From: an uncultured bacterium
Lineage (GTDB): Bacteria; Hydrothermota; UBA3073; NMUJ01; CBEVQO01
Assembly: GCA_965552055.1 (NCBI GenBank)
Contig: CBEVQO010000008.1
Span: 1 to 64,000 of the forward strand
Reading direction: 5' to 3'
DNA: 64,000 bases
The stretch's first letter is position 1; every line of letters begins with the position of its first letter. This document shows, one piece after another, positions 1 to 64,000 of the stretch. The translations under genes and the position numbers were made by a program. The notes beneath the pieces are model-generated. The model made no database searches. It was not told where the DNA came from and saw only the letters and a program-made list of their open reading frames with translations.

Positions 1-89
1 GAGAAAAGCGTTTAAAAGAGAGAGCATGGTGGGTTGGAATAGTCGTCGCTTTACTCACAACTTTAATAATGTTGTTAACAAAAATTTAA
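1..89 (+). CDS. Partial (3' end) small coiled-coil protein with C-terminal TM helix; first visible copy of a tandem family
   Basis: Frame 3..89 reads [28 protein letters not shown], identical to the C-termini of 99..320 and 330..563. Confidence 0.85.
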   Translation, partial: EKRLKERAWWVGIVVALLTTLIMLLTKI

Positions 90-98
90 GGAGGGGAT

Positions 99-320
99 AT
101 GCCAGAATACGCAACAAAAGAAGATTTGATGAAGATAAGAGAAGAGACAAGAGAAGAAATAATGAAAACAAAAGAAGTAGTAATGAGACTAGAGAAAAAA
201 TTACAGGAAGCAGAAACAAGAAATAATGAAAGAGAAAAGCGCTTAAAAGAGAGAGCATGGTGGGTTGGGATTGTCGTCGCTTTACTCACAACTTTAATAA
301 TGTTATTAACAAAAATTTAA
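99..320 (+). CDS. Small tail-anchored coiled-coil protein (DUF1640/CCDC90/Bdr-like architecture)
   Basis: SD GGAGGGG; ATKEDL motif, E/K-rich coiled coil, hydrophobic C-terminus. Confidence 0.8.
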   Translation: MPEYATKEDLMKIREETREEIMKTKEVVMRLEKKLQEAETRNNEREKRLKERAWWVGIVVALLTTLIMLLTKI

Positions 321-329
321 GGAGGGAAT

Positions 330-1596
<1,267 letters not shown>

Positions 1597-1614
1597 AATT
1601 AAAAAGGAGGAAGA

Positions 1615-2787
1615 ATGCATTCAATAAAAGAATTAGATATCGAAAGAAAAAGAATTTTAATGCGCGTGGATTATAATGTGCCTATAAAAGAAGGAAAAAT
1701 AACAGACGATACAAGGATAAAAGCAACACTTCCAACGATAAAATATATCCTCGAAAGAAAAGGAAAATTAATACTGATGTCACACCTCGGCAGACCAAAA
1801 GGCAAAAAGGTACCCGAATTATCACTGAAACCTGTAGCACAAAGATTATCAGAATTGCTCGGTATAGAGATTAAATTCTCTGATTGTTGCATAAGTGATG
1901 AGGCATTAAAATTAGCATCAGGATTAAAAGAAGGAGAAGTTTTGTTGCTCGAAAATTTACGCTTCCATCCGGAAGAGGAGAAAAACGATAAAGGATTTGC
2001 ACAAAAACTCGCAAGATATGGTGATGTATACATAAACGATGCTTTCGCTGTATCACACAGAAAACATGCATCAGTGCACGCAATATGTGAATTCTTCACA
2101 GAAAAAGGATACGGATTTCTTATGGAAAAAGAATTAAAATATCTAAAAGAAGCAATGGAAAAGCCAGAATATCCTTTTATCGCAGTAATGGGAGGTGCAA
2201 AAGTTTCGGATAAAGTAGAACTAATCGAAAGAATTGCCCAAAAAGCAGATAAATTATTGATCGGCGGAGCAATGGCATTTACATTTTACAAAGCAATGGG
2301 ATACGAAACAGGAGATTCTCTTGTTGAAGAAGAAAAGATAGATTTAGCACGAACTTTACTGGAAAAATTTAAAGATAAAATAATGCTACCTGTAGATGTT
2401 GTGATTGCAGACAAATTTGATAACGATGCAAACAGAAAAGAAGTTTCAGCAGACAAAATAGAATCTGGATGGCGAGGACTTGACATCGGTGAAAAAACAA
2501 TTATAAAATTCAAAGAAGAAATATCGAGAGCAAAAACAATTTTGTGGAACGGACCTCTGGGAGTATTTGAATTTGACAATTTCAGCAAGGGAACACATGA
2601 AATAGCAAAAGCAATAGCAGAAGCCACAGAAAAAGGTGCAATAACTGTCCTGGGAGGAGGCGATACAGTAGCGGCTATTGAAAAATTTGGTTTAAAGGAT
2701 AAATACACGCATGTATCAACAGGCGGAGGTGCTTCACTCGAATTACTTGCAGGAAAAGAATTACCAGCATTAAAGGCACTCGAATAA
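1615..2787 (+). CDS. pgk: Phosphoglycerate kinase
   Basis: RVDYNVP, SHLGRP, GGAKVSDK, STGGGASLE. Confidence 0.98.
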   Translation: MHSIKELDIERKRILMRVDYNVPIKEGKITDDTRIKATLPTIKYILERKGKLILMSHLGRPKGKKVPELSLKPVAQRLSELLGIEIKFSDCCISDEALKLASGLKEGEVLLLENLRFHPEEEKNDKGFAQKLARYGDVYINDAFAVSHRKHASVHAICEFFTEKGYGFLMEKELKYLKEAMEKPEYPFIAVMGGAKVSDKVELIERIAQKADKLLIGGAMAFTFYKAMGYETGDSLVEEEKIDLARTLLEKFKDKIMLPVDVVIADKFDNDANRKEVSADKIESGWRGLDIGEKTIIKFKEEISRAKTILWNGPLGVFEFDNFSKGTHEIAKAIAEATEKGAITVLGGGDTVAAIEKFGLKDKYTHVSTGGGASLELLAGKELPALKALE

Positions 2788-3170
2788 TGGATAAAATCAC
2801 ACTAATAGAAAATATGATGAAAGAAGCCAAAAAGTATATTGAGGAAAAGAACGCCATACAGGCAAGCGAAAAGCTGTATAAAGTAGCAGAAGAATGCATA
2901 AAAATACTGGCTGAAAAAGAAGGAATACCAGAATTTGAAAAAGCACAGAAAAAAGAACAATGGCAAACATATTTGTTAGGACAGGCGGCGAAATCCTTAT
3001 CCAGCATTTTAAAAGAAGAAAAAATAAACTTCGCATGGACTACCGCTTATGATGTGCATGTGTGGGGTTTCCACGAATTAAAGTATAGCTTAAAAGATGT
3101 AAAAACCGCATTAAAACCAATAGAATGGCTACTTAATTTCACAAAAGAATATCTGAAAAATCATGGATAA
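2787..3170 (+). CDS. PaREP1-family (HEPN-fold) protein, copy 1
   Basis: QASEKLYKVAEE and W..AYDVHVWGFHE motifs typical of PaREP1. Confidence 0.85.
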   Translation: MDKITLIENMMKEAKKYIEEKNAIQASEKLYKVAEECIKILAEKEGIPEFEKAQKKEQWQTYLLGQAAKSLSSILKEEKINFAWTTAYDVHVWGFHELKYSLKDVKTALKPIEWLLNFTKEYLKNHG

Positions 3171-3546
3171 AATCACACAAATAGAGAATATAATGAAAGA
3201 AGCCAAAAAGTATATCGAAGAACAAAATCCAATGCAGGCAAGCGAAAAATTATACAAAGTGGCAGAAGAATGCATAAAAATACTGGCTGAAAAAGAAGGA
3301 ATACCAGAATTTGAAAAAGCACAGAAAAAAGAACAATGGCAAACATATTTGTTAGGACAGGCGGCGAAATCCTTATCCAGCATTTTAAAAGAAGAAAAAA
3401 TAAACTTCGCATGGACTACCGCTTATGATGTGCATGTGTGGGGTTTCCACGAATTAAAGTATAGCTTAAAAGATGTAAAAACCGCATTAAAACCAATAGA
3501 ATGGCTACTTAATTTCACAAAAGAATATCTGAAAAATCATGGATAA
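3163..3546 (+). CDS. PaREP1-family protein, copy 2
   Basis: Same motifs; 8-nt overlap with copy 1. Confidence 0.85.
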   Translation: MDKITQIENIMKEAKKYIEEQNPMQASEKLYKVAEECIKILAEKEGIPEFEKAQKKEQWQTYLLGQAAKSLSSILKEEKINFAWTTAYDVHVWGFHELKYSLKDVKTALKPIEWLLNFTKEYLKNHG

Positions 3547-3922
3547 AATCACACAAATAGAGAATATAATGAAAGAAGCCAAAAAGTATATCGAAGAACA
3601 AAATCCAATGCAGGCAAGCGAAAAATTATACAAAGTGGCAGAAGAATGCATAAAAATACTGGCTGAAAAAGAAAGAATACCCGAATTTGAAAAAGCACAG
3701 AAAAAAGAACAATGGCAAACATATCTTCTTTCGAAAGCAGCGAAAACACTTTCTCTAAAATTGAAAGAAGAAAAAATAAATACCGCTTGGAACACCGCTT
3801 ACGATATACATGTGTGGGGATTCCACGAACTCAAATTCGATATTAAAGATGTAAAAATATCCGTAAAGCCAATAGAATGGCTACTTAACTTCACAAAAGA
3901 ATATCTGAAAAATCATGGATAA
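3539..3922 (+). CDS. PaREP1-family protein, copy 3
   Basis: Same motifs; divergent C-terminal half. Confidence 0.85.
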   Translation: MDKITQIENIMKEAKKYIEEQNPMQASEKLYKVAEECIKILAEKERIPEFEKAQKKEQWQTYLLSKAAKTLSLKLKEEKINTAWNTAYDIHVWGFHELKFDIKDVKISVKPIEWLLNFTKEYLKNHG

Positions 3923-4298
3923 AATCGCACAGATAGAGAATATAATGAAAGAAGCCAAAAAGTATATCGAAGAACAAAATCCAATGCAGGCAAGCGAAAA
4001 ACTGTATAAGGTGGCAGAAGAATGCATAAAAATACTGGCTGAAAAAGAAAGAATACCTGAATTCGAGAAGGCACAGCAAAAAGAGCAATGGCAAACATAT
4101 TTGCTAGGACAGGCGGTAACAAGTTTGGCAGAAAAACTAAAAGAAGAAAAAATTATAACTGCATGGACGGATGCTTATGATGTGCATGTATGGGGTTTCC
4201 ACGAATTAAAGTATAGATTAAAGGATATAAAAGCAAGGGTAAAATCAATTGAATGGTTATTCAATTTCACAAAAGAATATTTAAAAAATCATGGATAA
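3915..4298 (+). CDS. PaREP1-family protein, copy 4
   Basis: Same motifs; divergent C-terminal half. Confidence 0.85.
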   Translation: MDKIAQIENIMKEAKKYIEEQNPMQASEKLYKVAEECIKILAEKERIPEFEKAQQKEQWQTYLLGQAVTSLAEKLKEEKIITAWTDAYDVHVWGFHELKYRLKDIKARVKSIEWLFNFTKEYLKNHG

Positions 4299-5118
4299 AC
4301 TTCTTTTTGGACCTGCGGGTGTACCTTTATCTGCAAAAGACAGGTCAACTGTCGGCGGTGTTAAAGAAGTGGCGAACCTCGGACTCGGATGCATGGAAAT
4401 AGAATTTGTGAGAGGCGTAAGAATGTCTGAAAAAATAGCAAAAGAAGTACAAAAAGTAGCAAAGGAAAAAGGAGTTGTCCTGACAGTTCATGCACCATAT
4501 TTCATAAATCTAAATTCATCAGAAAAAGATAAAGTCAAAGCATCAATCCAGAGAATACTTGATTCGGCGCACATCGGAGCAATTTGCGGAGCAAAGTTCG
4601 TAACCTTCCACGCAGCATATTACGGGAAAGACGACCCAAAAGATGTTTACAAAAGGGTAAAAAATGCATTAAAAGAAATAGTAAAGATAATAAAAGATAA
4701 AGGCTGGGATATAGAAATTCGTCCAGAAACAACAGGAAAAATCTCACAATTTGGCACAGTGGATGAACTCATAAAATTAGCACACGAAATAGACACAAAA
4801 CCATGCATTGACTTTGCTCATATTTATGCAAGAAGTTTGGGAGAATTCAACGGATACGATAAATTCAACGAATTAATAGATAAACTCGAAAAAGAATTGG
4901 GAAAAGAATTTTTAAAAGAAATGCACATCCATTTATCGGGAATAGAATACGGTAAAAGTGGTGAAACAAAGCACACACCGGTAAAAGAATCTAACTTCAA
5001 ATGGAAAGATGTTTTAAAAGTGCTAAAAGAAAGAGAAATCTGCGGAGTGGTAATATCAGAATCACCAATTTTAGAACAGGATGCCCTATTAATGCAAAAT
5101 GAATATGAAAAATTATAA
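4291..5118 (+). CDS. nfo: Endonuclease IV-like TIM-barrel protein (archaeal type)
   Basis: FGPAGVP, HAPYFINL, RPETTGK, IDFAH, HIHLSGIEY, ISESP. Confidence 0.85.
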   Translation: MDKLLFGPAGVPLSAKDRSTVGGVKEVANLGLGCMEIEFVRGVRMSEKIAKEVQKVAKEKGVVLTVHAPYFINLNSSEKDKVKASIQRILDSAHIGAICGAKFVTFHAAYYGKDDPKDVYKRVKNALKEIVKIIKDKGWDIEIRPETTGKISQFGTVDELIKLAHEIDTKPCIDFAHIYARSLGEFNGYDKFNELIDKLEKELGKEFLKEMHIHLSGIEYGKSGETKHTPVKESNFKWKDVLKVLKEREICGVVISESPILEQDALLMQNEYEKL

Positions 5119-5168
5119 CTCAATTACAACCAGGGCATGAAAAATATTTGTAAGAAACTTAGAGGAAT

Positions 5169-5817
5169 GCATACCCGCAAAATGTTAGGTGAAGCGGCAG
5201 CAAGGTGACGCAAAAACATAAGATAAAAGTCCCATCATATTCAGGATTTTATTACGGGTGGAATAGAATCTTCGAATATGATGGGGAAGCGGTCAAAAAT
5301 ACCACCCGAAGGAGGTAACATGCAAGTCAAAATCACAGCAGCAATAACAGCATTCGTTGCAGCCGCGTTCCTAACCGGTTGCGCAATGTTATCAAAGAAA
5401 GTCCCTTCCCCTGTAGAGAAAGCAGCAACAGAACCTACCGTTGAAGTGCTGGAAGTTAAAATGGAGAAAACATCTATGGAGAAAGATGCACTGGACAATT
5501 TAGTTATTACTGGAACCGCTGTTTATCATCCTCCAAAGGTAGGAGCTAAAGCATTCAAAGATTACCTGTGGGACATTCGATTTGGCGTGTATGATGAAGA
5601 TGGGAACAAATTGTTTCATGTAGATGGTGCAGATTGTGGAGAAGACGGAAAGGAAGAAAACGTAAAACCTAATGTACCATTTCCATTTAAAAGCATAACA
5701 GGTTCTGCTTATGTAGGTTGGGATAAATTTCTTAAAGCAAAAATTGTTAAAATAGAAAGATTTAGAGTTGTTCAATAATTGTCAAAATGCTGCTGCTTCA
5801 CCTAACAGCGGGTATGC
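5169..5817 (+). mobile_element. Integron gene-cassette-like unit bracketed by attC-like half-sites
   Basis: GCATACCCGC-aaaat-GTTAGGT-GAAGCGGCAGCA (5169-5202) and TGCTGCTGCTTC-ACCTAAC-AGCGGGTATGC (5788-5817) are inverted repeats with GTTRRRY/RYYYAAC cores. Confidence 0.65.
5320..5778 (+). CDS. Hypothetical lipoprotein
   Basis: SD GGAGGT before ATG 5320; signal peptide with lipobox LTGC. Confidence 0.75.
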   Translation: MQVKITAAITAFVAAAFLTGCAMLSKKVPSPVEKAATEPTVEVLEVKMEKTSMEKDALDNLVITGTAVYHPPKVGAKAFKDYLWDIRFGVYDEDGNKLFHVDGADCGEDGKEENVKPNVPFPFKSITGSAYVGWDKFLKAKIVKIERFRVVQ

Positions 5818-5957
5818 GTTACCTATCTTATTCAGATCATTTAAATCCACAAAGAAAAATCTCGATCTATAAAACATATGCTTATCAACTGCATGCTGGT
5901 GGTGTTGTTCTACAACCCATTTGTAATAAGCTCGGCTACGTTTCACAATAATTTTTC

Positions 5958-5985
5958 TTGACTTCTCTGTTGTCCCAATTATAAT
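5958..5985 (+). promoter_or_regulatory. sigma70-like promoter TTGACT-N16-TATAAT
   Basis: Direct motif match upstream of 6001. Confidence 0.7.
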
Positions 5986-6000
5986 TTTAAAAAGGGGAAG

Positions 6001-6919
6001 ATGAAAAGAGTTTGGCTTATAATGACAATCTTATGGTTAGCGATAATAAATTGCAAGAAGATCAAAAAAGAAAATAACCCTCCGACCGCGCCTATTATTT
6101 CGGGACCGGATAGCATAAGTGTAGGTGAAAGCGTAACATTCACAGCGAGTGCAGAGGATCCGGATGGAGATAATGTAGCAATTAGATTTTCATGGGGAGA
6201 CGGTGACACATCCAATTGGAGTTCTTTTGTATCATCATGGCAATCTGTGTCAATGAGCCATATCTATACAGGCGCAGGTACTTATTATATAACAGCACAG
6301 GCTAAAGATACAAGGAATGCGCTTTCAAAATGGTCATCTTTCCATAAAATCAAAATAATAGGAAAGAATATTCCACCGAATGCACCAGTTGTTTCGGGTC
6401 CTAATGAGGCCGCAACAGACGAGTATATATACTTCACAGCAAGTGCCTTGGACCCTGATAGCGACAGTGTGGCAATCAGATTTGCATGGGGAGATGGAAA
6501 TACTACAAAATGGAGCGGTTATAGGAGTAACAATCGGAAATGGTAGAAATGATGGCAAACCAAGGGTTTATGCTACTTGTTTCCACGGAAGCGTTTATGA
6601 GTTTGAATGGACAGAATCAGGATGGCTAAAGGTAAAGATGGGACAAGCACCACTTTGGCCATATATGGCAACAGTAGGAAAAGACATAGTTATAGCTGAT
6701 GGAAGAGGCGATGGCAAATTAAGAGTATATGCTACTTGTGGCTATGGTGTAGGGATACATGAATTCGAATGGACAGGCTCATCTTGGATCAAAAAAGAAA
6801 TAGATTCTGGGCCCACTACTACAATATCAGCAGGTGATGCCAGAGGAGACGGCAAACCAAGAGTTTATGGGTGTTTTAGTATCTATATTTATGAATTGGA
6901 ATGGACAAACCAAAAATAA
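6001..6919 (+). pseudogene. PKD-domain lipoprotein with C-terminal GRxDGKPRVY...EFEWT repeats, broken near 6520
   Basis: 6001..6546: lipobox-like INCKK plus 1.5 PKD-like domains (IRFSWGDG); three repeats continue in another frame to 6919. Confidence 0.7.
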
Positions 6920-6984
6920 AAATAATTTTAAACAACACTTTTATATTTTATCGAAAAAATAATTGAAGATAAAGCGGAGGGAAG

Positions 6985-7290
6985 ATGAAAGTAGTTGATG
7001 TTAAAGAAATGAAAGTGTATCCACTTGAGGAAAAGCGAAAAAACATCTTTTATGAAGCAAATGAATTTAAAGCAAGAGTAGTAGAATTGCCTCCCGGAGG
7101 AGAAATACCGGAATGCAAAATGTCCGCTTATGTCATATTTTACGTTGTTAAAGGAACAGCAGAAATAACCGTTAACGGAGAAAAAGTGAATTTAAAGGAA
7201 GGACAATGCTTAATCACAGAGCCCACAACATTATCAATGAAAACAAAAGACGGCGTCAGAATAATGGGAATCATAATAATAAAGCACTAA
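6985..7290 (+). CDS. Cupin-domain protein
   Basis: ELPPGGEIP...FYVVKGTAEITVNGE...LKEGQ cupin pattern; SD GGAGGG. Confidence 0.8.
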   Translation: MKVVDVKEMKVYPLEEKRKNIFYEANEFKARVVELPPGGEIPECKMSAYVIFYVVKGTAEITVNGEKVNLKEGQCLITEPTTLSMKTKDGVRIMGIIIIKH

Positions 7291-8222
7291 AAACCAGCAA
7301 CTTTATAGAATTCGTCGATTTCGGCTGTAGCAACGCAAATCACTGTATCTGCACCACCATAATAGACATAAACTGTGCCATCTTTCAACACTGCACCACA
7401 GGTAAACACTACATTGGCAACATCACCCTGTGTCTCAAATTCTTTCTCGGGCTCTAAAATAGGTTCCGGATGCCTGTAAATTATTTTGCTCGGGTCATCC
7501 AAATCTGCAAAGAAAAATCCCAATCTATAAACCATATATCTATCAACCGCATGATAAATAATAAGCCAGCCATGTTCTGTTTTTATAGGTTGAGCACCAC
7601 CCCCTACTTTAAAATGCTCCCATTCATATTGAGGACTCAATAAGATATTTAAATTTTTCCAGTGAACCAAATCTTTTGAATAACAAATCCACATATGCGG
7701 GGGTATTCTTATGTACATCACATATTTATCACCAAATTTTTCAGGAAAAAGTATCCCATGTTTATTGTCAACTCCGAGAAAAGGATAATATCTTTTGCCC
7801 CAGCGCCAATTTTTCGATAGGAAATCTTCAACCTTTATTCTATTCATTGCAAGTTGAATTATTTCTTTTGGCTTTTCTGTTTTCATCCCCGGCCATATCC
7901 CATAAGCAGTATAAGTAAGGATAAGCTCATCTCCTATTTGCACGATTCTCGGGTCTTCACACCCAAATTTCTCCCAATCACCTTCAGGCTCATAAACAGG
8001 ATAGGGAAGGCGCTCATCTATTGTAAAGCCGTCTTTTGTAGACGCATAGCCCAAACGAGAAATCATACCTTTTTCCCTTCCATTCCTTGCCCTGTAAATT
8101 ATATGTATTTTATCATCAAGATAAATAGCTGCTGCATTGAATACAACATATTCTTCCCACTCATTTTGAGGATTCGGCTTCAATATAGGATTTCCCTCGT
8201 ATCTTTTTAATTTAAAGCCCAT
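7287..8222 (-). CDS. GH130-like glycosidase/phosphorylase
   Basis: NPILKP, VFNAAA, GCEDPRI, NVVFTCGAV, YYGGADT. Confidence 0.88.
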   Translation of the reverse strand: MGFKLKRYEGNPILKPNPQNEWEEYVVFNAAAIYLDDKIHIIYRARNGREKGMISRLGYASTKDGFTIDERLPYPVYEPEGDWEKFGCEDPRIVQIGDELILTYTAYGIWPGMKTEKPKEIIQLAMNRIKVEDFLSKNWRWGKRYYPFLGVDNKHGILFPEKFGDKYVMYIRIPPHMWICYSKDLVHWKNLNILLSPQYEWEHFKVGGGAQPIKTEHGWLIIYHAVDRYMVYRLGFFFADLDDPSKIIYRHPEPILEPEKEFETQGDVANVVFTCGAVLKDGTVYVYYGGADTVICVATAEIDEFYKVAGF

Positions 8223-8581
8223 TTCACCTCCTTTAGCTCAATCGCTGTTACTTTTTCCAATTTTCTTTCCACAGGATTTACCTTTAAACCAAGTATTTCA
8301 AGCGTTGTATAACCAATGACAGGAACTTCACTTTCTCCACCAATGGTAACATATATTTGTCTTTTTATCCCTTCTATTTCAATTTCGACAATATCAAGTT
8401 TTCGAGAAATTATTTTACCATCGCCGATTTTTACTTTGACTTCTTCTTTACCTTCTATCCCGAGTTTATCAGCCACATTTTTAGGAATTTTCGTAAATGT
8501 AGAACCTGTATCAACAATTGCTTCTACTTCTTCAACCTTATCATTTTTAAAAAATTTTGCTTTTACAAGCACTTCGCCCAT
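8207..8581 (-). CDS. Clan AA (retropepsin-like) aspartic protease
   Basis: AIVDTGST motif, IGYTTLEILGLKVNP; start overlaps guaA stop (TGATG). Confidence 0.85.
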   Translation of the reverse strand: MGEVLVKAKFFKNDKVEEVEAIVDTGSTFTKIPKNVADKLGIEGKEEVKVKIGDGKIISRKLDIVEIEIEGIKRQIYVTIGGESEVPVIGYTTLEILGLKVNPVERKLEKVTAIELKEVKWALN

Positions 8582-10080
8582 CACTCCCATTCAATTGTCG
8601 CAGGCGGTTTTGAACTTACATCATAAACCACTCTGTTTACCCCTTCAACTTCCCTTATTATTCTATTTGCTACTTTAAAGAGAAAATCATAGGGCAAAGG
8701 CGCTGGATTTGCGGTCATGCCATCTGTGCTTTCAACAGCTCTTAAAGCAATAACATTTTCATAGGTGCGCTTATCACCCATTACTCCAACAGTTTTAACA
8801 GGCAAAAACACACAAAATGCCTGCCATATTTTGTCATACAAGCCTGATTTTTTCAACTCATCAATAAAAATTTCATCAGCTTTATTAACAATATCTAACC
8901 TGTCTTTTGTAACTTCACCTATAATTCTCACAGCAAGACCAGGACCGGGAAAAGGATGCCGACCGCAAATTTCCTCAGGTAAAGAAAGTGCCCTTCCAAT
9001 TTCTCTAACTTCATCTTTAAATAAATCCCTCAAAGGTTCTATAAGTTCAAATCCAAGTTTTTCTGGCAAACCTCCTACATTATGATGTGTTTTTATGATA
9101 GCAGATGGACCTTTTTGAGATTTCGATTCTATTCTATCGGGATAAAGCGTACCCTGAGCAAGATATTTCACATCTTTTATTTTTGAAGCTTCCCTCTCAA
9201 AAACTTCAATAAATTTATGTCCAATTATTCTGCGTTTCTCTTCAGGGTCAGTAACACCCTTTAAAGCATTCAAAAATTCTTCCCTCGCATCTATAATTTT
9301 GGCTTTCGGAAAATATTTCTTAATCGTCTTGATATCCCTTTTTCTCATCAATCCGGTATCCACAAAAATAGGTATAACCCTATCACCCACTGCCTTCTCA
9401 CATAGTTTATATGTTACTGAAGAATCAACACCCCCAGATAAAGCAATTATTATCTTTCCGGATTTTGCCCTTTCCGATATTTCTTTTATCTTTTCGGAAA
9501 TAAAATCTTTCGGATTGAATTCCGCATCATTTTGACATATTTTCTTTACGAAATTTTCTAAGATAATTTTGCCAAATTGAGTATGGGCAACTTCTGGATG
9601 AAATTGTAATCCATATATTTTATCTTTCTTTATCGCACAAATAGCACCCGATTCAGAAACTGCTAATACATCAAAATCTTTCGGAACTTTTTCCACATAA
9701 TCACCATGACTCATCCATACCCTTATCCTTTTCGGAATTCCTTCAAAAATTTTATTTTCCTTCCGAATAATTATTTCGGTATCTCCATATTCTCTTTTAC
9801 CCGCTTTTACATCTCCTCCGAATAATTTAGAAATTAATTGCATGCCAAGGCAAATACCGAGTAAAGGTTTACCTTCGGAAATTATTTTTCTGATGAATTC
9901 CTCATATTTTCCGATTTCAAAATCTTGGTCATAGACGCTTGCAGGTCCACCGGATAAAATAACTCCTTTTGCCTCCTTTATAATTTCAACATCTGTTATT
10001 TCGGAAAATATCCGCATCTCCCTTATACGCCTCGCAATCAACATTGTATATTGGGAACCAAGGTCTACTACCTGAATCAT
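8581..10080 (-). CDS. guaA: GMP synthase (glutamine-hydrolysing)
   Basis: [35 protein letters not shown]. Confidence 0.98.
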
Positions 10081-10460
10081 AAGTATTCTACAAACTCCTT
10101 TGGATAGTTTGAAAGGTCAAGTTTCTCTTCATCGGGAAGGGGTCTTATCCCCCACTCCTGCATAGTGAGTGCTCCTATCAAAACTTTAATCTCTTTTCCT
10201 TCTTCATCCTTTCCTAACTTTTCAATTACTCTGGCATGTGTATGAATGGGCAAACCTTCCACTTTGCAGATTAGAATACAACCTTTCTTTATGGTGTGAA
10301 CTTTCCCATCTAAAGTAACTTTTTCCTCATAAGGCATATCAAATGTTATGAGATTTTTAGCAACATCTGCAGTAACATAAGTATTTCTTGACCCCGTATC
10401 AAACAATGTCCAGTATTCTTTTCCGTTAATTACTATATTTGCTCTCACTCTGCCCATCAA
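10077..10460 (-). CDS. Retropepsin-like aspartic protease, tandem copy 2
   Basis: LFDTGS motif, [13 protein letters not shown]. Confidence 0.8.
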
Positions 10461-10834
10461 TACTCTACAAATTCCTTTGGATAATTTGAGAGGTCGAGCT
10501 TCTCTTCATCAGGTAAAGGTCTTATCCCCCATTCCTGCATCGTTAAAGCTCCAATTAAAACTTTGATTTCTTTTCCTTCTTCATCTTTTCCTAACCTTTC
10601 GATTATTCTTGCACGGGTGCGAATGGGTAATCCTTCGATAAAACATATTAAAATGCATTCTTTTTTGATTGTGTGAACTTTTCCACCAAGAGAAACTTTT
10701 TCTTCATAAGGAATATCAAAAGTGATTAAATTTTTCGCTACTTCTGGAACAACATAAGTATTTCTCGAACCTGTATCAAATAGCGCCCAGTATTCTTTTC
10801 CGTTAATTACTATATTTGCTCTCACTCTACCCAT
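10457..10834 (-). CDS. Retropepsin-like aspartic protease, tandem copy 1 (likely leaderless)
   Basis: LFDTGS motif; ATG 10834 is 5 nt after TATAAT. Confidence 0.8.
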   Translation of the reverse strand: MGRVRANIVINGKEYWALFDTGSRNTYVVPEVAKNLITFDIPYEEKVSLGGKVHTIKKECILICFIEGLPIRTRARIIERLGKDEEGKEIKVLIGALTMQEWGIRPLPDEEKLDLSNYPKEFVEY

Positions 10835-10839
10835 CATTT

Positions 10840-10866
10840 ATTATAACCGAAATTTCTTCCTGTCAA
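10840..10866 (-). promoter_or_regulatory. Promoter TTGACA-N15-TATAAT; -35 contains the rpe stop
   Basis: Direct motif match. Confidence 0.75.
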
Positions 10867-11501
10867 TCCTTCTTTAAACTTTTGATGTATTTTATAACTT
10901 CGGGGGGATTTTCGTGTTTAAAAATCCCAGACCCACTCACAATAATATCTGCACCAAGTTTCACAACCTTTTCCGCATTTTCCTTTTTTATGCCTCCGTC
11001 TACCTCTACGATTACCCCATATTTTTTCAATTCCGGAATTTTTGAGAGTGCATCTTCTATCATCTTTTGTCCGCCAAATCCTGGATTTACCGTCATAACG
11101 AGTACAAAATCTACCTCTTTTAAGTATGGCAGTATTGTTGAAAGAGGAGTAGGCGGGTTCAAAGTTAATCCTGCTTTTACACCCTTTTCTCTTATTTTGC
11201 GAAGTAATTCTGTGGGTTCAGGTACTGCTTCTATATGAAAAGAAATGTAATCTGCACCTGCTTCTATAAATCTTTCGTAATATTTCTCGGGATTCTCTAT
11301 CATCAAATGTACATCAAGAGGCAAATCCGTAATTTTATTAACTGCTTCGCAAATTAAAGGTCCAAAAGTTATGTTAGGTACAAAATGTCCATCCATAACA
11401 TCAATATGAATAAGGTCGGCACCCGCTTCTTCTACCATCTTAATTTCTTCTCTGAGTTTACTAAAATCGCACGACAATATAGAAGGTGCAACCAATGGCA
11501 T
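10863..11501 (-). CDS. rpe: Ribulose-phosphate 3-epimerase
   Basis: APSILS, HIDVMDGHFVPN, MTVNPGFGGQ, VDGGI. Confidence 0.97.
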   Translation of the reverse strand: MPLVAPSILSCDFSKLREEIKMVEEAGADLIHIDVMDGHFVPNITFGPLICEAVNKITDLPLDVHLMIENPEKYYERFIEAGADYISFHIEAVPEPTELLRKIREKGVKAGLTLNPPTPLSTILPYLKEVDFVLVMTVNPGFGGQKMIEDALSKIPELKKYGVIVEVDGGIKKENAEKVVKLGADIIVSGSGIFKHENPPEVIKYIKSLKKD

Positions 11502-12013
11502 CACTCGAAATCCCAAGAATTTAAAATATCCATAATGTCTGTTAATTCCCCATAACTGGCATAAATCAAACTATAAATATATTCTTCACCCTCAACGGCA
11601 ATAATTATTTCGCGAGCCGAGGTCAAAGGATGATAAAATTTAACCCAGCACCAGCTTCTTCCCTTTGAATCTTTTACAATGCCTCTATCTTCTTCTCTTT
11701 CTCCTCGTTCCTCCGCTATCCCCTGATACATACCCAGCACCCAGTCAACAGTAAGTTTTTGCTTTTCATGAATATGTATAGGATAAATTAACAAAGTTAT
11801 GGCTTCTTTTATTTTTCCACTTTCATCAGGATTCAAAAAAGATGTCGCAAATATTTTTGCAGGAACAATCGTTTTTCCCATCGAGAAAAGGTCATAAATC
11901 GCCAGACTTTCAACCAGAACGGTATCCGCAAATTTTGTAAATCTAGCAGGAATTTCTATCTTATACTTTAAAACAGGATGGACAAAAATATTAATTATAA
12001 AAATTAGCGTCAT
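11501..12013 (-). CDS. Hypothetical protein, possibly a distant paralog of 43113..43631
   Basis: Start coupled (ATGA) to the upstream stop; hydrophobic N-terminus. Confidence 0.6.
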   Translation of the reverse strand: MTLIFIINIFVHPVLKYKIEIPARFTKFADTVLVESLAIYDLFSMGKTIVPAKIFATSFLNPDESGKIKEAITLLIYPIHIHEKQKLTVDWVLGMYQGIAEERGEREEDRGIVKDSKGRSWCWVKFYHPLTSAREIIIAVEGEEYIYSLIYASYGELTDIMDILNSWDFE

Positions 12014-15000
12014 CTCAATTTTATTATCTTTTTTACTTTCACAAATTTTTCTGTTCGCATTTTGCAGAAATAAACACCTGAAGGTAATTCTTTTTGCCAT
12101 TTTATACTATAATATCCGGGTTCGTGATATTTATTAATCAGCACATTCACACATCTTCCTACAACATCGTAAATTTCTATTTTGACTCTGCATCTCGTTG
12201 GCACTTGATATTTTATCAACATGAAATTAGAGAAAGGATTCGGTTTGCATGTAAAATCAAATATTTTTGGCATCTTTTCTTCGATAAGAATAGGTTTTCC
12301 TTTCCCTTTCAACCTCACGCTTAAAGTTTCTTCGTCCGGATCATTACTAACTATAATCATTTCACTTATAAATTCACCTGTATCTGGCGGTGAAAATCTT
12401 ATTGTAAATTTTGCAGTATCATGTGGCATCACAGTATCGCAGATATTAAGTAACTTAAACGCCGATGTGTCTGCAATATTTACATCATAAATCACAAGAA
12501 ATGTATTACCTTTATTTAAAATTTTCAGTGTCCAATCTTTATAACTTCCTACGGTAACATTTCCATAATCATACGCTGTATCTTTGACAAAAATATCTGG
12601 AATTATACCATATCCTTTAATTTTAACCTCTTTCACAGGTTCTGCTGGGTCGTTGGAAATCAATTGTAAAATCGCTTCTTTTTTCCCTGTGTCTACAGGT
12701 GTAAAGTATAAAAGCACAAATGAAGAATCAAAAGGCATTATTGTATCAGGTAATGTTGATTCGAAATCAAAGGAAACAGTATCACTTAATAAAATATTTT
12801 TAATGATTAAATTTTCGTTTCCCTTATTATAAATCCAGAGATAAGATAATTTGGCACTATCAACCCACACTTTACCAAAATCTAAAAGTGTATCTGTGAA
12901 AATTCTCGCACCTTTCACATATGCTCTTAAATGAACATATCTCACAGATTCATCCGGGTCTTTTGAATAAATCTTTAATGTACAAGTGAAAGCGCCTGTA
13001 TCCTTTGGCACAAATTGAATGTGTATAAACATGATATCACCAACACCGATAGCTTGTGGAAAAACAGAAGGAGATATAACTGTATAATCTTTCGAAGTGA
13101 ATTTAACGCTATCTATTACAAGATAAGCATTACCTTTATTGCCAATATAGAAATACCATTTCGCCGTATCAAGCAGTGAAACCTGTCCAAAATCATGGAA
13201 AGTATCGGACAATTCAATATCCCCTGCAATGCCTCTACCATAAAGATTAATTTTGCGTTCAGGGTTATACGGGTCGTTTGAATAAATCTTTAAAGTGTCA
13301 AAAACTTTTCCTGTATCTTTTGGCGCAAAAGCAACAATAAGATTCTCACTATCTGATGGTAAAATCAAAGAAGGGAAATCAACAACAAAGAAAATAGAAG
13401 TTCGCAAAATTGCACTATCAATTACAAGAGTATCATTCCCATCATTATAAAGCCACATCTTCCATGTAGCAGTATCCCCTATCCACACATCGCCATAATT
13501 ATGTGAGCTGTCTGATAAAGTAATGTGTGAGCCAATTCCTCTTCCTTTTGCATAAGCGTACACCACAGGTTCATCAGGGTCATTCGAGTAAATGCTTAAA
13601 ATGCAATGAACTACTCCCGTTTCAGAAGGCGTAAATCCAACAAGGACATTAATGCTGTTATTAGGTGAAATCGTTTGCGGAAAAGATGGAGATAGGATGA
13701 GAAATGCATTATGACTTGAAATAATGCTATCAACGATAAGATCTGTATTACCTTCATTTTTAATCCAAAGCCACTGCCAGTAAGCAGTATCAGTAATTTG
13801 TACATCACCAAAATCATAAGATGCAGAAAGCAAAGCAATATCTGGTATTATCCCCCTACCTGTCAATTTAACGCTTAAAACAGGTTCATCGGGGTCATTC
13901 GAGAAAATCTTCAGAAAATCACTCACAGTTCCCGTATCATTTGGTATAAACAAAATATCTACGCTATCACTATCATGCGGTGTAATTTTTGAAGGAAAAA
14001 TAGTCAAATTAAATATAGGCTCTTTTAATACCAAACTATCAATTATTAAAGTATCATTTCCTTTGTTGTAAATCCACAAATATTTCCAGCAAGCAGTATC
14101 ATTCACCCAAACATTCCCAAAATTATAAGCAGTATCACTTAACTCAATATCGGGTATTATGCCCCTTCCTTGCAGATAAACTGTGCAAACAGGCTCGTCA
14201 GGGTCATTTGAAAATACTTTTAAAAATCCTGTAAATATACCTGTATCCTGGGGTACGAAACTTATGCAAATGCTATCACTGTCTCCGGGAAGAATATAAG
14301 TTAAAGACCCGCTTATAGCAAAAGTAGGATAATTTGTAGAAATTACACTATCAATAAGTAAAGTATCATTTCCTTTGTTGTATATCCACAAAATTTCCCA
14401 TGCAGTATCATTCACCCAGACATTTTCAAAATTATAAAAGGTATCACTTAATTCAATATCAGGTATTACGCCCCTTCCTGACAGGTAAATATAAAACACA
14501 GATTCATCCGGGTCATCGGAGTATATTTTCAAAGTGTCAAAAAGCCATCCGGTATCGGCTGGAATAAACTTGACAATTAAGGAAATACTATCTCCTGATT
14601 TCACAAGTTGCGGAGTAACGATATCTATCACAAATTCACTTTTATTATTTCTGGTAGAATCTATTCTTAAGTTTGCTATCCCAATGCCTGTATTTTTAAT
14701 GTAAAATGTATGTTCTACTGTATCTCCTATCCAGATATTTCCAAAGTTGCATGCTGTATCCGTTGAAATATCAGGAATTCCTTTGTAAATTATTCTAAAG
14801 GTGTCAAAAGTATCAACATTTGCTATTATTTTTACGATATCCCATGCGGTATCGACCCTTATTCTTTGAAAGATGTCATCGATTCTTATAGTATCTGACC
14901 CCTTGGTTTCACAGAGATATGCTTTTCCTTCGTATATTCCTGAATTTGTATCCGTTTCAATTAATCCGACGGCGATTCCTGTGGGATAAATCTTCCGTGA

Positions 15001-16380
15001 TTTAAGGATAACAATCGCAGCTTCGCGAATATCTGTATTTCTATCTTTTCCGTAAACCCTGATATAAAGTGTATCTGGTGAATAAAGGATATTAACCGTG
15101 TTAGCGTAATTTTTGTCGTAGTTTCTTACTGAATCTACCGAAATTGGCTCACCTGGTACACCTGGTATAAAATCGTTTTTCCATGGAGTATGTATATTTG
15201 GACCTGCAATTTTTGCAGATATCTCAGCATCAGTAGTATCCCACCAGAAATTGTTTTGTAAGTTAAATATAGCGTTACTTTTATTATTAATTTCATTATC
15301 GCCTTGCAAAGTATTATAATATAAATTTGAATAATTTAACACAATAGAATCAACAACAGTATCAACGTATACTCCTCCCGAAGAATCATTAAGTAAATTT
15401 CCATTATCAATAATAAGACAACTATCCATAATTAAAAATGCTGGAGACCCACCGCTAAAGGAAATACCACCACCAACTGTATCGCTTATGTTTAAGGATA
15501 TAACACATCTCCTTATTTTAACCTGCGAGGAACCGCCAACAAATATTCCAGCACCTGCTTCTTGTACAATATTATGTGCAATTGCGCATTTTTCTATGAC
15601 TGGAGCAGCATTAAAAGCAGTTGCGCCTCTACCTATCCGAATTCCTCCCCCTCTTCGACTTTTATTGTTAAGAATCAAATTGCCTACTATGTAAGGAGAA
15701 GAACCATCCACTACTATCCCTCCTCCACCCCATGAAATACCTTTTGCAATATTATCATAAATTTCATTTTCCTTTAAAATAAGATTACTATTATTATAAA
15801 TATAAATACCTCCTCCTCCAGAATTTGCTATATTATAACGAATAACATTTTTCGTAATAACACAAGAGGAAGAAAGTGCAAATATGCCGGCGCCATGCCC
15901 TTCCGAAAAGTTATTTTCTATGACATTATCTTCAATTACCACTGTGGATGCATATAAAAAAATTCCCGCTCCCCAAGTGCCCCATTTGCCCCACACGAGA
16001 GGACCTTTTGCATGTCCATCTCTAATAGTAAAACCTTTAATCAAAGCTACATCTGTAACATTGCTACAGAAAATTACATGCCATGAAGTGTCCTTGCCAT
16101 CATTTGACACAGCAGTTAATGTACAATTAGCAGCCCCTCCTTCGCTTATTAAATGAACTGAATCTCTCATTCTTAAACCCATCGTATCCGGGAAAAACAA
16201 ATGATATGTCCCATTCTTTACTAAAACAGTGTCAATTCTTCCAAATGCTACTGCTGAATCATGTGCTATATTGATATATTTTTGAAGTGAATCACCTTCG
16301 GCACCGCTGGTGTCAACCACCCATACTTTGCCATAGATTGTACCCCACGCAAAAACCAATACAAATAAACATTTTCTCAT
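12010..16380 (-). CDS. Large secreted protein: beta-helix (pectin-lyase-like) domain, 8 Ig-like ASH/choice-of-anchor D repeats, T9SS-like CTD
   Basis: Signal peptide; GGGI/N-rich beta-helix; 8 S(N/D/K)DP repeats; C-terminal PNPF...YDVVGR...LPSGVYF...KIIKLR. Confidence 0.88.
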   Translation of the reverse strand: MRKCLFVLVFAWGTIYGKVWVVDTSGAEGDSLQKYINIAHDSAVAFGRIDTVLVKNGTYHLFFPDTMGLRMRDSVHLISEGGAANCTLTAVSNDGKDTSWHVIFCSNVTDVALIKGFTIRDGHAKGPLVWGKWGTWGAGIFLYASTVVIEDNVIENNFSEGHGAGIFALSSSCVITKNVIRYNIANSGGGGIYIYNNSNLILKENEIYDNIAKGISWGGGGIVVDGSSPYIVGNLILNNKSRRGGGIRIGRGATAFNAAPVIEKCAIAHNIVQEAGAGIFVGGSSQVKIRRCVISLNISDTVGGGISFSGGSPAFLIMDSCLIIDNGNLLNDSSGGVYVDTVVDSIVLNYSNLYYNTLQGDNEINNKSNAIFNLQNNFWWDTTDAEISAKIAGPNIHTPWKNDFIPGVPGEPISVDSVRNYDKNYANTVNILYSPDTLYIRVYGKDRNTDIREAAIVILKSRKIYPTGIAVGLIETDTNSGIYEGKAYLCETKGSDTIRIDDIFQRIRVDTAWDIVKIIANVDTFDTFRIIYKGIPDISTDTACNFGNIWIGDTVEHTFYIKNTGIGIANLRIDSTRNNKSEFVIDIVTPQLVKSGDSISLIVKFIPADTGWLFDTLKIYSDDPDESVFYIYLSGRGVIPDIELSDTFYNFENVWVNDTAWEILWIYNKGNDTLLIDSVISTNYPTFAISGSLTYILPGDSDSICISFVPQDTGIFTGFLKVFSNDPDEPVCTVYLQGRGIIPDIELSDTAYNFGNVWVNDTACWKYLWIYNKGNDTLIIDSLVLKEPIFNLTIFPSKITPHDSDSVDILFIPNDTGTVSDFLKIFSNDPDEPVLSVKLTGRGIIPDIALLSASYDFGDVQITDTAYWQWLWIKNEGNTDLIVDSIISSHNAFLILSPSFPQTISPNNSINVLVGFTPSETGVVHCILSIYSNDPDEPVVYAYAKGRGIGSHITLSDSSHNYGDVWIGDTATWKMWLYNDGNDTLVIDSAILRTSIFFVVDFPSLILPSDSENLIVAFAPKDTGKVFDTLKIYSNDPYNPERKINLYGRGIAGDIELSDTFHDFGQVSLLDTAKWYFYIGNKGNAYLVIDSVKFTSKDYTVISPSVFPQAIGVGDIMFIHIQFVPKDTGAFTCTLKIYSKDPDESVRYVHLRAYVKGARIFTDTLLDFGKVWVDSAKLSYLWIYNKGNENLIIKNILLSDTVSFDFESTLPDTIMPFDSSFVLLYFTPVDTGKKEAILQLISNDPAEPVKEVKIKGYGIIPDIFVKDTAYDYGNVTVGSYKDWTLKILNKGNTFLVIYDVNIADTSAFKLLNICDTVMPHDTAKFTIRFSPPDTGEFISEMIIVSNDPDEETLSVRLKGKGKPILIEEKMPKIFDFTCKPNPFSNFMLIKYQVPTRCRVKIEIYDVVGRCVNVLINKYHEPGYYSIKWQKELPSGVYFCKMRTEKFVKVKKIIKLR

Positions 16381-16404
16381 ACACCCCTCCCTTACTTTTT
16401 ATTA

Positions 16405-16431
16405 ATTTTAATTGTGATGTAAAAGTGTCAA
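16405..16431 (-). promoter_or_regulatory. Promoter TTGACA-N15-TAAAAT
   Basis: Direct motif match; SD GGAGGGG downstream. Confidence 0.75.
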
Positions 16432-16445
16432 CAAAAATTTGGTTT

Positions 16446-17156
16446 TTATGGAAAAGTGCCCCAGAGGTCAACCTGTGATGGATAATCATGCACCCAGTAT
16501 CTGCCTGTGCCATCGGAGTGCCACCATACCCAAATCCACCTCTGAGCTCCCATCGTAACAAGTGCCTCACCACAGCCATTATAATTTAAAACCCTCCTGT
16601 ATCTGCCATTTACCCAAAATTCAACCCACAAAGTATCGCAACCTATATTTTTCCATTCTATCTGCAAGAGTGTATCATAATTCCACACATTTAAACTATC
16701 TGTATATTTCCAGTGCCAGCATAATTCTGGTGATAAAAACCAAAAATCACCAACATTGTAAGATGTATCATGTAAAATCTCACAATAAACAGATGTATCT
16801 TTGTAAATTTTCCATTTATAAGTGTAATCCGAAGATTTGTAAGAAATAACTTTCCATTGGGTATCGCAATGAGTAATTTTCCACTGCCATTCTCCCATAA
16901 AATAACTTGGCTCTGCACAATTTATGTCAATCGGAAGCATTTCCGAAAAATCCTCTATCATATTTTTGATGGCTTCAATTGAATCTCTAACTATTTTCAC
17001 ATAACCAGAAGTATCATAAGTTAAAGAAATTTTGGGTATATTTTCAAATTCCAAATCCGGCTTTTTTGACGGAAATTCGGGTTGCTTTTCCCATGGTATA
17101 AATCGAGGACGGGAACATGCGAGTATCATGCAGACGATGGCAATGTAGCGACCCAT
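16446..17156 (-). CDS. Hypothetical Trp-rich lipoprotein
   Basis: Short signal peptide with ILAC lipobox. Confidence 0.65.
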   Translation of the reverse strand: MGRYIAIVCMILACSRPRFIPWEKQPEFPSKKPDLEFENIPKISLTYDTSGYVKIVRDSIEAIKNMIEDFSEMLPIDINCAEPSYFMGEWQWKITHCDTQWKVISYKSSDYTYKWKIYKDTSVYCEILHDTSYNVGDFWFLSPELCWHWKYTDSLNVWNYDTLLQIEWKNIGCDTLWVEFWVNGRYRRVLNYNGCGEALVTMGAQRWIWVWWHSDGTGRYWVHDYPSQVDLWGTFP

Positions 17157-17638
17157 TTCCCTAACAAACAGAGTGTCGAAACTATGGCAGAGGCAATCAG
17201 CACACCTATTATTATTCCGATGATTGAGCGCTTAAAACCGAGACCTGTTAAAACAGCAACCAGACTGCCTGTCCATGCACCTGTAACAGGAAGCGGTATT
17301 CCCACAAAAACAGCCAATCCAAGTGTCTTGTAACGCTGTACAACATCAGATTGCCGTTCAGCACGCCTTATCACACGCTCTATAAAACCACGGAAAATTT
17401 TATATTTGCTGAAAAAATCTATCAATTTCTTTAAAAACAAGAGAAGCGGAATAACAGGCACTAAATTTCCAATTATTGCTACGGGGAGTACTATTTTTAA
17501 AGGTAATTTGTAGATAAGTAATCCAACAGGTATTCCTCCCCTTAACTCTGCGATTGGCAACATTGATATCAAAAAAATTGTGAAAATTTTTCCGTATCCT
17601 GCGGATACTATCTTCTGCAAAATGCTTTCGCCCATCAC
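17126..17638 (-). CDS. Small multidrug export family membrane protein (COG2426-like)
   Basis: SMLPIAELRGGIP, FVGIPLPVTGAWTG. Confidence 0.85.
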   Translation of the reverse strand: MMGESILQKIVSAGYGKIFTIFLISMLPIAELRGGIPVGLLIYKLPLKIVLPVAIIGNLVPVIPLLLFLKKLIDFFSKYKIFRGFIERVIRRAERQSDVVQRYKTLGLAVFVGIPLPVTGAWTGSLVAVLTGLGFKRSIIGIIIGVLIASAIVSTLCLLGKWVATLPSSA

Positions 17639-20103
17639 CGAAGGAGTATCACTTTCTCCCTAATCCCGTATTTCGGAATTTTTACAAAATAAACACCAGA
17701 AGGTAAATTTAATTTTGACACATCTTCTATTATTCCGTTGAATAAACATTTTCCTGTAATATCATAAATTTTAACATTCAAATCTTTTTCAGAAATTATT
17801 CTGATTTTTTTCCAGCAAATATTCTGAATTTTAATTTTCGTATTCCTTAAATTTTTTTCGGAAATTGAATAAGCATTTAGAGTTAAATTTTTTATATGGA
17901 TGGGCTCGTTTTTTGCATTTGTGACGATATAAAGTTTGCCATAATATGTGCCTGTCTCAAGACCTTCCACGCTTGCAGTAAGGGTTATCCTGATGTAACG
18001 ACCAGGTAACACCATTGACGAAAACATAGTAATAGATTTTAGCCACGACACATCAGCGTAAATAGTATCAATATACATGGTATCGTTTCCGGAATTTCTT
18101 ATATACAGATTTTTACTAACTTCGGGCTGGTCTGTTATATCAAAAATAATTTCACCGGGATATGATTCAATCAATGCATTTGCTTTTATTAATTTTATAA
18201 AAGCTTCTCTTTCTTCTTTTATAGCGTCATTCGTATGCAATGTCATTGAGAGGAGATATCTCCCTGTGTCAATTTTTGAAGTATCGATTTCAAGTAAAAT
18301 CTCAATGGAATCTCCAGGTGGTAACATAAATTTATAAGGTGATATTTGCGTTATTAAGTTTGTGTTCGGGATTATAGTATCACATTCGAGATTTAATTCT
18401 CCTACAGATTTTGCAATTATTTTACCTCGGGCTCTATTTTTCATAAATAAAGTATCAGGTGATATTGCGATTAAAGGGGCTTTGAGTCTCAATTTTAAAA
18501 TGCTGAAAACTTTACCTTCATATTTTCCGGAAAAATAAAATTTACAACGAGAATAAGTTATCCTTCTGGAAGTTAAATTTGTATCTACTCTTATAAAAAT
18601 GTTACTGGTTTCATAAGGTAGAATCTGTAAATTCTGTGGTGTTATCTCAGCGACCCATTGCGAATCAGATATTATGCTATCAATTTTTATTGTATCACAT
18701 ATAAGGTTTGTAACTTTAACTGTCCCTGATAAAGAAGTATCCGTGAATACGAGGGTATCCGGAAGCACTTTCAAAGGATTTACCCCGATGTATAAATTCG
18801 TAAGCACATAATTTTCATTGTATTCAAGTATTTCGATTTTAACTTTTGTGTTATTGTAATGATAATCTTTAGAGCTTGGATAGCTTAAAGAATCAAAAAC
18901 ATATTTTCCTGAAGTACCGGGCCATGGGTCACCTGCGTCACCTGCATTTCTATTTCTTTCAAGGTCAAAATTTCCATCTGCCTGCTCAAGAGCACATAAA
19001 TAATGAAGAGCACCTGCATCACTTTCGCCTTCAATCCATTGATAGTCATTCCCGTAATATGACATATTATCATCACAATGATAAATTAATAAACCTTCAC
19101 CAGGAACATACTGGTCGTATCCTTTCTTTTTCCTGTAAGTAACCAAAAAATACTGGGATGTCATTTCTCCTTCTTTCCACAATCTATAACATATGGATGA
19201 ATCTTCAACGGGATAAATTTTGATTCTCGCTTGATTAATTTTTATGCTAATGACATTTAAAAAGCCCATTTTATATCTGCACCATGCATCGGGATGAGCA
19301 GGACTCCTTCCACCACCTCCCCATGCTCCTGCTGCCATCAAAGACCAGTAACCAAGACCTTCGGAGTCATAATCATAATCATACATATCAGGCAAACCAA
19401 AAACACTGTGCCCCATCTCATGAGCAAATACCCCCACCTTCATATCACCAGGATACGCATAATATTCAGGTTCCATTGAATATCTGTAACAATATACCCC
19501 ATCCACTGAGATAGGCTGATGAGTATACCATGCATGTGACCAGATATCATCTTCACTTCCCGTATATTCTGCACCCGGTCCTGTATGCACTACAAATAAA
19601 GCATCAACATATCCATCGCCATCTATATCATATCTGGAAAAATCAACATAAGGGTCTGCTGCAACAATCGCATCTTCTACAAGTTTTTGCGCATTTTGAG
19701 GATAACTACCAAATCCATATTGCCCATTTGCATAATAACTATAATTCTGAGGCATCATAAGCCAGCCTATTTGACTCGGCAAATCTTCCGTTGTAACTAT
19801 GCACTTACCATAACTTACCTCTTTATAGTATTCCCAGAGATTACCGTTTCGGAAATGATTCTGAATAAACAGCAAGCTATCAAAAAATTCGGGTGGAACC
19901 TGAGCAGGCTGGTCAGGGAATTCTGCAAGCAAAACTATAGCCCTCATTGTTTCAGGAGGTGCTTTTTCTATCCCAAAATATTTTCTATCACTATCCCTGT
20001 AAAATGTTTTCGGAACTTTTATTTCTCCTCTTTTTATTTTATCCCATAGCCTTGGATGGGGAGGCATATTAAAGATAAAAAGTAATACAAAAAAGAAATG
20101 CAT
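17635..20103 (-). CDS. M6-family (immune inhibitor A-like) metalloprotease with Ig-like domains and T9SS-like CTD
   Basis: MPPHP propeptide, HEMGHSVFGLPDMYD zinc motif, C-terminal YDITGK...LPSGVYFV. Confidence 0.9.
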   Translation of the reverse strand: MHFFFVLLFIFNMPPHPRLWDKIKRGEIKVPKTFYRDSDRKYFGIEKAPPETMRAIVLLAEFPDQPAQVPPEFFDSLLFIQNHFRNGNLWEYYKEVSYGKCIVTTEDLPSQIGWLMMPQNYSYYANGQYGFGSYPQNAQKLVEDAIVAADPYVDFSRYDIDGDGYVDALFVVHTGPGAEYTGSEDDIWSHAWYTHQPISVDGVYCYRYSMEPEYYAYPGDMKVGVFAHEMGHSVFGLPDMYDYDYDSEGLGYWSLMAAGAWGGGGRSPAHPDAWCRYKMGFLNVISIKINQARIKIYPVEDSSICYRLWKEGEMTSQYFLVTYRKKKGYDQYVPGEGLLIYHCDDNMSYYGNDYQWIEGESDAGALHYLCALEQADGNFDLERNRNAGDAGDPWPGTSGKYVFDSLSYPSSKDYHYNNTKVKIEILEYNENYVLTNLYIGVNPLKVLPDTLVFTDTSLSGTVKVTNLICDTIKIDSIISDSQWVAEITPQNLQILPYETSNIFIRVDTNLTSRRITYSRCKFYFSGKYEGKVFSILKLRLKAPLIAISPDTLFMKNRARGKIIAKSVGELNLECDTIIPNTNLITQISPYKFMLPPGDSIEILLEIDTSKIDTGRYLLSMTLHTNDAIKEEREAFIKLIKANALIESYPGEIIFDITDQPEVSKNLYIRNSGNDTMYIDTIYADVSWLKSITMFSSMVLPGRYIRITLTASVEGLETGTYYGKLYIVTNAKNEPIHIKNLTLNAYSISEKNLRNTKIKIQNICWKKIRIISEKDLNVKIYDITGKCLFNGIIEDVSKLNLPSGVYFVKIPKYGIREKVILLR

Positions 20104-20104
20104 C

Positions 20105-20485
20105 TCACCTCCCGCTTTCAATCTTTTTTATAAATTTTTCAATCTCCTTTAACGCCTGATTTACATCTTCATAATCAGGACTCCTGTCATAATATCCTTC
20201 AACATGCAAAATATCACGAAATGCACGATAAGATTTCATTAAATCATCCGTTCCGTATTTTCTCAAAAAATATCTTATACCTCTATGGGTTTCGGGCAAA
20301 TCCTCCTCTTTAACACCTTTCTTCAAAAAATATGCCTTTAGTGCAAGATGAAAAGATAGCCAGCCCTTATCACAGCCATCAACCCCAAGTTCAATCCTGC
20401 CATCCCTGTGCCACTCAGCTATCTCCTTCTTTGCTACAGAAAGATACTTTTTGGCTTCCTTAATGTATTCTTCAACTTTACTCAC
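20105..20485 (-). CDS. PaREP1/HEPN-like small protein
   Basis: EAKKYL...DKGWLSFHLALKA...THRG...LHVEGYY helical HEPN-like pattern. Confidence 0.7.
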   Translation of the reverse strand: MSKVEEYIKEAKKYLSVAKKEIAEWHRDGRIELGVDGCDKGWLSFHLALKAYFLKKGVKEEDLPETHRGIRYFLRKYGTDDLMKSYRAFRDILHVEGYYDRSPDYEDVNQALKEIEKFIKKIESGR

Positions 20486-21098
20486 CCCTTATTATCTCCT
20501 TTATCCTCATCAATCTGCTTAAATTACTTCTTTCCATTTCGCTCAATCTAAAAGTTATATATTTTATGGTTTCTTCGAGTGCCGGAATTAACACATATTC
20601 AAGGGCATTTACTCTTTGTCTCGTTTTCTGAATTTCATACGAAAGTAATTCAAGTGCCTTCTCGTATTCTGCAAGTGTTATCAAATCTTCCAGTACCTTT
20701 TCCATGGATAAAAGTGCAGCATCCAGCTCCGGCGGTGTCATAGCCAGTCCATAACATATCATCTCACCTTTAACTTCTTTTACAAACCGTGGAATTTTTA
20801 CATTCAGTAAATACGCATATTCAATTTTGAAGCTCAATTCTTTCCTCGGAATTAAAAGAGCAGATTCAAGAAATTCGGGCTCTGTTGATGACCTTGCGAA
20901 TAACACCCTTTTTATTGATTCTTCCAGCTCCTTCTCAACTTTTTCCCTTAACTCTTTTACCTTTTTTATCAAAATCTGCAATTTATTCATTAACTCATCT
21001 TGCTTATCTTTTAATAATTTGTGACCACGCTTTGCAAGTGCCAATCTCTTTCTTAATCTTAATAATTCCATTCGTGTTGGATTAACTTGCAGACGCAC
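20478..21098 (-). CDS. atpD: V/A-type ATP synthase subunit D
   Basis: [29 protein letters not shown]. Confidence 0.95.
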
Positions 21099-22473
21099 CT
21101 TTGAACCTCCTCCAGTATTTCTCTATAAATTCAGGTCTTATACGCTTTAATTCCCTCGATGGAAACATCGTTAGTAATTGCCAGCCAAGGTCTAATGTCT
21201 GTTCAATAGGTCTATCCTCATATTCTCCCTGATTTATATATTTTTGCTCAAATTCATCTGCAAATTTTGCATACAGCTTATCGATTTCCGTTAAAGCTGC
21301 TTCTCCCAGAATAAGGGCAAGTTCCTGTGCTTCTTTTCCTCTATAATAGTTTCCAAGTAACTGATTGAAAAGGTCAGAATGGTCTTCTCTTGTTTTACCA
21401 GGACCTATTCCTTTATCTTTTAATCTTGATAGTGATTCACGCACATCAACAGGTGGATATATTTTCTTTCGGTGTAATGACCTTGATAAAACAATTTGAC
21501 CTTCTGTGATATATCCTGTAAGGTCTGGAATTGGATGTGTTTTATCGTCTTCTGGCATCGTTAAAATTGGCATCAAAGTTATAGAACCACGCTTGCCTTT
21601 TATTCTCCCTGCCCTCTCATAAATTGTTGCAAGGTCAGTATACATATAACCAGGATATCCTCTTCTACCCGGCACTTCCTTTCTTGCAGCTGATATTTCT
21701 CTCAATGCTTCACAATAATTCGTCATATCAGTGAGTATAACGAGTACATGCATTTCTTTATCAAAAGCGAGGTATTCCGCAGCAGTAAGTGCCACTCTTG
21801 GGGTAGCAAGTCGCTCAATTGCCGGGTCATCCGCAAGATTTATGAAGAGAACAGCTCTTTCAATTGCCCCTGTTTTTGTGAAATCCTGAATGAAGAAATC
21901 TGCTTCCTCATGTGTTATTCCCATAGCTCCGAATACAACTGCAAACTTTTCTGCTTCGCCAAGAACTTTTGCTTGACGAGCGATTTGAGCAGCAAGTTTA
22001 TTATGTGGCAGACCCGAACCTGAGAAAATCGGCAACTTCTGACCTCTTACAAGTGTGTTTAAACCATCAATCGCAGAAATACCTGTTTGTATAAATTCAT
22101 TTGGATAAGCCCTGGCAGACGGATTTATCGGTGCACCATTAATATCACGAACAACCTCGGGAACAATATCAGGACCACCATCTATCGGCTCACCAAGACC
22201 ATTGAAAACCCTGCCAAGAATATCAAGCGAAAGCGGAAGTTCAAGTCCTTTTCCAAGAAATCTCACACGAGTATTTTGGATATCAATTCCTCTTGTGCCA
22301 CCGAATACCTGCACCAGTGCTTTGTCTTTATCAACTTCAAGAACCTGACCTGCTCTTATTTCGCCATCCGGCAACTTAATATGACAAATCTCACCATAAC
22401 CCACTCCTTCAACTCCTTCCACTATCATCAAAGGTCCAGCAATATCTGCAACTGTAGAATATTCCTTAATCAT
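21082..22473 (-). CDS. atpB: V/A-type ATP synthase subunit B
   Basis: [37 protein letters not shown]. Confidence 0.97.
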
Positions 22474-22490
22474 GTCGCCTCCTTTTAATT

Positions 22491-22565
22491 ATTCTAATCA
22501 TTTTTCAATTTTGTCAATCAATTTTTAGCATATTCCCATTGACAAATCCAAAATACAGTTATAAT
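22491..22565. promoter_or_regulatory. Divergent promoter pair: minus TTGACA-N15-TAGAAT (22517..22491), plus TTGACA-N15-TATAAT (22539..22565)
   Basis: Direct motif matches. Confidence 0.75.
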
Positions 22566-22585
22566 AAATCAGTGAAGAAATAAAA

Positions 22586-26454
<3,869 letters not shown>

Positions 26455-26460
26455 AATTCG

Positions 26461-27132
26461 ATGAGAGCACCGCTTAAAGAGCTTATAAGGAGGTCGCCAT
26501 TTGAAGGATTATTGCATCACGGTGAAAAAGTACTCGAAGGCATTCGTTTGTTAAAAGATGTCCTTTCACTTTACGACAAAGGAGAAGTCGAAAAAGCCGA
26601 ACCCCTGATAGAAAAAATTTACGAAATTGAGAGAGAAGCAGATTACATAAAAGGAAATATAAGAAATCATCTGCATAAATATATATGGCTACCTGTTGAT
26701 AAAGGTGACCTTTTGACATGCCTTAAAGAGCTTGATGCAGTTATTGATTGTGCACAGGATATTTGTGTATGGCTTACACTTTGTGAGGAAAAAATTCCAA
26801 AGTTAATTCAGGATAAATTGTTTGAACTGCTTGAGCGTGATATAGAAACAGTTGAGTTGACAATCAAAGCATTAAAACTTGGGATTGAATATTTGCGTCA
26901 TCCATTTTTAAAGAGGAAATTGAGAAAAGAAGTTAAAGAAATTTTAAAAGAAGTTCATGATAAAGAAGATGAAACAGATTTAATTGAGCGAGAAATTGGC
27001 AAAACAATCTTTAAAGCAAAATTAGACCCAAGGGCTACTTTTGTATTTTTGCATTTGAATGTGCTACTGGGTAGGATAGCAGACCACGCTGCGAACGCAG
27101 GCGACCAGATAAGGGTAATGATAGCGAGGTAA
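26461..27132 (+). CDS. DUF47/TIGR00153 phosphate transport regulator
   Basis: RSPF, EREADYIK, IADHAANAGD; directly upstream of a PiT transporter. Confidence 0.88.
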   Translation: MRAPLKELIRRSPFEGLLHHGEKVLEGIRLLKDVLSLYDKGEVEKAEPLIEKIYEIEREADYIKGNIRNHLHKYIWLPVDKGDLLTCLKELDAVIDCAQDICVWLTLCEEKIPKLIQDKLFELLERDIETVELTIKALKLGIEYLRHPFLKRKLRKEVKEILKEVHDKEDETDLIEREIGKTIFKAKLDPRATFVFLHLNVLLGRIADHAANAGDQIRVMIAR

Positions 27133-28331
27133 TGCATCTTCTAATCCTTTCCCTGGCGATTCTCCTCGCACTATATATGGCTTGGAATATTGGAGCGAAT
27201 GATGTTGCAAATTCCATGTCAACTGCTGTTGGCACACATGCAATAACTTTGCGTCAGGCACTCGTAATCGCTGCTGTACTCGATACTGTTGGTGCTGTTT
27301 TCGTTGGCTCACATGTTGTTGAAACGATGAGAAAAGGGATAATAAATCCTGCGAATATTGAGGCGTATAAAATAATGCTTGGCTTTTTATCGTCTTTACT
27401 TGCTGCGAGTATATGGGTTACTGTTGCTACATGGAGGGAGATGCCTGTATCCACCACCCATTCTGTTGTTGGCGCTATAATGGGATTTGGGCTTGTTGCA
27501 GGCGGTGTTCATATCGTTAACTGGAAGAAAGTTTTGCAAATCGTTTTGAGCTGGGTTATCTCTCCTGTTTTCGCAATTTTCCTTGCATTTTGCATCTTTC
27601 AAATTGTAAGAAAATTTGTGCTTGAGAAGAAAAATCCTGTAGAAAGTGCTTTAAAGTTCTCTCCTTATATTTCGGGGATTACTTTTTTCATATTCACTCT
27701 TGCTATATTTTTCAAGACACCACTTGGCAAGCGCCTTGGTGATACAAAATTTACCTTTTTGATATCCGGGATTGTTGGCTTTATATCGGGTGTGATTGGC
27801 TATTTTGTGATGAGAAGGATTGCTTTGAGGGGCGATGATGTTGAAGAGTTCTTTCGTCGCCTTCAGGTTCTCACGAGCTGTTATATTGCTTTTTCACATG
27901 GTGCAAACGATGTTGCGAACGCAGTTTCACCACTTGCAGGTGTTTTGATGATTTTAAAAACAGGCAAACTCGGTTTAAAAGCCGAAGTCCCTTTATATAT
28001 TTTGCTAATAGGGGGATTGGGGATAGCAATTGGCATTATCACCTGGGGCTACAAAGTTATAAGGACGATTGCCTTTAAGATAACACATTTGAGTAATTCT
28101 CGTGCTTTCTGCATTGATTTCAGTGCAGCATCAACTGTTTTACTTGCATCAAAACTTGGTTTACCTGTTTCCACCACGCATGCATGCGTTGGTGCAGTTA
28201 TAGGTATTGGGCTTGTGAGGGGGATAGAGGCGCTCAACTTACGGGTTATACGCCAGATAATTTATGCGTGGCTGATAACACTTCCTGTTTCCGCTCTTTT
28301 GAGTGCTCTTATATTTAAATTAATTACTTGA
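27132..28331 (+). CDS. PiT-family inorganic phosphate transporter
   Basis: Two GANDVAN motifs and two PVSTTH motifs. Confidence 0.95.
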   Translation: MHLLILSLAILLALYMAWNIGANDVANSMSTAVGTHAITLRQALVIAAVLDTVGAVFVGSHVVETMRKGIINPANIEAYKIMLGFLSSLLAASIWVTVATWREMPVSTTHSVVGAIMGFGLVAGGVHIVNWKKVLQIVLSWVISPVFAIFLAFCIFQIVRKFVLEKKNPVESALKFSPYISGITFFIFTLAIFFKTPLGKRLGDTKFTFLISGIVGFISGVIGYFVMRRIALRGDDVEEFFRRLQVLTSCYIAFSHGANDVANAVSPLAGVLMILKTGKLGLKAEVPLYILLIGGLGIAIGIITWGYKVIRTIAFKITHLSNSRAFCIDFSAASTVLLASKLGLPVSTTHACVGAVIGIGLVRGIEALNLRVIRQIIYAWLITLPVSALLSALIFKLIT

Positions 28332-28354
28332 CAATGATAAATTTTGAATATAAT
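28328..28354 (+). promoter_or_regulatory. tRNA promoter TTGACA-N15-TATAAT; -35 contains the PiT stop
   Basis: Direct motif match. Confidence 0.8.
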
Positions 28355-28361
28355 ATTATGT

Positions 28362-28436
28362 GCGGGCATAGCTCAGGGGTAGAGCACCAGCTTCCCAAGC
28401 TGGGGGTCGCGGGTTCGAATCCCGTTGCCCGCTCCA
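28362..28436 (+). tRNA. tRNA-Gly (anticodon CCC), CCA encoded
   Basis: Acceptor stem GCGGGCA/TGCCCGC, anticodon arm CCAGC-TTCCCAA-GCTGG, GGTTCGAATCC T-arm. Confidence 0.97.
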
Positions 28437-28437
28437 C

Positions 28438-28773
28438 ATGCGAAAAGAAATAAAAGAATCTGAAAGAATAAAAAATTTCAAAGACAAATATTTAGCAAAA
28501 ATTTTGAATCTCTATTCTCCCAAAAAAGTAATAATTTTTGGTTCAATTGCACATGGAGAAAATATAAAAGAAAGTGATATTGATTTAATAATAGTTTCGA
28601 ATAAATTCAAAGGAATTAATTTTTTAGAAAGGATTGAAAAAGTATTACTTGAAGTGGATTTTGATGAACCTGTTGATGTCCTGTGTTATACAGAAGAAGA
28701 ATTTAATGTGAAAAAAGAGCAACTCGGCATAGTGAATCGAGCAGTAAAAGGAGGCATCGTAATATATGGATGA
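28438..28773 (+). CDS. Minimal nucleotidyltransferase (MNT), no adjacent HEPN partner
   Basis: IFGSIAHG...ESDIDLIIVS...DVLCYT. Confidence 0.88.
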   Translation: MRKEIKESERIKNFKDKYLAKILNLYSPKKVIIFGSIAHGENIKESDIDLIIVSNKFKGINFLERIEKVLLEVDFDEPVDVLCYTEEEFNVKKEQLGIVNRAVKGGIVIYG

Positions 28774-29512
28774 TTTAATAAAAAGAGTAGCAGAAATTTT
28801 AAAAAATTCGAAGAAAATCGTTGCACTTACAGGTGCAGGGGTATCTGCCGAAAGTGGCATCCCTACTTTTCGTGGCAAAGATGGTTTGTGGCGTAATTAC
28901 AGAGCTGAAGAACTTGCCACTCCCGAGGCATTCATGCGCAATCCACAGCTCGTATGGGATTGGTACAACTGGCGAAGAGAGATAATAAGGAAGGCAAAGC
29001 CAAATCCCGCCCATTACACTCTTTCTGAATTTGAAAAAATTTCCCCGGATTTTTATTTGATAACACAAAATGTGGATGGGTTGCATGAAAGAGCAGGCTC
29101 AAAACATCTTTACGAAGTGCATGGCAACATTTTCAGGAACAGATGTTTTAGATGCGGAAAGCTATATGGCGATATTCAGCAAAAAGAGGTACCGAGATGC
29201 GATTGCGGAGGACTTATTCGCCCTGATGTGGTGTGGTTCGGCGAAGCCGTTCGCTATATCGATGAGAGCTTTACATTAGCAAGAGAATGCGATTGCCTCA
29301 TGTCAATAGGAACTTCAGCAGTTGTTTACCCCATAGCACATTTACCTTTTGTAGCAAAAGATTCAGGAGCAAAAGTAATAGAAATAAACCTTGAACCCAC
29401 ACCAGTATCCCAAGTAGCAGATGTATCAATCTACGGCAAAGCAGGAGAAATATTGCCAAAGATACTTATAGAAGTGAAAAATCAAGAAGCAAATGAACAA
29501 AATAAAGAATAA
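28766..29512 (+). CDS. cobB: Sir2-family NAD-dependent deacylase
   Basis: TGAGVSAESGIPTFRG, TQNVDGLH, RPDVVWFGE. Confidence 0.95.
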   Translation: MDDLIKRVAEILKNSKKIVALTGAGVSAESGIPTFRGKDGLWRNYRAEELATPEAFMRNPQLVWDWYNWRREIIRKAKPNPAHYTLSEFEKISPDFYLITQNVDGLHERAGSKHLYEVHGNIFRNRCFRCGKLYGDIQQKEVPRCDCGGLIRPDVVWFGEAVRYIDESFTLARECDCLMSIGTSAVVYPIAHLPFVAKDSGAKVIEINLEPTPVSQVADVSIYGKAGEILPKILIEVKNQEANEQNKE

Positions 29513-29520
29513 TAGAGAAA

Positions 29521-30453
29521 ATGCGCTTTATGCGTAGATTAATTGCTGGTTTTGTGATTTTTATGGCGGGATGTGTTAAGCGGTGGACAAAGTTAATAAT
29601 AATTTTAATGATATTTTTATTAAGTTGTGAACACTGGACTGAGATTGATGTTAAAATTCATGCTCCTAATTGGACGAGTGATAATAAAGTTGTGTTTGTT
29701 AAAGAAGTGATTTACTGGAGGTGTGAGAGGATACCTCCGATAGGGGCCGAGAATGCTCATATAAAGAGGCGTGAGTTTTATCTGTATGAGATAAATGCGG
29801 ATGGCACGGGTTTGAAAGAGATATGTCTTTTGTGGGATAGACCTGCAGGAGGTATAGGTTGTCTCTCGAGTGCAGGTGACTGGATAGTTTTCAGTGATAA
29901 CAAATATCAGGAGATATGGATAATAAAGCGTGATGGTACAGGTTTGAAGAAAGTGGGGCATGGCATAAACCCAGATTTCTCACCAGATGCGGAAAAGATA
30001 GTTTACGAGAAGCCAGATTCAGGTATTTGGATAATGAACAGGGATGGAAGCGGAGACCACTGCATAGTGCCCGACCCGGACGCAAAATACCCAGCATGGA
30101 GCCCAGATGATACGCTGGTGGCATATGTGCGATACGTGAATGTTCCAAGGAAATGGGGAGTACATATCATAAGCTTTACAGGAGACAGCTTAAGATTTTA
30201 CCCTTTAATGGAATATCCACGGTGGTCAGCAAGTGAGACCAATATAATTTATTGTACTCAATATATGCAAGGCATTAAAATTGATATCATATCTTCAACT
30301 ATAGATTCTTTGAGTATTAGAAGTGGTCAAGGAATAAACCCAAGTCCCGATGGTTCATGGTTCATTGCCTATGATGGTTCTTGGTTTGTGATAAAAAAAG
30401 ACGGCACTAATAAATGGTATCTTAAAGACAAACTAGAAGGGGGTGAAAAATGA
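29521..30453 (+). CDS. TolB-like beta-propeller lipoprotein, copy 1 (two tandem signal peptides; start may be 29530)
   Basis: PDFSPD and PAWSPD PD40-like repeats. Confidence 0.8.
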   Translation: MRFMRRLIAGFVIFMAGCVKRWTKLIIILMIFLLSCEHWTEIDVKIHAPNWTSDNKVVFVKEVIYWRCERIPPIGAENAHIKRREFYLYEINADGTGLKEICLLWDRPAGGIGCLSSAGDWIVFSDNKYQEIWIIKRDGTGLKKVGHGINPDFSPDAEKIVYEKPDSGIWIMNRDGSGDHCIVPDPDAKYPAWSPDDTLVAYVRYVNVPRKWGVHIISFTGDSLRFYPLMEYPRWSASETNIIYCTQYMQGIKIDIISSTIDSLSIRSGQGINPSPDGSWFIAYDGSWFVIKKDGTNKWYLKDKLEGGEK

Positions 30454-30839
30454 AGAGGTATGTTTTTGCTTTTTTCATGACTTTAGGTTCTGTGATTTTT
30501 GCCGAGCCTTATAAGCCGTATCCTATATTATTTGTGCATGGAATGGGTTCAAATAGTAAACGCTGGGGTGTGGTATGTGATACTTTTCCAAAATGGCTCA
30601 ATTGGGGCAAATTTACGGATAGCATTATAGATTGGGATGAAAACAAAACATTTGGACACTTTCTCCCCCTGATGCAACCATACGCATGGAGATGGTACGA
30701 GTGGGAGAAAGAACAGGGGTTAGACCCTACTTATACTCCTACTACCAATCGGGATTCAGTTCCCGAAGAAAAGATTCGTGCTCGTTTTCCCAACAAGTGT
30801 TTTCTTGAGGTGGTGAATATGGATGACCCGTGGGGGTAG
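30450..30839 (+). pseudogene. N-terminal stub of a secreted alpha/beta hydrolase (lipase-like)
   Basis: Signal peptide plus YPILFVHGMGS; ends before any GxSxG motif. Confidence 0.65.
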
Positions 30840-30857
30840 TAAAAGGGGAGATGTTGT

Positions 30858-31781
30858 ATGCGTAGATTGATTATCAGTTTTATGATTGTTTTTATGGTTA
30901 CAGGATGTATTAAGCGCTGGACAGAGACAGGTGTATATGTAACTGCTGCCAACTGGACATCTAATAATAAAGTTGTATTTGTGAAGGAGGTTATCACATG
31001 GCAGTGTGAGAAGATACCGCCATTTATTTCGGAGCGTGCTGATGTTAAGAGCGATGAGTTTTATTTATGTGAGATAAATTATGACGGGACGGGTTTGAGG
31101 GAAATTTGTTATCTCTGGGACAGGCCAGGAGGAATAGGAGCAATTTCTAGTGCAGGGGACTGGATAGTTTTCAGTGATAATATTTATCGTGAGATTTATG
31201 TGATAAGGAGAGATGGTAGTGGATTGCAGAAGATTGGTTCGGGTATAAATCCTGATTTCTCACCAGACGCATCTCAAATAGTTTATGAAAAGCCGGATTC
31301 AGGGATATGGATAATGAACAGGGATGGCTCAAATGACCATCAAATATCGGAAGATGAAGAGGCAAATCAGCCAGCGTGGGGCAATGAGAATAATTTGATA
31401 TCTTATCTTACATCTACAGGTTTAATAATAACTGACATTACCGGAAATATTCTCTTTTCTTTTTCCAGAGATACAATTGGAGACACAGTAATTGCAATAA
31501 TAGGAGGAAGTGGAGTAGATTGGGGGCCTCTAGATTCTTTAATTGTTTCTGGTTCTAAATGGAAGTTAGAAGAGTGGAGTAATATGGAGCATGGATTTTT
31601 GATCCTTCATATTGATTCTATATTGACTCTCAGATTTAAATCTTTCGAAGCTTCTTCGTTTCGATGGTCGCCAGATGGCGAGTGGCTTATTGGCTGCGAT
31701 AAAAATGGTTATTTTGTTATTAAGAGAGATGGTACCAATAAATGGTATCTTAAAGATAAAATACAAGGAGGTGAACAATGA
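30858..31781 (+). CDS. TolB-like beta-propeller lipoprotein, copy 2
   Basis: VTGC lipobox; PD40-like repeats; paralog of 29521..30453. Confidence 0.8.
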   Translation: MRRLIISFMIVFMVTGCIKRWTETGVYVTAANWTSNNKVVFVKEVITWQCEKIPPFISERADVKSDEFYLCEINYDGTGLREICYLWDRPGGIGAISSAGDWIVFSDNIYREIYVIRRDGSGLQKIGSGINPDFSPDASQIVYEKPDSGIWIMNRDGSNDHQISEDEEANQPAWGNENNLISYLTSTGLIITDITGNILFSFSRDTIGDTVIAIIGGSGVDWGPLDSLIVSGSKWKLEEWSNMEHGFLILHIDSILTLRFKSFEASSFRWSPDGEWLIGCDKNGYFVIKRDGTNKWYLKDKIQGGEQ

Positions 31782-31906
31782 AAAGGTATGTTTTTCTTTT
31801 CATATTTACCTCTTTTGGTATATTTGCCGAGCCTTATAAGCCGTATCCTATATTATTTGTGCATGGAATGGGTTCAAATAGTAAACGCTTCAAAGAATAT
31901 GAATAA
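31778..31906 (+). pseudogene. Second, shorter hydrolase stub (42 aa)
   Basis: MKRYVFLFIFTSFGIFAEPYKPYPILFVHGMGSNSKRFKEYE*; DNA matches the first stub over FAEPY..NSKR. Confidence 0.75.
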
Positions 31907-33041
31907 AATCAAAATCCTCCATCTCATCACACGCTTTGATGAAGGAGGTTCAGCAAAAAATACCCTCCTAACCGCATCACTACTCCCATCTCCACCTTAT
32001 CACCAGCTAATAGCAGCAGGAGAAATAAAAATAAAATCAAATGTAAAAGTGTTAAAAATAAAAAATCTAAAAAGAGAAATATCACCCTTAAAGGATTTAC
32101 TCGCACTAATTGAAATTTATAAATTGATAAAAAAAGAAAAGCCAAAAATCGTCCATGTACACACATCAAAAGCAGGCTTCCTCGGCAGAATTGCCTGTGC
32201 TTTCCTGCCTGTGAAATGCGTTTACACACCACACGGCCATATTTTTTATGGATATTTCAATAAATTTTTGACAAAAATTTTCATACTGCTCGAAAAAATA
32301 GCAAATTACTTTGCAGATAGAGTTTGTGCATTATCAGATGGCGAAGCAGAAGAATTGATAAAATTTGGAACAGTAAAGAAAGAAAAGGTAAGAGTAATAC
32401 CAAGTGGAATAGAAGAAAACTTCAAAGAAAAGAAAAATTACAAAATAAAAGAAAATCCCAGAATATTATCGGTCGGAAGATTGGTTGAGATAAAAGGATA
32501 TGTATATTTGGTAAAAGCAAGCCCTTTTGTCCTGAGACATTTCCCCGACGCGAAATTCATAATATGCGGTGACGGGCATTTGCGTCCAAAATTAATAGAT
32601 CTGGCAAAAGAACTCGGTGTTTATGAAAATTTTGAATTCAGGGGATTTTGCAGAGATGTATCGGAAATACTTTATGAAAGTGATATTTTTGTTATGCCTT
32701 CTTTAAATGAAGGTATGTGCAGAGCAGTTGCAGAAGCAATGCTTACAGGTTTGCCCGTTGTAGCAAGCAAAGTATGTGGGTTAAAAAGCATCGTAAAAGA
32801 TGGAGAAACAGGGATACTTTTTCCGCCAAAAGATTATAAAGCCCTTGCAGAAGCGATAATAAAATTGTTGAAAGACGAAAAATTAAGAGAGAAAATGGGA
32901 AAAGCAGGCAGAGAATATGCAAAAAGATATTTAACGGTAAAAAGGATGCTTAGTTTAACAGATAAGTTATATAAGGAATTAATTAGCCCCTCCTCCGCTG
33001 TCCCCACCTTCCCGATTAAGTCAGCCCACTCCTACCGCTAA
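31899..33041 (+). CDS. GT4-family glycosyltransferase
   Basis: KILHLITR, HVHTSKAG, PSLNEG...EAM; the longer ORF from 31788 only reads through the stub. Confidence 0.9.
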   Translation: MNKIKILHLITRFDEGGSAKNTLLTASLLPSPPYHQLIAAGEIKIKSNVKVLKIKNLKREISPLKDLLALIEIYKLIKKEKPKIVHVHTSKAGFLGRIACAFLPVKCVYTPHGHIFYGYFNKFLTKIFILLEKIANYFADRVCALSDGEAEELIKFGTVKKEKVRVIPSGIEENFKEKKNYKIKENPRILSVGRLVEIKGYVYLVKASPFVLRHFPDAKFIICGDGHLRPKLIDLAKELGVYENFEFRGFCRDVSEILYESDIFVMPSLNEGMCRAVAEAMLTGLPVVASKVCGLKSIVKDGETGILFPPKDYKALAEAIIKLLKDEKLREKMGKAGREYAKRYLTVKRMLSLTDKLYKELISPSSAVPTFPIKSAHSYR

Positions 33042-33149
33042 AATACGCAAACAGCAAATAAAGCCACAACCCCTGCCACAACCCAAACACCATAATGGGC
33101 TGACATATCAACCCATTATGTAATAGGCTCGCTTACGCTCGCATTAAAA
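32983..33149 (-). repeat. Dispersed GC-rich element, copy 1
   Basis: Minus strand TTTTAATGCGAGCGTAAGCGAGC...TTACATAATGGGTTG...GGTGGGGACAGCGGAGGAGGGGCTAA. Confidence 0.85.
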
Positions 33150-33150
33150 G

Positions 33151-33177
33151 TTGACAAATAAAGAAATCCATTAAAAT
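33151..33177 (+). promoter_or_regulatory. Promoter TTGACA-N15-TAAAAT, 6 nt before ATG
   Basis: Direct motif match. Confidence 0.78.
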
Positions 33178-33183
33178 AAAAAG

Positions 33184-33843
33184 ATGAATGCTGAAGAAAA
33201 ATTCTGGGAAGCATTAAAGAGATTATCGGAAGAAATAAACAAATTGCGAGAAGCACAAAAGAAAACAGATGAGCAATTAAGAAAAACAGACAAAGAAATA
33301 GATAAATTGCGAGAATCTCAAAAAAAGACGGATAAGCAATTAAAAGAGACAGATAAAGGTATGAAAGAATTACAAAAGCTCATCAAAGATTTATCTGACA
33401 ATGTTGGTGGTCTCAATCGCTCATTTGGCAAGATACCGGAAGCCCTAAGTGAACCACAGGTTGAAGAAAAATTTGAAGAAGCAGGGTTTGAAGTGCTTGG
33501 TGCCTATCCCAATATCTGGGGAAAATACAATGGCAAGAAAAAAGAAATCGACCTTTTGATAAAGGCAAGACGAAATGGCAAACCTTATATCATCGTAGTG
33601 GAAACTCAGGTGCAATTCAAATCGCGCAAAGAAATAGATGATTTTATCGAATTTTTAAAGGAAGATTTCAGGAAATATTTCGATGAATATGCAAAAATGA
33701 AGGTAATAGGTTGCGTATGCGCACTTAAATTCAGCAGAGGAGTTGACGAACACGCCATAAATAGAGGTTTATACTGTATGAAACCAGTAAAAGGCATAAT
33801 GGGGCTGATAAATCCCAGAAACTTCAAACCCAAAGAATTCTAA
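33184..33843 (+). CDS. Coiled-coil plus PD-(D/E)XK-like nuclease-fold protein (DUF3782-like)
   Basis: QKKTDEQL heptad repeats; EIDLL...IVVETQ; NPRNFKPKEF tail. Confidence 0.75.
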   Translation: MNAEEKFWEALKRLSEEINKLREAQKKTDEQLRKTDKEIDKLRESQKKTDKQLKETDKGMKELQKLIKDLSDNVGGLNRSFGKIPEALSEPQVEEKFEEAGFEVLGAYPNIWGKYNGKKKEIDLLIKARRNGKPYIIVVETQVQFKSRKEIDDFIEFLKEDFRKYFDEYAKMKVIGCVCALKFSRGVDEHAINRGLYCMKPVKGIMGLINPRNFKPKEF

Positions 33844-33859
33844 TTAATAAAATTTTTTC

Positions 33860-33886
33860 TTGACGCACTCATATCATCATTATAAT
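33860..33886 (+). promoter_or_regulatory. Promoter TTGACG-N15-TATAAT
   Basis: Direct motif match. Confidence 0.7.
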
Positions 33887-34051
33887 TTCATGTGAACAAT
33901 CAAATCTATACATTGAACTCTCTCTCTCTCTCGTAGAGGTATATTTTCACAAAATCACCCTGTAAGCATTTTAAAAGTAAGACCGCCTCCTAATTGGCAT
34001 CTTTATTATGCTTTGGTAAGTGCTCTTTGAGTAGTTTAAAAGGAGGGGGAG

Positions 34052-36631
34052 ATGAGAAAGTATGCAATTTTAATTTTAACCGGATTAATTTTAATTGTAG
34101 GATGTAAGAAAAAAGTTAAACACATAGGTGTGGAATATGACGAAGAAACTGGCGAAATATATGTACCTGATGCTACTATCATAGTAAACGGAAACACTTA
34201 TAACGAAAGAGCAACAATGTCAGACACTGGGCTAGCATTGATAATCACCGCAGACTCAAATTATTATTTCTATTCGCCAAAATTGGGAGATATAGATTCT
34301 CTTAATTTATTGAACTCTCGTAAAGCAATAGTTAAGTATCTTGAAGGAATTCTTGGGCACGCTAAATCAGAGGAAAGAGTAGGAATAGAAATTACACAGG
34401 TGAATGATAATGAATATGAATTTAAAAACAAATTGTTTAGATGGGCAGGGATAAAGCAAACAAGTATAAATAAAATAGTTTTAATTCGTCCGAAGAAGCT
34501 GTTTGATATTGATTTAATAAATACTCTAACGGGGAATTGGAGTGATGCAGTCATCGTGTGGCATTCTTATAGCGACACTCTGCAGGCTAATTCGACTGAC
34601 ACCTTCCACCTTGTCGGTGAATTCTCAATGGGTATCTTTGGCGGAGGTTTCATAGAAGCAGTATTAGAAGAAATCCAGCAAACTCTTTATAAAGACCAAT
34701 TGCAAAAAGCGTATAAAAATTGCAAAGATTTAGTTGTCAAAGTTCAGACAATGGGTGCCCTGAACAGCATTTTTGTAATAGTAAGAGCAGTAGCAGGAGC
34801 GTTGGGCACACAGCAAGTATTAGCACCAGCTGTAGAATCAGGGATAAATATCATAACATCAATTGTAGAAACAGGAGTAGAAAAAGCAATAACTCAGCAA
34901 AATGATGAAGAAATGGTTCATACATTGAGTAACGATGTCCTAAAAGCAGTAGTCAATTATTTAATAGACGCAGTCAGTAAAAAAGAACAAAAATTTGTCT
35001 TGACAGCAGTAGTAATATTAATATTAAAAGCAATAGCATTAGCGCTACCGGTTATAGAAGAAACTATCGGAAGTATACAAGCGACTTTTGCAGGAATATA
35101 TGACACATTTAATGTCAGTATTGCTTTAAATAACCCACCAGATGCACCTGTAGTTTCGGGTCCTGATAGTGCACAGGTAAATGAGAGCGTAACTTTCACA
35201 GCAAGTGCAACAGACCCTGATGAAGACAATGTAGCAATAAGATTTTCATGGGGTGATGGAGACACTTCTTCCTGGAGCTCTTATGTATCATCAGGACAAT
35301 CAATATCAATGAGCCATACTTACACATCCACAGGCACTTACTATGTAAAAGCACAGGCAAAGGACATTAATGGTGCAATATCCGACTGGTCATCAACACA
35401 TAAAATTGTAATATATTCAGGGCAAACAGAACAAATAACATGGACAAAAACTTATGGCGGAAGCGATGATGATTGGGGCTGTTCAGTTCAGCAGACACAG
35501 GATGGTGGATACATAATTGCAGGTGGAACTTGGTCTTTCGGTGCAGGTGGGTATGATGTTTATCTCATAAAGACAGATGCTAATGGTAATGTTGAATGGA
35601 CAAAAACTTATGGAGGAAGCTCTTATGATTGTGGCTTTTCAGTTCAGCAGACAAAGGATGGTGGCTTCATAATTGCAGGATACACCTGTTCTTTCGGTGC
35701 AGGTTATGCTGATGTTTATCTCATAAAGACAGATGCTTATGGTAATGTTGAATGGACTAAAACTTATGGCGGAAGCGATTATGATTTTGGCTATTCAGTT
35801 CAGCAGACACAGGATGGTGGATACATAATTGCAGGCAAAACTTGCTCTTTCGGTGCAGGTGGATATGATGTTTATCTCATAAAGACAGATGCCAACGGTA
35901 ATGTTGAATGGACAAAAACTTACGGAGGAGGCAGTGATGATTGTGGCTTTTCAGCTCAGCAAGCACAGGATGGTGGCTTCATAATTGCAGGTGGAACTTG
36001 GTCTTTCGGTGCAGGTGGGTATGATGTTTATCTCATAAAGACAGATGCTAATGGTAATGTTGAATGGACAAAAACTTATGGAGGAAGCTCTTATGATTGT
36101 GGCTTTTCAGTTCAGCAGACAAAGGATGGTGGCTTCATAATTGCAGGATACACCTGTTCTTTCGGTGCAGGTTATGCTGATGTTTATCTCATAAAGACAG
36201 ATGCTTATGGTAATGTTGAATGGACTAAAACTTATGGCGGAAGCTCTTATGATTATGGCAAGTCAGTTCAGCAGACACAGGATGGTGGTTTCATAATTGC
36301 AGGATACACCTGTTCTTTCGGTGCAGGTGGTGCTGATGTTTATCTCATAAAGACAGATGCAAACGGAAATGTTGAATGGACAAAAACTTATGGCGGAAGC
36401 GATGAGGATTATGGGTTTTCGGTTCAGCAGACACAGGATGACGGTTACATAATTGCAGGACGCACTTACTCTTTCGGTGCAGGTGGAGAGGATGTTTATC
36501 TCATAAAGACAGATGCTAATGGTAATGTATCTTCAAAGATTTCTCTAAAAGTAGGGCATCAAAATGGTGTAAAACCCATTCGATGGAATCATCCACCTAT
36601 GAAATTTAGGAAATTAAGGAGTATGCACTGA
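34052..36631 (+). CDS. Large lipoprotein: helical region, PKD-like domain and 7 x 52-aa beta-propeller-like repeats
   Basis: IVGCKK lipobox; IRFSWGDG; WTKTYGG...DVYLIKTDANGNVE repeats. Confidence 0.88.
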   Translation: MRKYAILILTGLILIVGCKKKVKHIGVEYDEETGEIYVPDATIIVNGNTYNERATMSDTGLALIITADSNYYFYSPKLGDIDSLNLLNSRKAIVKYLEGILGHAKSEERVGIEITQVNDNEYEFKNKLFRWAGIKQTSINKIVLIRPKKLFDIDLINTLTGNWSDAVIVWHSYSDTLQANSTDTFHLVGEFSMGIFGGGFIEAVLEEIQQTLYKDQLQKAYKNCKDLVVKVQTMGALNSIFVIVRAVAGALGTQQVLAPAVESGINIITSIVETGVEKAITQQNDEEMVHTLSNDVLKAVVNYLIDAVSKKEQKFVLTAVVILILKAIALALPVIEETIGSIQATFAGIYDTFNVSIALNNPPDAPVVSGPDSAQVNESVTFTASATDPDEDNVAIRFSWGDGDTSSWSSYVSSGQSISMSHTYTSTGTYYVKAQAKDINGAISDWSSTHKIVIYSGQTEQITWTKTYGGSDDDWGCSVQQTQDGGYIIAGGTWSFGAGGYDVYLIKTDANGNVEWTKTYGGSSYDCGFSVQQTKDGGFIIAGYTCSFGAGYADVYLIKTDAYGNVEWTKTYGGSDYDFGYSVQQTQDGGYIIAGKTCSFGAGGYDVYLIKTDANGNVEWTKTYGGGSDDCGFSAQQAQDGGFIIAGGTWSFGAGGYDVYLIKTDANGNVEWTKTYGGSSYDCGFSVQQTKDGGFIIAGYTCSFGAGYADVYLIKTDAYGNVEWTKTYGGSSYDYGKSVQQTQDGGFIIAGYTCSFGAGGADVYLIKTDANGNVEWTKTYGGSDEDYGFSVQQTQDDGYIIAGRTYSFGAGGEDVYLIKTDANGNVSSKISLKVGHQNGVKPIRWNHPPMKFRKLRSMH
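35441..36529 (+). repeat. Intragenic tandem repeat, 7 x 156 bp
   Basis: Units start at 35441, 35597 ... 36377. Confidence 0.95.
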
Positions 36632-36645
36632 AAATTAAAATCCAT

Positions 36646-36719
36646 AGCAGAGGATATGACAAGCCGAGGTCTATGCAGCATGTGATGATTGTCATGTCGA
36701 CAAATTTGAGTGGACAGGC
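36646..36719 (+). pseudogene. Degenerate relic of a GRxDGKPRVY...FEWT repeat
   Basis: With one frameshift reads SRGYDKPR/VYAACDDCHVDKFEWTG. Confidence 0.6.
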
Positions 36720-36780
36720 AAAAGAATGTACCAGAAGACTTCTAAGTGAGAAAATAGAAAAATTATAAAAGGAGGACAAA

Positions 36781-37371
36781 ATGAAAAATTCTTTCCCAAA
36801 TTCCCACTGGATAATATTTTTCATGGCGTTTATCTCGTTCTTAATATTATTATTTTCCAAAAAGCCTGCGAAAGAAGAGATAAGACACTACTTTTTAAAT
36901 TTCCTTATGGCTATCTCAGCAGCAACATTAACTGGAAGTATTGTAATTTACTTTGCAGGAGATGAAATAAAAGACAGAATTGACGCTGTTATAAATTCAT
37001 TTGAGATACAAATTAAAAAAGTGAACTATTCTTTACAATCTTTAAATAATTTACTAAATACAAATATAGCAAAAGTGAAATGTGTGCAACGCCAGTTAAC
37101 AAAATTAAATAAAAAGTTCGCATTGCACAGTGAAAGCGTGCTTACAACTGTGAAAAGGTTGCACACCAGTGTAGATAAATTAATTTTGACCTGTGAGCGA
37201 AACGACTCTTTGCGAAAAGAATTACATACGCTAATAGATTCACTTAAAAATTGGAATTATAGTCTCAACACCAAATTGGACACTTTTCAACATATTTTTA
37301 AGCTCATTTATAAAAAGGAAAAAGAAAAAAAAGCAAGAAGGAGAAGAAAAAATGAGAGCAAAAAGAAGTAA
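36781..37371 (+). CDS. Hypothetical protein with 2 TM helices and a coiled coil
   Basis: SD AGGAGG; two hydrophobic segments. Confidence 0.65.
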   Translation: MKNSFPNSHWIIFFMAFISFLILLFSKKPAKEEIRHYFLNFLMAISAATLTGSIVIYFAGDEIKDRIDAVINSFEIQIKKVNYSLQSLNNLLNTNIAKVKCVQRQLTKLNKKFALHSESVLTTVKRLHTSVDKLILTCERNDSLRKELHTLIDSLKNWNYSLNTKLDTFQHIFKLIYKKEKEKKARRRRKNESKKK

Positions 37372-37406
37372 TTATCTCTTGGAAGTTTACGGCGAATAAG
37401 AATTAA

Positions 37407-37434
37407 TTGACATAAATCGAAAATCAGATATAAT
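37407..37434 (+). promoter_or_regulatory. Promoter TTGACA-N16-TATAAT, 4 nt before GTG
   Basis: Direct motif match. Confidence 0.72.
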
Positions 37435-37438
37435 ATAG

Positions 37439-38116
37439 GTGGTTTGTGCGATTCATCAGCCACAGTATCTGCCCTATCTCGGCTATTTCCATAAGATGAT
37501 GAATTGCGATGTTTTCGTCCTGCTCGATGATGTGCAATTTAAGAAGAATGAATGGCAGAATCGCAACAGAATAAAAACTGCAACTGGATGGCAATGGATA
37601 ACCGTACCTGTTATACATAATTTCGGACAAAAAATAATCGATGTTAAAATCAACAATAGAGTAAACTGGAGAAGAAAACACATGAATGCACTGATAGCAA
37701 ACTATTCAAAAGCACCATATTTCAAAAAATACAGGGACTTTTTCGAAGAAACCTATCAGAAAGAATGGGAGTATTTATGCGATATAAACATACATTTCAT
37801 TTTGTTTATCGCAAAAGAGTTAGAAATAGAAGTCCCGATAATAAGGTCTTCGACACTAGGTGTAACTTCAACCAGAACCCAGCGCCTAATAGATATATGC
37901 AAAAAAGTAGGTGCAGATACTTATTTATCGGGAATAGGTGGCTACTACTATCTTGATTTTTCACTTTTTGAACAGAAAGGCATAAAATTAATCTTTCAGG
38001 ATTTCAAACATCCAGTTTATCCCCAGTTATACGGCGAATTTATACCAAATTTATCTGTTGTGGATGCACTTTTCAACTGCGGTAAAGATTTAAGAAAATT
38101 TTTAATGCGAGCGTGA
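37439..38116 (+). CDS. WbqC-family protein
   Basis: AIHQPQYLPYLGYFHK, WQNRNRI, YLSG. Confidence 0.92.
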   Translation: MVCAIHQPQYLPYLGYFHKMMNCDVFVLLDDVQFKKNEWQNRNRIKTATGWQWITVPVIHNFGQKIIDVKINNRVNWRRKHMNALIANYSKAPYFKKYRDFFEETYQKEWEYLCDINIHFILFIAKELEIEVPIIRSSTLGVTSTRTQRLIDICKKVGADTYLSGIGGYYYLDFSLFEQKGIKLIFQDFKHPVYPQLYGEFIPNLSVVDALFNCGKDLRKFLMRA

Positions 38117-38205
38117 GCGAGCCAATTACATATGGGTTGTAGGTCAACACCCCGACTGAAAGAGGGGTGTGCAAGAGGGCGGTGGGGACTGGGAGGAGGG
38201 GCTAA
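38100..38205 (+). repeat. Dispersed GC-rich element, copy 2
   Basis: TTTAATGCGAGCGTGAGCGAGC...TTACATATGGGTTG...GGTGGGGACTGGGAGGAGGGGCTAA. Confidence 0.85.
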
Positions 38206-38218
38206 AAATTATGAAAAC

Positions 38219-38245
38219 TTGACACTAAAATATTTTGATTAAATT
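38219..38245 (+). promoter_or_regulatory. Promoter TTGACA-N15-TAAATT, 5 nt before ATG
   Basis: Direct motif match. Confidence 0.7.
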
Positions 38246-38250
38246 AAAAG

Positions 38251-38631
38251 ATGGAAAGGTCAAAGGACTGGCTTCGTCAGGCAGAAAAAGATTTAGAACA
38301 TGCTTTACATTCAATTGAAGCAAAAGATTATGAATGGGCTTGTTTTTCGGCTCAGCAATCAGCAGAAAAAGCAATAAAAGCAGTATATCAGAAAAATCAC
38401 ATCGAAGCTTTTGGACATTCAATTACAAAACTTCTTGAGAATTTAAAAGAAAAGCCTTCTGATGAAATAATAGAATGTGCTAAAATTCTGGATAAATTTT
38501 ATATTCCAACAAGGTATCCAAATAGTTTTGATACAGGTGCACCCTGTGATTATTTTACTGAAAAAGAAGCAAAGGAAGCAATAAAGTGTGCAGAGAAAAT
38601 AATTCGTTTTTGCAAAGAATTACTCAAATGA
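38251..38631 (+). CDS. HEPN-domain protein (COG2250-like)
   Basis: WLRQAEKDL, ACFSAQQSAEKAIKA, YIPTRYP. Confidence 0.92.
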   Translation: MERSKDWLRQAEKDLEHALHSIEAKDYEWACFSAQQSAEKAIKAVYQKNHIEAFGHSITKLLENLKEKPSDEIIECAKILDKFYIPTRYPNSFDTGAPCDYFTEKEAKEAIKCAEKIIRFCKELLK

Positions 38632-38975
38632 TGAAAATTTATAAGTTTGATGAAGAAAAAGTTGAGAAAGCGATAGAAGAATTTATTAGGAAACTGTCAA
38701 AAGATGCGAATGTTTTAAAAATTGTAATTTTTGGCTCTTTTGTGAGAGGCGATTATGCTCCTGGAAGCGATGTTGACTTTTTGATAATTTTAAGAAATTC
38801 CGATAAAAAATTTATCGACAGGATACCAGATTTTATTCCCCAAAATTTCCCTGTTGATGTAGATGTTTTCCCTTACACATTGGAAGAGATTGAAAAAATG
38901 AAAAAATCGGGCAACACCTTTATAAAAAGAATTTTCAAAGAAGGCAAAGTTTTATTTGAAAGAGAAATCACCTGA
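38628..38975 (+). CDS. Minimal nucleotidyltransferase (MNT), partner of the HEPN gene
   Basis: IFGSFVRGD...SDVDFLIIL, DVFPYT; ATGA coupling. Confidence 0.9.
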   Translation: MMKIYKFDEEKVEKAIEEFIRKLSKDANVLKIVIFGSFVRGDYAPGSDVDFLIILRNSDKKFIDRIPDFIPQNFPVDVDVFPYTLEEIEKMKKSGNTFIKRIFKEGKVLFEREIT

Positions 38976-38986
38976 AGGGTTTATGC

Positions 38987-39013
38987 TTGACATTTCCTTA
39001 TTTATCATAAAAT
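38987..39013 (+). promoter_or_regulatory. Promoter TTGACA-N15-TAAAAT, 5 nt before purE ATG
   Basis: Direct motif match. Confidence 0.78.
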
Positions 39014-39018
39014 ATAAG

Positions 39019-39504
39019 ATGGCGAAAGTTGTTATAATAATGGGTTCAAAGTCGGATTTATCTCATTGTGAGAAGATAGCAAAAGTGCTGAAAGAATTTG
39101 ATGTTGATTATGTGATGAGGATAGCTTCTGCTCATAAAACACCGGAAAAAGTGCTTGAAATTATAAGAGAATATGGGGAAGAAGATGTAGTTTTCATAAC
39201 AGTTGCAGGCAGGAGCAATGCTTTAAGTGGCTTTGTTGATGCAAATACTTTACATCCTGTTATCGCCTGTCCGCCATATAGCGATAAATTCGCAGGTGCA
39301 GACATCTTCTCGTCACTGAGGATGCCATCGGGAGTGGCACCTTTAACAATACTTGAGCCAGAATCTGCCGCCATCGCAGCAATAAAAATACTGGCAATAA
39401 AAGATAAAAAATTGAAAGAAAAGTTAAAAGAATATCAACAAAAAAAGAAAAAAGAAATAGAAGATGCAGACAGAGATATTAGAGAAAAAATTAAGAACAT
39501 TTGA
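39019..39504 (+). CDS. purE: AIR carboxylase (PurE), class II-like
   Basis: IMGSKSD, ASAHKTP, VAGRSNALSG, DIFSSLRMPSG. Confidence 0.92.
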   Translation: MAKVVIIMGSKSDLSHCEKIAKVLKEFDVDYVMRIASAHKTPEKVLEIIREYGEEDVVFITVAGRSNALSGFVDANTLHPVIACPPYSDKFAGADIFSSLRMPSGVAPLTILEPESAAIAAIKILAIKDKKLKEKLKEYQQKKKKEIEDADRDIREKIKNI

Positions 39505-40189
39505 AGAATTCAAGGAAAAAATTTTAAATTCAAAATACAAAAATCTAATAGCGAAGATGATTTTATTCGGAAGTGTAGTAGAAGGCGCACCTTCAGAAGA
39601 TAGCGATATAGATGTGCTTATCTTTACAATTAAAAAAGATAAAAATTTTGAAAATTTTTGCTTCGAGATAGCAATAGATATTGGAATAAAACACAACGAA
39701 GGAATAGAACCCATAATATTGCCTTTTTATAAATATCTTTCTAACGGATTTTTCATTGAATATATTAAAAAACATGGAAAGGAGGTATTTTCTATGGATG
39801 AGAAAAAATTGAGTGAAAATTTCATAAAATCTGCATTTGAAATAATAGACAGATACGAAGAAAATGCCAAAAAATTATTTGAAGAAGGAGAACACAGAAT
39901 AGCAGTTGACCTTGCATATCACGCAATAGAAACAATGGCAAAAGTGTTGATTATTAAAAAAGAAGGAAAGATTCCTAAAAAACACTCTGGTGTCATAAAT
40001 AGGTTTAGCAAACTTTTTGTAAAATCTGGGGAATTTCCAAAAGAATATGGAAGGAAATTAAATCGTGCTCTATCTTTGCGTAATATAGCGAGATATGGCT
40101 GGGGAGAAGATGTAAAGCGCTCAGATGCAGAAGAAGTAATCGAATTCCTTAAAGAATTCAGAGAGAAATTCAATGAGTATATCAAATAA
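39464..40189 (+). CDS. MNT-HEPN fusion protein
   Basis: LFGSVVEG...SDIDVL then AYHAIE...KHSGV...LRNIARY; internal SD and ATG near 39795. Confidence 0.85.
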   Translation: MQTEILEKKLRTFEEFKEKILNSKYKNLIAKMILFGSVVEGAPSEDSDIDVLIFTIKKDKNFENFCFEIAIDIGIKHNEGIEPIILPFYKYLSNGFFIEYIKKHGKEVFSMDEKKLSENFIKSAFEIIDRYEENAKKLFEEGEHRIAVDLAYHAIETMAKVLIIKKEGKIPKKHSGVINRFSKLFVKSGEFPKEYGRKLNRALSLRNIARYGWGEDVKRSDAEEVIEFLKEFREKFNEYIK

Positions 40190-41297
40190 AATTTACATAT
40201 ATGAGGATTACAAATATAAAAATTTTTTGCCTTTGACCTATTTTCGTCCTGTTTTTGATTTATTATGCGGAATTTATACTTTTCGTGAAAGATTGCAGAA
40301 AATCTACAATTCGGAAATATTTCCCATTAGCAGGTTTCACAAAGTTAATTCGGAAATTTCCGGAACCTTTATATCGGGAAGGATAATCATTTATGAAAAA
40401 TTACCGGATGTTAAAAACGCTGTTTATACAATGGGTGATGAAGTTGTGGGCTTTACATTACAAAAGCCGATAAAATTAGATATACCTTTAACTGCGGATT
40501 TTCTGGAAAAATTAAAACAGGAACTTGATAGGATAGAAATCAAAGGAATAAAATTTGATTACATCTGGGAGTTGATGGATAAGAATGGCGAAATTATAAT
40601 TTCTGATTTTGAGAGGATAGGGTTTGATAAAGCAAAGAAATATAATATTCAGGGTGTTTATATTTTTGAGGAAGAAGGTCCTGTTATCATTGAAGAAGGT
40701 GCTATTTTGAAGCCACCCACGATAATAGAGGGACCATGTTTTATACGCAAAAAAACAGTTATTGACGGTGCAAAGATAAGGTCAGGTTGTTCTTTTGGTG
40801 AAAATTGCAGGATAGGGGGCGAGGTCGAGGCATCAATTTTTATAGGTTATTCGAACAAACATCATGAAGGTTTTGTTGGACATTCTTATATTGGTGAATG
40901 GGTGAATCTTGGGGCACTTACAACAACATCCGACCTTAAAAACACTTATGGGAAGGTAAAAGTAATTTTGCCCGAAAGAGGAGAGATTAACACAGGGCTT
41001 ATGAAAGTAGGTTCGTTTATAGGAGACCATACGAAAACAGGCATAGGCACACTTTTAACAACGGGATGCACAATAGGTGTATGTGCAAATATTTTCGGTG
41101 GAGGAGTTTTCCCGAAGTTTATCCCATCTTTCAGCTGGTATGATGGCAAAGAGTGGCGCACATTTTCTGTGGAAAAAGCAATAGAGATAGCAAAAAGAGT
41201 AATGCCGAGAAGAGGAATAACACCCGATGAGAATTATCTAAATTTAATAAGAAAAATTTATGAAGAGACAAAAGAGGAGCGCTTTTGGGAGAAATAA
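40173..41297 (+). CDS. GlmU-related putative sugar nucleotidyl/acetyltransferase
   Basis: FLPLTYFRPVFDL, NKHHEGFVGHSYIGEWVNLGA, hexapeptide repeats. Confidence 0.85.
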   Translation: MSISNKIYIYEDYKYKNFLPLTYFRPVFDLLCGIYTFRERLQKIYNSEIFPISRFHKVNSEISGTFISGRIIIYEKLPDVKNAVYTMGDEVVGFTLQKPIKLDIPLTADFLEKLKQELDRIEIKGIKFDYIWELMDKNGEIIISDFERIGFDKAKKYNIQGVYIFEEEGPVIIEEGAILKPPTIIEGPCFIRKKTVIDGAKIRSGCSFGENCRIGGEVEASIFIGYSNKHHEGFVGHSYIGEWVNLGALTTTSDLKNTYGKVKVILPERGEINTGLMKVGSFIGDHTKTGIGTLLTTGCTIGVCANIFGGGVFPKFIPSFSWYDGKEWRTFSVEKAIEIAKRVMPRRGITPDENYLNLIRKIYEETKEERFWEK

Positions 41298-41360
41298 GAA
41301 TTTTCAAAATAAAATTTAAAAATTTAGAAGAGTTTATGAACAAGGCGAGGCATATATTAG

Positions 41361-41690
41361 AAGGAGAGAAGGAGAGAAGCTATTATTTGGCTGGCAGATG
41401 AACCTGAGCGTAATTTAGCCCGTAAGTTAAAGAGATATATTGATGAGAATTTTAAAAGTATAAAGAGTGTAAGGCAACTTGCGAGGGTATTTTCCTGTCA
41501 TTATAACACAATAAGCAGGGTTTTTAAGCGAGAGTATAAAATAACACCTGCGAAATATTTGAGGAAGTTAAAGAAAGAGTATGCGGAGTTGAAGTTAAAG
41601 CAAGGAGCAAAACTTAAAAGCATCGCATACGAACTCGGCTACCACCCACAAAATCTCATTTATCTGATGAAAAATAAGAACAAAAAGTGA
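41361..41690 (+). pseudogene. AraC-type HTH regulator frame lacking a canonical start (absent from the ORF track)
   Basis: Open frame reads LKRYIDENF..SVRQLARVF..TISRVFKREYKITPAKYLRKLK..LKSIAYELGY. Confidence 0.7.
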
Positions 41691-41790
41691 AAATTAAGAA
41701 TAGAAAAGTGTTGTAAAAAATACAAAATGAATAAAAAAATAAGATGTGCAATTGGAAAAATAAGGAAGGGAAGAATAAAAGGAGGGGGAA

Positions 41791-42750
41791 ATGTTTGAAA
41801 AAATTATAAAAAATAAAATCTGGGGTATTGCCTTTTTACTTTTAATAATAGCGTGTAAAAAGGAAGAAAAAAGGACAAAACTCATGGAAATGCTAAAATT
41901 AATCCCAGCCGAAATGAAAATAGTAGAGGGGACAGAGACAAGTTATTATAAGATAGAAGAGTTTTATTTTATAGACTATGAGCCAATAGAGACGTTGTTC
42001 AAAGATGTTTACGATGAATCTCTTGCTTTTGTACGAAAGGCAGGTATTAGTACTGAATTACCTGAGGAGATTTTTATCCTCAAAATAGAAGGAAATAATT
42101 CAAAGATTGAAAAAAATCTGCAACGACAAGGTTTTAAATTACTAAAGAAATATAAAGGTGCTAAAGTATGGTTCTCTCCGGGAGAGTATGAAGATGCTTA
42201 TTGTGCTATAGTCGACGACAAATTTATTTTTGTAGAGAGATATCCACAAGTAATTTATAAATGTATTGATCTTATAAAAGGCAAAGGTAAGAGTGCAGCG
42301 GATATACCGCGAATTAGAGAAGAAATAACGGAACTCTTGAACGATGTGCCAGTAAGTCCTATAATAGTAAATTTAGAGAAAAATGAGAAAATTGCGTATT
42401 GGATGGAAGAAAAAGGTAAAGTTAAATTTAAGCAGATTTATGAATACAATACAGTTAGTGAGCCCTCGATGGTGGTTCGAATATGGGAAAAAATAAAAGA
42501 AAAGGAAGACAAATTAGGAGCAATTGACTCAATAACAAACGGAATAGTTGCAAATTTAAGAAAACACGGCTATACATTTTCTGCGATTTATGATACAATT
42601 CATACTATTATTTCTATCTTATGGCCACTAGAGCGTTTATTAGAGAAAGGAGCGACTATTATTTCACTTACACAGGATGGAAAATTTTTATCAATGATAG
42701 GAGAAATAGAAGTTACTGAATTCAAAAAACTTTTATTTTATCGATTTTGA
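41791..42750 (+). CDS. Hypothetical lipoprotein
   Basis: SD GGAGGGGG; IIACKK lipobox. Confidence 0.75.
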   Translation: MFEKIIKNKIWGIAFLLLIIACKKEEKRTKLMEMLKLIPAEMKIVEGTETSYYKIEEFYFIDYEPIETLFKDVYDESLAFVRKAGISTELPEEIFILKIEGNNSKIEKNLQRQGFKLLKKYKGAKVWFSPGEYEDAYCAIVDDKFIFVERYPQVIYKCIDLIKGKGKSAADIPRIREEITELLNDVPVSPIIVNLEKNEKIAYWMEEKGKVKFKQIYEYNTVSEPSMVVRIWEKIKEKEDKLGAIDSITNGIVANLRKHGYTFSAIYDTIHTIISILWPLERLLEKGATIISLTQDGKFLSMIGEIEVTEFKKLLFYRF

Positions 42751-42768
42751 CAATAAAAAGGAGGTAGT

Positions 42769-43079
42769 ATGATTTACTTATATATTAACTATCCGGAGCC
42801 ACATTTTACAATACATACGAATACATGTTGTGAAGAGATACGAAAACGACAAAAATCGGGCCAGCGCATTCTAAAAATAGGTCATCATAATTTAGCCATT
42901 GAATTGCTGAAATTTGACCAAGAGTACCAATTCGAGTCGACGCCGCCTAAAATGATATGTGGGTCGAGATAGATTTAGGAAACACTACTCAAGAAATATG
43001 TATTTCGCTTGCTATTAAACATCTATTAGCACAACGAGTTGAGCGTTTTCGAAAAGCTGAAATAAAAATTCATTGTTGA
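42769..43079 (+). pseudogene. Small hypothetical gene frameshifted near 42950
   Basis: MIYLYINYPEPHFTIH... continues in another frame as NDMWVEIDLG...KIHC*. Confidence 0.6.
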
Positions 43080-43102
43080 CAATCCGGTAATTACTTTAAA
43101 AT
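43076..43102 (+). promoter_or_regulatory. Promoter TTGACA-N15-TAAAAT
   Basis: Direct motif match. Confidence 0.72.
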
Positions 43103-43112
43103 TGAGAGAAAA

Positions 43113-43631
43113 ATGATAGTTTTGTTATTGATTTTAAGTTGGAAATGTTATAAACATCCTGAAAATGTGTTTAATATAATAATTCCTACTGATATGGAAA
43201 TAGGAACTACATATGTTTTCTCTGAGTGGAGTAGCACTCATTATATTACAAGTTTCATTTCAAAAAAGAAGACCTCTTTGATTAATAAACTAGTACTCGA
43301 TTTAACAGAGTTTTCTTTGCCAAAAGTGTGGACAGAAAAAGAAATAGAGGACGAATTGTTCGGAGAAAGATTAAAAGCAGCAGCAAATGGTTTTGTAGGT
43401 ATTGGAATTTTTCAACGCTTTTGCGACGATAAAAATAGGATTTGGTATTTACTTGGGTTCATGAATAAAGAAGAAGAAATAGTATTATGCGGTCTTTTGT
43501 TTTATAAAAAAATATTTTGTCGACTTTATTTTGTGACCGATAAAGAACATTTTGAGGGAAATAAGAAAGAAGTTTTTTCTGCCATTAATGAAATGATAAA
43601 TTCATTTGAGTATTTAGAGCATAGAGAATGA
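43113..43631 (+). CDS. Hypothetical exported protein (PsbP-like pattern possible)
   Basis: Hydrophobic N-terminus; WKCYKHP...IIIP; ends MINSFEY. Confidence 0.6.
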   Translation: MIVLLLILSWKCYKHPENVFNIIIPTDMEIGTTYVFSEWSSTHYITSFISKKKTSLINKLVLDLTEFSLPKVWTEKEIEDELFGERLKAAANGFVGIGIFQRFCDDKNRIWYLLGFMNKEEEIVLCGLLFYKKIFCRLYFVTDKEHFEGNKKEVFSAINEMINSFEYLEHRE

Positions 43632-43700
43632 GTTTATAAATGCCGATTAACATTTTTGATTTGTCAACTTGATATTTGGGGATTTTGACTAAAAACAGAG

Positions 43701-43811
43701 ATGGAGATAATTCTTGTGAGTGCGTGTATTCTGGGATTGAGGACAAGGTATGATGGCGAGAATTGCATTCCCAGAATAACTCCCGATGTGAATTACCTCA
43801 ATTTACATTAA
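43701..43811 (+). pseudogene. Duplicated 5' fragment of the DUF523 gene
   Basis: MEIILVSACILGLRTRYDGE, near-identical to 44634. Confidence 0.85.
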
Positions 43812-43856
43812 TGAAATGATAAATTCATTTGAGTATTTAGACCATAAAAAATAAGC

Positions 43857-44096
43857 TTATAAATATTTAAATGCATCTTTGTATTTTTTGCCGAAAAGGC
43901 GTATCATTAAATCCTTTTGTGCCTCCTCAATGGATGAGAAAAGATAAACACCTGATTTATACGGATTTTTTATAAATTTTTCGCTATGACGAGCCATTTC
44001 GAGTGCTAATTTTATTACATCTTCTCTTTTCATTTTATAAAATTCCTTATACATGTCAATGCGCGCTAACAAAAATGAGTCAAAAAACTTAATCAT
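43857..44096 (-). CDS. Small hypothetical partner of the nucleotidyltransferase
   Basis: Overlaps the upstream gene end; YKSGVYLFSSIEEAQ. Confidence 0.65.
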   Translation of the reverse strand: MIKFFDSFLLARIDMYKEFYKMKREDVIKLALEMARHSEKFIKNPYKSGVYLFSSIEEAQKDLMIRLFGKKYKDAFKYL

Positions 44097-44568
44097 TTTT
44101 GCTTAAATACTCTTTCCTGCCAATTAAAAAAAGCAAATCTTTTTTGTCCTGCTCTCTTACTGTCTTTTTTGTTTCAATAAGGTCATCGAGCCCTGCGACT
44201 TTCACTTCTTCATCATTCACTTTCATAATTTCTGCATTTTTTATTAATTTTTCATATGTTATATCGGCAATGCGGGGTAGCAAATCTATATAAAAATTCT
44301 TATCGGTTCCTATTCTTATAACTCCCTTTTTTCTGTCATATTCTTTTAATAAATCAAAATTTAATTCTTCAATTTCAGGCACAATGTCTTTAAGGGCTTT
44401 TTTTATATTTTCTATATTCTCCCGTGATACTTCGATCACAAAGTCAATGTCCATTGTTTCTCTAGGTAAACCGTGCAAAATTACAGCACATCCTCCTACG
44501 AGCACATATTTTACTTTATTTTTATTAAAACGACGGCATATTTCAGGCAAATGTAAGAAAGCACTCAC
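44089..44568 (-). CDS. Nucleotidyltransferase (DUF6036/AbiEii-like)
   Basis: YVLVGGCAVILHGLPRETMDIDF, DLIETK..REQDKKD; GTG start 4 nt after -10. Confidence 0.85.
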   Translation of the reverse strand: MSAFLHLPEICRRFNKNKVKYVLVGGCAVILHGLPRETMDIDFVIEVSRENIENIKKALKDIVPEIEELNFDLLKEYDRKKGVIRIGTDKNFYIDLLPRIADITYEKLIKNAEIMKVNDEEVKVAGLDDLIETKKTVREQDKKDLLFLIGRKEYLSKND

Positions 44569-44572
44569 TTCA

Positions 44573-44628
44573 ATTATAATTAACATTTTTAATTTGTCAA
44601 CTTGACATTTGGGGATTTTGACTAAAAA
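44573..44628. promoter_or_regulatory. Back-to-back divergent promoters around TGTCAA-C-TTGACA (minus N16-TATAAT; plus N15-TAAAAA)
   Basis: Direct motif matches; start codons lie 4-5 nt from each -10. Confidence 0.72.
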
Positions 44629-44633
44629 CAGAG

Positions 44634-45059
44634 ATGGAGATAATTCTTGTGAGTGCGTGTATTATGGGATTGAAGACAAGGTATGATGGTGAGGAATCAA
44701 AAGTAAAGTTTAATCCGCCTGCTGATTGCATTCCCATCCCGATTTGTCCAGAGCAGATGGGAGGACTGCCTACTCCCCGTCCAAAGATGACCCTGCTAAA
44801 CAGAGCAGAAGAAATTTTGAAAGGCAAAGGTAAAGCGATAAATACAGAAGGAAAAGATGTAACCCAAAATTTAATAAGAGGAGCAGAAGAAGTTTTGAAA
44901 ATAGCAAAGATGTTAAACATTAAAAAAGCGATTTTGAAAGACGGAAGTCCTTCGTGCGGTGTCATGCATACAAATATAAATTGGGAAAGAGTCAAAGGAA
45001 AAGGCATCACAGCATTACTCCTTGAAAAAAACGGAATAAAAATAGAAACTATTGGTTGA
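44634..45059 (+). CDS. DUF523-family (2-thiouracil desulfurase-like) protein
   Basis: ILVSAC..G..RYDG, CPEQMGGLPTPR, LKDGSPSCG. Confidence 0.92.
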   Translation: MEIILVSACIMGLKTRYDGEESKVKFNPPADCIPIPICPEQMGGLPTPRPKMTLLNRAEEILKGKGKAINTEGKDVTQNLIRGAEEVLKIAKMLNIKKAILKDGSPSCGVMHTNINWERVKGKGITALLLEKNGIKIETIG

Positions 45060-45082
45060 CAAAGGAAAAACTTCGTTAAAAT
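45056..45082 (+). promoter_or_regulatory. Promoter TTGACA-N15-TAAAAT; -35 contains the DUF523 stop
   Basis: Direct motif match; GTG 6 nt after -10. Confidence 0.78.
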
Positions 45083-45088
45083 AATATT

Positions 45089-46090
45089 GTGATTAAAACA
45101 GTTGAAATAAAAAATTTTAAGTCTATAGATAGAATTGTGTTACAATGTAAAAAGATAAATGTTTTTATAGGAGAACCAAACACAGGTAAATCCAATATCC
45201 TTGAAGCTCTTGGTTTATACACCTATATGGCAGTTGATGATAATGAGAAACGAAGAATCGGAGCATTTTTCCGGGGGGAAAAATTGATGTTTTTATTTAA
45301 GAACAATGATAAAGGCAAAACTATAAGCGTAAAATGTGACGATAAAGATTTGACTTTTAATTATGACGCTCACACCAAGTTATATATTTTAAGGTTAAAG
45401 GAAGAAAAACCTTTTTATAGTGAAGAAATTTATTGTGTGGAATTAGAAGAAGAAGGGATTGTTCGCCAAGCGACTACGCCGCTACCAAATTACTTAATTA
45501 AATTTTACCGTTATATACCGAGAAGTGTATTCCCTCGAGAAGAAACAGATTTTTTATTACCAATTGATGGTGATAATATGTTAGCAATTATAAAGAATGA
45601 CAAGAAAATACAGGAATTTGTAAAAGATGTTTTAGAAAAGTTTAATTTAAAAATGGTGCTAAGACCACATGAGTATTTAATTGAGATTCATCCCAAAACT
45701 CAAAAAGAAGAAATAATAACCGAATATTATCCTTATTCTTTACTATCCGATACTCTTCAGAGGTATATATTTATTTCTATAGCAATATTGTCAAATAAGC
45801 AATCAGTCTTATTGTTTGAAGAACCAGAAGCTCATGCCTTTCCTTATTATACAAAGCAGATTTCTGAGCTAATAGCGAATGACGAAAATAATCAGTTCTT
45901 TATTACTACACATAACCCTCTTTTCTTAATGCGATTACTGGAAAAAAGTAAAAAATCAGATATAAATGTTTTTTTGACTTTTATAGAGAAGGATTCCACC
46001 AAAGTTAAAGCCCTTTCGGAAAAAGAAAAAGAAAAAATATTAGACGAAAGTTTTTCGTTTTTCTTTAATCTTAATAAATTAATTTTATGA
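45089..46090 (+). CDS. AAA_15/AAA_21-type ABC ATPase
   Basis: IKNFKSI, GEPNTGKS, LLFEEPEAH, ITTHNP. Confidence 0.9.
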   Translation: MIKTVEIKNFKSIDRIVLQCKKINVFIGEPNTGKSNILEALGLYTYMAVDDNEKRRIGAFFRGEKLMFLFKNNDKGKTISVKCDDKDLTFNYDAHTKLYILRLKEEKPFYSEEIYCVELEEEGIVRQATTPLPNYLIKFYRYIPRSVFPREETDFLLPIDGDNMLAIIKNDKKIQEFVKDVLEKFNLKMVLRPHEYLIEIHPKTQKEEIITEYYPYSLLSDTLQRYIFISIAILSNKQSVLLFEEPEAHAFPYYTKQISELIANDENNQFFITTHNPLFLMRLLEKSKKSDINVFLTFIEKDSTKVKALSEKEKEKILDESFSFFFNLNKLIL

Positions 46091-46549
46091 TAATAAAAGT
46101 TGAAAACACATCTCATCGAGTGATATTAATGAGTTTAGGCTTTCAATATGAACAAATAGAAGAGGAAGGGCCAAAAAGTGAGGTTATAAAAGCGGTCTTC
46201 AAATGTAAAGCGAATTATGGAGTAATAGATGAAGACCCACAGGGCACTAAACCGAGTTATTATCGACATTTCCACAAAATTAGACAAATTGATGATAAAC
46301 ATTTTGCAAATGAAAGACGCTAATAAATATTTGATAGAATTATCTCCTTTTGCTGAAAAATGGCTTATTAGACTCGTTGAAAAATGTGAAATGAATCCTA
46401 TTCACTATTTCGGAATAAATAATTGGAGGGAATTAAAACATAAAATTAAAAATAAGCCCGATTTCATTATAAATAAATTAAAAAAATTAACGCAGGAAGG
46501 TAAATTAAAGGTTTTCGATGAAATTAAAAAGTTTTTAAAGTTAGGCTAG
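46087..46549 (+). pseudogene. Frameshifted partner of the ATPase (TOPRIM-like DED motif)
   Basis: 46087..46323 (GVIDEDP) and the overlapping frame ending 46549 (LSPFAEKWL) look like halves of one gene. Confidence 0.65.
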
Positions 46550-48087
46550 CTCAATACTTCTTTTAAAGCTTCGGGGATTTTTTCCATTACATCTGATGCT
46601 ATTACCGAATATTCTGTTTTTTCTTTGCTTGCGAGTTCGCCTGCGAGCCCATGTAGATAAACCCCACAAAGCGCTGCTTCAAACGGCTTTAAGCCCTGTG
46701 CAAGTAAACCTGCAATCATACCCGTAAGCACATCACCTGTTCCACCCGAAGCAAGCCCTGAATTACCTGTCAGGTTCATATACAAATCGCCTGAGGGTGA
46801 TGCAATTATTGTCGGTGCTCCTTTTAAAGCCACCACTATTCCTGTTTCTTTCGCAACTCTTTCTGCAATGTCAACCCTGTTTTTATTTATCTCATCAACT
46901 GACATATTTATAAGGCGCGATAATTCACCGGGATGAGGTGTTATCACTATGTTTTTTCCATTTAATTTTTTGATATCTTCATAGGTCAAATTATTTAGTC
47001 CATCCGCATCTATCACCGCAGGTTTTTCTATTTCAAAAATTATTTTTGTTATAATTTCGTGAAGCTCTTCATGTCGTCCGAGTCCAGGTCCTATTGCAAG
47101 CACATCGCACTTTTCAGCCCATAAGAGAAGGGTATCAAGCGCTTTTATGCTTAAAATTTTTTTATCTGTCTCGGGTAAGGGAATGGTTATAACTTCTTTT
47201 AAAAGGGATTCCAAAATTTGGTTTAAACTCTGGGGTATCGCAAGATAGCATAAACCTGCACCTATTTTTAAGCAAGATAGAGATGTGAGAGAAGCTGCTC
47301 CTGTCATGCCAATAGAACCCGCTATAACGAGCACTTTCCCGAATGTGCCTTTGTGGGAGAATTGAGGACGATGGGGTAATAAAAGTTTTACATTTTCTTT
47401 TTCTATCGTTTCAAGTTTTATTTTCTTGTATAAAGATTTCGGCACTTCTATATCCACAATGTGTATCTCTCCTGCGTAATCTCTTCCCGGGAAAAGGTAA
47501 AGCCCTCTTTTCGGCACCCCCATAGTGCAGGTATAGTTTGCTTTGACACATGCACCTTCTACCTGTCCGTTATAACAATTTAAGCCAGATGGCACATCAA
47601 CAGCGATAACAGGTACTCCTGATTCATTTATTGCATTTATTGTAAGTTCATAAACACCCGAAGGTTTTCCTTTAAATCCTGTTCCAAATATTGCATCAAC
47701 GATAAGGTCAAAATATCTAAAACTTTCTGCAAATTCAAGCACATCGTGTTCTGAAGCAAGTTCATTAATATCTACTTTCATCTTTTCGAGTATATTAAGA
47801 TTTACTTTTGCTGCTCCTTTTACCTCTTCTTTTTTGCATAGCAAAAAGACAGTGGGTGATGCATTACGGTTTATGAGGTGGCGTGCAACAACAAGCCCAT
47901 CGCCCCCGTTATTGCCTTTGCCACATACAATCGCAACCTTCAATCCATCGAGTGATTTAAAAATTTTTTCAATGAGATGAGTAACCCCTCTTCCAGCATT
48001 TTCCATCATTACTTCAACGGGAATGCCTATCTCTTCGGACGCAATCCTGTCTATTATTCTCATCTCATCTGGTGTGGCTACTTTCAT
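46546..48087 (-). CDS. nnr: Bifunctional NAD(P)H-hydrate epimerase/dehydratase
   Basis: MENAG, GKGNNGGDG, HKGTFG, TPHPGE, GGTGDVLTG. Confidence 0.95.
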   Translation of the reverse strand: MKVATPDEMRIIDRIASEEIGIPVEVMMENAGRGVTHLIEKIFKSLDGLKVAIVCGKGNNGGDGLVVARHLINRNASPTVFLLCKKEEVKGAAKVNLNILEKMKVDINELASEHDVLEFAESFRYFDLIVDAIFGTGFKGKPSGVYELTINAINESGVPVIAVDVPSGLNCYNGQVEGACVKANYTCTMGVPKRGLYLFPGRDYAGEIHIVDIEVPKSLYKKIKLETIEKENVKLLLPHRPQFSHKGTFGKVLVIAGSIGMTGAASLTSLSCLKIGAGLCYLAIPQSLNQILESLLKEVITIPLPETDKKILSIKALDTLLLWAEKCDVLAIGPGLGRHEELHEIITKIIFEIEKPAVIDADGLNNLTYEDIKKLNGKNIVITPHPGELSRLINMSVDEINKNRVDIAERVAKETGIVVALKGAPTIIASPSGDLYMNLTGNSGLASGGTGDVLTGMIAGLLAQGLKPFEAALCGVYLHGLAGELASKEKTEYSVIASDVMEKIPEALKEVLS

Positions 48088-48093
48088 CTTACT

Positions 48094-48120
48094 ATTTTAA
48101 TTACTTTATGGAAAAGTCAA
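48094..48120 (-). promoter_or_regulatory. Promoter TTGACT-N15-TAAAAT, 6 nt before nnr ATG
   Basis: Direct motif match; -35 contains the upstream TGA. Confidence 0.78.
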
Positions 48121-48707
48121 TCTTTTTCTTCTTTTTCAATAATTTTTAAAATTTTTTCTTTAAGAACGGGAATTTCTTCTTTTACTATTTGCCATATTTT
48201 TTCGTAATCAATGTCATTATATTTTTTCCAATCCACTTCCGGATAATTATTGCGAAATTCCGAAGGTAATCTTTTTACTGCTTCGCCAATTATTTCCAGA
48301 CATCTTTCAACAGCTCTTTTATATCGCCAATCTGAGTAAAACTCATCTTCTGTGATTTCTTGTAAGATTGAAATCAAATTTTCTGCTTCTTCTACTATTT
48401 GTTTTAAATATAAAATACACCTCTCTTTCATGCTGACCTCCTTTTCGAGGATTAATCTACGCTTATCGGGATTCATTTTCTGAACTTCTTTCCATGTTAA
48501 TAAGTCAATCTTAGTTTTAAATAAATCCTCGAGAAAAGTATAAAGTGCGAGCCAATTTTTATAATTTTCTTTATCTTCCTCAAATACTGCGATTAAATCT
48601 ATATCACTTGCAGAGCTTTGCTTACCCTTTGCATAAGAGCCAAATAAAATAAATTTTTTGACGCCCAATTTTTTCCATTCTTTTTCGTTTTCTTTTAACT
48701 TTCTCAT
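48117..48707 (-). CDS. MNT + DUF86 (HepT-like) in-frame fusion lacking the RNase motif
   Basis: LFGSYAKG..SDIDL; AVERCLEIIGEAVK; no R-x4-H between WKK and Y. Confidence 0.8.
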   Translation of the reverse strand: MRKLKENEKEWKKLGVKKFILFGSYAKGKQSSASDIDLIAVFEEDKENYKNWLALYTFLEDLFKTKIDLLTWKEVQKMNPDKRRLILEKEVSMKERCILYLKQIVEEAENLISILQEITEDEFYSDWRYKRAVERCLEIIGEAVKRLPSEFRNNYPEVDWKKYNDIDYEKIWQIVKEEIPVLKEKILKIIEKEEKD

Positions 48708-48722
48708 TATTTCTTTTTTTGG

Positions 48723-49499
48723 TCAGCATTTTTCCACCACTGCAAAGGCATTATGGTTGTGGATGCTTTCGAGTGCTTCTACTTCTATTCTGTACCATTC
48801 TATTTCTTTTATTTTATTGAGTTTTAATGCGAGATTTCTTGCCACATCTTCAACGAATGCAGGATTATCATAAGCCATTTCTGTTACAAATTTTTCGTCT
48901 TCTCTTTTCAACAAAGAATAGACAGGTGCAGAACCAGATTCTTCCGCAAGTTTTATCAAATCTTCAAGCCATACAAATTCTTTTGGACTTCTGAGTTTGA
49001 CTTTTATTTTTACATAGGCACGCTGATTGTGAGCACCTTTTTCTGATATCTCTTTTGAACAGGGACAAACTGTTTGAATGGGAACCGTAACTTCGACCAT
49101 TAAATGCTTTCCTTCTTTGTCAATGCTTCCTATAAATTTACAATCATATTTCATCATTGATTTTATGTGTGATACCGGTGCTTCTTTTTCTATAAAATAC
49201 GGGAAAGAGATTTCAAGATGGGCGGATTCTGCGTTTAATCTTTCTTTTAATTTTTTCAGGATGTTAAATACATTCCACATTGCTATACCTTCTCTTTCTT
49301 CATTTAAAACTTCAATAAACCTGCTCATATGAGTTCCTCTGTATTCTTTTGGCAAATTTACAGATAAAGTTAATTTTGCTACGGTAAACTGGCTTTTTGA
49401 TTTTTTATCAAAAACCCTTATTGGATAAGTTAAACCTTTTACTCCAACTTGCTTTATTTCAATGTTCCTTAAATCCCTCTCTTTTTGAATATCCCTCAT
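48723..49499 (-). CDS. folE2: GTP cyclohydrolase IB
   Basis: GTHMSRF, CPCSK, AHNQR, ESIHNHNA. Confidence 0.96.
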   Translation of the reverse strand: MRDIQKERDLRNIEIKQVGVKGLTYPIRVFDKKSKSQFTVAKLTLSVNLPKEYRGTHMSRFIEVLNEEREGIAMWNVFNILKKLKERLNAESAHLEISFPYFIEKEAPVSHIKSMMKYDCKFIGSIDKEGKHLMVEVTVPIQTVCPCSKEISEKGAHNQRAYVKIKVKLRSPKEFVWLEDLIKLAEESGSAPVYSLLKREDEKFVTEMAYDNPAFVEDVARNLALKLNKIKEIEWYRIEVEALESIHNHNAFAVVEKC

Positions 49500-49606
49500 T
49501 TACAATTTCCTTATTATTTTTACGGGTACTCTTATTGCCATAAATTTTTTCTCTTAAATGTGAAGGATAAAATCTACCCAAATATCCCAAAAATTTCCTC
49601 ACTTTT

Positions 49607-49634
49607 ATTCTAATTATTTTTCTTTATTTGTCAA
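49607..49634 (-). promoter_or_regulatory. Promoter TTGACA-N16-TAGAAT upstream of folE2
   Basis: Direct motif match. Confidence 0.6.
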
Positions 49635-50942
49635 GTTCAACTTTCTTCTTTTTGATATGTGACTTCGATAGGAAATCTGTATTAAGAGAGTTGGTATTGA
49701 TAGCATATTTTTCTTTATCATTCTCCATATTCTTTTTGTTATTCTTTTCAAGGAGTAAAAAGTATCCCATGCCCAATCTGTTCCTTCCTGTAATTCTTCA
49801 GGTGTCATTTTTGCAGGTTTATAAACTACATTGCCGATTGTATATTTTTCCCAATTTTCTGTCAATATTCTTCCTTCTTTTTTCAGGCGATTATAGAGGT
49901 TTGTCCCCGGGAATGGCGTCAGTATGCCGAATTGCGCTGCATCAACCCCCACTTTGTCAGCAAATTCAACAGTCCTGTAAAATACCGATTTATCATCACT
50001 ATCAAATCCAAATATAAATGCACCTTCTATTGCTATCCCGTAATCATGAAAAACTTTAATATATTCTTTGAATTGATGGGGTTTTATAAAAGATTTGTGT
50101 GCTTCTTTTAAAGATTCGGTTGATATTGATTCTAATCCACAGAATAATACTTTGCAACCTGATTTAGCCATTAATTCTACCAGTTTTCTATTTCTCGCAA
50201 CATTTATCGTTGCCTGACCTCCCCACCATATTTTTAGTGGTATCATTTCTTTACATAATTTTTCGGTATAAGAAGGAACTGCTGCGATGTTGTCATCGAT
50301 GAATGCAAAAATTTTTGACCTTAAAGAATTTCCCCTTAAGCTTTCGATTTCTTTGATAACATCTTTTACTGGTCGCAATCTATATTTTGCACCGAAAAAT
50401 TTTGTAACTGTGCAGAAATCACATGCATGAGGACAGCCCCTTGATACCTGAATTGTGTTATTTATTACATATTTTTTGAGTTTCAATAAGTCTCTGCGGG
50501 GCTCAGGTAGATTTTCAAGATGCATCCTTTTATTTGCTTTATAAAATTTTTGTAATTTGCCTTTTTTGAAATCGTCAATTATTTTGTGCCAGACAGGTTC
50601 TGCTTCGCCGATTACCACAGCATCGGCATATTTTGCTGCTTCTTCAGGTAAGGCAGATGCATGTATTCCACCGATGATTACTTTTGCTCCTCTTTTTCTG
50701 AATTCTTTTGCAAGCGAATAAGCACGGGGTGCCTGTGCTGTCATGCAGGTTATACCAACAAGGTCTGGTACATCATCCGGGTTTACATCTTCAATATTTT
50801 CGTCAATAATTTTTACTTCTATATCTTTTGGGGTTAATGCTGCAATTATTGGCATATTCAAAGGAGGCCATTTAAATGCCAGTCCTAATTTCTTTCTTGC
50901 TTTTTCGTCTTCCCAAGTGGGGACGATAAGGTATAATCGCAT
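49614..50942 (-). CDS. B12-binding radical SAM protein
   Basis: GGIHAS, SRGCPHACDFC, TPFPGT. Confidence 0.92.
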   Translation of the reverse strand: MRLYLIVPTWEDEKARKKLGLAFKWPPLNMPIIAALTPKDIEVKIIDENIEDVNPDDVPDLVGITCMTAQAPRAYSLAKEFRKRGAKVIIGGIHASALPEEAAKYADAVVIGEAEPVWHKIIDDFKKGKLQKFYKANKRMHLENLPEPRRDLLKLKKYVINNTIQVSRGCPHACDFCTVTKFFGAKYRLRPVKDVIKEIESLRGNSLRSKIFAFIDDNIAAVPSYTEKLCKEMIPLKIWWGGQATINVARNRKLVELMAKSGCKVLFCGLESISTESLKEAHKSFIKPHQFKEYIKVFHDYGIAIEGAFIFGFDSDDKSVFYRTVEFADKVGVDAAQFGILTPFPGTNLYNRLKKEGRILTENWEKYTIGNVVYKPAKMTPEELQEGTDWAWDTFYSLKRITKRIWRMIKKNMLSIPTLLIQISYRSHISKRRKLNLTNKEK

Positions 50943-52897
50943 TAAACCGCCATTTTGGTCATATCTTTCAGCTGGTCATCGCGCAGGTTGCGCTGCTGAC
51001 AGGCACCTGACGGACAACCAGCGATACATGAGCCACATCCTTCACATAATATTTCTTCGACTTTGGCGATTTTCTTTCCTTCTTTTTCTATCAATTCCCT
51101 TGCACCATAGGGACATAGTGATACACAAATTCCGCATCCGGAGCACAATTCTTCATCAACATAGGCAACAATTGGCTCATGAACTAATTCTTTTTGACCG
51201 AACATTTCGAGAACTTTTGAAGCAGCAGCTGATGCCTGTGTAACGGTATCAGGGATGTCTTTGGGTGCCTGAGCTGCTCCAACAAAGAAAAATCCGGCAT
51301 TTAGTGACTCAACTGGACGGAGTTTTGGGTGTGCTTCCTGTAAGAAGCCATTTGCATCCGTTTGTAAGCGTAATTTTTCAACGATTTCGCGTGTGCCCTG
51401 TGATGGAACTACAGCCATCGCAAGCACTACAAGGTCGCATCTAACTTCAATTTGCTCACCAGTAAGAGTATCCGCACCCACCACCACAAGTTCGCCATTA
51501 TCTTCGTAAATTTTGGCAACCTTGCCTCTTATGTAAAGTACTTTATCTTCTCTTTGAGCCCTTTCATAAAATTCCTCATAACCTTTGCCAGCTGCTCTTA
51601 CATCGATGTAGAAAATAATGGCTTCGCCATCAGGCACTCTATGTTTATAAAGCATTGCATGTTTTGTCATATACATACAGCATATTTTTGAGCAGTAAGG
51701 AAGATGGTTATCAGGGTCCCTTGAGCCACAGCATCCCACAAACACCACTCTTTTTGGTATTTTCCCATCAGAAGGTCTCCTTACTTCACCGCCTGTCGGT
51801 CCAGAAGCAGAAAGTAACCTCTCGAATTGCAATCCATTTATAACATCTTTAATTTTGCCACCCCCATATTCTGGTAATTTCTCCATCGGATAAAGGTCAT
51901 ATCCTGTTGCAACTATCACAGCACCCACCTCTTCTTCTACAATCTGGTCTTCTTCATCAAAATTTATTGCATCAAAAGGACAAACTTTTTCACAAATCCT
52001 GCATTTACCTGTTTTAAAGTAAAGACAATTATCTTTGTCTATTACAGGACGATTTGGAACTGCTTGGGGAAAAGGCACATAAATTGCTTTCCTGGTTGCT
52101 AATCCCATTTCAAACTCTGATGGCACTTTTGTTGGGCATTTTTCCGTGCATAAGCCACAACCTGTACATTTTTTCCAGTCAACATAACTCGCTTTTAAAC
52201 GAATTTTCGCTTTGAAATTGCCCACATATCCCGATATTTCTTCAACTTCTGCGTAGTTGTAAAGTTTGATGTTGGGATGCTGTGCTACTTCTACCATCTT
52301 TGGAGTTAAAATACATTGCGAGCAGTCAAGAGTAGGGAAGGTTTCAGATAATTGAGCCATTCTTCCTCCGATAGATGGTGATTTTTCCACCAGTATGACT
52401 TCGTATCCTGCATTTGCAATATCAAGCGATGCCTGAATTCCTGCGATACCTCCACCTATAACGAGAGCCCTTTTTGTTATGCCAACTCCAATCTTTTCAA
52501 GAGGTTCATTTCCTGCTACTTTTTTCACAATCGTTTTCACTATTTTTATGGCTTTTTGAGTTGCTTTCTCTTTATCAACATGCACCCAGCTGCACTGCTC
52601 CCTTATATTTGCTATTTCGCACAGGTAAGGGTTTAGTCCAGCAGATTCTACCACTCTTCTGAATGTATTCTCATGCAAAGTCGGTGAGCATGCGGCAATC
52701 ACAACAGCATCAAGATTCTTTTCTTTTATCCTTTTTTTGATGAGTTCCTGTCCCGGGTCGGAGCACATATATCTGTAATCCTCTGCATGCACTACTTCGG
52801 GCATTTTCGCAATCTCTTCGGCTACTCTTTTAACATCAACCGTTCCCGCGATGTTTATCCCGCAATGACAGACGAAAACCCCGATTCTCTCAGGCAT
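50942..52897 (-). CDS. hdrA: Heterodisulfide reductase subunit A-like flavoprotein
   Basis: GVFVCHCG, NIREQCSWVH, GGGIAG, TFPTLDCSQCIL, ferredoxin motifs. Confidence 0.92.
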   Translation of the reverse strand: MPERIGVFVCHCGINIAGTVDVKRVAEEIAKMPEVVHAEDYRYMCSDPGQELIKKRIKEKNLDAVVIAACSPTLHENTFRRVVESAGLNPYLCEIANIREQCSWVHVDKEKATQKAIKIVKTIVKKVAGNEPLEKIGVGITKRALVIGGGIAGIQASLDIANAGYEVILVEKSPSIGGRMAQLSETFPTLDCSQCILTPKMVEVAQHPNIKLYNYAEVEEISGYVGNFKAKIRLKASYVDWKKCTGCGLCTEKCPTKVPSEFEMGLATRKAIYVPFPQAVPNRPVIDKDNCLYFKTGKCRICEKVCPFDAINFDEEDQIVEEEVGAVIVATGYDLYPMEKLPEYGGGKIKDVINGLQFERLLSASGPTGGEVRRPSDGKIPKRVVFVGCCGSRDPDNHLPYCSKICCMYMTKHAMLYKHRVPDGEAIIFYIDVRAAGKGYEEFYERAQREDKVLYIRGKVAKIYEDNGELVVVGADTLTGEQIEVRCDLVVLAMAVVPSQGTREIVEKLRLQTDANGFLQEAHPKLRPVESLNAGFFFVGAAQAPKDIPDTVTQASAAASKVLEMFGQKELVHEPIVAYVDEELCSGCGICVSLCPYGARELIEKEGKKIAKVEEILCEGCGSCIAGCPSGACQQRNLRDDQLKDMTKMAV

Positions 52898-52914
52898 AAT
52901 CCCTCCTGACTTTT

Positions 52915-52941
52915 ATTATAACCCAATATTATCATTGTCAA
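52915..52941 (-). promoter_or_regulatory. Promoter TTGACA-N15-TATAAT
   Basis: Direct motif match; SD GGAGGG downstream. Confidence 0.78.
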
Positions 52942-52964
52942 GTGATAAAAAATTTTTTAATAAT

Positions 52965-53031
52965 TTTTAATGCGAGCGTAAGCGAGCATGTTACATATGG
53001 GCTGTAGGGTGGCGGGGACAGGGGGCGGACA
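52965..53031 (+). repeat. Dispersed GC-rich element, copy 3 (short)
   Basis: TTTTAATGCGAGCGTAAGCGAGC..TTACATATGGGCTGTAGG..GGCGGGGACAGGGGGCG. Confidence 0.8.
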
Positions 53032-53144
53032 AAAATTTTCTTGACATATTCATTATGTGATTATTTAAAAAGAAGGGGCTATGTGTAAGTTAATTTCGGG
53101 GTGTGATTTTCTTGAAACATAACAACCTCAAAGGGCAAGATATT

Positions 53145-54128
53145 TTGAATGTAACAATTTTAGGAGCAGGAAACTGGGGAACTACTTTAGCAATCCTTTT
53201 AAGCAAAAAAGTAAGCAAAATACTCCTCTGGTCAATAGAGGAACCCGAAGAAATCGAAAGAACCCGTGAAAACAAAAAGTATTTGCCAGGGTTCAAAATA
53301 CCCCAAAATGTAAGAGTTACAGGAGACCTATCAGAAGCTCTCTCTAAAACTGAAGTCGTCATTTTTGCAGTACCATCACATGTTATGAGAGAAGTAGCAC
53401 AAAAGGTGTCAAAAATAAGGAAAGATTTTATCGCAGTAAGTGTAGCAAAAGGAATTGAATTGCATACCTTCAAAAGGATGACACAAATTCTCGAAGAAGA
53501 ATTAAATACAGATAAGGTTTGTGCATTATCAGGACCAACGATAGCAAGAGAAGTTGTTAGAGGTTTGCCGACCGCATGTGTATGTGCATCAAAAAATAAA
53601 TCTATAGGTGAAAAGATACAAAAATTGTTCAATACAAATACCTTTAGGGTTTATTACAGTGATGATGTCATTGGAGTGGAACTCGGTGGTGCTTTGAAGA
53701 ATGTCATTGTGCTTGCAGCCGGTATGTGTGATGGTTTAAATCTCGGTGTAAATGCAAAGAGTGCTCTTTTAACAAGGGGACTTTATGAGATGCAGAAACT
53801 TGGTGTTAAAATGGGTGCCAAACCTTTGACATTTGCTGGCTTATCGGGTATGGGCGACCTTATAACAACTGCTTTCAGTCAATATAGTAGAAACAGATAT
53901 GTTGGAGAAGAGCTCGGTAAAGGCAAAAAGTTAAAAGATATATTATCGGGAATGGTTATGGTAGCAGAGGGAGTAAAGACAGCAAAGGCGGTTTATGAAT
54001 TATCGCAGAAATACGAAATTGATATGCCGATAACAAAAGTAGTTTACGAAATATTATATGAAGACTTACCACCAAAAGAAGGCATAAAAAAATTGATGGA
54101 AAGACCATTAAAATCCGAGCTTGGCTAA
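53145..54128 (+). CDS. gpsA: NAD(P)H-dependent glycerol-3-phosphate dehydrogenase (start uncertain, 53103 or 53145)
   Basis: GAGNWGT, GGALKNV, GMGDLITT..SRN. Confidence 0.95.
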   Translation: MNVTILGAGNWGTTLAILLSKKVSKILLWSIEEPEEIERTRENKKYLPGFKIPQNVRVTGDLSEALSKTEVVIFAVPSHVMREVAQKVSKIRKDFIAVSVAKGIELHTFKRMTQILEEELNTDKVCALSGPTIAREVVRGLPTACVCASKNKSIGEKIQKLFNTNTFRVYYSDDVIGVELGGALKNVIVLAAGMCDGLNLGVNAKSALLTRGLYEMQKLGVKMGAKPLTFAGLSGMGDLITTAFSQYSRNRYVGEELGKGKKLKDILSGMVMVAEGVKTAKAVYELSQKYEIDMPITKVVYEILYEDLPPKEGIKKLMERPLKSELG

Positions 54129-54129
54129 A

Positions 54130-55827
54130 ATGCAAAAATATGTTGTAATTGTTGGTGGTGTTATAAGTGGTGTTGGAAAAGGAGTAGCAACTGCTTCCAT
54201 TGGTAAAATTTTGCAAGAATACGGCTATACAACAACTGCAATAAAGATTGACCCTTACATAAATTACGATGCAGGAACTTTGCGTCCAACAGAACATGGT
54301 GAAGTTTGGGTTACAGATGACGGAGGCGAAATAGACCAGGATTTGGGTAGCTACGAGCGCTTCCTTGGAAGAAGCATTCCAAAGAAAAATAACATAACAA
54401 CGGGACAAATCTATAAAGCAGTAATTGACAGGGAAAGAAGAGGAGAATATCTTGGACAAACAGTGCAGTTTATACCCCATGTTACAGATGAGATAAAAAG
54501 AAGGATAAAAGAAGCAGCGGAAGATTATGAAATTGTCCTGATAGAAATAGGTGGAACTGTGGGTGACTATGAAAATATACCTTATCTTTTCGCAATTAAA
54601 GGAATGGAGCTTGAAATCGGAAAGGAAAATGTTTCTTACATTTTAATAACATTTTTACCTGTGCCTTATCATATTGGGGAAATGAAAACAAAACCCACTC
54701 AGCAAGCGATCAAGCATCTGCAAGAAGTGGGCATCTCTCCCGATATTATTTTATGCAGAGGACCTGTTCCTCTTGACAGCGTACGCCGTAAAAAAATAGA
54801 AATCTACGCAAATATAAAATCGGACTATGTAATATCTGCACCCGACACCGATAACATTTATGAAATTCCTTTGAATTTTGAAAAAGAACATCTCGGTTTA
54901 AAAATCCTTGAGAAATTAAATTTAAAACCAAGAAAAAATCCTGATTTTTCTGAATGGAGGAGAAGAGTCGAAAATCTCGAAAAACCCGATGACATTGTCA
55001 AAATAGCAATGGTCGGTAAATATGTGAAAATTGGCGATTACATTTTAAAAGATTCTTATATTTCTATAAATGAGGCATTAAAGCATGCTTCTGCTGAAAC
55101 AAAAATAGGTGTCGAAATTGACTGGCTTGATTCAAACAAAATAACTTTTGATGATTTAAAAGGCTACCATGGCATAATTGTACCTGGAGGTTTTGGCTCT
55201 ACAGGAATTGAGGGCAAAATTCTTGCAATACAGTATGCTCGTGAAAAAGATGTGCCTTTCTTGGGACTGTGTCTTGGCATGCAGTTAGCTGTCTGCGAAT
55301 ATGCTCGTAATGTATGCGGATTGACAGGTGCAACATCTGCTGAATTTTCGCCAGATGCAAAATATAAAGTGATAGATTTCATTCCTTCACAGAAACGCCT
55401 TATTGAAAAAAAGAAATACGGAGGAACGATGAGATTGGGTGCATACGCTGCTTTCCTTTCCGAAAATTCTTTAGTTTATAAACTTTATAAAGAAACAGGA
55501 AGATTAGAAAAAGATATGCAAATTGATTTACCACGAAAGCGCAAAGGCAAAATTCCAAAGGATAAAAAATATTTTGTTGTAGAAAGACATCGCCATAGAT
55601 ATGAAGTCAACCCTGAATTTATTCCTATCTTAGAACAAAATGGTCTTAAATTTTCGGGGGTTCATATAAATTTGCATGGTGAGGAATTGATGGAATTTCT
55701 CGAATTACCCGGGCACATCTTCTTTGTTGCCACTCAAAGCCATCCCGAATTTAAATCACGCTTCCTTGACCCTGCTCCACTTTTTATCGGATTTTTAAAA
55801 GCCTGCCAGAAAAAGAAATATTCCTAA
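54130..55827 (+). CDS. pyrG: CTP synthase
   Basis: GGVISGVGKG, KTKPTQ, GLCLGMQ, RHRHRYE, HPEF. Confidence 0.97.
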   Translation: MQKYVVIVGGVISGVGKGVATASIGKILQEYGYTTTAIKIDPYINYDAGTLRPTEHGEVWVTDDGGEIDQDLGSYERFLGRSIPKKNNITTGQIYKAVIDRERRGEYLGQTVQFIPHVTDEIKRRIKEAAEDYEIVLIEIGGTVGDYENIPYLFAIKGMELEIGKENVSYILITFLPVPYHIGEMKTKPTQQAIKHLQEVGISPDIILCRGPVPLDSVRRKKIEIYANIKSDYVISAPDTDNIYEIPLNFEKEHLGLKILEKLNLKPRKNPDFSEWRRRVENLEKPDDIVKIAMVGKYVKIGDYILKDSYISINEALKHASAETKIGVEIDWLDSNKITFDDLKGYHGIIVPGGFGSTGIEGKILAIQYAREKDVPFLGLCLGMQLAVCEYARNVCGLTGATSAEFSPDAKYKVIDFIPSQKRLIEKKKYGGTMRLGAYAAFLSENSLVYKLYKETGRLEKDMQIDLPRKRKGKIPKDKKYFVVERHRHRYEVNPEFIPILEQNGLKFSGVHINLHGEELMEFLELPGHIFFVATQSHPEFKSRFLDPAPLFIGFLKACQKKKYS

Positions 55828-57833
55828 AAACTAAATTCTTCGATTTCTTCATACTCTTCGAGTTTCCATTCTGGTATTTTATGGAGATCGCAATATCTTT
55901 TTGGTTCTGTTCCTTTTATGAAATATTCTCTCCTTTTCCTCGGACAATTTTCAGTAGCTAGCAATCCGCTATCAAGGCATATCACCCTTTCTACAATTCC
56001 TGAAGGTGGTTTAAAATTTTTTACAGGTTTGCCTGCTTCTGCCCTTTTCATAAACTCAGCCCAGATAGGTGCTGCGAATCTGCCACCCGTTGCACCGCGC
56101 ACAATTGTCTTCGGCTTATCAAACCCAACCCATACTCCACAAACATAATAAGGAGTAAAGCCGATAAACCATGCATCGGTATAATCATCTGTGGTGCCTG
56201 TCTTACCTGCACAGGGTCTTAAAAACCCCTTACGCCGTATAGAACGAGCAGTACCATATTTCACAACACTCTGCATCATGCTTTGCATCAAAAAAGCAAC
56301 TTGGGGCGTTAAAACACGGTCCCTAACGGGCTCCGATTTGTAGATGATATTACCATTTCTATCAACGATTTTTAAAATATAAATGGGTTTCACTCTATAT
56401 CCTCCGTTCGCAAAAGCACAATAAGCTGTCACCATATCAAGCAAAGTAACGCAATTTGAACCAAGTGCAAGAGAAATAACAGGCAATAATTTGTGCTCTA
56501 TTCCCATATTTTCTGCAAGGTCAACTACTTTTTCTGGTGAAAATTTCATAATCAGCCTGACGGATACTAAATTGCGAGAATATGCTAAAGCATCTCTCAA
56601 AGTAATTCTTCCTAAAAATCTTCTATCATAATTCATCGGTGAATAAATAGTATCTCCTGCATCTACAACGATTGGTGCATCGAGCACCATTGTACCCGGT
56701 GTATAACCATTTTGTAAAGCAACAGCCCATACAAAAGGTTTAAAAGCAGAACCTGGCTGTCTCAATGCCTGAGTAGCACGGTTAAACATGCTCTCCCTGA
56801 AATCCCTTCCTCCTACCATCGCGAGTATCTCTCCTGTCCTTGGATTCATACAAAGCAAAGCACACTGCAAAGGTTCGCCTTTTTCCTCTCTCACCATATA
56901 AAATTTCTTCAACCTCTTTAACTCTCTTTTGACAACACTCTCTGCAATTTTTTGCAATCGAGAAGACAAAGTTGTATAAATTTTTGCACCACTTGTATAA
57001 AGAAATTCTTCGCCATATTCTCTTATCAAAATTTTTTTGACTTCTTCCACAAAATAAGGTCCAATTCCTGTTGTCTTTTTCTTCTTTTTCAATCCCAAAG
57101 GCGCATTTTTTGCGTATTCTGCTATATTTCTCGCAATTATACCCTTTTTTGCAAGCAAATCCAGAACTTTTGCCCTCATCTCAACTGCTTTCACAGGGTT
57201 AACAAACGGATTATAAGAAGAAGGAGCTCTCGGCAAACTTGCAAGTAAAGCACATTCTGGTAATGTTAAATCTTTTACATGTTTACCAAAATATTTTTCT
57301 GCTGCTGCTTCCACACCATATGCTCCCTGACCAAAATAAATGTTTGTAAGATACATCTCAAGGATTTCGTCTTTTGAAAATACTCTCTCAATTTTGACAG
57401 CAAGAATTGCTTCTTTTAATTTTCTAATCCATGTTCTTTCCATTGAAAGAAATAAATTCCTTGCCAGCTGCTGAGTTATAGTACTTGCACCTTGTACTAC
57501 TCTTCCAGCTCTTAAATTTGTAAGAAAAGCACGAGCAACACCGAAAATATCAATACCCCAATGTTTGTAAAACCTTTTATCTTCTTTTAAAATTATCGCT
57601 TTCTTCAAATATTCAGGTACTTCTGTAAGTTCCACAGGCTTTCTGCGTTGCCCCTGAAATTCATAGATAACATTTCCATCGCGATCAAGTATAACCGCAG
57701 GAATTGGAGGTTTATATTCTTTTAACCTTGAAATCGAAGGCAGAGTTTTATTAAGAGAGTAAATTACTCCAAATCCCAATCCAAAGATTGTTCCCCATAT
57801 TCCGCAACATATTAAAAAAGCTTTTCTCCACAT
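55824..57833 (-). CDS. Class A penicillin-binding protein (PBP1A family)
   Basis: EDKRF, GASTITQQL, GSAFKP, SRN, GKTGTT; second ATG is 6 nt after -10. Confidence 0.93.
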   Translation of the reverse strand: MWRKAFLICCGIWGTIFGLGFGVIYSLNKTLPSISRLKEYKPPIPAVILDRDGNVIYEFQGQRRKPVELTEVPEYLKKAIILKEDKRFYKHWGIDIFGVARAFLTNLRAGRVVQGASTITQQLARNLFLSMERTWIRKLKEAILAVKIERVFSKDEILEMYLTNIYFGQGAYGVEAAAEKYFGKHVKDLTLPECALLASLPRAPSSYNPFVNPVKAVEMRAKVLDLLAKKGIIARNIAEYAKNAPLGLKKKKKTTGIGPYFVEEVKKILIREYGEEFLYTSGAKIYTTLSSRLQKIAESVVKRELKRLKKFYMVREEKGEPLQCALLCMNPRTGEILAMVGGRDFRESMFNRATQALRQPGSAFKPFVWAVALQNGYTPGTMVLDAPIVVDAGDTIYSPMNYDRRFLGRITLRDALAYSRNLVSVRLIMKFSPEKVVDLAENMGIEHKLLPVISLALGSNCVTLLDMVTAYCAFANGGYRVKPIYILKIVDRNGNIIYKSEPVRDRVLTPQVAFLMQSMMQSVVKYGTARSIRRKGFLRPCAGKTGTTDDYTDAWFIGFTPYYVCGVWVGFDKPKTIVRGATGGRFAAPIWAEFMKRAEAGKPVKNFKPPSGIVERVICLDSGLLATENCPRKRREYFIKGTEPKRYCDLHKIPEWKLEEYEEIEEFSF

Positions 57834-57839
57834 CTTCAT

Positions 57840-57866
57840 ATTTTATTCTAAAAAGAAAAAAGTCAA
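57840..57866 (-). promoter_or_regulatory. Promoter TTGACT-N15-TAAAAT
   Basis: Direct motif match. Confidence 0.75.
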
Positions 57867-57875
57867 GCAAATAAT

Positions 57876-57896
57876 AAAAAAGCCCCCTGAGGGGGC
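57876..57896 (-). terminator. Intrinsic terminator-like hairpin
   Basis: Minus strand GCCCCC-TCA-GGGGGC followed by TTTTTT. Confidence 0.65.
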
Positions 57897-57982
57897 GGAA
57901 GGGGGAAGGGGCCTGTGCCTCTTATCTTATAACCAAATTCGTGTCAAAAGCCCTTGACTTTCCCATATTTTGACAATATTTA

Positions 57983-58963
57983 ATGATGGAAATAACAAAT
58001 CCAATACGGCAGGTAGGCGACGAAACGATAGAGAAAACCCTAAGACCACAAAAACTGGAAGATTTTGTAAATCAAGAGAGAATAAAAGAAATATTGAAAA
58101 TATCAATTGAATCCGCGAAAAAAAGGGGAGCTTCTCTCGACCACATTTTGCTTTATGGACCACCGGGTCTCGGTAAAACAACCCTTGCTCACATAATCGC
58201 AAAGGAAATGGGCAAAAAAATAATTGCAACTTCAGGACCCGCACTCGAGAAAAAGGTAGATCTGGTAGGAATACTAACAAAGTTAGAAGACGGAGATATT
58301 TTATTCATTGACGAAATCCACAGATTATCAAAACCTTTAGAAGAATACCTTTATCCAGCGATGGAAGATTTCAAAGTCGATGTAATAATAGAACCGGGTC
58401 CAAATGCAAAGACAATAAAATTGAATTTGAATAAATTTACATTGATAGGAGCAACAACAAGAACAGGTCTATTATCTTCTCCATTTAAGTCAAGATTTGA
58501 ATTTGAATTCCGTTTAACTTACTATCGACCTGAACATCTCAAAAAAATTATATTGAGGTCGGCAAAAATACTCGGAATAGACATTGATGAAGAAGCCGCT
58601 TTTGAGATAGCAAAAAGGTCTCGTGGCACTCCCCGTATAGCAAACAGATTACTGAAAAGAGCAAGAGATATGGCATTGTATATGTCAGAAAAAAAGATAA
58701 CAAAAAAAGTTGCAAAAGAAATGCTCGATAAACTGGGAATTGACGAAAACGGTCTTTGTGAACTCGACAGGAAAATACTGGAGACAATTGTAAAAAAATA
58801 TGCAGGTGGACCTGTTGGCTTAAAAACGATATCAGCTTCTGTGGGAGAAGACCCGGGAACAATTGAGGCAGATTTTGAACCTTACTTATTACAGGAAGGT
58901 TATATACAGAGAACCCAAAGAGGAAGAAAAGCAACTCAAAAAGCTTTTAATCTTTTTAGATGA
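57983..58963 (+). CDS. ruvB: Holliday junction branch migration helicase RuvB
   Basis: LRP, GPPGLGKTT, FIDEIHRL, RGTPRIANRLL. Confidence 0.97.
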   Translation: MMEITNPIRQVGDETIEKTLRPQKLEDFVNQERIKEILKISIESAKKRGASLDHILLYGPPGLGKTTLAHIIAKEMGKKIIATSGPALEKKVDLVGILTKLEDGDILFIDEIHRLSKPLEEYLYPAMEDFKVDVIIEPGPNAKTIKLNLNKFTLIGATTRTGLLSSPFKSRFEFEFRLTYYRPEHLKKIILRSAKILGIDIDEEAAFEIAKRSRGTPRIANRLLKRARDMALYMSEKKITKKVAKEMLDKLGIDENGLCELDRKILETIVKKYAGGPVGLKTISASVGEDPGTIEADFEPYLLQEGYIQRTQRGRKATQKAFNLFR

Positions 58964-60039
58964 AAATAATATCTGTAATCGGAGCAAGACCACAGTTTAT
59001 AAAACTAGCACCAATTTATAAAGAGATTAAAAAATATGATAAAATAGAACATAAAGTTTTGCATACAGGTCAGCATTACGATTTTAATATGTCTGACATT
59101 TTCTTTTTTGAACTGGATTTAAAGGCAGATTATAATCTTGGGATAGGTTCTGGCACTCATTCTGAGCAAACAGGCAGGATGCTTATAGAAATAGAGAAAG
59201 TTTTGATGGAAGAAAAGCCCGACCTTGTAATGGTTTATGGTGATACGAATTCCACGCTCGCAGGAGCTCTTGCAGCCGCAAAACTGCATATACCCGTGGC
59301 ACATGTAGAAGCAGGGGTCAGAAGTTTTAATATGAAAATGCCAGAAGAAATAAATAGATTACTTACAGACAGAATCTCAAAAATTTTATTTTGCCCCACA
59401 AAAACAGCGGTAAAAAATCTGAAAAAAGAAGGTCATAAAAGGGGAATTCATTTTGTAGGTGATGTGATGCTCGATATACTTTTGAACTCGAAAAATAAAA
59501 TCGAAGAAAAATATAAAGAAGTGCTTCAAAAATTCAAATTAGAGGAAAAAAATTTTTGTGTCGCTACGATACATCGTCAGGAAAATACAGATGATAAGAA
59601 TAGATTAAAAGAAATTTTTTCCGCATTATCAGAAATTGGTAAAAAAATAAAAGTTTTGATTCCTTTGCATCCAAGGACAAAAAAGAGATTAAAAGAATTC
59701 AATTTGAATCCCCAAAATATTGAAATAATTGAACCTGTATCTTATTTTGAAATGTTGTGCCTGCAAAAGGGAGCAAAAATTGTTCTCACGGATTCCGGTG
59801 GAATGCAAAAAGAGTCCGCATTCTTAAAAACTCCATGCTTAACATTGAGAGAAGAAACAGAATGGATAGAAACCATAACATCGGGATGGAACATCCTCGC
59901 AGGAAAAATAAAAAAAGAAGTAATCCTGGAGAAATTTGAAAAAATATTAATCTCAAAATCTAAAAAGGAAATTTACAAACAATTTGGTGCAGGCAAAGCA
60001 ACAAAAAATATCGTTAAAATTTTAAATTCTTTTGCTTGA
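58960..60039 (+). CDS. wecB: UDP-GlcNAc 2-epimerase (non-hydrolysing)
   Basis: GARPQFIK, HTGQHYD, GDTNST, HVEAG, TDSGG. Confidence 0.95.
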   Translation: MKIISVIGARPQFIKLAPIYKEIKKYDKIEHKVLHTGQHYDFNMSDIFFFELDLKADYNLGIGSGTHSEQTGRMLIEIEKVLMEEKPDLVMVYGDTNSTLAGALAAAKLHIPVAHVEAGVRSFNMKMPEEINRLLTDRISKILFCPTKTAVKNLKKEGHKRGIHFVGDVMLDILLNSKNKIEEKYKEVLQKFKLEEKNFCVATIHRQENTDDKNRLKEIFSALSEIGKKIKVLIPLHPRTKKRLKEFNLNPQNIEIIEPVSYFEMLCLQKGAKIVLTDSGGMQKESAFLKTPCLTLREETEWIETITSGWNILAGKIKKEVILEKFEKILISKSKKEIYKQFGAGKATKNIVKILNSFA

Positions 60040-60062
60040 CTTTTTAGGGGATACGATAAAAT
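60036..60062 (+). promoter_or_regulatory. Promoter TTGACT-N15-TAAAAT; -35 contains the wecB stop
   Basis: Direct motif match; GTG 5 nt after -10. Confidence 0.78.
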
Positions 60063-60067
60063 AAATT

Positions 60068-60979
60068 GTGAAAGAGATTTCTGTCATAATACCTGCTTAC
60101 AATGAAGAAAAAAATATCCCTGTACTAATACAGAAATTTAAAGAATTTTTGGAGAAAAATCCATTAAATCTCGAAGTGATAATTGTTGATGATGGAAGCA
60201 CAGATAAAACCTATGAAATAGCAAAAAATCTCGAAAAGGAAGTAAATTTTTTAAAAGTAATTAAGCATAGGGCAAATATGGGAAAAACCGAAGCTATTTT
60301 AACGGGCTTTGAAAAAGCAGAAGGTAAATACATCGTCATTATGGATGCAGATTTACAATATCTCCCCGAATCTATCACAAAACTCTATTCAAAAATAAAA
60401 GAAGGATTTGACATTGTAACAGGATGGAAGCGCGGTAAATATGAGAAAAAATTCGTATCTTCTGTCTATAACTGGCTATCGAGGAAACTTTTTAATCTCC
60501 CAATTCATGACCAGAATGCGATTAAAATTTTAAAAAGAGAAATTCTTGAAAATATTTTTTTAAGAAAGGACTGGCACAGGTATATCGTTGCACTCGCGTG
60601 CGAACAGGGTTATAAGGCAGGAGAGGTAGAAGTAGAGCTTCATCCCCGTCTTTATGGAGAATCAAAATACAGAGGATTTAAAAGAGTAATAATCGGCTTA
60701 CTCGATTTAATAGCGGTTAAATTTCAGACTTCATTTATGAAAAAGCCGATGTTACTCTTTGGTTCTTTTGGCGGTGCTTTAACACTTGCTGGCATACTCG
60801 TAGCAATCTATGCTTTTTACATGAGATTTGTAAAAGGAATAGGTTACAGACCTTTACTTTATCTTGTTATGCTTTTAATAATTGTTGGCATTGTGCTTTT
60901 TGTTATGGGTTTTCTTGCAGAAGCTATAAGTGGGTTGGCAGAGCGTGTTGATCGCCTTGAAAGAAGGTTGACAAAATGA
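60068..60979 (+). CDS. GT2-family polyprenyl-phosphate glycosyltransferase (ArnC/DPM-like)
   Basis: IPAYNE, VDDGSTD, MDADLQ, two C-terminal TM helices. Confidence 0.92.
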   Translation: MKEISVIIPAYNEEKNIPVLIQKFKEFLEKNPLNLEVIIVDDGSTDKTYEIAKNLEKEVNFLKVIKHRANMGKTEAILTGFEKAEGKYIVIMDADLQYLPESITKLYSKIKEGFDIVTGWKRGKYEKKFVSSVYNWLSRKLFNLPIHDQNAIKILKREILENIFLRKDWHRYIVALACEQGYKAGEVEVELHPRLYGESKYRGFKRVIIGLLDLIAVKFQTSFMKKPMLLFGSFGGALTLAGILVAIYAFYMRFVKGIGYRPLLYLVMLLIIVGIVLFVMGFLAEAISGLAERVDRLERRLTK

Positions 60980-61008
60980 AAATTTTGAATATATAAAATG
61001 GAGGGGGT

Positions 61009-61764
61009 ATGGCAGGGCATTCACATTGGGCACAAATAAAAAGGAAAAAAATGGCTCAAGACCAGAAGAGAGGAAAACTCTTCTCAAAATTGATGCGAGA
61101 GATAATGGTAGCTGCAAGATTGGGAGGTGGCAATCCCGACACAAATCCCAGACTAAGAAGGGCGATAGATGCTGCAAAAGATGCAGGGATGCCCAAGGAT
61201 AACATAGAAAGAGCCATCAAAAAAGGAACAGGCGAGTTGCCGGGTGAAGCACTCGAAGAGGTTAGCTACGAGGGATATGGACCTGCAGGTGTAGCTTTTA
61301 TGCTCGAAGCGATAACGGATAACAAAAACAGGACAACGAATGAGATAAGAAGGATATTCTCAAATTATGGCGGTAACCTCGGACAACACGGTTGTGTGTC
61401 ATGGATGTTTGAAAGCAAGGGAATAATCTATGTAGATGAAAATGCGGTTTCCGAAGAAGAATTGTATGATATCGTGATAGATGCAGGTGCAGAAGATATC
61501 GAAAAGGAAGGAGGGATGTATAAAATAACAACCTCGCCAGATGCATTTGAACAGGTAAAAGAGGCATTGAGAGCTCACAATATTGAATTTAAAGCAGAAT
61601 TCACAAAGATACCCAAAAACATAATAAAGATAACAAATAAATCGGATGCCGAGAAAATTTTGAAAATGATGGAAGCATTTGACGAACATGATGATATAAG
61701 ACATGTTTATGCGAATTTTGATATCCCTGTAGAAATAATGGAAGAAATAGCATCGAAAGGATGA
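61009..61764 (+). CDS. yebC: YebC/PmpR-family protein
   Basis: MAGHSHW, YEGYGP, TDNKNRT. Confidence 0.95.
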   Translation: MAGHSHWAQIKRKKMAQDQKRGKLFSKLMREIMVAARLGGGNPDTNPRLRRAIDAAKDAGMPKDNIERAIKKGTGELPGEALEEVSYEGYGPAGVAFMLEAITDNKNRTTNEIRRIFSNYGGNLGQHGCVSWMFESKGIIYVDENAVSEEELYDIVIDAGAEDIEKEGGMYKITTSPDAFEQVKEALRAHNIEFKAEFTKIPKNIIKITNKSDAEKILKMMEAFDEHDDIRHVYANFDIPVEIMEEIASKG

Positions 61765-62222
61765 GGATAATGGGTGTTGACCTTGGATTGCGTGAGCTCG
61801 GCTACGCAGTCCTTGAAAAATCAAAAGTAGTAAAAGCAGGAAAAATAAAAGTAAAGAGTAAAAATCCACTTGAAAAAAGGGTTTATACAATTTATGAAGA
61901 ATTCAAAAGGCTTCTCGATGATTTAAATCCCGATATTGTGGTGTATGAAAGCGCTTTTTATAGCGCAAATCCGCGCTCTTACTCCGCACTTTCGCTTTCG
62001 CTCGGTGCAGTGTTAATTGCATCTGCTGAAAAAGGCAAAAAGGTAGAAGAACTTACACCTGCGGAAATCAAAAAATCAATAACAGGAAAAGGAAATGCAG
62101 GTAAAAATGCGGTAAAATATATGGTCTCAAAAATACTTAATATTGAAAAAATTTCTGACGAACATATATCTGATGCAATAGCATGTGCATTATGTTATCA
62201 AATGAGGAGTGAAAATGAATAG
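61761..62222 (+). CDS. ruvC: Holliday junction resolvase RuvC
   Basis: GVDLG, IKKSITGKGNAGK, SDAIACA. Confidence 0.92.
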   Translation: MRIMGVDLGLRELGYAVLEKSKVVKAGKIKVKSKNPLEKRVYTIYEEFKRLLDDLNPDIVVYESAFYSANPRSYSALSLSLGAVLIASAEKGKKVEELTPAEIKKSITGKGNAGKNAVKYMVSKILNIEKISDEHISDAIACALCYQMRSENE

Positions 62223-62436
62223 GAAATTACCTGCAAAAATAGAAAAGGTAGTTGCACCATGTCCTGTTTGCAAGTCGATAACAGATATATGGATAAAAGA
62301 GAAAGACGGCGACCTATACGGAATATGCTCATTCTGTAAAAGCATCGTGTTCTACTTAAACAAAGATGTACCCCAACCTTTCTTCGTAATAGAAGCATTT
62401 AAGCAAAAGGATTACGAAAGATTCATAAAAGTTTAA
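62209..62436 (+). CDS. Small zinc-ribbon hypothetical protein
   Basis: CPVC...CSFC; coupled to both ruvC and ruvA. Confidence 0.65.
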   Translation: MKMNRKLPAKIEKVVAPCPVCKSITDIWIKEKDGDLYGICSFCKSIVFYLNKDVPQPFFVIEAFKQKDYERFIKV

Positions 62437-62978
62437 TGATCGCTAAACTGCGGGGGAAGGTAATCGAAAAAGGGCTAACCTATATTTTTCTCGATGTAAA
62501 TGGAATTACTTTTTTACTGAAAATACCTTTAAGTACAGGAAGGGAGATAAAATCGGAAAAAGTAGAATTATTTACTCATCTCGAAATAACAGAAAAAGGT
62601 CCGGAATTGTATGGCTTTTTGACAAAAGAAGAGAAAGAGTTTTTTGAAGATTTGATAGGAATAGCAGGGGTGGGAGGTGCAATTGCTCTCAAAGTTTTGT
62701 CTTCATTTTCTTACGATGAATTCAAAGAAATTGTCCTTGAAAATAAAGTTTATGAGTTAAAGGCAATAAAAGGGATTGGCGAGAAAACCGCCTTAAGAAT
62801 AATAGCAGATTTAACAGAGAAATACAAAAGAGAAGTGATAACGGATATCGAGAGAGAAGCAGTTAAAGCACTATGTTCCATGGGAGTTGATAGGAAAAAA
62901 GCAAGAGAAGTAATAAAAAAATGCAAAGAGAGAAAAAACCTTGAAAATTTAATAAAAGAAGCACTAAAAATGCTCTAA
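62436..62978 (+). CDS. ruvA: Holliday junction DNA-binding protein RuvA
   Basis: MIAKLRG, LYGF, GIGEKTALRI. Confidence 0.93.
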   Translation: MIAKLRGKVIEKGLTYIFLDVNGITFLLKIPLSTGREIKSEKVELFTHLEITEKGPELYGFLTKEEKEFFEDLIGIAGVGGAIALKVLSSFSYDEFKEIVLENKVYELKAIKGIGEKTALRIIADLTEKYKREVITDIEREAVKALCSMGVDRKKAREVIKKCKERKNLENLIKEALKML

Positions 62979-63533
62979 CTCTTCTTTAATCTTCAAAAGC
63001 ATTTCAAATTTCTTTAAAAAGTTCTTTTCATATTCCTCATCAAGAGTTTTGCATAATTGATTTATCTTTTCCCAATTAAGATTAAGATTTTTATTCATCA
63101 AAATACCCTTTATATCTTCAATATCTTTGGGTTTTTCTGCTGCCAGTTTGTAAACTATCAATTCTTCAGGCGGACAGATTTTCCATTTTTTGCCCCATAT
63201 CTCAACTTCCTTTGCACCATCTAATGCTTCATAATCAATTGTGAAAGACGCAATCCTTACATCAACGGATATACCCTCTTTATACCACAATTTTGCAGGA
63301 CGCCCTTCTTCTAATTTACACAAAGTTTTATCAAAATCAAATTTTAACCCTATTTTTTCCATTTCGAGAAGAAAATTCTTAATATCTTCTTTTTCAATGG
63401 AAATCACGATATCGATGTTTAATGTAGCAGCAGGTATACCCCAGCATGCCACAGCTACTCTGCCCATCACAAAATAATCGATTTGCAATCGGGATAAAAC
63501 TTCATTTACCTTCTGGGCTATTTCTTTTAACAT
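62964..63533 (-). CDS. Nucleotidyltransferase-like protein (DUF6036-like) with degenerate motifs
   Basis: YFVMGRVAVACWG..TLNIDIV, PEELIVYKL..KDIEDI. Confidence 0.75.
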   Translation of the reverse strand: MLKEIAQKVNEVLSRLQIDYFVMGRVAVACWGIPAATLNIDIVISIEKEDIKNFLLEMEKIGLKFDFDKTLCKLEEGRPAKLWYKEGISVDVRIASFTIDYEALDGAKEVEIWGKKWKICPPEELIVYKLAAEKPKDIEDIKGILMNKNLNLNWEKINQLCKTLDEEYEKNFLKKFEMLLKIKEELEHF

Positions 63534-63690
63534 AATTTCTGCCGGCTATATAAAATTGGAAAACAAAGTCAACAAGTTCTTCAAATAATTTGATTTTCTT
63601 TCTAAGAGGGAGATTCGCTATTTTCACATTTTCTTCTCTTTTCATTTCTTCGAAATCTTTCTTGATTTTTTCCCCTGGTGTTTGTTTCAC
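63502..63690 (-). CDS. Small hypothetical partner protein
   Basis: Overlaps both neighbouring genes. Confidence 0.55.
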   Translation of the reverse strand: MKQTPGEKIKKDFEEMKREENVKIANLPLRKKIKLFEELVDFVFQFYIAGRNYVKRNSPEGK

Positions 63691-64000
63691 TTCGGGATAT
63701 TTTTTATAAGTTTAAGCCAGGTTCCTTTGCCAAGTTGCATTCCTTTTACTTTTGGTGCGGAACTTATTTCAACTTTATCAAAAATTTTTCTCAAAGCATC
63801 AAGTCCACCGCCTTTCTTTAATTTCCCACCAAATCCTATGCCCTTGCCGTAATCTATCACATTTACTATTACTTTTCTGGGCTCCATTTCATAACTTATT
63901 TCAATGATGCCATCTTTTCTTCCTCCATATCCATGCTGTATTGCATTCATCATCGCTTCTTTTGCAACAAATTCAAGAGTAGATTCCGGAATCTCTTCCC
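63687..64000 (-). CDS. Partial HATPase_c/RsbW-like ATP-binding domain protein (5' end outside window)
   Basis: EAMMNAIQHG, DYGKG, GGGL, GTWL. Confidence 0.8.
   Translation of the reverse strand, partial: EEIPESTLEFVAKEAMMNAIQHGYGGRKDGIIEISYEMEPRKVIVNVIDYGKGIGFGGKLKKGGGLDALRKIFDKVEISSAPKVKGMQLGKGTWLKLIKNIPK

Follow-up and report, generated by a model that had tools for sequence, protein, structure and literature searches.

TTGACA and TAwAAT boxes 15 bp apart precede most transcription units, rRNA and tRNA genes included, in G000, the genome that carries the window (the whole 64-kb stretch of DNA analysed). A 17-bp spacer is commonly taken as fixed across bacteria. It predominates across 49 species (10.1101/2025.01.23.634641), and the median was 17 in every genome tested in another study, with 99.2% within 16-18 (10.64898/2026.09.23.753901). 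A recent domain-wide tool searches 16-18 bp only (10.64898/2026.09.23.753901) and is therefore blind to the G000 promoters. No paper describing a 15-bp housekeeping spacer was found in our literature search, in support of an earlier note on this DNA, whose author knew of no description of the architecture.

The earlier note had listed 22 sites in the window, 18 with 15-bp and four with 16-bp spacers. All 22 are present where it placed them. The four 16-bp sites (5958+, 37407+, 44600-, 49634-) were correct, and TANAAT was found at the 15-bp register in 16 of the other 18, 38219+ (TAAATT) and 44602+ (TAAAAA) being weaker. The list was incomplete, as 42747+ (15 bp) and 44059- (16 bp) had been overlooked. 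The assignments of promoters to ligA, V-ATPase subunit B and tRNA-Gly were confirmed. Among the sites regarded as misfits, 53041+ and 57954+ carry TATTTA and AATATT, respectively, at the 15-bp register, and 60968+ is ambiguous. The features are as follows (central numbers indicate spacer length in bp).

10840..10866, minus strand: promoter, TTGACA-15-TATAAT
16405..16431, minus strand: promoter before a 1456-aa ORF, TTGACA-15-TAAAAT
22491..22517, minus strand: promoter before V-ATPase subunit B, TTGACA-15-TAGAAT
22539..22565, plus strand: promoter, divergent partner of 22517-, TTGACA-15-TATAAT
26393..26419, minus strand: ligA promoter, TTGACA-15-TAAAAT
26428..26454, plus strand: promoter, ATG 6 nt past the -10 (likely leaderless), TTGACT-15-TAAAAT
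28328..28354, plus strand: tRNA-Gly promoter, tRNA start 7 nt past the -10, TTGACA-15-TATAAT
28362..28436, plus strand: tRNA-Gly(CCC), whose 5' end sets a bound on the start site
33151..33177, plus strand: promoter, ATG 6 nt past the -10, TTGACA-15-TAAAAT
33860..33886, plus strand: promoter, TTGACG-15-TATAAT
38219..38245, plus strand: promoter with weaker -10, ATG 5 nt past the -10, TTGACA-15-TAAATT
38987..39013, plus strand: promoter, ATG 5 nt past the -10, TTGACA-15-TAAAAT
42747..42773, plus strand: additional 15-bp site, TTGACA-15-TATGAT
43076..43102, plus strand: promoter, TTGACA-15-TAAAAT
44602..44628, plus strand: promoter, last -10 position not T, ATG 5 nt past, back-to-back with 44600-, TTGACA-15-TAAAAA
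45056..45082, plus strand: promoter, TTGACA-15-TAAAAT
48094..48120, minus strand: promoter before the NAD(P)HX epimerase/dehydratase gene, ATG 6 nt past the -10, TTGACT-15-TAAAAT
52915..52941, minus strand: promoter before an HdrA-like gene, TTGACA-15-TATAAT
53041..53067, plus strand: former misfit, before the glycerol-3-phosphate dehydrogenase gene, TTGACA-15-TATTTA
57840..57866, minus strand: promoter before the PBP1A gene, TTGACT-15-TAAAAT
60036..60062, plus strand: promoter, GTG 5 nt past the -10, TTGACT-15-TAAAAT
5958..5985, plus strand: 16-bp promoter, TTGACT-16-TATAAT
37407..37434, plus strand: 16-bp promoter, TTGACA-16-TATAAT
44032..44059, minus strand: additional 16-bp site, TTGACA-16-TAAAAT
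44573..44600, minus strand: 16-bp promoter, TTGACA-16-TATAAT
49607..49634, minus strand: 16-bp promoter, TTGACA-16-TAGAAT

The pattern TTGAC(A/T/G)-Nk-TANAAT occurs in the window 16 times at k=15, 5 times at 16, once at 17, twice at 18 and once at 20. Order-3 Markov simulations (n = 100) gave on average 0.37 matches at k=15 and never more than 3. The single 17-bp match (49865-) sits inside an ORF.

The whole genome gave the same picture. TTGACA-Nk-TANAAT was found 261 times at k=15, 49 times at 16 and 21 times at 17. With TATAAT as the downstream box the numbers were 121, 27 and 7 (1818 TTGACA sites), and every other k in the range from 10 to 24 yielded 0-7. The peak was seen with TTGACA/T only; five non-consensus -35 hexamers, used as controls, gave flat distributions. 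In an EM fit 75% of the sites were assigned to 15, 8% to 16 and 0.1% to 17, with 14% having no box, and the fitted -10 matrix (T96, A97, last T86) corresponds to TANAAT. The genome-wide mode is therefore 15 and not 17, and the proposed 15-bp rule is real. A 15-bp promoter precedes 214 of 368 divergently transcribed genes (7.5 in shuffles), both sites upstream of 16S rRNA have 15-bp spacers, and so do 20 of the 21 tRNA/tmRNA genes for which a promoter was detected (47 tRNA/tmRNA genes in all). As the rule extends to rRNA, tRNA and core genes, the housekeeping scope suggested earlier is supported.

These counts would mislead if the boxes were mis-registered or were not promoters, the true -10 lying 2 bp downstream or the pattern being a repeat or assembly artefact, an explanation that we find scarcely credible. 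TAnnnT does occur at the 17-bp register in 77 of 748 non-coding TTGACA sites and before 29 of the 368 divergent genes (7 in shuffles), but 64 of the 77 also carry TA at the 15-bp register. Moreover, when 586 non-coding TTGAC(A/T) sites preceding ORFs were aligned with no -10 presupposed, position 16 was T in 83%, position 17 A in 80% and position 21 T in 71%, whereas no signature appeared at the 17-bp register. ORF starts fall 5, 6 and 7 nt past the -10 at 87, 33 and 15 of 272 sites; with this peak at 5 nt, and with tRNA ends beginning from 6 nt past the box, there is no room for a box 2 bp downstream. Spacer sequences differ between sites, and identical counting gives clean 17-bp peaks in relatives. 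As far as sequence allows, the downstream -10 envisaged in the note as a counter-case can be dismissed.

In its boxes, in the A/T tract and frequent C directly upstream of the -35, and in its position before rRNA, tRNA and core genes, the G000 promoter resembles the canonical sigma70/SigA promoter, but the canonical spacer is 17 +/- 1 bp whereas the G000 mode is 15, with 17 near background. The extended -10 differs too. The canonical TG position two bases before the hexamer is lost, and the G of the TG step stands three bases before the -10 instead of two: G makes up 49% at -3 and 18% at -2 in G000, as compared with 6% and 68% in the 17-mode genome G065. The T-purine step is 1 bp nearer to the -10 in G000 and G017. 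Short spacers with consensus boxes are also known from E. coli rRNA promoters, which have a suboptimal 16-bp spacer (PMC5101437). There, however, the short spacer is a regulatory exception to the 17-bp optimum with a downstream-shifted start, whereas in G000 15 is the rule and the start proxies lie at or inside the usual distance. The alternative sigma70 factors sigma28, sigma32 and SigB have non-17 spacing. They illustrate that the spacing used by one core can vary with the sigma, but they read other hexamers and serve small regulons, whereas the consensus housekeeping boxes of G000 serve most of the genome.

G000 comes from an uncultured, probably heat-loving bacterium of the WOR-3 lineage, in which none of the other genomes sampled has more than 17 such 15-bp sites. 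Three genomes of the same order favour 15 or 15/16: the counts at 15/16/17 were 14/2/0 in G070 (of 28 matches; 87% complete), 9/4/3 in G001 (of 32; 99% complete) and 8/2/0 in G152 (of 14; 66% complete). The EM mix for G001 was 50% at 15 and 29% at 16 (368 kb), hence this family is less sharp than G000. Other WOR-3 families peak at 16, 17 or 18, examples of counts at 15/16/17/18 being 6/249/21/2, 2/7/258/2 and, leaning to 18, 2/7/26/47.

The G000 pattern may reflect an altered holoenzyme geometry, for which the earlier note had named the sigma3-sigma4 linker or the beta-flap. A shortening was indeed found, in a second, short sigma70; RpoD has a region 2.4-4.2 span one residue longer than usual, and the RpoB beta-flap of G000 contains no indel. 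The short sigma70 (265 aa; PF03979, region 1.1, absent among the domains listed) keeps the tryptophan pair, the next glutamine and the region 4.2 helix, but lacks three residues between regions 2.4 and 4.2 relative to SigA structures. The span from the tryptophan pair to the 4.2 helix is 148 in this protein, 149 in its same-order counterparts and 150-152 in 47 RpoDs. Its gene, two genes downstream of a consensus 15-bp promoter, is under strong purifying selection: comparison with a 96%-identical relative gave 11 non-synonymous and 105 synonymous changes, a dN/dS of about 0.011. No close RpoD relative was found from which to obtain the corresponding value for RpoD. The short sigma falls short of the RpoS cut-off (205.1 bits against TIGR02394, cut-off 378.7).

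RpoD (575 aa, region 1.1 present) is selectively eroded in G000. It scores 284.8 bits against TIGR02393 and misses the curated threshold (354). It departs from 14 of the 84 well-conserved columns in regions 2-4, which ranks it fourth among 48, whereas RpoC and RpoB depart from 9 of 179 and 4 of 87, both in the usual range. RpoD was not found in the same-order genomes G070, G001 and G152 (87, 99 and 66% complete), each of which has one group-1/2 sigma, the short one, and one small ECF-sized sigma. The dnaG sequence lies next to rpoD in 17 of 18 class loci tested; in G001 and G070 dnaG abuts an unrelated gene.

We lean towards a hand-over, in which the short sigma70 paralogue with its shortened linker, and not RpoD, would be the housekeeping sigma, a beta' zipper change perhaps helping. 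A parallel exists in the Bacteroidota, which belong to the same superphylum as the G000 lineage. Their sigma-ABfr, a short sigma70 without region 1.1, is the housekeeping factor (PMC6847099); for the same-order short sigma such a role is suggested by the missing RpoD matches. The Bacteroidota changed their boxes (-33/-7, TTTG/TANNTTTG), whereas G000 has canonical boxes at an altered distance. A Bacteroidota-type TTTG/TANNTTTG reading for the short sigma was not borne out, the dominant G000 motif being TTGACA/TAwAAT. As to orthology with sigma-ABfr, one Bacteroidales sigma stands on a long branch between the groups in the short-sigma tree.

Several observations count against the hand-over. The short sigma is shortened class-wide, 16- and 17-mode genomes included. 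The RpoDs of G121, G011 and G025 are more eroded than that of G000, yet these genomes peak at 16. Only the short-sigma tree joins G000 to the same-order family (support 88), and in the RpoC tree the two are not resolved together.

Some of the evidence would fit better if RpoD were still the housekeeping sigma, remodelled for 15 bp, and the same-order family had reached short spacers separately, which we regard as unlikely, though by no means negligible. The rpoD gene is intact and has kept region 1.1 and its place after dnaG, and its product has both the tryptophan pair and an ordinary 4.2 helix. The protein has lost one residue in the sigma3.0 helix and carries two one-residue insertions in region 3.2, and its 2.4/3.0 surface is changed. 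No other RpoD of the 48 from WOR-3 has these indels, which are located between the two DNA-binding domains. A 6-mer scan of 122 regions in G000 revealed no further class of promoters for a demoted RpoD to serve. In families f17 and f24 a sharp peak at 16 goes with an RpoD of normal length, and the 16-mode genomes G003, G036, G010 and G091 gave RpoD only, hence spacer shifts occur without a sigma swap. However, the RpoD changes are scattered across conserved columns, as expected from relaxed selection, its 2.4-4.2 span is longer and not shorter, and 15 is favoured by the very same-order genomes in which RpoD was not found.

Alternatively, the core enzyme (beta' zipper, zinc-binding domain or flap posture) might be the ruler, so that either sigma would read 15 bp on the G000 core; we consider this quite improbable. 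Of all RpoC columns, that of a zipper Glu-to-Asp change ranks first in its association with short spacers (r -0.67; 4 changes on the tree): Asp was found in 9 of 47 genomes, all with a mean spacer of <=16.2, and in none of the 21 scored 17. It is common to G000 and G017, the genomes with the displaced T-purine step. A conserved zipper Arg, reported to contact spacer DNA (PMC3173786), is Lys in G000. But the Glu-to-Asp change is conservative, neither flap nor zipper has an indel, Glu is kept in many 16-mode genomes, and the association rests on 3 independent pairs and is not significant (sign test p 0.5), which also weakens the zipper's part in a hand-over. Several RpoB columns correlate with the spacer as well as or better than the zipper column.

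Topology could act in place of protein geometry if a relaxed or positively supercoiled chromosome phased 15-bp promoters, an explanation that draws on a paper equating one spacer base with a shift of about 0.06 in supercoiling and describing short spacers as favoured by relaxation (PMC9303308). G000 has reverse gyrase. Its GyrA has the lowest score of the full-length matches and lacks a box-like segment kept by G001, G070, G050 and G015. Yet G001 and G070, with the box, still favour 15/16; G020 (99% complete) has no gyrA match but counts of 0/2/30; reverse gyrase also occurs in the 17-/18-mode genomes G020, G006, G068, G124, G122, G058 and G078; and the families with a sharp 16 mode gave matches to gyrA but none to reverse gyrase. 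We therefore rate this explanation as very improbable.

Under the preferred hand-over, the 15-bp promoters would be read by a holoenzyme containing the 265-aa sigma70 as housekeeping factor, with sigma4 on the beta-flap placed about 2 bp nearer to sigma2. One bp would be missing on the -10 side of the T-purine step, which lies near the beta' zipper; this would accompany the absence of the extended -10 glutamate from sigma3.0 and the zipper Glu-to-Asp change. The other would be missing on the -35 side of the T-purine step and would accompany the shorter linker. Leaderless mRNAs would be numerous.

We put forward tentatively, as a serious possibility, that the -35/-10 ruler is not fixed at 17 bp but was reset several times in WOR-3 (to 15, 16 and 18), once through a hand-over from RpoD to a short-linker paralogue, that G000 with its eroding RpoD is in mid-switch, and that a few residues in sigma3, the linker and the beta' zipper may suffice for whole-bp shifts. 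If so, foreign 17-bp promoters would go largely unread in such cells. The spacer mismatch could hinder phages and the uptake of foreign genes, and a 15-bp holoenzyme could be used for orthogonal expression. WOR-3 families with peaks at 15, 16, 17 and 18 offer a ready-made series in which the determinants of promoter geometry can be tested. With a lineage at 15 beside relatives at 16, 17 and 18, swaps can address the long-standing structural question of which holoenzyme component gauges the spacer.

All 22 promoter sites for which the earlier note had claimed short spacers, mostly 15 bp between the -35 (TTGACA-like) and -10 (TANAAT-like) boxes, were found at their positions in the window, and the genes assigned to them held on checking. 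The four sites read as 16 bp were all correct; of the 18 read as 15 bp, 16 have TANAAT in the 15-bp register and two have weaker -10 boxes. Counting TTGAC(A/T/G)-Nk-TANAAT in the window gave 16 sites with k=15, five with k=16 and one with k=17. In Markov simulations of the window (n=100), sites with k=15 numbered 0.37 on average and never more than 3, versus the 16 observed. Three pairs of divergent promoters lie back to back (44573-44628, 22491-22565 and 26393-26454), and the -35 boxes at 44600 and 44602 are one base apart.

The 15-bp spacing is real and genome-wide. In the assembly of the studied genome (G000; 2.23 Mb, 15 contigs, approximately 36% GC) the 1818 TTGACA sites were followed by TATAAT at 15, 16 and 17 bp in 121, 27 and 7 cases. 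With TANAAT, the genome-wide count proposed as a check in the earlier note had its mode at 15 bp, not 17 (261 versus 21, with 49 at 16 bp). Five variant -35 hexamers gave flat spacer profiles across the genome. When one mismatch was allowed, 323/344 of the 15-bp sites were non-coding, versus 17/35 of the 17-bp sites. A 15-bp promoter precedes 214 of the 368 divergently transcribed genes (7.5 in shuffles). Both sites upstream of 16S rRNA are in the 15-bp register, the second having an additional TATAAT at 18. For tRNA and tmRNA genes a promoter was detectable in 21/47, and 20 of these 21 fit 15 bp.

A -10 box mis-registered by 2 bp was also considered. A set of 586 TTGAC(A/T) sites was picked from non-coding DNA ahead of ORFs, without reference to any -10 box. 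T occurred at position 16 in 83%, A at 17 in 80% and T at 21 in 71%; the three positions that would fit a 17-bp spacer gave 39, 71 and 40%. A mixture fit assigned 75% of the sites to 15 bp, 8% to 16 bp and 0.1% to 17 bp, with no box in 14%. TAnnnT was present at 17 in 77 non-coding sites, 64 of which also have TA at 15. Among 272 sites the ORF begins 5, 6 or 7 nt after the -10 box in 87, 33 and 15 cases, and tRNA genes begin 6 nt or more beyond it, so that a box 2 bp downstream would not fit. The register profile together with these distances rules out the mis-registration; the true -10 two bases further downstream, which the earlier note had named as counter-evidence, did not appear in these sequence-based proxies. 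The short ORF distances suggest that many mRNAs are leaderless. Across the genome, the probable leaderless starts are most frequent 5 nt past the -10 box; of the 84 ATG starts at that distance, 73 follow a G.

The nearest named matches of both the RpoD and the short sigma factor of G000 are from WOR-3. Exact TTGACA-Nk-TANAAT sites with k=15, 16, 17 and 18 were counted in one set of 151 WOR-3 genomes. The mode differs by family, and the k=15 count is at most 17 in every one of the other 150 genomes. The method does pick up canonical spacing, as relatives with mode 17 show (G065, 2/7/258/2; G020, 0/2/30/1). Others have mode 16 (G017, 6/249/21/2; G066, 4/260/30/3); further counts were 5/100/45/12 (G050), 17/17/6/4 (G008) and, with mode 18, 2/7/26/47 (G083). 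Sharp modes of 16 were seen in families f17, f24 and f27, sharp modes of 17 in f4 and f12, and 17/18 in f29, which includes G083. Consensus sites are sparse in the three same-order genomes, but short spacers are favoured there: with TTGAC(A/T), the 15/16/17 counts were 14/2/0 of 28 (G070), 9/4/3 of 32 (G001) and 8/2/0 of 14 (G152). For G001, a mixture fit to only 49 sites in 368 kb put 50% at 15 bp and 29% at 16 bp, with nothing at 17 bp. A quick RpoC tree covering 47 genomes requires 6 changes between the three spacer modes. It does not resolve G000 with the same-order family, a result that counts against the sigma change proposed below. Between G001 and G070 (L117, L118), single-base indels change orthologous promoters from 15 to 16 bp or the reverse; rpoB and rpoC lie on separate contigs in both genomes. 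An independent assembly, L320, matching at 99.1% identity over 10 kb, contained no 15-bp site for comparison.

The G000 motif works as a sigma70 housekeeping promoter does, but its spacer falls outside 17 ± 1 bp, and this contradicts the stated near-invariance of the 17-bp spacer. One report finds 17 bp predominant in 49 species (10.1101/2025.01.23.634641), and another, in which the median was 17 for each genome tested, takes the spacer to be conserved domain-wide (10.64898/2026.09.23.753901). The domain-wide scan in the latter admits only 16-18 bp, WOR-3 is absent from its text, and its per-phylum supplementary table may bear on the 16-bp families. A spacer series for Mycobacterium sigma factors places the sigma-H optimum at 17 bp (10.1101/534826). 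No description of a 15-bp housekeeping mode was found in the literature searched, most subscription papers lying outside its reach. WOR-3 supplies a series of spacers from 15 to 18 bp for experiment.

G065 has a canonical TRTG extended -10 element (29 sites; T at -5 in 79%, T at -3 in 82%, G at -2 in 68%), which is gone in G017 (61 sites) and G000 (272 sites). These two have a T-purine step at -4/-3 (T, 80% and 55%; G, 37% and 49%, respectively). One base pair would have been lost on the -10 side of this step in both genomes, and a second, in G000, on its -35 side. Contacts of the beta' zipper and sigma3.0 with this part of the spacer have been reported (PMC3173786 and PMC5101437).

G000 encodes RpoD (575 aa), a short sigma70 paralogue (265 aa, without region 1.1), FliA and ECF-sized sigma factors. 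On balance we lean, by a modest margin, towards a change of the housekeeping sigma factor in the G000 lineage, the mechanism of which we infer from sequence. The G000 RpoD has lost one residue from the sigma3.0 helix and gained two single-residue insertions in region 3.2, indels that no other of the 48 WOR-3 RpoDs shares. It departs from 14 of 84 conserved columns, which ranks it 4th of 48; nothing stands out in RpoB or RpoC. The short sigma, present across the class, retains the tryptophan pair, the next glutamine and the 4.2 helix in G000, and its gene has a dN/dS near 0.011 against a relative; for RpoD, the search for a close relative to compare found only a 574/575 copy. The sigma3-sigma4 linker suspected in the earlier note is shorter in the short sigma, with 148 residues from the tryptophan pair to the 4.2 helix versus 151 in most RpoDs; RpoD linker length was rejected as a spacer ruler, being 150-152 in all modes. 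Repeated searches of the three same-order genomes found the short sigma and one small ECF-sized sigma, and no other. rpoD adjoins dnaG in 17/18 class loci, and in two of the three an unrelated gene directly follows dnaG. The short sigma would therefore be the sole candidate reader of TTGACA-15/16-TANAAT promoters there. The closest precedent is in Bacteroidota, with a short sigma in place of RpoD, but there the boxes changed instead (PMC6847099).

Several results argue against a sigma change. G000 still has an intact rpoD, for which no regulon of its own was seen; a 6-mer scan revealed no second promoter class, and sigma28-like patterns were flat. The sharp 16-bp families have RpoD of normal length and four 16-mode genomes yielded RpoD alone, indicating that spacers can shift without a swap. 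Shortening of the short sigma is likewise seen in class members with modes 16 and 17, and three genomes with more eroded RpoD have mode 16. G126, taken as a counter-example with short sigma only and 17-bp spacers, was dropped because dnaG is also missing from its assembly. In G121, G011 and G025 RpoD is strongly eroded and the short sigma well conserved, which suggests further hand-overs in WOR-3; region 1.1 was not found in RpoD of G121 and G011.

The beta-flap, the other cause guessed at in the earlier note, has no indel in G000; among 48 RpoB sequences the only one was a one-residue insertion in two 17-mode genomes. In the beta' zipper, Glu is replaced by Asp four residues before the Tyr in 9/47 genomes, all short-spaced, and Arg by Lys in G000 alone. 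A Pro-to-Ala change seemed predictive within the class and was rejected, being present in many 17-mode genomes. With 3 independent pairs, the zipper-spacer association does not reach significance, and the correlation is equally strong for RpoB columns; in this covariation scan G088 was left out (too few matches) and G083 was entered as 17 though its mode is 18.

DNA topology may sharpen the 15-bp peak in G000. The GyrA box acts in negative supercoiling. G000 GyrA lacks a box-like segment kept by its relatives and may be a non-supercoiling type IIA topoisomerase; its gene (C1:27242-29584, + strand) scored below the gyrA cut-off. A supercoiling change of 0.06 equals one spacer base (PMC9303308). 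Topology is not the general cause of short spacers: G020 has reverse gyrase and no gyrA match, yet mode 17, and the same-order genomes still have the GyrA box. G000 also has reverse gyrase, which, with an amino-acid composition estimate near 69 °C, suggests a thermophile.

In five related G000 promoters the spacer contains 10-11 consecutive T (spacer lengths 17, 17, 17, 16 and 13 bp):
C4:232434, + strand, T-run spacer promoter
C12:10415, - strand, T-run spacer promoter
C12:1408, - strand, T-run spacer promoter
C2:30524, - strand, T-run spacer promoter
C2:17590, - strand, T-run spacer promoter
Four of the five precede ORFs that look secreted. These promoters are candidates for switching by slippage, here in a state away from the 15-bp register.

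CRISPR-type repeat arrays, seen at three sites, start approximately 30 nt after a promoter and a stretch that we take to be boxA-like:
C1:379337, + strand, promoter and boxA-like stretch
C6:20570, + strand, promoter and boxA-like stretch
C1:281212, - strand, promoter and boxA-like stretch
C1:340322, - strand, promoter and boxA-like stretch

Six promoters share 10-11 identical bases just 3' of the -10 box; an Rfam scan of five of these stretches gave no credible match:
C2:13686, + strand, promoter with shared downstream bases
C3:55162, - strand, promoter with shared downstream bases
C5 near 118000, + strand, promoter with shared downstream bases
C7:29437, + strand, promoter with shared downstream bases
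C9:28375, + strand, promoter with shared downstream bases
C10:26328, + strand, promoter with shared downstream bases

The window also contains a long ORF:
12010-16380, - strand, 1456-aa ORF matching choice-of-anchor D and the OS_HP2 family
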